Positions 1 to 26,818 of a stretch of DNA of 26,818 bases are shown piece by piece. Source of the DNA: Candidatus Bathyarchaeia archaeon (GTDB taxonomy: Archaea; Thermoproteota; Bathyarchaeia; Bathyarchaeales; Bathycorpusculaceae); assembly GCA_049512075.1 (NCBI GenBank), contig JBEKXL010000028.1, forward strand, positions 1 to 26,818. Reading direction: 5' to 3'. The notes under the pieces are model-generated. The model was not told where the DNA came from, did no database searches, and saw only the letters and a program-made list of their open reading frames with translations. The number at the start of each line of letters is the position of its first letter. Positions within the stretch are counted from its first letter, which is position 1. The position numbers and the translations under genes are program-made.

Positions 1-122
1 CGGTACTAGACATCAAACCCTACTCTCCAGCAAGAAAAATCGAGAAATTCGAATTACCCGAATGGTACAAAAACATAATAGCCAAAGCAAGAGCAAAAGG
101 CCACAACATAACCGATTTCTGA
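1..122 (+). CDS. trmO: 3' end of a TrmO/TsaA (YaeB/AF0241-family) SAM-binding tRNA methyltransferase, partial
   Basis: Frame 3 reads VLDIKPYSPARKIEKFELPEWYK...TDF* (stop 120-122). (P)VLDIKPY followed by P-x-W is the characteristic C-terminus of this family. Confidence 0.7.
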   Translation, partial: VLDIKPYSPARKIEKFELPEWYKNIIAKARAKGHNITDF

Positions 123-153
123 ATGGTAGCGCGCGCTATGCACTTTTTCGCCT

Positions 154-753
154 TTATTTAGTCAAAGCCTCGATTATCTCGGTTTTTTGTGGTAGGGTCA
201 TTAATCTTCCTTTCAGTTGACCATCTCTAAAGATTAGAATAGTGGGAATGCTAAGGATGTCATAGTTGTGCCAAATCTCTGATGTAGAAATATCCATCTC
301 GTAAAGCTCAGCGCGCCCAGCTAAATCCTCAGCAGTTTCAACATACACTGACTTCGCTACTTGACATGTGGGGCAATTTGGCGATGAAAAAAGAACGGCA
401 ACTGGTTTGGATGCATGCAGTACCTTTGAGGCAAAATCAGCGTCAGAAATAACTTTCACGTAGCTTGGTTTTTCTTTTCGAAATAGCCCCTTCAATTTTG
501 AAGCAACACCGGGATACTTCTTGTAAGCAATCTGATAACCAACTCTTTCAATGGCCGACTCTATCTCGGACAACCTGACCGAATCCGAATCATACACAAC
601 CTTTACCATTTTAGTCAGGTAATTTGCTCGAGCTTCTCTCACTCCGTTAAGCTTCAGGATTTCTCTCTCCAAAATTGGAACGCATGTTGAGCAATCCATT
701 TGAACGATGGGAATAAGCTTCATTGTGAGCGGTTTTTCGTTGCTAGTGCTCAT
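154..753 (-). CDS. Heavy-metal-associated (HMA/CopZ-like) domain fused to a thioredoxin domain
   Basis: N-terminal MDCSTC metal-binding motif with an HMA pattern (...IESAIERVGY). C-terminal thioredoxin fold with FSSPNCPTC and cis-Pro motif SIPTILIF. Lies 3 nt downstream of copA. Confidence 0.85.
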   Translation of the reverse strand: MSTSNEKPLTMKLIPIVQMDCSTCVPILEREILKLNGVREARANYLTKMVKVVYDSDSVRLSEIESAIERVGYQIAYKKYPGVASKLKGLFRKEKPSYVKVISDADFASKVLHASKPVAVLFSSPNCPTCQVAKSVYVETAEDLAGRAELYEMDISTSEIWHNYDILSIPTILIFRDGQLKGRLMTLPQKTEIIEALTK

Positions 754-756
754 TGT

Positions 757-2829
757 TCATTTCTCCGGCTTGAATCGTCTCAGAAGCAGGGAGTTTGAGA
801 CCACGGATATGGAGCTAAAGGCCATGGCTCCTGCTGCAAAGACGGGGTTCATAACTATGCCGATCGGCTGAAGCACTCCCGCCGCCACTGGAATGAGAGC
901 TGCATTGTAACAGAATGCCCAGATGAAATTCTGTTTGATTTTTGAGTACGTTTTCTTGCTGAGTTGAATTGCAGTTACCACGTCCATGAGATTGTTTCTG
1001 ATCAGGACTATGCCTCCAGTTTCCATTGCAATGTCCGTTCCGCTTCCCAAGGCAATTCCCACATCGGCCTGTGCTAAGGCGGGTGCATCATTTATGCCAT
1101 CGCCAACCATGGCCACAACTAAACCTTCGTTCTGGAGTTTCTTGACTTCTTCAGCTTTCTTGTCGGGTAGAATCTCGGCCAGGTACCGGTTGATGCCTGC
1201 TTTCTTGGCGATGGCTTCGGCTGTCCTTTTGTTGTCTCCGGTGATCATTATGACTTGGAGATTCATCGTTTGGAGTTTCTTAACGACTTCTGCGGCGTTG
1301 TCTTTGGGTTCATCCGCAACGGCGATTAAACCGGTGACTTTAGTGTCGACTGCTACGTAGATGACGCTTTTTCCTTCGCTGAACAGGTTTTCAGCGTTTG
1401 TTTGGTTTGTTTTGCTTATCGTTATGTTTGATTCTTCGATTAGTCTTTGGGTGCCTATGACTACCTTTTTGCCTTTGACCTTGCCTTTCAATCCTTTTCC
1501 TGGAAGAACTTCAAAATCTTCTGGTTGCTCCAAGGCGACGTTTCGGCTTTTTGCTTCTCTAACGATTGCTTGACCTACTGGGTGCTCCGACAGGTTCTCA
1601 AGCGAAGCTGCCAAAGCCAGTAGTGATTCTTGATTGTCTCCGATGATGTCGGTAACAGCGAGTTTGCCCTTGGTTAGTGTGCCAGTTTTGTCGAAGACGA
1701 TTGCTTGTAGTTCTCTGGTTTTTTCGAGGTAGTCGCCGCCTTTTATTAGTATCCCGTTCTGGGCGCCTTTTGCGGCCCCGACCAGTATCGCAGTAGGGGT
1801 AGCAATACCCATAGCGCAGGGACAGGCAACTATGACCACGGCTATGAAAGCTGTTAGGCCAAAGCCGAAGCTTGCACCAACCGCAAACGTCCAGAGCAGG
1901 AAGGTGATGACTCCGATGGAGAGTATGGCAGGCACGAAGTATGCGGATATTGTGTCGGCCAGCCTCTGAATTGGAGCCCTGCTTAATTGAGCATCATTTA
2001 CCATTTGCACGATCTGGTTCAGGGTCGTGTTCATGCCTATGCGGGTGACTTCAATTTTTAGGGCACCTTCCTTGTTCACGGTACCGCCAATGACCTGTGC
2101 TCCTTTTTCCTTTGTCACAGGTATGCTTTCACCAGTGATCATGCTTTCATCTACGGAAGATGAACCCTCTATCACCACGCCATCTAATGGTATTTTTTCT
2201 CCTGGCCTAATCAGGAGTACTTCCCCAGGCATTACCTTCTCGACCGGCACTTTCTCCTCTGTTCCGTCTTCTTTTAGCACATTCGCAAACGCGGGTTGAA
2301 GGTCAACTAGTTTACGTACTGCCTCAGAGGCCCGGCCTTTGGCGGCCTCCTCCAAGTATTTTCCAATTAGAATTAGTGCTATGATCAACGCTGAAGTGTC
2401 AAAGTAAACGTCTTGGCTCGGCATCAGCTTGGGCAAGAAAGTCACCAGCGTGCTATACGCCCAAGCAGTGGTTGTTCCAACAACGATCAGCGTATCCATA
2501 TTTACCGTTTTGGCTCGGGCCGCACCATAAGCACCTCGATAGTACCTGTAGCCCGCAATGAACTGGACGGGTGTCGCAAGCAGAAAAAGCCAAACGTTCA
2601 GGGGCAAGAAGGGCAATGGAACGGCGAATAAGCCAAACAAGAAAGTCAACAAGCCCAAAGTGAAACTCAGAATGATTAAATGCCTTAGGTTGCGTCTCTC
2701 AACCTCAGGCTGGGTGAATGTGCGTAAACATTGTTCACTGCAGAAATAGTAGGTTTTTCCATCAACCACAGTCTTGAAGGCCGCAGTTTCCTCATCAACA
2801 TACATTCCACAAACAGGATCGCGAGCCAA
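757..2829 (-). CDS. copA: P1B-1 type Cu(I)-translocating P-type ATPase with N-terminal YHS/TRASH domain
   Basis: Motifs DPVCGM...YYFCS..C (YHS), [26 protein letters not shown] and MAFSS. Start moved to TTG at 2829, which follows an SD-like GGAGAGGT and has a TTAATAA box about 35 nt upstream. Confidence 0.95.
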
Positions 2830-2840
2830 GATTACCTCTC

Positions 2841-3206
2841 CTATAGCGTGCTCGAAATGCGCCTTATTAAGCAAATACGCGCATTCATAACGCTTATGGT
2901 TCTGAGCAAGCATTTTCCGCGCAAACGAACGATCGTTACGGCGACTATTAGCAAGGCCAAGGTTTCTGCTTTGTAATATCCGTATGGAAATCTTTCGGTA
3001 GGTTTTTTCTGAACTAGCTTGAGTCCAGCCCAGACTGCAATCGAGGAAAAGATGTCAGCAAAGGAATGAATCGAGTCAGCAAGTAATGCCACGCTCCCCG
3101 AGATCACCGATACTGTGGCTTTCAGAAGGCTGAATGCTAGGAGAACAGCTGCAGAAATAATCGCAGCTCTTTCTCCTTCTCTAAAAAGATGGTTCTTCTC
3201 GTTCAT
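2841..3206 (-). pseudogene. Truncated cation diffusion facilitator (FieF-like), N-terminal about 3 TM helices only
   Basis: [16 protein letters not shown] and [11 protein letters not shown] are CDF signatures. Similarity ends after about 93 aa ([10 protein letters not shown]) and the frame runs on into the copA promoter. Full CDFs are about 300 aa. Confidence 0.8.
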
Positions 3207-3235
3207 TCTAGAACCAAACTCTTAGAGTTCTAATC

Positions 3236-3610
3236 CTAGTGATGGTGTTCGTGATGGCAGCCTTCGGTAAGTTCTTGAAGCTTGTCATCCTTGTATGTAG
3301 CGACTACGTCTTTGACCGTATCTGCGTTCGCCTTCAGCACCGCCACTCCTGCTTCTTGGAAGCCACTTAAACCGCGGGGGCCCATTCCGTAGGTTATTAT
3401 CGCGTTCGGTTTCCGCTCCAGAATGTAGTCGTGCATGTGTCCTTCGCCCCCGAAATGTTCGCCCTTGTTTTCCATGGTCTCGACGTTTTCGACTTTTCCG
3501 TCCTCGTCCAAAGCCACAACAGCATAGAAAGGCGCTTTTCCGAAATGCTCTGCTATCCTAGCGTTCAAACCGTTGTTATCTGACACAGGAACAATGACTG
3601 TGGTTTTCAT
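3236..3610 (-). CDS. NifB/NifX-family (FeMo-co/Fe-S cluster-binding fold) protein
   Basis: Motifs EHFGKAPFY and GMGPRG, plus a C-terminal CHHEHHH tail. Typical partner of Mrp and DUF134 genes. Confidence 0.88.
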   Translation of the reverse strand: MKTTVIVPVSDNNGLNARIAEHFGKAPFYAVVALDEDGKVENVETMENKGEHFGGEGHMHDYILERKPNAIITYGMGPRGLSGFQEAGVAVLKANADTVKDVVATYKDDKLQELTEGCHHEHHH

Positions 3611-3629
3611 TGTGTCACCTCCTTTTTCA

Positions 3630-4487
3630 CTACTTCTTCGCCTCCTGTTTCAGGAAATCTTCGATCTTCTTGACAATTTCCATGAAGGACTTTGAAGCTG
3701 CAGAGTTTGGATGCTCCACGATGAATGGTTCCCCTCTATCAGCATCCTCACAGATTTCTTGATCAATTGGGATGCTTCCAAGGAATGCGATATTCAATTC
3801 TTCAGCAATCTTTCGCCCGCCTCCAGACTCAAATATGTCAGATTTTTTTCCACAATGAGGACAGATGAAGCCACTCATGTTCTCGATGACGCCGATGATG
3901 GGCATTCCAAGCTGCCGAGCAAAGGTGATAGACTTCTTAACGACCACTTGTGAGACTTTGGAGGGGATTGTCACTATCACGACGCCGTCCATTTCCGGTA
4001 GTAGCTGAGCAATGCTTAGCGGTTCATCGCCTGTTCCAGGAGGGAGATCAATTAGCAGAATATCTAGGTCTCCCCAGACTATCTCTGACAGAAACTGGCG
4101 AATAGCCGTCATCTTTAGCGGTCCACGCCAGATTACGGGTGCATTTTCATCAGGCAGCAGGAAATCCATGGAGACAACCTTTATTCCCAACGTGCCTGAT
4201 GCCGGAAAAGCTCCTGGCGGGCCCACTTGGAGTCTTTGGCCTGTCAGTCCTAGCATTCTCGGTACGCTGGGGCCATGTATGTCTGCGTCAAGAATCCCGA
4301 TCCGGTCGGCGTGTCCATGCATCGCGAGGGCCACGGCCAGGTTCACTGCCACCGTGCTTTTGCCCACGCCTCCTTTGCCGCTTATTACAGCTATCTTGTG
4401 TCTGACCTTGCTCATTTTGGCCCTAAGCTTCTGCTCCTGGTCCGAAAACTGTTTTTCTCTCTCTGTAAATTCTTGCGTGCTTGTCAA
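3630..4487 (-). CDS. mrp: Mrp/NBP35 (ApbC) Fe-S cluster carrier ATPase
   Basis: Motifs SGKGGVGKST, DADIHGPS, VIWRGP, DLPPGTGD and ENMS..CPHC. Start TTG at 4487 follows AGGAG right after the DUF134 stop, which removes the ORF-track overlap. Confidence 0.93.
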   Translation of the reverse strand: MTSTQEFTEREKQFSDQEQKLRAKMSKVRHKIAVISGKGGVGKSTVAVNLAVALAMHGHADRIGILDADIHGPSVPRMLGLTGQRLQVGPPGAFPASGTLGIKVVSMDFLLPDENAPVIWRGPLKMTAIRQFLSEIVWGDLDILLIDLPPGTGDEPLSIAQLLPEMDGVVIVTIPSKVSQVVVKKSITFARQLGMPIIGVIENMSGFICPHCGKKSDIFESGGGRKIAEELNIAFLGSIPIDQEICEDADRGEPFIVEHPNSAASKSFMEIVKKIEDFLKQEAKK

Positions 4488-4500
4488 TTCGAAAACTCCT

Positions 4501-4962
4501 TCATATTTCAAAATGGCCTCTGTGGCCTCTTCCAAGTCGAACATACCCTCTGTCCTCTGCAGCCCTGTGGATGTTCTTGTTTCCGCATTTAGGACAGGCC
4601 CCGGATCTTTCTCTTCCATGCGGTTCCTCCCACTTGTGGCCGCAATCAAGGCATTTGAATTTTCTACTTACGTCCGACATGTATTCTCCTCCTTCTATTC
4701 GTATGGCTTTGCCATTGACCAATGCATCTGCCACCTTCTTTCTTGCCGCTTCAATGACTCTGTGAAATGTCGGTTGCGATATGCGCATACTGTCAGCCGC
4801 CGCTGTCTGCTCCAATCCCTCGAGATCCTTCAACCGTATCGCTTCAAATTCATCTACGCTCAAGCCAACGCTTTCCAAAGAAGTCATCGGAACACCTCTG
4901 GGTTTGAAATACGTCACGCCCGGTTCGCAGCATACTCGCCGGCAGATTCTGGGTCTAGGCAC
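4501..4962 (-). CDS. DUF134 (UPF0251) HTH DNA-binding protein with C-terminal zinc ribbon
   Basis: MPRPR..RRV...P...YFKP.G, EFEAIRLKD.EGL.Q..AA..M.ISQPTF.R, then CLDC...CPKC. Confidence 0.92.
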   Translation of the reverse strand: MPRPRICRRVCCEPGVTYFKPRGVPMTSLESVGLSVDEFEAIRLKDLEGLEQTAAADSMRISQPTFHRVIEAARKKVADALVNGKAIRIEGGEYMSDVSRKFKCLDCGHKWEEPHGRERSGACPKCGNKNIHRAAEDRGYVRLGRGHRGHFEI

Positions 4963-4964
4963 GA

Positions 4965-4984
4965 TTATGAATAAATATTCATAA
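4965..4984. promoter_or_regulatory. Palindromic operator TTATGAATA-AA-TATTCATAA over the likely DUF134 operon transcription start
   Basis: Perfect 9-bp arms with a 2-nt spacer. Lies between the minus-strand TATA-like TTTAAG (~4989-4994) and the GTG start at 4962. Confidence 0.7.
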
Positions 4985-5098
4985 CTCTCTTAAAGGTTGC
5001 GCAACGCAAGCTGGAAACAAAACATTCCGGAAACATAAACAAAACAATAGCTTTTCATAGCGAGTCAATTGCATAAACGAGTCTTAATGGTGAAAGGC

Positions 5099-5638
5099 AT
5101 GAGTGAATATCCTCTTGGAAGTCGAGAAGACCGTAAGACACTGGCAGAGATGCCCATGGAGAAACTGTTTGATTATTTCTTTCTGCAAATTCGCAACATT
5201 TGGAGAGTTGATGGTCTGTATTTTCTCGGCATCGAAAAGAAGTTTGGGACTGAAGCAGCAACTGAACTTGACGCTGGGGCTTGGGAGAGCATGGCTGCAA
5301 TCGAGGCCAAGAGCCTGCAACGAATGTTCAAGGTTAGCGAAAACCCAGATATGTCCATGATTATTTGTCTTTTGCGCAAATCCAGTTGGGCACTGGATCA
5401 ACCTTTCAAGACCATCGAAATCGGAAAAAAGCGGGCTATCCTTGGCATTGATAGGTGCAGGACTCAGGAGGCTCGTCTGGGCAAAGGTTTATGCGAATTT
5501 CCCTGCAAGAAAGTACGGTTCGGATATTTGAAGAATTTCGCGAAAACTCTCAATCCAAAAGTAGAAGTAATCTGCTTGGTCTGTCCACCAGACAAACACC
5601 CTCCAGACTCGTGGTGCAAATGGGAATTCACAATGTGA
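5099..5638 (+). CDS. DUF6125-like Cys-rich protein (V4R/ATC-hydrolase-like fold)
   Basis: W.VDGLYFLGIE..FG.EAA, CRTQ.AR, FPCK and CPPD.HP..WC.WEF. ATG at 5099 preferred as start. Confidence 0.7.
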   Translation: MSEYPLGSREDRKTLAEMPMEKLFDYFFLQIRNIWRVDGLYFLGIEKKFGTEAATELDAGAWESMAAIEAKSLQRMFKVSENPDMSMIICLLRKSSWALDQPFKTIEIGKKRAILGIDRCRTQEARLGKGLCEFPCKKVRFGYLKNFAKTLNPKVEVICLVCPPDKHPPDSWCKWEFTM

Positions 5639-5699
5639 CGCGCGCGGGTAAGACATAAGTTCTGCAAAAACAACGTCAACCTATTCGCGGGGAAAGATC

Positions 5700-6353
5700 A
5701 TGGTTAAATGTAGCAAATGTACCGTTTTCGTATGCGAACACCCTCAACGAGCTCGAGTTACTTCCAAGCTGGATTTTTGCCCGATGAACGTTGAGAAAGA
5801 TGTCCTAAGGAAAGCTAGGAAAGAATATAAAAAACCCGGCGTGGGAAGATTAGCTCGTGCTTCTGCTCTGGTGGAGTCAGAAGGTTATATGAAGTGGACC
5901 AGAGTCGAGGACACGATGGAATTTGCCAGAAGGATGAATTTCGCTAGGCTCGGTGTTGCCTGCTGTGTAGGATTGGCCGAGGAGGGAAAAGTACTGACCG
6001 ATATTCTCGAATGCAATGGCTTTCAGGTGACTTTCGTATTCTGCAAGACTGGTGGTGTTCCAAAGGAAGAGTTGGGACTGAAAGACAATGAGAAAGTACA
6101 TCCCGGCACCTTCGAGCCTATTTGCAACCCAGTAGCACAAACCTTAATCATGAACAAGGCGAAAACAGAGCTGAACATAATCGTAGGACTCTGCGTAGGA
6201 CATGACTCCACCTTCATCAAGTATTCCAAAGCACCCGTAACAGTCTTAGTTGCTAAGGACAGGGTCTTATGCCACAATCCCGTTGGAGCATTATACACTG
6301 CAAAGGGATACTACAAACACAAACTCTATGACACGCACACCGCACGCTCTTGA
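5700..6353 (+). CDS. DUF1847 family putative metal-binding protein
   Basis: N-terminal CxxC cluster, TRVE, ACCVGL, CK.GG, CNPVAQ, GLCVGHD and KDRVL.HNP. Confidence 0.88.
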   Translation: MVKCSKCTVFVCEHPQRARVTSKLDFCPMNVEKDVLRKARKEYKKPGVGRLARASALVESEGYMKWTRVEDTMEFARRMNFARLGVACCVGLAEEGKVLTDILECNGFQVTFVFCKTGGVPKEELGLKDNEKVHPGTFEPICNPVAQTLIMNKAKTELNIIVGLCVGHDSTFIKYSKAPVTVLVAKDRVLCHNPVGALYTAKGYYKHKLYDTHTARS

Positions 6354-6354
6354 T

Positions 6355-6367
6355 AAAAAAAAGGGGG
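6355..6367 (-). terminator. Oligo-T terminator-like tract between convergent genes
   Basis: Minus strand reads CCCCCTTTTTTTT about 30 nt after the stop at 6397. Confidence 0.4.
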
Positions 6368-6396
6368 GATAGGTCATTAGGCTTCTTTGGATAGCA

Positions 6397-6681
6397 CTAC
6401 AAGGTTTTCGCGATTTCGCTGAAGGGTACGACTGGTCTTACGTCAACTGCCATTTGACCAAAGAACTTTGCAACGGTTGGGGCACTGTCGGCGTCTATAA
6501 TGAAGTAACCTTTGTGTTCTGTACTCTTGTCTTTTGGACAACTGACATAAGCTCCGACTATTTTGAGACCCGATTTCCTAACGTTCTCATCTGAAAAGAG
6601 CTTCTTTATCATTGTTTTCCCTTCAGGCGTTTCTAATGGACATTTTGTGGCATGATGGGTATGGGAAGCGACAAACAGCAA
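6397..6681 (-). CDS. Small hypothetical protein with His/Cys motif (DUF3303/GYD-like dimeric alpha-beta fold possible)
   Basis: Strong SD GGAGGTG precedes TTG at 6681. Sequence MLFVASHTHHATKCP...EHKGYFIIDADS. Downstream of osmC-like gene on the same strand. Confidence 0.65.
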   Translation of the reverse strand: MLFVASHTHHATKCPLETPEGKTMIKKLFSDENVRKSGLKIVGAYVSCPKDKSTEHKGYFIIDADSAPTVAKFFGQMAVDVRPVVPFSEIAKTL

Positions 6682-6727
6682 AGACTCACCTCCTTTTTGC
6701 ACTTCAGCATGAAGCATTCTGTTCTAG

Positions 6728-7144
6728 CTATTTGGGCACTACTTCGAATTCCACTTTCAACGGAATCGGTTCTTTGAATATAGACAGCACCGGACAGTTT
6801 GCCTCAGTTCTCCGCCAAGCACCCTCCAGCAGCTCCTTTCTTGCAGCTGCACACACTTTGGTCTTCACGGTCACTCCAGTCAACACAGGGGAATCAGGAG
6901 ATTTTTCTGCTTCCACCACGGCCTCGACTTTGGTGACTTCGATTTTGCTCTGCTTGCAGACATCCGCAAATATAGTCACTGCACAATCTGCCAAGGCCAT
7001 TAGAGCCAATTCAATGGCAGTCGGGCCTTTATCGTCCCCGCCTGCGGAAGTAGAGAGGTCGCAGACTATGCTGTGTGTTCTGGAATTGTCAACCACCGAA
7101 CGAACATTTTCGATCCATTTAGCTGTAGCCTTATACTTCGGCAT
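6728..7144 (-). CDS. OsmC/Ohr-like family protein
   Basis: D.....GG.D.GPT..EL.L.ALADC and ..NCPV: the two conserved Cys of the OsmC fold. Confidence 0.88.
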   Translation of the reverse strand: MPKYKATAKWIENVRSVVDNSRTHSIVCDLSTSAGGDDKGPTAIELALMALADCAVTIFADVCKQSKIEVTKVEAVVEAEKSPDSPVLTGVTVKTKVCAAARKELLEGAWRRTEANCPVLSIFKEPIPLKVEFEVVPK

Positions 7145-7327
7145 TCTTTCACCAGAAACAATCTCTACACCGCCGACAAATTAAGAGTTGCGTAAGCTGG
7201 CGCGCATGGTTGTTGCCAAAATGGCTAAAAATGTTTTTATTCTTATTTTGAGGAGCAAGGATAGCGCGCGCACGTGTTCCGAAAACAATAAGACTTACAT
7301 TTCTATGCTGGATGATCGTGGAGAACA

Positions 7328-7777
7328 ATGTCTAAACCTGAGAAGAATGTGGGTATAGTGATCTGTGATCGTTACCATACTTGCGCCGGCGGCAAATGCT
7401 TAAGAGCATTGAAGAACAAGGAAGGAGCTTTCAGTTTGTACGCCGACCAGGAAGTGAAGCTCGTAGGATACACTACTTGTGGAGGATGTCCTGGGGGAAA
7501 CGTTGAAGACTGTATTGAAGAAATGAAGAAAAACGGCGCTGAAGTGGTTCACTTTGCCACAGGCATGCTCGTGGGTTATCCACCCTGCCCCTACATTGAC
7601 CAGTTGCGCGACTTTGTAAAGCAGAAATACGATATAGACGTGGTTATCGGAACACATCCAATTCCAGAGAAATATTACCTGACACATGAAGCCTTGGGAA
7701 CTTGGAAATCGCCTGAATGGAAAGAACGAATCAAGCATGTACTGACAGATGAGCAGACACGATCAAAATACAATTGA
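7328..7777 (+). CDS. CGGC domain protein
   Basis: ICDRY..CAGGKC, TCGGCPG, YPPCP and GTH motifs. Confidence 0.9.
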   Translation: MSKPEKNVGIVICDRYHTCAGGKCLRALKNKEGAFSLYADQEVKLVGYTTCGGCPGGNVEDCIEEMKKNGAEVVHFATGMLVGYPPCPYIDQLRDFVKQKYDIDVVIGTHPIPEKYYLTHEALGTWKSPEWKERIKHVLTDEQTRSKYN

Positions 7778-8036
7778 ACAAAAAACCTTTTTCATTCTTG
7801 ATATCTTGTAACAATCGATTTCACAGAACCCTATTTAGCCCTCATTAATACCGAAAAATAGGTCGACCGATCAATTACGGATAGAGTTGGTTTTTGTAAT
7901 AGCCGTGACTCGTGTACAATGCGACCGCCAGATTATGGCGCGCGCCGGCTTGTCCCTAAATTATGTGTTGACCATGTTGGTGAACCGTGGCCTTCTCGGG
8001 CAGACTTTTAAGGGAAGCTCAAGTTTGCTTAGGAAT

Positions 8037-8528
8037 GTGTCAGCGAGACGCGCAATAAGTATTCGTCCAATGCAAGATGCAGACAGACCCTTTGTCTACG
8101 GAGGACTCTGACACGAATTGGCAGGACATTCCTGACGATCAGAAGACTGAACTAGACCGAACAGTCTGTGACAAGCTTGTCTTTGATGATTTTGAGCGTT
8201 TTGTCAAAACTGAACGTTTCAAATTCAGAGTGTTCGTCGCGTCTCTGAAACCAACAATCAGGTCGGGTTCATCTCTGTTGGAGAACTGGCCAACCCTTGT
8301 GTAGGATTTCCCTACGGAGCAGTACTCGATTTTTGGGTTGCCCCCGAGCTTCGTAGACAAGGCATAAGAGGCAGATTATTGGATTACGCTTTGGAACACC
8401 TGCGATCAAAAGGGTATACTCATGCGGGCATCCTCGCCTCGTCTTCTAACAGGCAGGCTGTCAGCCTGTATGAGAAAAGTGGATTTTACGTGGATCGTGT
8501 AAATCTGATGAAACGACTGAGGCCCTAG
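8037..8528 (+). pseudogene. GNAT acetyltransferase disrupted by two frameshifts
   Basis: Three pieces: IRPMQDADRPFV.. (to ~8108), DTNWQD...FRVFVA (shifted frame, to ~8240) and VSETNNQVGFI...FWVAPELRRQGIRGRLL...N..AVSLYEKSGF...* (original frame, stop 8526-8528). Confidence 0.8.
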
Positions 8529-8615
8529 AGGCGCCAAGTCCAAAGCGCGCGCACCTAGCCATTCTGGCTTTGTACCGCGGGCAAAACCACCTAGTCCCTG
8601 ACTAATACATTGAAA

Positions 8616-8722
8616 ATTACATCTGACATTACAAAAAAAAAGGGCTGAGTCCACTCTGAACAGTAGTTCAGCCTGTTTTTCTCCATGGTTTGTAACAATA
8701 CACATTACATCTGACATTACAA
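8616..8722. repeat. Two exact 19-bp direct repeats ATTACATCTGACATTACAA
   Basis: Copies at 8616-8634 and 8704-8722 (88-bp period), each followed by an A-run and GGG. Confidence 0.85.
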
Positions 8723-8796
8723 GTGAAAAAGGGGAGCGACTTTGAAGGCTATGTATGGCTGGCTTGAGATCTTAGTCGAGAAAATTCTTAGAGTTG

Positions 8797-8816
8797 CAGT
8801 AGCGCGCGCGCTACTG
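8797..8816. repeat. Perfect 20-bp palindrome CAGTAGCGCGCGCGCTACTG (longest member of the GC-palindrome family)
   Basis: Self-complementary over all 20 nt; 50 nt downstream of the cooC-like stop at 8866. Confidence 0.9.
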
Positions 8817-8865
8817 ATTACTAACCAGATGGTTCAGGAAGCAGACGCGATAAAGCCCATACCAA

Positions 8866-9636
8866 TTAATGCTTGGAATAACCGGCCGCCAGCAATATTT
8901 CCTTGACTGAAGCAAACGCTGGAGAGTCTGAGGGCAGGTCAAGTAAGGATCTTCCTTCAAGAACGTACTCTTCGACTTTTTCGTCGCGAGTTATCTTGCC
9001 CAGATACTTGAATTTCAAAGCGTTTTCAACATGGCCTCTCAGGTTTTCTGGAAGCCTGTAGCCGCCGACAACGTAGAAGTTCTCGAAGGCTATTTTGACC
9101 TCTTTGGCCACGCGATAGGCCCGTTCAACGTGGTCGATGGATTTCTTGGAAGGGTCGATGACATCGAAAACGTCATTGACTTTTGTCGCGATTCTTCGGT
9201 TCAGGTGCTCTAGGCCGGCTGGCGAATCGATGAGTACGTACTTGTAGTTCTTTGTCAGGGTTTCGAGTGCTCCTTTCAGAGCGGCGTTTGGCAGGCAGTA
9301 GCATCCTTCAACCCATTTTGTTCCGAGGGCGATGAAGTCAAAACTGTCGCCTTCGTACATGCCTCGAGCCCATATCTTGTTTTCAACCCGCTCAGTGGGG
9401 GCAACGCCAACGGTGGTTCCGCCCTCTTCCAGAAAAGTCTCCACGAGCAAGTCTGAGATTGACTTCTTGCCCACTTCTTTCAGGTCTACCCCGACCATTT
9501 CACCCAGATTCTGGTCAGGGTCAGCGTCCACCAGGAGAAGAGGCGAGTCTCCAGCCTCGCTGAAGTGCTTGGCCATCATGGCCACAAAACTCGTCTTTCC
9601 CGTTCCTCCACGGCCGATAGTGACAAGCGTCTTCAA
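8866..9636 (-). CDS. cooC: CooC/AcsF-family Ni-insertion ATPase (MinD/ParA class), copy 2
   Basis: GRGGTGKT, DADPDQNL, EGCYC metal motif and DSPAGLEHLNR. Confidence 0.85.
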   Translation of the reverse strand: MKTLVTIGRGGTGKTSFVAMMAKHFSEAGDSPLLLVDADPDQNLGEMVGVDLKEVGKKSISDLLVETFLEEGGTTVGVAPTERVENKIWARGMYEGDSFDFIALGTKWVEGCYCLPNAALKGALETLTKNYKYVLIDSPAGLEHLNRRIATKVNDVFDVIDPSKKSIDHVERAYRVAKEVKIAFENFYVVGGYRLPENLRGHVENALKFKYLGKITRDEKVEEYVLEGRSLLDLPSDSPAFASVKEILLAAGYSKH

Positions 9637-9679
9637 ATGTTCTTCCTTCTCCTCTGCACAAAGGAGTATTCTTTCAGAT

Positions 9680-10462
9680 TTATGAGTTGTTCTTCGTCGT
9701 GAAGTTCTTGCACAGTCTTTCTATAGCGAGCAGAGCCTTTGAGGTCTCATGTTTGAGCGGGGTCTCGCCTCGCATTTCTGCTTCCACGACCATTTCGTCG
9801 AATGGAATGAAGTCAAGAACCTTTAGGCCGTTTTCTTGAGCATATTTTTTGATGACATCTTTTTGATTTTCATTTGCAATCTTGTTTCCGATTAGAAAAA
9901 CCTGTTTCATTCCGGCGCCAGCGGCTAATGCGTGGATGTGGTTGGCAACTTCCAAGGATTTGCTGTTTGCGTCTGTCACGATGAGCATATAATCTACTTG
10001 TCGCGCTGTCCCTCTGCCCATGTGTTCGCAGCCTGCTTCCATGTCAAGGATGACGGCCTCGTCTCTTTCCACCACCAAGTGACGCATCAATGCCCGGATG
10101 AGTGCGTTTGCTGGACAGGTGCATCCTGAGCCCATAGACTGCACGGTTCCCATTACAATCAAGTTTACTCCAAAGGGGGTCTTCACTGAGAAGTCGCGGA
10201 CAACGTCATCTACGCTGAAAGATAGGCGAAAAATACCCGAGTATCCCGTGCTCGTTTTGGACTCAATCAGGCTCTTGTTCTCAGAGAGAGGCACGATTTT
10301 GCGGGCTTCCTCTGGAGACAGGCCCAGAGTCAAGGCAAGGTTCGGCGATGGATCAGCGTCAATGGCTATGGTGCTTAATCCGGTTCTGGCAAAGGAGAAA
10401 GCTAGACCTCCAGCCAGCAGGGTCTTTCCAACACCTCCCTTCCCCGCAACTGAAATCTTCAG
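9680..10462 (-). CDS. cooC: CooC-family Ni-insertion ATPase, copy 1, probable CTG start
   Basis: The frame extends upstream of the ORF-track start as CTG-KISVAGKGGVGKT...IDADPSPNLA, with SD-like GGTGG before the CTG at 10462. Also GSGCTCP and DMEAGCEHMGRG. Confidence 0.87.
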   Translation of the reverse strand: MKISVAGKGGVGKTLLAGGLAFSFARTGLSTIAIDADPSPNLALTLGLSPEEARKIVPLSENKSLIESKTSTGYSGIFRLSFSVDDVVRDFSVKTPFGVNLIVMGTVQSMGSGCTCPANALIRALMRHLVVERDEAVILDMEAGCEHMGRGTARQVDYMLIVTDANSKSLEVANHIHALAAGAGMKQVFLIGNKIANENQKDVIKKYAQENGLKVLDFIPFDEMVVEAEMRGETPLKHETSKALLAIERLCKNFTTKNNS

Positions 10463-10664
10463 TTTACAGTCCCACCAAGTTCTTCTATGCAGATAGACGA
10501 AGCATCTTCCTATTACGTTTTCTCAAGCACGCGCCAAAATACGTGTATGCTTTGTTATAATAGCTCCGTCTTGACGATAGATTCTTATTGAGAATTCATA
10601 ACGTATTTACTGTCCGTGCGGCACTTTTTCATATTGCGCAAACACAGTCATCGCGCGTTATTCC

Positions 10665-11081
10665 ATGGAAAAGGCGTTGAACTTGTCTGAAGCGGCGAGG
10701 ATTGCACTTCTTCAAGAAATGATGAGGGATGCGAAGCGAAACGAGAGAGGCGGTCTTCTAGCCTGTCTTGTCGGTGTGGTTGTGTCGGTTGCTGGCTTTT
10801 CAACCATTCCGCTCGCGAGAAACTCTCTCGAGCTGGGGGTTGTCGGGCTGGTGATTGCTGCGGTGGGATTCGTCGTGTATCTCCATTACGCACGTTTATA
10901 CTCTAGATTCGTGGGGCAGTTGGCGAAGATTGCATTCAAGAGTGCAGCGCCGTGTCCGCAATGTGGGAAAGAACTGCCAGAAGGTGAATTTGGCTTTTGT
11001 CCTTTCTGCGGATCCTCTCTCAAATCTGAGGGCGTCATACAACAAGAGTTCTTGGAAAAGGACGCGACTACGTTGTCTTGA
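10665..11081 (+). CDS. Two-TM membrane protein with C-terminal zinc ribbon
   Basis: Two hydrophobic segments, then CPQCG...FCPFCG. Confidence 0.8.
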   Translation: MEKALNLSEAARIALLQEMMRDAKRNERGGLLACLVGVVVSVAGFSTIPLARNSLELGVVGLVIAAVGFVVYLHYARLYSRFVGQLAKIAFKSAAPCPQCGKELPEGEFGFCPFCGSSLKSEGVIQQEFLEKDATTLS

Positions 11082-11145
11082 TTTCTTGCGCCCGCTAAGA
11101 GAAAATGTCAAGCGAGGAAAAGATGCGCGCTTCTGCAAAGTGCCT

Positions 11146-11340
11146 CTATATTTCTCGGATTTCGCATTGGAGTTTCTTGATTATTTCCTCAGCCTTCAAC
11201 GGCTCAACTTTTAAAGTGTAAAGCTTGCCTGGTGTCCGAAGCTTCAGTTTCACGACGCCCTGCAATCTTTTCACTGCACAGTATTCAGCGTTTCCACTGA
11301 TTTCGACGAATCTTTCAGGATCAGAGATTTCTGAAGGCAT
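11146..11340 (-). CDS. rpl38e: 50S ribosomal protein L38e (eL38)
   Basis: 64 aa; MP.EI.D...F, then VKR...VKLKLRT...LYTLK, matching eL38. Confidence 0.85.
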   Translation of the reverse strand: MPSEISDPERFVEISGNAEYCAVKRLQGVVKLKLRTPGKLYTLKVEPLKAEEIIKKLQCEIREI

Positions 11341-11536
11341 ACCAATTCACGCTCGTTTAGCGCATTCATGGTTCATGCTCAAGTTCTTATCTGTTTTGGT
11401 AGCGCGTGCTAAACGGAGCGCGCGCGATCTTGCTTCTACAGCCAGAAAAAGGAGACCCGAGTGAAGGAAGTATTGAAAGGCTATTAAGGACTAGTGCAAT
11501 ATCGAGATTCATTAAGAAGTCGGGCTGTGAGGCAAA

Positions 11537-11968
11537 ATGGGCATCTTCAATCCACTGTTTCTTGCAGACTTGAATCTGATACTTCAAGCCATCATCCTTG
11601 TTGTCCTCGGTTTGGCAATATACGCCAGGCTTAAGCATAGCATAGTGAAACATGCCATGTTGATGGGCAGCGGCATCGTGTTGCACACAGTTGCGATAGT
11701 TGCCATTATGGTTCCTTCCTTGCTAAGCATGGGCGTCCTCTTGAGGAACCTGCTGACGGGTTTTGCTTTGTTAACGATAGTACATGCTACGGTAGGGAGC
11801 TTCGTAGAACTCATGGGGATCTGGCTCGTTGCAACATGGCTTTCGAACACGGCCAGCGTTGAAAAATGCTTCAAAAGGAAGAACGTTATGAGAGTCACGA
11901 TAGCCCTTTGGCTGACGGAACTGATCCTAGGGATATACGTTTACATGATGCTATATCTCCCTGCCTAG
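11537..11968 (+). CDS. Four-TM membrane protein, DUF420-like (His-containing helices)
   Basis: Four hydrophobic helices with conserved-looking His residues (KHAMLM, LHT, VHATVG) and C-terminal LW...LGIYVY. Confidence 0.6.
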   Translation: MGIFNPLFLADLNLILQAIILVVLGLAIYARLKHSIVKHAMLMGSGIVLHTVAIVAIMVPSLLSMGVLLRNLLTGFALLTIVHATVGSFVELMGIWLVATWLSNTASVEKCFKRKNVMRVTIALWLTELILGIYVYMMLYLPA

Positions 11969-12038
11969 CGTGCGTTGTGGTCAAAGGGAATAAAGGACAA
12001 GTTCTGCGAGATGCCTCCACTGGGTGGCGCCAGCTTGT

Positions 12039-12677
12039 CTAAGCTGTCTTTGATGGCGGACTTGACGCAGTGGGCTGTGACGTCGCTGGCGTGGCTGGTT
12101 CTCTAATGGAGAAGAATGCCACAGCGACCAGTATCCAAGCACTGAAAACTATGATTAGACCTACGAGAATTATTGTGAGAGCTGCACCTATGAGCAGAAG
12201 TAACCCTGCAGTGTCGAACATTTTTTCTCCAGATTTGTCTGCGAGCGAGTCCAAGGCTCTCCTGCAGTATACGGCTTCAAGCACGTAGAAGATGAACACG
12301 ACGAGCAAAGTCAGAATTATGGCTCCAAGGATTCCCGAGAAGCTTCCTACCTCAAAGAACCAGCCGAAAAGCAGCGTTATCACAACGGATGCGACAGCAA
12401 CAACGCCTATTATACCGAATATGAAGCCGTAGAGCGCGTTTCTGTATATGCCATCGTCTCTGTAGTGTTCTGCCAAGTTCTTCATGCCGATGAGCACGAG
12501 TATTATGCCTACAAGACCCAGAACACCGCTGATGGCGCTCGGAAATGTTAACTCTGAGGCTCCAAGGCATATCGAATAGGTCAACGCGATCTCTCCAAAT
12601 GAACCGACTGCCAGCAAGATGGCGCCTATGCCGCCCAAGGTTTTTCCTGTTTTCAGTCTTCCTGGTTCTGAAATCAT
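12039..12677 (-). CDS. DUF996 family membrane protein
   Basis: KTLGGIGAIL, G.K.LA..Y.D..IY.NAL, LA.KSGE.MF.TAG.L.LIGA.L and AFFSI, with a Pro/Ser/Thr-rich tail. Confidence 0.8.
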   Translation of the reverse strand: MISEPGRLKTGKTLGGIGAILLAVGSFGEIALTYSICLGASELTFPSAISGVLGLVGIILVLIGMKNLAEHYRDDGIYRNALYGFIFGIIGVVAVASVVITLLFGWFFEVGSFSGILGAIILTLLVVFIFYVLEAVYCRRALDSLADKSGEKMFDTAGLLLLIGAALTIILVGLIIVFSAWILVAVAFFSIREPATPATSQPTASSPPSKTA

Positions 12678-12925
12678 TCTTGTGCCTCTCTAACCCGTTT
12701 GATTTATCACACGATAAAAGTCTTTCAGAATTTTGAACCAAATGCACGTGATGTCTTCATAAGAGTCTCTTTTCAGAGGCATTTTGATAACCCCGGTCCA
12801 TTTGCATATCTGATGCGAAAGCCGAGAGACAGTTTTGTCAATACCAAAGACAAAAAACAATGATTGGTTGGCGCTGCGCAACACAGATAAAAGGCCTGTT
12901 CGAACTATTTGTCTTAGTGAACTGA

Positions 12926-13864
12926 ATGGATCTTCGACGTTTGGAGTTTACTCTTACTACGAAGTGTAACTCGCAGTGCGTGTACTGTCAGGCGAGCGCG
13001 GGGCCGTGGCGGAATGAAGTGATGGACGTTAGGGAAGCTTACAATTATCTCACTGAGGCTGTGAAGGCCGCGGATCTCGAGTCCTCTTTAGTGTTCGGCG
13101 GAGAACCCATGCTTTATCCAGCTCGCGCGACTGCCATATTCAAGAAAGCTCAGCAGATGAACATTCCGATAATCGAGATGCTAACAAACGGGGTTTGGGG
13201 CAAAGACAAGAAAAGAGCCGAGAGATTGGCGAAGAGACTGAAGAGTGCAGGACTTAACACTATGGGCATAAGTGTCGACGCCTTTCACCTCGAATATATC
13301 CCGCTGGAATATCCGCGAAACGCCGCGCTGGCTTCGTATAAGGCAGGCATTGAAAAAGTCACGTGGAACGTTGCCGTCATCGAATCATTAAACGCCGCAA
13401 ACCATTATGACAAGATGACCGCACACATACTGAAAGAGCTGGAACCAGTAGGAATCGAAGCACACGTACACAAGGTCGCGGCAGCCGGACGCGCATTAGA
13501 GGCGATACCGCAGTATTTCCGGAAGACCCAGTTGGAAGGCCCATGCAAAGGCGAAACACCGATGGAGAACACACTCACAAATCCACAATACCTGACCATT
13601 GAACCGTCAGGCTCGGTGGATGTCTGCTGGCACCTGTCCATCGGAAACGCAAAGGAAACACCGCTAGGCCGCATCATAAACGATTATGATTGGCAAAGAA
13701 AACCTCTGATTAAGACTCTAGTAGAAGAAGGACCGATGGGGCTGTTGAAGCTTCAGAAAACACTCATTGGCCCTTTCAACAAAAGTGAATACATCAACAA
13801 GTGTCATCTGTGCGTGGAAGTCAGGAAGCGTTTGAACCCTCGCGAACAACTTGAGACTAGCTAA
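12926..13864 (+). CDS. Radical SAM protein with C-terminal Cys-containing (SPASM/twitch-like) region
   Basis: CNSQCVYC, GGEP, TNG.W, ISVD.FH, G.V.VC and C-terminal CHLC. Confidence 0.9.
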   Translation: MDLRRLEFTLTTKCNSQCVYCQASAGPWRNEVMDVREAYNYLTEAVKAADLESSLVFGGEPMLYPARATAIFKKAQQMNIPIIEMLTNGVWGKDKKRAERLAKRLKSAGLNTMGISVDAFHLEYIPLEYPRNAALASYKAGIEKVTWNVAVIESLNAANHYDKMTAHILKELEPVGIEAHVHKVAAAGRALEAIPQYFRKTQLEGPCKGETPMENTLTNPQYLTIEPSGSVDVCWHLSIGNAKETPLGRIINDYDWQRKPLIKTLVEEGPMGLLKLQKTLIGPFNKSEYINKCHLCVEVRKRLNPREQLETS

Positions 13865-13936
13865 TATGACCATCCCTTGACTGGTACTGTAAGTCTTTGA
13901 CCCACCGAACTTTCGAGCGCGCGCGCTGGTGAGGCT

Positions 13937-14062
13937 GTGTATGAAAGGCGGAAGTGCAAACGATGTGGGACAAAACTGAGGCGTACGCTTGTAACGAATT
14001 CAGACGGGACACTTTCCTGTGTCGGTTGGGAGCCTGACACTGAAGAGACTGACGAAGAGTAG
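13937..14062 (+). CDS. Possible small CxxC protein or gene remnant (41 aa)
   Basis: GTG after GGTGAGG; reads MYERRKCKRCGTKLRRTLVTNSDGTLSCVGWEPDTEETDEE*. Confidence 0.35.
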   Translation: MYERRKCKRCGTKLRRTLVTNSDGTLSCVGWEPDTEETDEE

Positions 14063-14308
14063 CCTACACATCTGGCCCTGACACTGAATAACAACAATAG
14101 CGCGCGCGGTTAAAAGCGACAAGATATCAAAAAACAAGCTTGAAGAAATACTATCATCCACAGTAAGCGGAACATGAAACTAGTACGCGACACGCGCAGG
14201 CCTACCGCAATCCGCCTCCGCAATGCTGGCAATCAGGGTCTACAAGAGAAACAGTTCAGGGCAGGTTCGATAGTCGATATTAGCACGCGCTGATCTCTTG
14301 CTTTGGGT

Positions 14309-17194
14309 TCAAACTCGGGGTCTGTTGGCGTTATCTTCCTTTGCCAGTTGTATCGTTTCTGGAAGGTTCACCCAAACATCCTTGGTTTCCTCGGTTCCAA
14401 GTTCAATCGGAACGTCTATCCTAAAGATGGTTCCTTTTCCAACGGTGCTTTCTACAGAGATAGTGCCCCTGTGTGCCTCCACTATTCTTTTGCATATGGG
14501 CAAACCGAACCCCATGCCTTTTGCCTTTGTGGTGAAGAGTGGCGTCCACAGTTTCCCCAGCGCTTCCTTGCTCATTCCAGTTCCAGTATCTGTGAAACTG
14601 AAGGACACGCGCTTCTCTATCTCTTCACTTCTAATTGCTAATACTCCGCCTTTGGGCATAGCGTCGAAAGCGTTTTTGATTATGTTGATGAAGACTCTTT
14701 TCATTTTTGGCACGTCAGCCCTCATTCTTGGCGTGTCTTCAGTTTCGTCTCGCACTTGGATGTTTTGAGGAATCTCCAAGCTGGAATACACCTCTTTCAA
14801 CATTGATTTTGGTGTAGTTTCAGCCAATTCCAGTCCTATCTCCCTTGAGTAATCCAGCAAATCGCTGATGATTTTGTTTGAATACTCTATAGCTTTCTCG
14901 ATGATCTCCAGCATTTCCTTGCCTTTTTCATCAATCTTGGAACCATTTTTTGCTTTCAAATAATATGCGGCTCCTGCAATGCCGGTCAGCGGGTTGCGCA
15001 GATCATGACCAACCATTCCGGCCAACTCACCAATCGCAGCTAGTCTCTCAGATTTCAACAGTTTTCTCTGAGCATCAACTAAATCCCGTGTTCTTTCTTC
15101 CACTTTTGCCTCAAGCTGCCCAGCATGTTTTCGGATTTGAGCATTAGCATCATTCAACTGTTTGATTAACCGAGCATTTTCGATTGCCACTGCAGCCTGA
15201 TGCAGGAACAACTCCAACGGCGCCAAGGATTCCCTGGTCGGTCGCCTGCCGTCAATAGGATCGTCCATACTAACTACAGCGACAATGCGTCCATCTGCCA
15301 ATTGAAGTGGAGCGTAAAGCAAGTCATCAAGGTTCCAATCAACCATCTCTTCGGGCTTCAGGTGGCTTAACACAACTCCTTTGCTGAACTTCTCTTTGAC
15401 TAAAGGATCGCTATAGGGCAGATAGTAGAACTCTCCGACTTTGAAACGTTCAAACTCGGGCCCAAAACGTTCTCGCCAAACTTTTCCAGATTGACGGTTG
15501 GTCCAAAGGAACTCCTGTTCTTTCTGTGCCAACCCGGCGGTCACAAGATCATCGGGTTCTGAAATGTCTAGCTGCTCGTTTCTCACCGAGAGTACGACTC
15601 TTCGCCAACCAAGACCATGAGTCGCATCTACAATCGCTTGAAGACGCTGACGCAATTCTGTGGAGTGAATCATCGCTGCAGAACTCCGCATCAATGATCT
15701 TTGTTGGTCAACCGCGCGCGCAAGCTTCTCCTCCAACCGCTTTCTCTCGGTAATGTCAATGAAGCTTTCAACCAGCTGCATCTCACCACCTATCTCTGCA
15801 GCAACAACAGTCTTGATCACTGGGATGGCTTGCCCGGTGGCAGTCAGCAACTTTCCCTCTGAATTATCAACCGTCTGCCGAAGGTCTGTGATTGGACAAT
15901 GTCCTTGTTCCGCTAGACAGATGAATTTGTGACAAATCGCCCCGACGATATGGTCTCTTGTTCCACCAAGCATTCCCACCGCAGTCTTGTTCGCTTCACG
16001 GATCGTGTGAGTTACTGGATCAATCACAATGATTCCCGTTTGCGCGGAGTTCAACAAAGTCTTCAGACTATCTTCACTTTTCTTCAGATCAGTAGTTCTC
16101 TCTTCCACCTTGGCTTCCAGCTGCGCCGAATATTCCTCGAGTTTCCTTTCCATCTCTTTCTTTTCTGTGATATCTCGAAGGAGAGTTTCACATCCGACAA
16201 TCTTTCCACCCTGTCTCACGGGGTTGCTCGCATATTCCACAGTGAGTTTTCCTTTCGAAGTGATAATTTCTGTTTCGCCCTCAGCGTTTTTCCCACGAAT
16301 AACGCTAATATGCTCCTTGAACACTCTAAGTCGGTTTCTTCTGGGAATAAACTTGAGCATGCTTTTTCCGACAATATCTTTTTTTTCTAGACCAAACTCT
16401 TCGACGAATCTATTCACATAGGTGACGGTTCCCTTTCTATTCATTCTGAGCATGAGAAATCTGGCGTCTTCACACAGACTCTTGTATCTTTCTTCAGATG
16501 CTTCAAGCTCCTCGAAGGCCCTCTTCTGTGTTTGCTTCAGATCTTCTCGGGTTTTCTCCAATTCACCCTGCAACATGAAAAAAGAGGCCATGTCACCGGC
16601 AATCCGGTCCTTGGTTACAGTGAACATCAGAGCGGTGAACACCATCCCAAAGAGAGTGAGCAAAACAGTAATCTCCTCTACCAAACCAATGTCCAGGGCG
16701 ATCCATGAAAAAATGAAACAAGAAAAAGCCAAGAAGAACATTAGATCAGAATTGTCTCGTCTTTTTATGAACAGATATATTGAAGCCGGAAGAGATAGCA
16801 TTGCGAATGCACTAAACAAGGGTATGCGAAAAACCTCGGCCGTGCTAGGAAAAACCAGAAAAACGATGGATGCGCCTAAGATGAAAAGAAAGCATTTGAA
16901 AGGCCGGTCGAAGCTTTTGAGTTTCAATAAACTGGACATGATCGCGATCGAAGCTGCGGCAGTTACTGGGACAAAAGACCACTTGTAATTGTTATCCCAT
17001 ATGGTAGGAACGCCAAATCTCTGAAGCATCAGATTGGAATAGCCAACAGACGCAAACGCGAAGCACAGCATGAACATGATCTTGCGTTTGTCTCCATCCT
17101 TGCGCGACAAATATAGGAGAAACACAGAAAGAACTACCGTGACAGCAAAGGGGACCGTCCAGAACAAGGCTCTCAACAACTCGTCCAAGTACAT
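14309..17194 (-). CDS. Membrane-anchored PAS-PAS-GAF sensor histidine kinase
   Basis: About 7 N-terminal TM helices, two PAS/PAC modules ending in DITE, a GAF region ending AAVAIENARL, H-box HDLRNPL, N-box NAFDAM, DTGTGM, PLFTTK and GMGFGL. Confidence 0.93.
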   Translation of the reverse strand: MYLDELLRALFWTVPFAVTVVLSVFLLYLSRKDGDKRKIMFMLCFAFASVGYSNLMLQRFGVPTIWDNNYKWSFVPVTAAASIAIMSSLLKLKSFDRPFKCFLFILGASIVFLVFPSTAEVFRIPLFSAFAMLSLPASIYLFIKRRDNSDLMFFLAFSCFIFSWIALDIGLVEEITVLLTLFGMVFTALMFTVTKDRIAGDMASFFMLQGELEKTREDLKQTQKRAFEELEASEERYKSLCEDARFLMLRMNRKGTVTYVNRFVEEFGLEKKDIVGKSMLKFIPRRNRLRVFKEHISVIRGKNAEGETEIITSKGKLTVEYASNPVRQGGKIVGCETLLRDITEKKEMERKLEEYSAQLEAKVEERTTDLKKSEDSLKTLLNSAQTGIIVIDPVTHTIREANKTAVGMLGGTRDHIVGAICHKFICLAEQGHCPITDLRQTVDNSEGKLLTATGQAIPVIKTVVAAEIGGEMQLVESFIDITERKRLEEKLARAVDQQRSLMRSSAAMIHSTELRQRLQAIVDATHGLGWRRVVLSVRNEQLDISEPDDLVTAGLAQKEQEFLWTNRQSGKVWRERFGPEFERFKVGEFYYLPYSDPLVKEKFSKGVVLSHLKPEEMVDWNLDDLLYAPLQLADGRIVAVVSMDDPIDGRRPTRESLAPLELFLHQAAVAIENARLIKQLNDANAQIRKHAGQLEAKVEERTRDLVDAQRKLLKSERLAAIGELAGMVGHDLRNPLTGIAGAAYYLKAKNGSKIDEKGKEMLEIIEKAIEYSNKIISDLLDYSREIGLELAETTPKSMLKEVYSSLEIPQNIQVRDETEDTPRMRADVPKMKRVFINIIKNAFDAMPKGGVLAIRSEEIEKRVSFSFTDTGTGMSKEALGKLWTPLFTTKAKGMGFGLPICKRIVEAHRGTISVESTVGKGTIFRIDVPIELGTEETKDVWVNLPETIQLAKEDNANRPRV

Positions 17195-17528
17195 TTTTCG
17201 CGAATACTCCGTTAGGCAAGTCCAACTTCAAGCGTTACAAAGAACGAAAGAAATTCTATTTAAGAGCTGTGAATCCGAAATACATAGCTTCACAGGTTAG
17301 CATTTGATTCAAACGCACGCTCGCGCGAATCCGTCATGACATGAGGTTCCATGCCGCGGGCTATCTTGAACTGGATGTCCAAGGAAGAGGCGCAAGCCGC
17401 AAGCCGTGCCGAGCTCAGGGTTGGCGGCGCGCGCTTCCTCATGCTGATTGGTGGCATAATATTGCACGCAGTTCTGGCTCGGAAGATAGCTTGTTGAAAA
17501 CCACACCAAGAACGATGTACAACGCCTG

Positions 17529-17612
17529 CTATTTTCGTCTCCTAGAAATCATCACATTTTCATGGTTGCAGACACATTCAAATCCAGCCTCAATAAGTCT
17601 CTTAGCTTCCAT
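17529..17612 (-). pseudogene. C-terminal stub resembling the tail of archaeal tyrosine integrases
   Basis: Reads MEAKRLIEAGFECVCNHENVMISRRRK*. This resembles the EA..LIE.GFEYVC....V.IFRKRK tail I recall from Bathyarchaeia integrases; no catalytic domain is present upstream. Confidence 0.55.
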
Positions 17613-17899
17613 CAATACTACTATCGCGCGCGAATATGTCCAGTATATGGAAAATCGATGGAGATATAGCAGGGAGATACAGGGCTCAGCTTATTATGTT
17701 TAAAAACCGAATTTAGGAACGCGCATGCGCGCTACGGCTGACTGAGAAGAAGCGGCTACATGATTAGCGCGTGCTAAGCTATAGATTCCTACAGTCGAAA
17801 ACAACACTAGGGTAGACGAAGACTTGGACTTTGGATATTAATCGAGACTTCACAAGATTTAACTTTCTTTCCATCATAGAACCTTCAAGGGAACTTTAC

Positions 17900-18421
17900 A
17901 TGTCAATTCGAATGCGCGATGTCATGGTGAGGAAAGTGATAACGACGAAGAGAGACTCGACAGTGGAAGAAGCCGTTGAGCTGATGAATGAACATGAGAT
18001 AGGGTGCCTGATCGTTGCTGATAACAATGAGCCTATAGGAATACTTACGGAGCGAGATCTTCTGAAGAGAATTCTGGCCAAGTCCGAAGATCTCAAGAGA
18101 ATAAAAGTTGAGGAAGTGATGTCAACGCCCTTGATATCTGTGGGACCTAATGTCCAAATTGGAGATGCATCAAGACTAATGTTCCAGAAGAACATCAAGA
18201 AGATGCCGATCATAAAAGAAGGCGAGCTACTTGGCTTAGTAACGCTGACAGATATTCTTCGAATTCAACCCCAACTCATCAAAATGTACAAAATATTCAG
18301 CGCAGGGCTCGCTCCGCGACGAATCAAAAAAGTGTTTGACTACTATCTGCTCGTTGACGCCAAAATCGACATTCAGACAACATCGGTAAATCTCAGCTCC
18401 AAGAAAGTTGAAACAATGTAG
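17900..18421 (+). CDS. CBS-domain pair protein
   Basis: RDVM..KVIT...TVEEA..LM....IG.LIV...GILTERDL and a second repeat ending GLVTLTDI. ATG at 17900 preferred as start. Confidence 0.9.
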   Translation: MSIRMRDVMVRKVITTKRDSTVEEAVELMNEHEIGCLIVADNNEPIGILTERDLLKRILAKSEDLKRIKVEEVMSTPLISVGPNVQIGDASRLMFQKNIKKMPIIKEGELLGLVTLTDILRIQPQLIKMYKIFSAGLAPRRIKKVFDYYLLVDAKIDIQTTSVNLSSKKVETM

Positions 18422-18985
18422 TCGGAAACACATTTGAAAGGCTTCTATCAAGCTCTGCTTTTGCTTTAGATGCGCGCGCGTCGAACAATCAAGGGTTTAA
18501 ATTTCTTCAATTGAAAGAACATAAAGCCTCGCCACGTTTGCAGGGCCTTGGTTTTCATCTTTTTCGAGCACAAACCCATCTTTTTCAATCGTGTCAACTG
18601 AAAAAAGAACCAAATGTTTCAAGAGGCTAAGTATTATTGGATGAGTGGGGTGGATGGCGGATCTCCTTCTCCTATCCCTTCTACCGTCCTCCTCATGAAA
18701 CTACGCGCGCTACTCCCATTAAACATAGGAGTAAACTGAGGGCATATCCAGACTTTTGCCTACGGAGAACCTTCATTCTGAATTCTCCGCTTCACATCTG
18801 CCAATTCTGTTTTAATAGATTTATGAAGTCTGCGTACAAACAATCAGTCCACATTTTACAATCTTCACACGAGTGCTAGCGCGTGCGCGCTGTCTTTTTA
18901 CCCAATTCGTACGTTAGTGCAAAGATGGCTTGACGCGGAAGCGGAAGCATTCGCTAAATGTCTCTTTTGGAATGCGGGTCCCTAT

Positions 18986-19732
18986 CTAGGGGGAATAATC
19001 TGCAATACCACAGGCGTGGGCGACGACCTGACGCTGTCGTTGATCCAGCAGGTGTCTGACTTCTTGAGCCGCCAAAACAAACAACTGAAGTGCTGCTTTA
19101 CAGGTATCTTCGAAGCTTTGTCCGCCTTCTCCTAGAGCAACACTCTGAATCTGAGCCCACTTCATTCCCATTCTCTCGGAGACCAGATTCCACAGAGTGT
19201 TTTCTGTGTCATAGAGAATTCGATGATGTACGGCTAGTATCGGAGCCATGTGAACTGTTAGAAGCGACCGTTGGACTGCTGCGGCGTTTGTGCGCCCGAG
19301 TTGTAAATTGCCGACTAGCCTGTGAACCTCTTCAGCCCACCCAGTGAACTCTTCCCCGACCCACCTATCCACATTCTTGCCCAAAGAGTCCCACCGCCAA
19401 TCTTGGGCTTCCTGTTTGAGGGCCTTTGCGATTTCTCTTGGATCATAGATTATTGCTGCACTTCGCCAAGCAGGGATGATTCTGCCAGCTTTGCCGGGAT
19501 CTTTGAAGGCTTGGCGGTGTTGCCTGGCAGTTGCCCAAGACGTGGAGAATAAGAAACCCTGATACTGTTCAAGCCTATAAGGTGGCCCTCTGCCTATGGC
19601 TTGAATATCGATGTCTGACTCTGTGTAAGCGTCGCCACGCACCCTGCTGCCCCATAGAACTACTGCTTCCGCTCCTTGATCTTCGAGTCTACGAGAAAAC
19701 ACGCTGCTTGCCTGCAACACTCTTCTATCCAT
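18986..19732 (-). CDS. Pol-beta superfamily nucleotidyltransferase with KNTase-like helical C-terminus
   Basis: LWGSRVRGDAYTESDIDI (GS...DxD motif), then IYDP and a helical domain; 248 aa. Confidence 0.8.
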   Translation of the reverse strand: MDRRVLQASSVFSRRLEDQGAEAVVLWGSRVRGDAYTESDIDIQAIGRGPPYRLEQYQGFLFSTSWATARQHRQAFKDPGKAGRIIPAWRSAAIIYDPREIAKALKQEAQDWRWDSLGKNVDRWVGEEFTGWAEEVHRLVGNLQLGRTNAAAVQRSLLTVHMAPILAVHHRILYDTENTLWNLVSERMGMKWAQIQSVALGEGGQSFEDTCKAALQLFVLAAQEVRHLLDQRQRQVVAHACGIADYSP

Positions 19733-19924
19733 AGGGCAACTGTCCGCACGTTCGATTCACAGTTCAAAGGTTCTTATGCTTTACGGGAGCGTCCAGCAGC
19801 GGACGAGTCTCAACACGCTGCAACCATTTTAAAGGGATCTCTTCAAATGGCAATTCTGTACACGATAGTGTTGTGGCGCCGGGAGTGGGACTCGAACCCG
19901 CGCGGCCCCGAAGGGCCACAGGCT

Positions 19925-19941
19925 CTCAAGCGCGTTTGCGC
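19925..19941 (-). other. 17-nt tRNA intron at canonical position 37/38 (relaxed BHB)
   Basis: Intron GCGCAAACGCGCTTGAG. Bulges AG|G and AG|A, inner helix CGC/GCG, central helix CTTG/CTTG with two U-U pairs. Confidence 0.8.
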
Positions 19942-19971
19942 CTCAAGGCCTGCGCATTAATCCACTCTGCC

Positions 19972-20002
19972 TACGGGATGGTGAGACACGCATCTGACCA
20001 TT
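19972..20002 (-). other. 31-nt tRNA intron at position 8/9 with a strict hBHBh' motif
   Basis: Outer helix G1C2/G10C11, bulge TA|G, central helix CGGG/CCCG, bulge AT|A, inner helix ATGGT/ACCAT. Confidence 0.87.
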
Positions 20003-20293
20003 ATCCCGGCGTATTGTTCCGGCACCAAGTGTGGTCAGCTCATCTAATTCGCTCCATCTTAAAATGTTTACCCCAGACATTTCGTCCAAGTGCCCCTTCG
20101 CCGTCTCTTGGAAAGAAGTTACCACCGCGAATAGTGGTTTAAGACTAATGGTTGGAAGTCGATTCTAGTTTTGTACTGCATTCTTGCTTTTTCATCTTCA
20201 CGATCCGTCAAGTGAGTGCAATAACCTTATAGGTTGACCAGCTGAATGTTCGAAACGGGCTCTGCACTCTACTATATAGAGGGAGATAGTGTC

Positions 20294-21499
20294 ATGATCA
20301 AGGATTTGACTGCGTTTTATTCGAAGAATGCTCTTAGCATGAAACGTTCTGAGATAAGGGAACTCCTGAAGGTTAGCCGCGTTCCAGGCATGATTTCTTT
20401 TGCAGGTGGGCTTCCTGCTTCAGAGACTTTTCCGGTTAAGGAACTGGAGGAGATATCCTGCGAAATGCTGCGACAGAGAGGTGCGACCGCTCTTCAGTAT
20501 GGTACCACTGAGGGAGAGGCTCCGTTGCGTGAAGAGATCAGCAAGTGGATGATGCATGAGAAGTCAACAGTCAAACCTGAGAACATTCTGGTCACTGCAG
20601 GCTCGCAGCAGGGCCTGGACATAGTTTCAAAAGTGTTTCTCGACCCCAAAGACATCGTGGTGCTGGAGTTGCCCAGCTACATAGGCGGCTTGCAGGCCTT
20701 CGCCGCTTACAGGGCCAAGATGATTGGTGTGCCGCAAGACGAGGACGGAATGAGGATGGACCTGCTCGAAAAGGTGCTGGCAAGGCTTGCAAAGAGAAAG
20801 AAAAAGCCGAAGTTCATCTATGTAGTGCCCGACTTTCAAAACCCGTCAGGCGTCACTCTTCCGCTGGAAAGGCGCAAGAGGCTTCTGGAACTGGCCTATC
20901 AATACGAAGTTCCGATTCTTGAAGACAGCCCCTATCGAGACCTGCGGTTCAGAGGAGAAGGCGTTCCCGCCATCTACAGTTTGGACACGGAGAAACAAGT
21001 CATAGCATTAGGCACTTTCTCCAAGATACTCTGTCCAGGTCTGAGGTTGGCTTGGATCATGGCGCCTTCGGAATGGATGGACCGCATGGTGGTTGCCAAA
21101 CAGAGCATGGATCTGTGCTGTCCCACTTACAACCAGCTCATAGTGGCCGAATTCATGAAACGCGGACTAATGCAGAAGCAGGTTGAGAACATCCGACGAT
21201 TGTACAGCAAGAAAGTCGAAGCCATGCTCACAGCCTTGAAAAAGTACATGCCCAAAGGCGTAACGTGGACGCATCCCGAAGGCGGACTCTTTCTCTGGGT
21301 AAAACTGCCAAAGAAAATGAGCGCAAACGACCTGTTACCCAAAGCCATCGAAAACAAAGTAGCCTACGTAATCGGATCAGCCTTCTACTGCAACGGCAAA
21401 GGACAGAACACTATGCGACTGAACTTCTCTTACCCCACAGAACAACAGATAGATGAAGGAATCCAACGGCTGGCCAATATGATCAGAAAGAACATGTAG
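20294..21499 (+). CDS. PLP-dependent class I/II aminotransferase (LysN/aromatic aminotransferase-like)
   Basis: ISFAGGLP, LQYG, GSQQ, FQNPSG, EDSPY, GTFSK (PLP Lys), PGLRL and MRLNFS. ATG at 20294 preferred as start. Confidence 0.93.
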   Translation: MIKDLTAFYSKNALSMKRSEIRELLKVSRVPGMISFAGGLPASETFPVKELEEISCEMLRQRGATALQYGTTEGEAPLREEISKWMMHEKSTVKPENILVTAGSQQGLDIVSKVFLDPKDIVVLELPSYIGGLQAFAAYRAKMIGVPQDEDGMRMDLLEKVLARLAKRKKKPKFIYVVPDFQNPSGVTLPLERRKRLLELAYQYEVPILEDSPYRDLRFRGEGVPAIYSLDTEKQVIALGTFSKILCPGLRLAWIMAPSEWMDRMVVAKQSMDLCCPTYNQLIVAEFMKRGLMQKQVENIRRLYSKKVEAMLTALKKYMPKGVTWTHPEGGLFLWVKLPKKMSANDLLPKAIENKVAYVIGSAFYCNGKGQNTMRLNFSYPTEQQIDEGIQRLANMIRKNM

Positions 21500-21865
21500 C
21501 AGAATCCCAAGATCCTCAACTAGAATTGAAAACCGAGCTTTTCTGAGGAACGATCAGACTGCAAGTTCCATGCAACATGCAGCCCATGGAGCGCGCGCTA
21601 GTTACTGCGTTTGCTCCAGTGATTTCCGTTCGACTGTAACAGCATTGATGACATATTTTGATGCAACACTGGGGTTTGCATCGAAAATAGGTTATTCCCT
21701 TACCTTTCTCTCAATACTCCTGTTTTTAACTGCCATCATAGCAGAACTAGCGTCTTCAAGGAGAAACAAGTATATCCAAGATTCCAGCTCTGCAATAACT
21801 GACAGTAAATGCACTCCCACACATGCACAGACGCAATGAAGAGTTCAGTCTTTAGTAGGACTTGA

Positions 21866-22102
21866 CTATTTGCTTAGAAGCTGTGTTTTTCCTTCTTCCT
21901 TCTTCTTTGTTCCATTCTTCATCATGTACAACCCGACAAGCAGGAAAACGATGCTGCCAAAGATTTCAGGTCCAAAGGTTACCAAGCTCAAACCAGTGCT
22001 GATTACTAAGGTGTACCAGAATATGTTGAACAGGACAATGACAGAAATTGCACAGAATATTAACCCCCACCAGAAAACCCTTGTCTTTTCACCCTCAAAC
22101 AT
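21866..22102 (-). CDS. Small two-TM membrane protein
   Basis: Two hydrophobic helices and a Lys-rich tail; SD-like GTGGTTGA before the ATG. Confidence 0.65.
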   Translation of the reverse strand: MFEGEKTRVFWWGLIFCAISVIVLFNIFWYTLVISTGLSLVTFGPEIFGSIVFLLVGLYMMKNGTKKKEEGKTQLLSK

Positions 22103-22664
22103 GGCTTATCAACCACTACTATCATGATGCAAGAAATATTAAAGATTCTCAGTATATGCCCAAGCACAGACACAATAAATAACACAATACTAAGTATTCT
22201 TGTGCACATAATCCTCAGTACTCCGATAGAAAATCTCTCTTTGGGTCTCTGGAAGTAGTGTCCATAAAATAGAGAAAAAAGATGATATGTAGCCATTTGG
22301 TTTATGAAAAAAGCATTCAGCAGGATGGTGCCCAATATAGAATTCTGCTTATTCCAACAGCCCCTATCTAAGCTTTCAATGCCCTAGAAGTACTTGGTGT
22401 CTGAAGACGGCAAGATCTTGTGCATATTGTGCGAAAATAGGATATCCAGAACTATCTTCCGGCGAACTGCTCAAAGCTGCTAGAACTCTAACTGACAAAC
22501 CTATATTTTTTGATGGAAAACTCGGTTTGAGAATCGTAAATAATCCTTAGAATACATCAAAGGTGTCCTAGGTTCCAATAGCACTGTGAAAACCATTGAC
22601 CCAATTGACCAAAACAGTATTGACCCAAATCTCTTAAATGTTAGTTGCTTCAATGAAAATAGGA

Positions 22665-22742
22665 GGGCTGGTAGTCTAGCTCGGTTAGGACATCTGCTTG
22701 ACGTGCAGAAGGTCGCCGGTTCAAGTCCGGTCCGGCCCACCA
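22665..22742 (+). tRNA. tRNA-Val(GAC), intron-less
   Basis: GGGCTGG/CCGGCCC acceptor, TCTGC-TTGACGT-GCAGA anticodon arm, GGTTCAAGTCC T arm, ACCA end, and a TTAAA box about 28-30 nt upstream. Confidence 0.96.
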
Positions 22743-22743
22743 T

Positions 22744-22896
22744 TTACTGTTTTTGTTCTGTTGAATTGAGGTTGTTTCTATCAGAAACTGTTGAGAATTG
22801 TGTTATTAGTTGTTTTAAGCGGTCTTCAAACGTCTTAGACAAATTGAAGCCAAGATTACGCGTATTTTCAACTAATTCTTTGTCTAGATACGACAT
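22744..22896 (-). pseudogene. CcdA-like ribbon-helix-helix antitoxin remnant abutting the tRNA-Val 3' end
   Basis: Reads MSYLDKELVENTRNLGFNLSKTFEDRLKQLITQF.... The YLD.ELV...R.LG.NLS pattern is CcdA/RHH-like. Stop lies 1 nt from the tRNA CCA; no toxin gene is adjacent. Confidence 0.5.
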
Positions 22897-22936
22897 GACG
22901 TCCGCGTTTTTTCTAGATTAGAATTTTCGCGCGACT

Positions 22937-23389
22937 TCATGTAAGTTTGTTGAGTCTGTTAGTTATGTTTAGGAAGGTGTAGACGGCTTTTAGGTACTCC
23001 GTGAATGTTAGGTCTTTCTGCTTTGGGTGGTATTTGAAGTTTTGTCCAATTTTCTTGTAGAGTTTTTCAATTATTTCTATTTCGAGCAGTTTTGCTCCTG
23101 GACCAATGATTTCTTCAATCGCTTTGGTGAACTTTTCTGTTTTGCATGGGATTTCCTGTTTGCAGATATTGAAGGTTTTTTCTAGGTGGAAGTAGATTAC
23201 TTGTTTTGCTGTTTTTCCTAACGCAGAGAAGGTCTCATCGACTGCGTCAAGTACAAGCTCTTGATAGCTTCGGTTGGATTGTGGAAAAACCTCAAGGAAT
23301 ACTCCATGACTGCCTGCGTTTGTCTCCATTGCTGCAAAAGGCGAGTCTACTTCCTGCGCGCATTGTCTTGACGTAAATACACTCTTCAT
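22937..23389 (-). CDS. DUF3227/NitrOD5-like archaeal protein
   Basis: LDAVDE.FS.LG......IYFHLE.......EIP.....F..AIE.I.G.GA.LLE..I...LY pattern, common in Bathy/Nitrososphaeria. Confidence 0.65.
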   Translation of the reverse strand: MKSVFTSRQCAQEVDSPFAAMETNAGSHGVFLEVFPQSNRSYQELVLDAVDETFSALGKTAKQVIYFHLEKTFNICKQEIPCKTEKFTKAIEEIIGPGAKLLEIEIIEKLYKKIGQNFKYHPKQKDLTFTEYLKAVYTFLNITNRLNKLT

Positions 23390-23637
23390 ACATCTTACCT
23401 CAATATGTAGTTATGTTGTACTGTTTTATTGTTACACGCCTATACAATATGTCTCATATCACATGATTTCATATATAGCTTATTTCGAAAATCGATATAT
23501 CCTAGCGCTAGGGTAGCCGGTGAAGCTTATGAATTTGAATTGTAATTGCACGCGCGCCCACCAAAAAAAGCTTGTTCATATTGGATTCTAGGTTATTTCC
23601 TGAAGAAGCTGTTGAGAACTGAGTGACTAGATGTTTA

Positions 23638-23655
23638 AGTAACACATGAGTTACT
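23638..23655. promoter_or_regulatory. Near-perfect palindrome AGTAACACATGAGTTACT upstream of the polB promoter
   Basis: 18 bp with one mismatched pair, about 25 nt upstream of the TATA-like TTATTTAA (23681-23688). Confidence 0.45.
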
Positions 23656-23739
23656 GAAACGCGCCCTGTATGTCCATATGTTATTTAATGCCCTTGAGAT
23701 TAGTATGATCCAAAAAGGAATTGTCTGGTAAGTGAGTCT

Positions 23740-25638
23740 TTGAACCTTCTCTGCCTTCTGGACGCAAAGGTAACAGAGACAAACGCAATCAAGCTTGAAT
23801 TCGTGGACAGCAACGGCGAATCACAAGAAACCGTTGATGTTGCATATAAGCCCTATTTTCTCGTTGAATGGCCGTTGAAAGATGAAGACAAGGAAATAGT
23901 CAAGTATTTCAGTGGAGAAATTCAACCTGTAGAAAAGATCGACTTGTTCTCTAACACAAAGAGAATTTACGGAAAAGTCTATTGGCCCAACGCCAGAATT
24001 GCTGCGAAAGCCGCGGAGAAGCTTCCTCAGCATTGGGAAAGCGAAGTCGAATTCGGGAAATCCTACGTTTATGATCAAGGACTCGTGTTTGGCGCTCTCC
24101 ATTCCGCGCAGGATTTGAAGGCATCGCTAGAGGTGCCACTTGAGGTCACATATAAATTTGAGAGCCTGTTCAAAGAGATTCAGGCCAGCGACCCATTGAA
24201 ATATGAGCAAATCAGGTACTGGTTCAACCTTCTTAATCAACCGCTACCCAAGCTGGCCCCCGATTTTTTCGGCAAACAAGCAGACGTAGGCGAAGTTAAC
24301 AGAGCCTGCATGTTGGCAAGAATTGCAAACATTCCCATAACTGAGGCTTTCAACAGCAGACACGTGAGTAGCTGGATTAAAGCCATCATGTACACGTATT
24401 TGCGAAAGAACAACATTCTCATCCCCTCTTCTGAAGAGCTAAGGAGGGGAAGACAGACTAGTGCTGTGCCCGGAGCATTGACGATCGCGCCGAAAGCGGG
24501 AACTTACTTTAACACGGTCGTCTGCGATTTCGAAAGTCTGTATGCAAGCTGCATTGACAGTTTCAACCTTTCCCATGAAACAGTCGACTGTGTACACGAT
24601 GAATGCAAAACCAACAGAATCCCCGACGTTGAATACAGTTTCTGCACAAAACGCAGAGGCTTCTACGCAGTCCTTGTCGGCGCTTTGAAAGAGTTGCGCA
24701 TCAAGGTCTTCAAGCCAGCTTCAAGAGACAGCTCCCTGTCCGAAGAAGAGAGAGAAATCGCCCGCGCTGCATCAAAACTGCTAAAACTAATCCTTGTGTC
24801 GAGCTACGGTGTTACCGTCAGAATTCATGGAGTAGCGTGCCGTCCTTTGGCTGAAGCCATCACCGGCTGCGGCCGCCACGTCTTGAGAGAAAGTTGGAGA
24901 ATGGCAGAAGAGAACGGCTTGCATCCGCTTTATGGCGATACCGATTCATTGTTTCTGGATAATGCTTCAAACGCTCAAGTCGAATGGCTGATCAACACGG
25001 TTAAAAACAGGTTTCGATTGGACTTGGCCGTGGATAAGCGTTACAACGTGTGCGTTTTGCCTAAAGCAAAGAAAGCGTACTTCGGAATCCTGCCTGACGG
25101 AACGCCTGACATCAAAGGAGTAACCGCAATCAAGTCCAATTCGCCCCGGTACATCAGAGACGTTTTCGAACGATGTGTGAAAGAGCTTTCCACAGTGAAA
25201 AACCTGCCAGAATATTCTGAGGGAAAGGACCGGATAAAAAAAGTCGTAAGAAATGCCGTAGCAGATTTGAAAAACGGAAACGTCAGGCTTGAAGACTTAA
25301 TCTATTCCGTACGGCTTTATTTTGACCCTAACGAGAAAATAGGCGACATGAAAACAGCACATCAACCCTACCAATGCGCGTCGCAACTCATGAACGCGGG
25401 CAGGAAACTGAAAAAAGGGGACACCGTCTCCTTCGTAAAAGTGAAGCCCTTCAGGTATGAAAAGAGAACTTTCACCGTCAAACCGGCCGAGTTTGTCAAG
25501 AACCTTTCGGAAACAAACGTGAATGATTACATTCGGAATTTGTTGACAGCTTTGAACCAAACCTTTGAATCCATGGACGTAAAACTCAAAGAGGAAAAGG
25601 AAGCTGAAATTTCCAAATGGTTCAATGGATTTCCCTGA
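23740..25638 (+). CDS. polB: Family B DNA polymerase, PolB1-like, lacking the 3'-5' exonuclease domain
   Basis: Motif A DFESLYAS, NLSHETV, motif B KLILVSSYG, motif C YGDTDSLF, KKAYFG and IKG..AIKS. No Exo I DxE / Exo II / Exo III motifs seen. 632 aa. Confidence 0.9.
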   Translation: MNLLCLLDAKVTETNAIKLEFVDSNGESQETVDVAYKPYFLVEWPLKDEDKEIVKYFSGEIQPVEKIDLFSNTKRIYGKVYWPNARIAAKAAEKLPQHWESEVEFGKSYVYDQGLVFGALHSAQDLKASLEVPLEVTYKFESLFKEIQASDPLKYEQIRYWFNLLNQPLPKLAPDFFGKQADVGEVNRACMLARIANIPITEAFNSRHVSSWIKAIMYTYLRKNNILIPSSEELRRGRQTSAVPGALTIAPKAGTYFNTVVCDFESLYASCIDSFNLSHETVDCVHDECKTNRIPDVEYSFCTKRRGFYAVLVGALKELRIKVFKPASRDSSLSEEEREIARAASKLLKLILVSSYGVTVRIHGVACRPLAEAITGCGRHVLRESWRMAEENGLHPLYGDTDSLFLDNASNAQVEWLINTVKNRFRLDLAVDKRYNVCVLPKAKKAYFGILPDGTPDIKGVTAIKSNSPRYIRDVFERCVKELSTVKNLPEYSEGKDRIKKVVRNAVADLKNGNVRLEDLIYSVRLYFDPNEKIGDMKTAHQPYQCASQLMNAGRKLKKGDTVSFVKVKPFRYEKRTFTVKPAEFVKNLSETNVNDYIRNLLTALNQTFESMDVKLKEEKEAEISKWFNGFP

Positions 25639-26026
25639 GCCACAACACCCCGAACAGTACTGCCCATGAACCTTTCTGTCTAGTCCGATTCCAAAGATGT
25701 TTATATAATCTTCTGCTTGTTCCACGTGAAGGTTTTTTTTCACAAGATTCTTCTCAGCAGCATAAGTCTTGCGTTTGCTTAGAGGGCAGACTCCTACAGA
25801 AGAGACGAATTATTCGCTGACCTTAGGCTCCTTCTGCCGGCTCTCTCTCTTCTTTTACTACGCCCGGGGGGGTGGAGGAATGTTGGGTGGTGGTTCGCGC
25901 GCGCGAGCATGAGTTGCTCACGAAGCAAAGGTGATTAATTTTCTGTAAGTTTATAATTTGAAAACGCAGAAGGTGTGGTGTAGCCCATGACACAACAACT
26001 AAAGTTTGGAGGTTCTGAAGTTTAGC

Positions 26027-26752
26027 ATGTCGTTTGATCGTGTTGCAGAAATCTACGACAAGACCAGAAGCTTGCCAGATAAGGTCATGAAAACACTAGT
26101 CGAGACATTGTGTGTTGAGCTCAAGAACTGCGCCAGGATCTTGGATGTTGGCGTGGGAACTGGAAGACTTGCTGAACCTCTGCAAAACGCAGGGTTTGAA
26201 ATTCTCGGAATTGACATTAGCAAGAAAATGATGAGTAAGGCAAGAGAAAAGGGTGTGCAAAACCTAGTTATTGCCGATGCCCGTTTCATTCCATTCAAAG
26301 ACAAGAGCTTCGATGCTGCGATTAGTGTTCACGTTCTTCATTTGATAAGTGGATGGAAAAAAGCTCTTGGAGAAGTGTGTCGAGTAACTCGACATGCCAT
26401 GTTTTCTTTGTATGACCCACGCAAAGACACCGTGCGGGAGGCGTACTATCACATTATGAGACAGTATGGATATGAACGACATTATCCCGGGAAATCGGAA
26501 CAAGACCTCAAAGACGTGATAAGCCCAAATAAGTCCAAGTTTGTGATTTCTTATGATGTGTCCGCAGACGATCGTCTCATCAATTTGCGGCAAGGAACGT
26601 CCTCAAGTCAATGGGAAATACCTGAACGGTTGAACTTAAAAGTAGTAGAACAGCTAAGAAAAGAGTTTGCAGGAAAGGTTTTCAGACAAGATCTGTACCT
26701 CCAGTCATGGGAAGTAGTTTCCCCCGGAGCAAGCTCCGGGGCTCTACGGTAG
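26027..26752 (+). CDS. Class I SAM-dependent methyltransferase (Methyltransf_11-like)
   Basis: SFDRVA..YD.TR, ILDVGVGTG, GIDIS..M, ADA..IPF.D.SFD and HVLHLI. The last ~10 codons overlap the IS end. Confidence 0.9.
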   Translation: MSFDRVAEIYDKTRSLPDKVMKTLVETLCVELKNCARILDVGVGTGRLAEPLQNAGFEILGIDISKKMMSKAREKGVQNLVIADARFIPFKDKSFDAAISVHVLHLISGWKKALGEVCRVTRHAMFSLYDPRKDTVREAYYHIMRQYGYERHYPGKSEQDLKDVISPNKSKFVISYDVSADDRLINLRQGTSSSQWEIPERLNLKVVEQLRKEFAGKVFRQDLYLQSWEVVSPGASSGALR

Positions 26753-26818
26753 GGCTTCTTGTTGTTCTTCTCGTATGTATTTTCTGACGGCGTCGAGGTT
26801 TAGTCCGCCTACCGTGTT
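26722..26818 (-). mobile_element. tnpA: End of an IS200/IS605-family element: TnpA (Y1 transposase) C-terminus and terminal hairpin, partial
   Basis: Minus strand 26818-26744 reads NTVGGLNLDAVRKYIREEQQEALP*, matching the TVG......V.KYI..Q catalytic-Tyr helix. It is followed by the hairpin CCCCGGAGC-TT-GCTCCGGGG (26722-26741). Confidence 0.75.

Follow-up and report, generated by a model that had tools for sequence, protein, structure and literature searches.

Alternating G/C palindromes in a Bathyarchaeia genome as possible junction scars of an IS5-like transposon family

What are the short alternating G/C palindromes that recur between the genes of this Bathyarchaeia archaeon, and where did they come from? 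The window (the whole 26,818-nt stretch that was analyzed, with a GC content of 46.7%) contains 15 maximal alternating G/C runs of at least 8 nt and 13 runs of 6 to 7 nt. The word GCGCGCGC matches 15 times, compared to a mean of 0.34 and a maximum of 3 in 100 dinucleotide-preserving shuffles, which bears out an earlier estimate of less than one such run per window by chance. By crude, ORF-based gene calls, 14 of the 15 runs lie outside genes, as the earlier note had counted, and their neighbors are genes of unrelated function (Pfam), as it had also said. The claim that the runs mark most gene boundaries was overstated, however: the 14 intergenic runs fill 10 of about 25 inter-gene intervals in the window, and genome-wide about 15 to 20% of intergenic regions contain one. 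The perfect TAGCGCGCGCTA reported at 127 and the perfect 20-bp palindrome reported at 8797, which reads CAGTA(GC)5TACTG, are both present. Rfam and tRNA scans of the window returned nothing except a tRNA-Val. The features are as follows, with the strand given where one is assigned.

127..138: TAGCGCGCGCTA, solo palindrome (maximal run from 129), 17 nt past the stop of a thioredoxin/HMA gene (154-753, minus strand)
5639..5646: CGCGCGCG, immediately 3' of the stop of 5069-5638
7264..7271: solo GCGCGCGC in a divergent intergenic region
7938..7975, plus strand: GCGCGCGC then CGG-CTTGTCCCTAAAT..., end of the IS5-like/MITE family, with a GC tip of 8 nt rather than 6 nt
7938..8801: 864-bp segment bounded by GC runs, absent in G003 and the X7 strain, where one run is left
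8545..8552: GCGCGCGC, truncation point of one copy of a ~280-bp repeat
8553..8801, plus strand: truncated copy of the ~280-bp repeat with two ATTACATCTGACATTACAA units (BLAST)
8802..8811: (GC)5, center of the 20-bp palindrome at 8797-8816
11418..11426: solo GCGCGCGCG, maximal alternating G/C run
12788..18451: 5.66-kb segment with radical SAM, 961-aa histidine kinase, and CBS genes, missing at this locus in G002
13917..13926: (GC)5, 52 nt past the stop of 12926-13864
14100..14108: solo TA-GCGCGCGCG, maximal alternating G/C run
15713..15721: CGCGCGCGC within the 961-aa histidine-kinase ORF, the sole run inside a called gene
17427..17434: solo GCGCGCGC, maximal alternating G/C run
17625..17632: solo CGCGCGCG, maximal alternating G/C run
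18472..18480: GCGCGCGCG, reported as 20 nt inside the right border of the 5.66-kb segment
18704..18710: TA-CGCGCGC-TA, left edge of a 281-bp segment found only in G000
21591..21598: GA-GCGCGCGC-TA, 17 nt from a 226-bp indel
25896..25905: (CG)5, maximal alternating G/C run

Abundance and distribution of the runs

The source genome (G000) holds 581 alternating G/C runs of at least 8 nt (0.21 per kb, versus 0.56 per kb in the window), with lengths that peak at 8, 9, and 10 nt (284, 186, and 105 runs, respectively) and only 6 that are longer. The genome-wide k-mer count that had been proposed as a check places GCGCGCGC as the most over-represented 8-mer (1292 on both strands versus 56-89 expected); 553 of 646 locations (86%) are intergenic and 85 are in coding sequence. 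Runs occur on all large contigs at 0.5 to 1.9 per kb of non-coding DNA, and a few contigs have none (e.g., C24, 31 kb, 51% GC). They are found in divergent (85/450), tandem (183/1222), and convergent (83/425) intergenic regions, at densities of 0.68, 0.92, and 0.86 per kb, respectively, with a mild excess just 3' of stop codons (85 of 251 in the first fifth of tandem intergenic regions) and no preferred distance between paired runs. The flanks of solo runs are simple, with an A at position -1 in 69% and a T at +1 in 67%, and nothing is conserved beyond 10 to 12 nt. In G000, A(GC)nT occurs 91 times for n=3 (44 expected), 115 times for n=4 (2.9 expected), and 50 times for n=5 (0.2 expected); A(GC)6T and A(GC)7T do not occur there.

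Among 41 genomes compared, six are rich in runs (G000-G004 and G021, with 29 to 115 copies of AGCGCGCGCT), the other 35 have 0 to 11 copies, and close relatives in the same family have 0 to 1. The runs are abundant in just two genera, the source genus and one other; G021 also has about seven loci with runs of 12 to 18 nt. The runs are real rather than an assembly artefact, which had been named as a possible refutation, and they are far too frequent for chance. Independent Logan contigs of run X5 cover 13917 and 21591 with no differences, and the separately assembled genomes G001-G004 hold orthologous runs. The earlier view of a genome-wide, strongly intergenic, lineage-restricted element that is neither a pathway regulator nor a simple terminator stands.

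Structural breakpoints and transposon tips

The earlier note missed that the runs lie at joints produced by insertions, deletions, and replacements, and that they match a transposon family's tips. Between G000 and G002 (~93% identity), a run is present at some border in 69 of 183 structural events, and 62 of 366 G000 borders (17%) have a run within 15 nt, compared to 3.2% of random intergenic positions. A run is present in the short allele and absent from the long one in 16 of 85 indels, and for 6 of them a border lies within a long-allele ORF of 150 aa or more, which marks the allele with the run as the derived deletion. At such deletion joints the run is extra DNA between exact borders (e.g., GCGCGCGC, GCGCGCGCG, and TAGCGCGCGC), and GCGC microhomology at the borders of the intact allele, seen by eye in about 5 of the 16, is not clearly above chance. 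Several sites retain the run together with one flank, whereas the other flank varies between genomes.

The window illustrates these patterns. Homology to G004 (100% identity, 1-127) and to G001 (3-126) stops exactly at the 127..138 run, and in G004 positions 128-2927 are exchanged for about 1 kb. The G001 synteny blocks begin at 5639 and at 7248, near the run at 7264; the second G004 block stops at 11409, close to the run at 11418, and the third begins at 25905. The 5.66-kb segment has no run at either border in G000 and is replaced in G002 by a 23-bp joint that includes GCGCGCGC. It contains five window runs (13917, 14100, 15713, 17427, and 17625), of which 15713 falls in a stretch (15050-16070) without alignment to the G002 paralogous locus. 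In the X7 strain, 12106-13942 is swapped for 539 other letters, rejoining 17 nt after the 13917 run. At the 281-bp segment whose left edge bears the 18704 run, G002 and the X7 strain carry 12 to 15 other letters instead, and beside the run at 21591, G002 is missing 21616-21841.

One GC-flanked site in the window exists in three states: an element end (G000 and X6), an 864-bp insert (G000), and a single run (G003 and X7). Positions 7940-7956 of the source contig (G000:C28) fit the element-end pattern, and a contig of run X6 agrees with the window across this end as far as 7971, beyond which its letters resemble the interior of other element copies. In G003, the blocks q6375-7946 and q8804-11986 abut with one run common to both, the latter block beginning at 8804, where G003 reads GCGCGCAC and the window has (GC)5 at 8802. 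The X7 contig links 7937 to 8802, and the 8 letters at the join fit either side. The insert includes a copy of the ~280-bp repeat, for which BLAST gives 41 further matches in G000 and dozens more in G001 and G002, and which lacks inverted repeats of the IS5-like/MITE type. Five of six inspected copies have runs of 8 to 9 nt at both constant ends, and in the sixth (on C1) one end has a run and the other a decayed one. Copies of the family are truncated at differing points with a run exactly at each; full copies extend upstream with ...GAAGTAAGCCTGCCAG, and at 8545..8552 the run takes the place of that part.

Once in place, the runs decay. In collinear alignments at ~7% genome divergence, 22 of 66 orthologous runs are identical, 25 have 1 or 2 substitutions, 16 have substitutions and indels, and 3 are pure insertions (10 to 12 nt, without duplication). 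Changes in the non-identical runs comprise substitutions, 2-nt slippage, and indels, and the runs decay no slower than their flanks. Within the window, the run at 5639 is identical in G002 and reads CGCGTGCG in G004 and CGCACGCA in G001; that at 7264 is identical in G004 and decayed to ACGCGTGC in G003 and G001; and that at 11418 is identical in G002, reads GAACGCGCT in G003, and is 2 letters shorter in the X7 strain. G002 carries GCACTCGC with small indels at 18472, GCAAACTCGCCCGCGC at 21591, and CAAGCGCGCG at 25896.

The matching elements are an insertion sequence of ~1.1 kb and MITEs of ~300 bp, both of whose ends read A-GCGCGC followed by NNN-CTTGTYCC. We assign the family to IS5 by these terminal inverted repeats together with a DDE_Tnp_1-type transposase (PF01609, 6e-17) that has a DUF772 N-terminal domain (PF05598, 5.6e-06). 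The inverted ends were seen in G000, G001, G003, and G021 (among the matches listed), and the G004 ends fit the tip pattern. Of 91 loose end-motif matches (G000 and part of G002), 39 are preceded by a tip of exactly GCGCGC, 3 by one of 7 nt, and 6 by one of 8 nt; the constant 6-nt tip is retained across diverged element subfamilies. In complete elements a T follows the right tip in 8 of 8 and an A precedes the left tip in 7 of 8. Because empty sites lack them, this A and T belong to the element. No consistent target-site duplication was found around the 8 complete elements or the 3 pure solo insertions; TA stands on both sides of 3 of the 8, and the empty sites have no TA.

The elements bring their GC tips to sites at which the sister genome has no run. 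The flank maps uniquely at 18 of 65 element ends; the element is present in both genomes at 3 of these, the sister has no GC run at 11, and it has a run at the same spot at 4. With 11 of 15 informative ends facing no run, the element needs no run as a target. A MITE on G002:C8, for instance, occupies a site that reads ...ACCTTTTCGATA... in G000, and G001 has no run at the site of the C31 MITE. Tip-pattern counts in G000-G004 and G021 are 54, 9, 15, 4, 17, and 38, compared to 0 to 4 in the other 35 genomes, and transposase homologues of at least 70% identity are confined, among the 41 genomes, to G000, G001, G003, G004, and G021. Since the genomes are related, this co-distribution amounts to only about two or three independent lineages.

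Palindromes as putative transposon scars

We consider that the solo palindromes are best read as neutral junction scars derived from the tips of this one transposon family, and not as functional sites, and we give this reading a probability of roughly 0.5. Loss of the element body, with its two A(GC)3 tips fused at an overlap of one or two GC units, would leave a solo A(GC)4T or A(GC)5T; possible routes are excision with subsequent microhomology end joining and slippage of one self-complementary tip against the other. Two (GC)3 tips that overlap by at least one unit give a maximum of n=5. Where the element and adjoining DNA were lost together, one tip would be joined to the DNA beyond, placing a run at a deletion or replacement joint. 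Because tips and scars all share one self-complementary sequence, a scar may also favor further exchanges where it lies. Selection probably clears scars from genes, which would account for the intergenic bias. The solo runs then decay by point substitutions and 2-nt slippage.

Several observations stand against this scar model. At most deletion joints that carry a run, the intact sister allele has no element, and the model must then assume an unseen earlier insertion before each such deletion, or one-sided events. The n=4 form dominates, although n=3 is expected if complete tip overlap is favored, and the runs at the constant ends of the ~280-bp repeat are left unexplained. Four genomes (G023, G018, G013, and G019) have 5 to 11 copies of AGCGCGCGCT and no tip-pattern match. 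The 12-to-18-nt runs of G021 and the missing target-site duplications also count against it, as does the small number of independent lineages. The sole simple allele pair found, a MITE with GCGCGC on each side (G002:C1:16611-17036) versus a solo (GC)5 at G000:C14:8005, speaks for the model but is not polarized by outgroups, since G001, G003, and G004 gave no alignment across this site or the MITE sites. Solo runs are roughly tenfold more numerous than element ends, and they lie near present ends with a weak 1.4-fold excess (12.3% versus 8.8% within 2 kb).

Scars of this kind have eukaryotic parallels. As in the footprints of Tc1/mariner, Stowaway, and hAT elements, a few terminal letters of both ends (here A-GCGCGC...GCGCGC-T, reduced to A(GC)4-5T) would be left joined at the former site as short, functionless traces of near-fixed length that accumulate and decay. 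The differences are that the host is a prokaryote, the element is IS5-like with a DDE transposase, no flanking target duplication is retained, the ~600 scars constitute the genome's most over-represented 8-mer, many lie at deletion or replacement joints, and excision here is putative. Nearly precise excision of Tn10 and Tn5 proceeds by slippage between short repeats in the inverted ends; it resembles our case in that the body is lost by pairing of the element's own inverted ends and leaves a small end-derived remnant, whereas here the remnant is just 10 to 12 nt, comes from palindromic tips, and is present in hundreds of copies. We know of no IS4/IS5-type transposase that leaves end nucleotides behind. 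The eukaryotic PIF/Harbinger elements are relatives of IS5. PIF/Harbinger elements excise precisely, which also weighs against the scar model, whereas a footprint of a few bases marks the excision of other class 2 elements (PMC2836001).

If the scar reading is correct, the commonest 8-letter word of these genomes is transposon debris rather than signal, and annotators should be wary of calling such motifs regulatory. Since prokaryotic insertion sequences are not generally considered to leave traces of this kind, hundreds of recognizable end-derived scars would be unusual. In the literature, consulted mainly as abstracts, we found no description of GCGCGCGC palindromes or of insertion sequence excision footprints in archaea or Bathyarchaeia. 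Because they decay measurably, scars could date as well as locate insertions, deletions, and segment swaps, and they would help to explain the fluid intergenic regions of this genus. The handling of palindromic ends by an IS5-type enzyme or by host repair would then be a tractable question.

Alternative origins

The main rival, though an unlikely one, is element-independent repair filler, in which host end joining adds, or joins through, a short alternating G/C tract at every new joint, whether a deletion, a captured fragment, or even a transposon insertion, and the transposon tips are another product or a bystander. Ku-dependent end-joining junctions can carry filler DNA or non-templated additions, which likewise place extra letters at deletion joints, and G000 encodes a Ku homologue. 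This explanation accommodates the runs that are pure extra DNA at deletion joints whose intact allele has neither run nor element, the 3 pure insertions without duplication, and the runs at both joints in 5 of 6 copies of the ~280-bp repeat, which has no inverted repeats. The added letters here are, however, always the same alternating G/C at fixed length, and Ku is not co-distributed with them: it was found in 3 of the 6 run-rich genomes (G000, G002, and G004) and 3 of the 35 run-poor ones (G010, G020, and G040), and was not found in G001 (77% complete), G003 (93%), or G021 (98%). Repair filler also does not account for why the A...T flanks match those of the element tips, why lengths stop at (GC)5, or why diverged subfamilies share a constant 6-nt tip, and no candidate polymerase was identified.

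A more novel but unlikely reading is a dedicated and undescribed joining reaction that writes the same (GC)4-5 palindrome at essentially every new joint, after which the identical scars would act as portable sites of exchange. Either the IS5-like transposase, as a cut-and-rejoin engine operating across the genome, or a host end-joining activity making self-complementary GC tails could be responsible. Gene cassettes, the ~280-bp repeat, and multi-kb blocks would then be repeatedly swapped at scars, and the intergenic DNA would be both a readable ledger of rearrangement and a cassette-exchange system.

We think it quite unlikely that the runs came first, by whatever cause, as fragile or recombinogenic hot spots that gathered breakpoints and elements (variants include a Z-DNA-prone sequence, an att-like recombinase site, and a preferred transposon target). 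Sites where the run is kept and the DNA on one side differs are consistent with hot spots, as are the alternation of a two-run-flanked segment with a single run (7938-8801 versus G003 and X7) and the 4 of 15 informative element ends that face a run in the sister genome. The remaining 11 face none, however, and new runs arise at deletion joints where neither border of the intact allele has one (the 16 of 85 indels). Neither the origin nor the fixed length of the runs is explained.

It is improbable that the runs are functional cis elements under selection, whether as a chromatin or chromosome-organizing protein site, a methylation mark, or a transcript-end signal. The strong intergenic bias and the mild excess after stop codons in tandem regions point in this direction. 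Alternating G/C is Z-DNA-prone, and the tracts of at least 8 nt supply the sequence prerequisite for a left-handed conformation. Yet a run is present in only a minority of intergenic regions, at similar density for all gene orientations and with no fixed position or orientation relative to gene starts or ends; two-thirds of orthologous runs are mutated or resized; and close same-family relatives have almost none. The protein site and the positional role suggested earlier thus find no support. Of the suggested methylation or recombination mark, the second part comes closest to our reading, and a C5-methylation mark is not supported, as the 99.8%-complete G000 has no match to PF00145. The same result separates the runs from cyanobacterial HIP1 (GCGATCGC), likewise a GC-rich, hugely over-represented, lineage-limited 8-bp palindrome. 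HIP1 also occurs frequently within genes and has an associated cognate methyltransferase, whereas the runs described here are mostly intergenic, lie at breakpoints, and match transposon tips.

Finally, REP/REPIN-like elements spread by a Y1 (RAYT-type) transposase, in the spirit of the REP-like hairpin of the earlier note, are a very remote prospect: the runs are abundant intergenic palindromes linked to a transposase family, as REP/BIME and REPIN-RAYT sequences are, and G000 has 5 PF01797 matches, but REPs are imperfect 20-40-nt hairpins spread by a single-copy Y1 transposase, whereas these are perfect 8-10-nt palindromes without a loop or conserved head sequence, associated with a DDE transposase. 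The Y1 genes in G000 are part of a multi-copy IS200/IS605-type element whose hairpin end does not adjoin GC runs (a 7-nt run lies near just 1 of 11 copies), and PF01797 was found in G000, G001, and G002 and not in the run-rich G003, G004, and G021, a distribution that contradicts this origin. The last 109 nt of the window are the hairpin end of an element of this IS200/IS605 type.

Distribution and decay of alternating G/C runs

A recount of the window, contig C28 (26,818 bp; one of 86 contigs in a genome of 2.73 Mb), recovered at the same positions the 15 maximal alternating G/C runs of at least 8 nt described in the earlier note, plus 13 of 6 to 7 nt. The 8-mer GCGCGCGC has 15 matches in the window versus 0.34 expected, and the largest count among 100 shuffles was 3. 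Genes were called with a crude finder that scored the longest ORFs on codon usage and picked them greedily (2,506 genes, 77% coding). These independent calls again placed 14 of the 15 runs outside genes. The claim that the runs mark most gene boundaries was correct as to their intergenic location but not as to frequency, as they are spread over only 10 of ~25 inter-gene intervals. The adjoining genes are functionally unrelated, as had been claimed: they include genes for a P-type ATPase, a thioredoxin/HMA protein, Mrp/NUBPL and ParA-type ATPases, OsmC, a radical SAM protein, a histidine kinase, a CBS protein, an aminotransferase, a family-B polymerase, and a methyltransferase. In Pfam, the only part of a family-B DNA polymerase matched by the 632-aa ORF at window positions 23740-25638 is the polymerase domain (PF00136, 2.9e-31); the exonuclease domain gave no match, and the ORF may encode a PolB paralog that has been truncated or inactivated.

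The possibility that the runs are an assembly artifact is excluded by Logan contigs and by orthologous runs in related genomes. Every run spanned by the Logan contigs of sequencing run X1 (possibly the source sample) is identical to the window, those of the independent sequencing run X5 cover the runs at 13917 and 21591 with zero differences, and a related strain in sequencing run X7 has most of the window's runs.

The genome that includes the window (G000) contains 581 runs of at least 8 nt. Counts fall geometrically from 4 to 7 nt (8,834, 2,105, 669, and 195), rise to 284, 186, and 105 at 8, 9, and 10 nt, and are 3, 2, and 1 at 11 to 13 nt; no other alternating dinucleotide of G000 has a comparable histogram. 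Genome-wide k-mer counts against a Markov background, split by coding and intergenic DNA, revealed both the enrichment and the intergenic bias that had been proposed. Under a third-order model GCGCGCGC is the top-ranked 8-mer, with 1,292 observations on both strands versus 56 to 89 expected (Markov orders 0 to 3), and its 646 occurrences are 553 intergenic, 85 coding, and 8 across a boundary, whereas other GC-rich palindromes distribute according to the 77% coding fraction. An A directly precedes the 8-mer in 69% of cases and a T directly follows in 67%. One position further out, the runs show a weaker T (before) and A (after), and no letters are conserved beyond these around the G000 runs. 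All large contigs carry runs, with no preferred spacing in G000. Zero runs occur on contig C24 (31 kb) and on several smaller contigs (3 to 9 kb), which have a higher GC content (~50 to 51%) and may be foreign, mis-binned, or recently acquired DNA.

Runs occur in 85 of 450 divergent, 183 of 1,222 tandem, and 83 of 425 convergent intergenic regions, at similar densities (0.68, 0.92, and 0.86 per kb, respectively), which simply rise with region length. Tandem regions show a mild excess in the fifth closest to the upstream stop codon (85 of 251). Conservation was assessed against G002, a genome of the same genus (1.54 of ~2.33 Mb used), for the 66 of 581 G000 runs that fall within unique collinear alignments and no closer than 40 nt to where an alignment ends. 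In G002, 22 are identical, 25 have 1 to 2 substitutions (C>T 8, G>A 8, C>A 7, C>G 6, and others), 16 have substitutions plus indels (often ±2 nt), and 3 are missing as clean 10- to 12-nt gaps. Decayed forms of the window's runs in relatives include CGCGTGCG, CGCACGCA, and GCGCGCAC. The runs do not behave as conserved functional sites. The sequence AGCGCGCGCT has 115 copies in G000, 29 to 98 in each of the four other genus members (G001 to G004), 63 in G021 (another genus), and 0 to 11 in the remaining 35 relatives searched.

G/C runs at structural breakpoints

Synteny blocks shared with G001 to G004 end at, or within ~20 nt of, the window runs at 129, 5639, 7264, 7938, 8802, 11418, 18472, 18704, 21591, and 25896, and in a comparison of contig C33 with five genomes, alignment ends again coincide with runs. 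The following window segments differ among genomes.

Window segments that differ among genomes
7938-8801: 864-bp segment with a run on each edge; a single run instead in G003 and the X7 strain
12788-18451: absent at this locus in G002; GCGCGCGC within the 23-bp joint of G002, no run at either G000 border
22356-22664: replaced by 86 bp in G002; CGCGCGCGC at the G002 joint

The 5.66-kb block at 12788-18451 encodes a radical SAM protein, a 961-aa PAS histidine kinase, and a CBS protein, and sequences matching parts of this block lie elsewhere in G001, G002, and G003. In the X7 strain, 539 other letters stand in place of window positions 12106-13942.

For the whole genome, megablast matches of at least 200 bp between G000 and G002 were retained after repeat matches were dropped (545 reduced to 315), and chaining of neighboring matches at gaps of -50 to 30,000 bp yielded 183 junction events. 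Runs of 8 nt or longer lie within 15 nt of 62 of 366 borders in G000 and 35 of 366 in G002, compared to 3.2% of 20,000 random intergenic positions, and 69 of the 183 events have a run at one or more borders.

Runs at 85 indels between G000 and G002
Run at the short-allele joint, none at the long-allele borders: 16
Run at only one border of the long allele: 8
Run in both alleles: 2
No run: 59

At 6 of the 16 indels with a run at the short-allele joint only, one border falls well within a long-allele ORF of 150 aa or more. The long allele is therefore the ancestral, intact state, and the run is DNA added at the deletion joint. Joint fillers include GCGCGCGC, GCGCGCGCG, TAGCGCGCGC, and AGCGCGCGCACA. 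Runs appear de novo at deletion joints, and they decay.

A transposon family with GC-rich tips

From the junction listings emerged elements ending in GCGCGC-NNN-CTTGTYCC(G/T)AAAT. Among 91 loose matches to this end motif (G000 and part of G002), the genuine ends have an upstream GCGCGC tip of exactly 6 nt in 39 cases, of 7 nt in 3, and of 8 nt in 6; most of the other 43 (0 to 5 nt of tip) do not contain the remainder of the end motif. The eight complete elements comprise MITEs of 303 to 306 bp, one element of 482 bp, one of 1,109 bp, and two of ~8 kb, with an A before the left tip in seven and a T after the right tip in all eight. The 1,109-bp element carries a DDE_Tnp_1/DUF772 transposase gene, an IS5-type architecture. 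One end lies in the window.

7938-7975: match to the GC-tipped end pattern

The surrounding intergenic region (7777-8866) holds a different insert of this family from genome to genome. In G004 a 305-bp MITE (contig C15, 17602-17906) directly follows the block ending at window position 7827, G000 has the element end at 7938, where the strain in sequencing run X6 seemingly has an intact element, and G003 and X7 have one run only.

The family and the runs are co-distributed. The exact tip pattern has 54, 9, 15, 4, and 17 copies in G000 to G004, respectively, 38 in G021, and 0 to 4 in the other 35 genomes. Transposase homologs of at least 70% identity occur, among the 41 genomes, only in G000, G001, G003, G004, and G021, and the G002 transposase represents a subfamily (41 to 45% identity). 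The 349-aa ORF on contig C39 of G000 is an example of a full-length transposase of the family. More distant relatives (30 to 36% identity) lie in G005 (locus L165, 630-1881) and G029 (locus L162, 1338-2327), with element ends that start with CGCGCAGGC... in G005 and follow ...CGTGC(T/C) in G029. This hints that GC-rich tips predate the burst of solo runs, i.e., those without an attached element.

Empty sites were sought by requiring that the 130-nt outer flank of an element end map uniquely to the other genome and reach the junction, which was usable for 18 of 65 ends. The element is present in both genomes in 3 cases, the other genome has no run in 11, and a run occupies the same spot in 4. 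For example, the G000 counterpart of a MITE on contig C8 of G002 is an uninterrupted ...ACCTTTTCGATA... sequence. The empty alleles of the clean cases also lack the A beside GCGCGC, so A-GCGCGC is part of the element. Therefore, the elements import their GC tips, and runs are not required as targets. 

Origin of the solo palindromes

We give roughly even odds (probability about 0.5) to the explanation that the solo palindromes are by-products of the GC-tipped transposon family. Loss of an element body would join its two self-complementary tips, either by excision and microhomology joining or by slippage across the paired tips, and where an element was lost together with adjacent DNA, a single tip would be joined to the sequence beyond. 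The resulting palindromes would decay neutrally and be purged from genes. We infer the act of excision, its chemistry, and the two-step origin of the runs at deletion joints.

The counts of A(GC)nT in G000 for n = 2 to 7 are 469, 91, 115, 50, 0, and 0, versus 658, 44, 2.9, 0.2, ~0, and ~0 expected. If two A(GC)3 tips overlapped by 1, 2, or 3 GC units when joined, the product would have n = 5, 4, or 3, and n = 6 would be impossible; this predicted series matches the sharp 10-nt G/C ceiling and the A...T flanks. At one locus the two alleles agree directly with this scheme, as GCGCGC-MITE-GCGCGC in G002 (contig C1) corresponds to (GC)5 in G000 (contig C14). Relatives have 3 to 21 copies of A(GC)5T. 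Runs of at least 12 nt occur at 0 to 5 loci per genome in the genus and at ~7 loci in G021, some of 16 to 18 nt, and therefore the ceiling is strong but not absolute.

Several observations count against an origin from transposon tips. At most deletion joints the intact allele shows no element, no target duplication was found, the pairing of an element with a solo run is limited to one simple case that could not be polarized, and solo runs cluster weakly near element ends. PIF/Harbinger elements are eukaryotic relatives of IS5. Their precise excision, as described in PMC2836001, also weighs against this origin. Literature searches, which covered mainly abstracts, turned up no account of such palindromes or of footprints left by insertion sequences in archaea.

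A further family bordered by runs is represented once in the window.

8553-8801: copy of a repeat of ~280 bp (full copies in G000 include contig C13, 8732-9020; C26, 22422-22710; and C8, 6408-6696)

This repeat, which lacks terminal inverted repeats, contains two ATTACATCTGACATTACAA units alongside A-rich/G-rich stretches. G000 has 41 further matches to it, and dozens occur in G001 and G002. Independently of the junction events, copies are truncated at differing internal points, with a run exactly at each truncation, and in 5 of 6 inspected copies runs of 8 to 9 nt bound the repeat at constant ends, with unrelated outer flanks. The transposon-tip model leaves these borders unexplained. The repeat may be a MITE from a different family, a gene for a small RNA, or a mobile promoter cassette.

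Element-independent end joining, with the runs as filler, is the alternative that fares best, yet we regard it as unlikely. It suits the deletion-joint and pure-insertion cases but leaves the flanks, the length ceiling, and the co-distribution unexplained, and Ku was found in only 3 of 6 run-rich genomes and in 3 of 35 run-poor genomes. The distribution of Ku is patchy (G000, G002, G004, G010, G020, and G040 only, among the 41 relatives); the G000 homolog, at contig C16, 6054-6590 (PF02735, 7.6e-41), is a Ku homolog in an archaeon. It is less probable still that the runs are pre-existing hot spots or targets: the 11 clean empty sites and the de novo joints both contradict this. The functional cis element proposed by the earlier note is very improbable, given poor conservation (22 of 66 identical) and the lack of positional logic across gene orientations. 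We attach almost no weight to a REP/RAYT-like origin, as the Y1 transposase genes are part of a separate IS200/IS605-type element that is not co-distributed with the runs.

The end of the contig (window 26710-26818) carries an 11-copy repeat with the hairpin CCCCGGAGCAAGCTCCGGGG, which we assign to an IS200/IS605-type element end because Y1 transposase genes adjoin other copies (e.g., in G000, contig C3, 207195-207554, and C21, 29420-29779). This repeat has no association with the G/C runs, and it is probably the cause of the contig break at the window end.

Follow-up and report, generated by a model that had tools for sequence, protein, structure and literature searches.

The window analyzed here, i.e., the whole stretch of 26,818 nucleotides from a Candidatus Bathyarchaeia archaeon genome (G000), carries on its forward strand a gene for a family B DNA polymerase. 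The open reading frame begins with a TTG codon and, as an earlier note on this DNA had stated, is unbroken, with no internal stop over 632 residues. A homologue of 95% identity (P0002) likewise has 632 residues and an identical start. A Pfam search matched the protein to PF00136 alone (residues 210–611, E 2.9e-31), with a score of 109.2 bits at a cut-off of 23 and profile positions 12–452 of 453 covered. No exonuclease family, PF03104 included, gave a match in the 632-residue protein even at E ≤ 1. For assigning the parts of the gene we take motif A (DxxSLYPS), motif B (Kx3NSxYG), motif C (YGDTDS) and KxY to be the defining motifs of family B polymerases. Family B motif names appear in the available text of PMC7544198.

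Table 1. Features of the exonuclease-less polymerase gene, with nucleotide positions in the window and residue numbers of the encoded protein
Feature	Position	Strand	Description
Whole gene	23740..25638	+	Exonuclease-less PolB1-like family B DNA polymerase, 632 aa; stop included
N-terminal domain, first segment, aa 1–172	23740..24255	+	Ends with QP.P.L block (pre-Exo I in PolB1)
18-aa linker, aa 173–190	24256..24309	+	Stands where PolB1 has its 3'-5' exonuclease domain of 208 aa
Post-exonuclease helices of N-terminal domain, aa 191–240	24310..24459	+	MLARIAN..VSSWIK..NILIPS; matches 1s5j from residue 399
V-P-G-A, aa 243–246	24466..24477	+	YxGA/YxGG site of PolBs; Tyr replaced by Val
Motif A, DFESLYAS, aa 263–270	24526..24549	+	Catalytic Asp263, steric-gate Tyr268; Pro replaced by Ala at 269
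Motif B, KLILVSSYGV, aa 349–358	24784..24813	+	Lys retained, Asn replaced by Val
Motif C, YGDTDS, aa 398–403	24931..24948	+	Both catalytic Asp here
K-x-Y motif, K-A-Y, aa 445–447 (KKAY, aa 444–447)	25072..25080	+	K445 and Y447 invariant
C-terminal PIP-like box, EAEISKWF, aa 621–628	25600..25623	+	Family consensus E-T-E-I-S-R-W-L

A full-length PolB1, expected elsewhere in the genome, is indeed present (G000:C13, 896 residues) and served for comparison. In an alignment with it, P38, Y39, W99, E100, P168 and P170 of the first N-terminal segment are identical in this PolB1. An AF2 model of the 632-residue protein (pLDDT 92.4, pTM 0.87) has a strand-rich fold for residues 1–172, with block pLDDT values of 88–97. 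Against the PDB, phmmer found the best sequence match in PolB1 of Saccharolobus solfataricus, Dpo1 (1s5j, E 1.1e-63), with residues 34–172 aligned to 49–190 and residues 191–612 aligned to 399–822, i.e., about 208 residues of 1s5j stay unmatched between the two blocks. Alignment with the PolB1 of the same genome placed the 18-residue linker APDFFGKQADVGEVNRAC opposite 208 residues, and this stretch comprises Exo I (VAIDIEV), Exo II (FNGDDFD) and Exo III (YCFRD). These lengths bear out the earlier estimate of a linker of about 15 residues that replaces about 200 in frame. Across 12 family members, the linker measured 18–21 residues.

The AF2 model agrees with the loss of the domain. DSSP assigned coil to residues 166–182 and helices to residues 183–196, 200–205 and 209–223 of the post-exonuclease block, and at the place where an exonuclease fold would be expected the model contains coil only. 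The top structural match by VIA-align was again PolB1 1s5j (Z 35.6, rmsd 2.9 Å, 518 residues aligned); for Thermococcales PolBs, 541–545 of 757–773 residues could be aligned to the model. The whole 3'-5' exonuclease domain is excised in frame, and an N-terminal domain, a short loop and a complete palm-fingers-thumb core remain.

Deletion and motifs were counted in three alignments of 127, 37 and 75 rows, i.e., 239 rows in all, with P0126 and P0127 present in two of them; the 37-row alignment represents a subfamily with Asgard names. All 239 rows lack the exonuclease domain, hence the deletion is family-wide and not an artefact or peculiarity of this assembly. Two other candidates for short forms, P0192 and P0179, turned out to be N-terminally truncated fragments that still bear Exo II. 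D263, Y268, K349, D400, D402, K445 and Y447 were invariant in all three alignments, so both catalytic Asp motifs and the steric-gate Tyr are intact, as the earlier note had read from the single protein. At the YxGA site, where the PolB1 of this genome reads Y-K-G-A, Val takes the place of Tyr in 125/127, 37/37 and 73/75 members, and Gly and Ala are invariant or nearly so in the same alignments. Motif B of this protein retains K, S, Y and G; among the 127 rows, V353 is found in 126 and Y356 in 126, and position 356 is Gly in all 37 members of the Asgard-named subfamily. Both Val substitutions that had been noticed in this protein are therefore traits of the family. The SLYAS reading of motif A was also correct for this protein but is a minority variant, with Ala at position 269 in 12 of 127 rows and Pro, i.e., SLYPS, in 115. 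From the PolB literature, we take the Tyr of YxGA to act in switching between polymerase and exonuclease sites and the Asn of motif B to act in nucleotide selection. If so, the two losses may reflect lost pol/exo partitioning and altered nucleotide selection, respectively.

Between this genome and a close relative, dN/dS was 0.167 for the exonuclease-less polymerase, compared with 0.058 for PolB1, 0.108 for PolB3 and 0.157 for PolB2. Values for the family ranged from 0.04 to 0.27 in 28 pairs and hence do not point to neutral evolution. Measured for both proteins on the same 15 genome pairs, its rate of change is 1.4–2.8 times that of PolB1. Taken together, the sequences show a polymerase centre that is intact and maintained by purifying selection.

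Phylogenetic trees were calculated with 45 rows (LG+G4) and with 33 rows (mixture model), reduced from a set of 69. The rows dropped, 25 and then 12 more, were near-duplicate family members and half of the unnamed PolB1 representatives; the 33-row tree also lacks both outgroups, which in the 45-row tree sit on long branches. The exonuclease-less family forms one clade (SH-aLRT 100) that groups with PolB1, apart from the PolB2 and PolB3 of this genome (SH-aLRT 99). A placement as sister to Bathyarchaeial PolB1 was rejected by the AU test with p-values of 0.0014 and 0.022, which are weakened because the groups were chosen after the first tree was seen. The clade lies deep in PolB1, outside the Bathyarchaeial PolB1 clade, a position to which long-branch effects may contribute. 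NCBIfam PolB1 models scored best of 10 families for this protein but stayed well below their equivalog cut-offs (NF004417, 362.3 versus 780 bits; NF004419, 318.9 versus 1285 bits; NF004415, 258.4 versus 1289 bits). The sister subfamily comprises MAGs bearing Asgard names. There are signs of transfer, i.e., one carrier of family f1 (G169) groups with f25, and an Asgard-named branch falls inside Bathyarchaeial diversity. With a clade of its own and neither a Pfam match nor a modelled fold for an exonuclease, the group is a distinct PolB1-related subfamily, as the earlier note had proposed, and is separate from PolB2 both in the tree and in motif C (YGDTDS versus HGIVDS). The proposed derivation from PolB1 holds in a loose sense, in that the clade branches deep within PolB1; a sister-group position next to Bathyarchaeial PolB1 is probably not the case.

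Of 201 Bathyarchaeia genomes, 22 were found to contain the gene, and these carriers belong to 7 of 32 families. A PolB1 with exonuclease region was present in each of the 22 carrier genomes, and the genome studied here additionally carries PolB3, PolB2, PolD and two Y-family genes. PolB2 was detected in 14 of the 22 carriers, compared with 69 of 201 genomes overall; a replacement of PolB2 by the exonuclease-less polymerase is ruled out, since these 14 carriers have both. In total, 46 loci with 51–94% identity were found in Bathyarchaeia MAGs, and five of the records are titled chromosome. ORF clustering across 17 loci gave no family shared by more than five loci except the polymerase itself. 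Neighbours vary by lineage and include aminotransferase, methyltransferases, radical SAM proteins, lipoate ligase, acetyl-CoA synthetase, ATPase and pyrophosphatase, with lipoate ligase, radical SAM proteins and acetyl-CoA synthetase being semi-conserved. In these 17 loci, we found no integrase, capsid, replication-module or mobile-element genes beside the gene, no adjoining damage-response or repair genes, and no link to primase, PCNA or other replication genes. The best match in IMG/VR viral contigs was only 28% identical, and a phage collection yielded at most 30% identity, in alignments that covered part of the sequence. Upstream of the polymerase gene, at a distance of 1 kb, is a gene for tRNA-Val. 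The exonuclease-less polymerase is a chromosomal accessory paralogue that, in all 22 carrier genomes, is additional to a proofreading PolB1.

The C-terminal tail E-A-E-I-S-K-W-F resembles a PIP box, for which we take Qxx[ILM]xx[FYW][FYWL] at a terminus to be the consensus, and lacks the canonical Gln. In the 127-row alignment, I624 is present in 120 rows, W627 in 123 and Leu or Phe at position 628 in 118. Complex prediction with the PCNA of this genome gave a median score of 0.48 (best control 0.01), which counts as weak, as do all scores up to 0.60; of 80 solved complexes, 58 come up to this mark of 0.48, as do 2 of 110 mismatched pairs. The partner had a pLDDT of at least 51, and at least 87% of the contacts were common to the runs. 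PCNA–PIP complexes have already been solved, and the predicted pairing may only mirror this likeness.

With S. solfataricus PolB1, the exonuclease-less polymerase has in common the N-terminal blocks, motifs A and C, KxY and a Cys-rich segment that follows motif A. Unlike PolB1, it is accessory and not universal, evolves faster and carries Val for the Tyr of YxGA and for the Asn of motif B. PolB2 (Dpo2) is likewise a family B paralogue without proofreading that coexists with replicative PolBs, and its dN/dS is close. The available text of PMC8764526 describes PolB2/Dpo2 as a translesion-synthesis extender that has no exonuclease activity and inserts nucleotides accurately. Dpo2 is without Exo motifs and extends mismatches and lesion-paired ends (PMC8764526, PMC7544198; available parts). 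As hallmarks of PolB2, the accessible part of PMC7544198 gives an altered, His-containing motif C with a single Asp and degenerate Exo motifs. In contrast to the protein described here, PolB2 keeps a degenerate region of exonuclease size; the PolB2 of this genome has 766 residues, a weak PF03104 match and HGIVDS as motif C instead of YGDTDS.

Among eukaryotic enzymes, Pol alpha in primer extension and Pol zeta in mismatch and lesion extension are family B polymerases without proofreading, according to those sections of PMC7544198 and PMC8764526 that were available. Unlike in these two, the exonuclease fold itself is deleted here, and the lineage is PolB1-like. Mavirus-like virophages and polinton-like viruses, too, have protein-primed PolBs that wholly lack the exonuclease domain, as the available text of PMC11161782 reports. 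These enzymes are viral, protein-primed and fused to other domains, whereas the polymerase described here is cellular, chromosomal and of PolB1 type. A published clade of exonuclease-less PolB1 was not found in the literature, including the available parts of Kazlauskas 2020 (PMC7544198) and Makarova 2014 (PMC4104785), whose supplementary tables may assign the present proteins to group B1. The group is apparently undescribed.

We lean towards the view that the gene encodes an active, non-proofreading accessory polymerase of PolB1 ancestry, recruited by PCNA for specialised synthesis such as mismatch or lesion extension and gap filling. The enzyme would copy DNA without proofreading, and its conserved C-terminal I-S-x-W-L tail would probably recruit it to PCNA. 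It may act where an editing site hinders, i.e., in extending mismatched or lesion-paired ends or in filling repair gaps, a role proposed by analogy with PolB2/Dpo2 and eukaryotic Pol zeta. The need for another translesion polymerase is not obvious in a genome that already owns PolB2 and two Y-family enzymes. The lack of adjoining damage-response or repair genes, the missing Gln of the PIP-like tail and the weak score of the PCNA complex also speak against this view. The steric-gate Tyr, the Lys and Tyr of motif B and motif C are as in accurate PolBs, and error-prone insertion, which the earlier note had considered, therefore does not follow. More tentatively, the group could be a further archaeal PolB lineage, of Bathyarchaeia and Asgard archaea, that arose in a deep split of PolB1 and discarded the fold, and that works as a PCNA-tethered extender or as a Pol-alpha-like starter.

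The polymerase might also be an accessory of replication itself which, like Pol alpha, extends primase products or performs short lagging-strand or gap synthesis before it hands over to PolD or PolB1. Its active site of high-fidelity type is intact, its tail is PCNA-like, PolD and PolB1 are at hand for bulk synthesis, and eukaryotic Pol alpha, itself of family B, has lost its proofreading (PMC12680538, in the part available). However, a gene found in only 22 of 201 genomes of the class cannot be part of the core replisome, none of the 17 loci links it with primase, PCNA or replication genes, and its dN/dS resembles that of PolB2 and not that of PolB1, which makes this role rather unlikely. Even less do we expect that proofreading is supplied in trans by an exonuclease encoded elsewhere, as with a separate epsilon-like subunit or in the Bathyarchaeia virus Kunpengvirus, whose PolB and DEDDy exonuclease are two separate genes in the available text of PMC10541130. 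Besides this precedent, the genome offers a PolD with DP1 exonuclease and a stand-alone DEDD exonuclease of 166 residues (G000:C12). Yet no exonuclease is a conserved neighbour in the 17 loci, PF00929 had no match in the genome and PF10108 matched PolB1 only, and the YxGA Tyr, to which we ascribe the switching role, is lost family-wide. The 166-residue exonuclease was rejected as a partner, as it occurs in 1 of 201 class genomes compared with 22 of 201 for the polymerase.

A reading of the gene as the replicase of some mobile element, be it virus, plasmid or other, now settled in the chromosome would fit the patchy distribution over 7 of 32 families, the signs of transfer seen for G169 and the Asgard-named branch, the upstream tRNA-Val gene and the existence of protein-primed viral PolBs without exonuclease (PMC11161782, available text). 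It is nevertheless very improbable, given lineage-specific housekeeping neighbours without integrase, capsid or replication-module genes, the low identities to viral and phage proteins (28% and at most 30%, respectively) and a rate ratio to PolB1 that is fairly steady at 1.4–2.8 and fits mostly vertical descent. Least probable of all is a non-catalytic remnant, whether a pseudogene in decay or a protein with a structural or regulatory task: faster evolution than PolB1 and an NCBIfam PolB1 score of 362 versus 780 bits would agree with it, but the catalytic residues are invariant in 239 of 239 rows, the frames are unbroken and dN/dS is 0.04–0.27.

Those cellular, primer-dependent PolBs without proofreading that have been described so far keep a dead or degenerate exonuclease domain, as in Pol alpha, Pol zeta and PolB2. 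In the present case, the domain has been cleanly removed from a conserved group, which retains a textbook active site. Should the reading as a deeply split lineage be true, nature would have arrived at a cellular PolB free of proofreading by a third, independent route, and the enzyme would be an exo-minus scaffold ready for use, with changes in its nucleotide-contact motifs. Engineers mutate the motif A Pro, the motif B Asn and Tyr and the YxGA site to shift substrate range. An active enzyme would provide natural variants at these very positions, i.e., motif A Pro, motif B Asn and Tyr, and YxGA. It would also mean that a PolB core works, and is selectable, when the exonuclease domain, by which the DNA-binding ring is normally closed, is gone, and would give two abundant groups of uncultured archaea an extra polymerase for repair or replication.

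The protein encoded by the window polymerase gene has a public counterpart (P0002) that is 95% identical, with equal length and start. PF00136 (family B polymerase; residues 210–611, E 2.9e-31) was the sole Pfam family matched, and no exonuclease family was found by Pfam even at E ≤ 1. The top NCBIfam models were three PolB1 equivalogs with scores far under their cut-offs, i.e., the best reached 362 bits against a cut-off of 780, with its match split in two stretches. Among solved structures, Saccharolobus solfataricus PolB1 (1s5j) was the best sequence match (E 1.1e-63), in two blocks: residues 34–172 aligned with 1s5j 49–190 and residues 191–612 with 1s5j 399–822, leaving about 208 residues of 1s5j unmatched between them. 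Aligned with the full-length PolB1 of the same genome (G000), 18 residues of the window polymerase stand in place of 208 residues containing VAIDIEV, FNGDDFD and YCFRD. The earlier note had described a PolB1 paralog in which a linker of about 15 residues replaces the exonuclease domain; because these alignments show 18 residues replacing 208 with the Exo motifs, its sequence description was right in every particular. The linker measured 18–21 residues in eleven other proteins sharing the domain loss, which together with the window polymerase are termed short forms.

Features discussed in the text and their positions
Feature	Location	Strand	Remarks
Exonuclease-less PolB1-like polymerase gene	window 23740..25638	(+)	one open frame, 632 codons, TTG start
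tRNA-Val(GAC) gene	window 22665-22742	(+)	1 kb upstream of polymerase gene
150-aa ORF	window 22937-23389	(-)	just upstream of polymerase gene; sub-threshold NitrOD5 match (PF11537), 20.1 vs 27 bits
PolB3-type gene	G000		794 aa
Full-length PolB1	G000 (L002:106-2793)		896 aa; Exo I-III present
PolB2-type gene	G000		766 aa; motif C HGIVDS
Stand-alone DEDD-type exonuclease	G000:C12:11545-12042 (L008:1240-1737)	(-)	166 aa; weak PF13482, PF03104 and PF10108 matches
PCNA gene, then directly a gene with Cys-rich C-terminus	L111:1492-3310 (G000:C6)		254 aa and 346 aa
PolB1 frame of genome G158	G158:C6:16295-20068		1299 aa; insert near query residue 630

An AlphaFold2 model built from 117 aligned sequences (mean pLDDT 92.4, pTM 0.87) showed, over residues 1–165, an N-terminal domain rich in strands with two helices after it, then only coil at 166–182, and helices again from 183, leading into palm, fingers and thumb. 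An alpha/beta exonuclease fold is impossible in the 18-residue linker, and the structure thus bears out the domain loss claimed earlier. Foldseek matches were archaeal family B polymerases with E-values down to 4e-32, and in VIA-align 1s5j was the top match (Z 35.6, rmsd 2.9 Å, 518 residues aligned, 27% identity). Thermococcales enzymes aligned over 541–545 of their 757–773 residues, therefore about one exonuclease domain remained unmatched.

The short form is a family. A word-indexed search with the window polymerase yielded 997 proteins at E ≤ 0.001, of which the best 120 were all 613–667 aa long, 63–95% identical, and matched PF00136 alone. In an exhaustive search of 50%-identity representatives a sharp gap separated short forms from PolB1s: six full-length short forms ranked first (614–656 aa, 39–54% identity, 440–734 bits, one stretch), followed by PolB1s of at least 800 aa with at most 290 bits in two stretches. 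Family members sharing the deletion filled alignments of 127, 37 and 75 rows. In all 127 members of the first we found the catalytic Asp263, the steric-gate Tyr268, motif B Lys349, motif C D400 and D402 (T401 in 126) and K445, A446 and Y447 of KKAY (K444 in 125); the catalytic motifs reported as intact are so throughout. Of the motif changes noted before, Val at the YxGA Tyr (125/127) and at the motif B Asn (126/127) characterize the family, whereas the Ala of SLYAS, present in the window gene, occurs in just 12 of 127 members. The pattern was alike in the 37 and 75 additional rows (P0126 and P0127 are also in the 127-row set).

G000 (2.73 Mb, 86 contigs, 99.8% complete) has four family B genes, the window polymerase and the three listed in the table, as well as PolD and two Y-family polymerases; the full-length PolB1 that the earlier note suggested looking for is present. 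Within the window's class, 22 of 201 sampled genomes and 7 of 32 family codes carried a short form, called at 436–1444 bits, its N-terminal part being either aligned or lost at a contig end (next match 277 bits): f1 (6/28 genomes), f2 (2/9), f4 (4/4), f5 (3/7), f23 (1/1), f25 (3/10) and f29 (3/22). All 22 also had a PolB1 with exonuclease region. The short form is accessory and patchy in occurrence, alongside PolB1. In a phylum-wide sample 14 of 401 genomes matched at E ≤ 1e-100, all from the window's order, with no such match in at least 238 genomes of family codes absent from the class sample. Named records gave 46 loci (51–94% identity), all titled Candidatus Bathyarchaeia or Bathyarchaeota and five titled chromosome.

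Unexpectedly, P0127 and 36 relatives (P0291–P0326; 57–90% identical to it, 643–679 aa) bear Asgard names where NCBI names them, i.e., Promethearchaeota, Hermodarchaeota, Hodarchaeota and Thorarchaeota. They share the deletion, have Gly at the motif B Tyr (37/37) and end in a long acidic tail with a final QQKRLxD[FY]. Any single one of these MAGs may be mis-binned, yet several differently named records hold the subfamily. QKRLxDF also lies near the PolB1 N-terminus: most of 21 Bathyarchaeial full-length PolB1s examined (the G000 gene and loci L040–L059) have a PIP-like motif (MAQKRLEDF.. or a variant) at or near the start.

In a 45-row tree (LG+G4) short forms were a single clade (SH-aLRT 100, stem 0.6) close to the PolB1 base, and Bathyarchaeial full-length PolB1s formed a separate one (SH-aLRT 99). 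Both grouped with PolB1 representatives, away from G000 PolB2 and PolB3 (SH-aLRT 99). A 33-row LG+C20 PMSF tree without outgroups gave the same arrangement. Uniting short forms with Bathyarchaeial PolB1 lowered the log-likelihood by 58 and by 30 units (AU p 0.0014 and 0.022), in quick searches whose groups were chosen once a tree had been seen. The proposed distinct PolB1-derived subfamily thus stands as a clade inside PolB1, but not as one joined to Bathyarchaeial PolB1, although long-branch effects may have displaced its long stem. Most short-form lineages from the window's order cluster with one another. Some transfer of the gene is likely, because G169 (f1) clusters with f25 and the Asgard-named P0127 adjoins f29, inside Bathyarchaeial diversity.

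Between G000 and its close relative G201, dN/dS was 0.167 for the window polymerase, 0.058 for PolB1, 0.108 for PolB3 and 0.157 for PolB2, and 28 pairs of short forms gave 0.04–0.27. Neutral drift, which the earlier note had considered, does not describe these values; the gene is under purifying selection at a level like that of PolB2. Short-form path lengths were 1.4–2.8 times those of PolB1 when both were taken over one set of 15 genome pairs.

The gene lies among a tRNA-Val, an aminotransferase, a methyltransferase, a CBS protein and a histidine kinase. The tRNA is in a lower-G+C stretch (0.39 over window 22001–24000), with no integrase or other mobile-element gene seen beside it, and the NitrOD5-like ORF is not kept adjacent at other loci. 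Among 17 short-form loci no neighbouring gene was common to more than five (lipoate ligase, radical SAM proteins and acetyl-CoA synthetase were semi-shared), and no integrase, capsid or replication module was a neighbour. The viral collections searched held no match above 28–30% identity.

In many f29 and f20 genomes PolB2 is a conserved split gene of two adjacent open frames (query residues ~1–484 and 481–753; e.g., G164:C30, G128:C4, G068:C98). Many PolB1 representatives (P0132–P0264) have 1100–2100 aa matched in 3–5 stretches, and the G158 frame has an insert; inteins are the likely reason. The Cys-rich gene after PCNA might, at a guess, encode a primase large subunit.

The short form would operate as PolB1-type enzymes do and probably stems from them, but two hallmarks of a PolB1 equivalog are missing: it has no exonuclease domain and scores below the curated cut-off. 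For this reason we class it as a PolB1-like subfamily and not as PolB1 itself. It is not PolB2, since motif C and clade differ. In the known proofreading-free cellular family B polymerases the exonuclease region is still present, though dead or degenerate (PMC7544198, PMC8764526). The domain is wholly absent from viral protein-primed ones (PMC11161782) and from the polymerase of a Bathyarchaeia virus whose exonuclease is encoded by a gene of its own (PMC10541130). Full-text literature, as far as its excerpts go, yielded no description of an exonuclease-less PolB1-like group, although supplements may list members under B1. We conclude that the short form is a real, conserved variant of archaeal family B polymerase, apparently undescribed.

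The window polymerase has a complete polymerase core and lacks the editing domain; it would synthesize DNA without proofreading. Loss of the Tyr from the pol/exo switch motif YxGA would fit an enzyme no longer shuttling the primer between two sites. Motif B Asn→Val and, in the window's lineage, Pro→Ala after the steric-gate Tyr lie at presumed nucleotide-contact positions. The C-terminus (I624 in 120/127, W627 in 123/127, L/F628 in 118/127) is similar to the tails by which archaeal family B polymerases bind PCNA. A predicted complex with G000 PCNA scored a median of 0.48 (best control 0.01; passes ≤0.60 count as weak), with partner pLDDT of at least 51 and contact agreement of at least 87%. 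The mark is reached by 58/80 solved and 2/110 mismatched pairs, and solved PCNA–PIP complexes may explain the pass.

Proofreading may instead be supplied in trans by a separate exonuclease, and G000 does encode a stand-alone DEDD-type enzyme. However, its distribution speaks against it as the partner: it occurs in 1 of 201 class genomes, G000 only, against 22 of 201 for the short form, and no further DEDD exonuclease was found in G000; being confined to one genome, it may belong to a mobile or defence island. A substitute for PolB2 was rejected: PolB2 is in 14 of 22 short-form genomes versus 69 of 201 overall, a comparison among related genomes and hence not a statistical test. A Pol-alpha-like starter role may also be considered. 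In the excerpts of PMC8764526, PolB2/Dpo2 has no exonuclease activity, is accurate in insertion and can extend both mismatches and ends paired with lesions. As it is the nearest functional analogue in print, we favour for the short form a role as a specialised extender or gap-filling polymerase.
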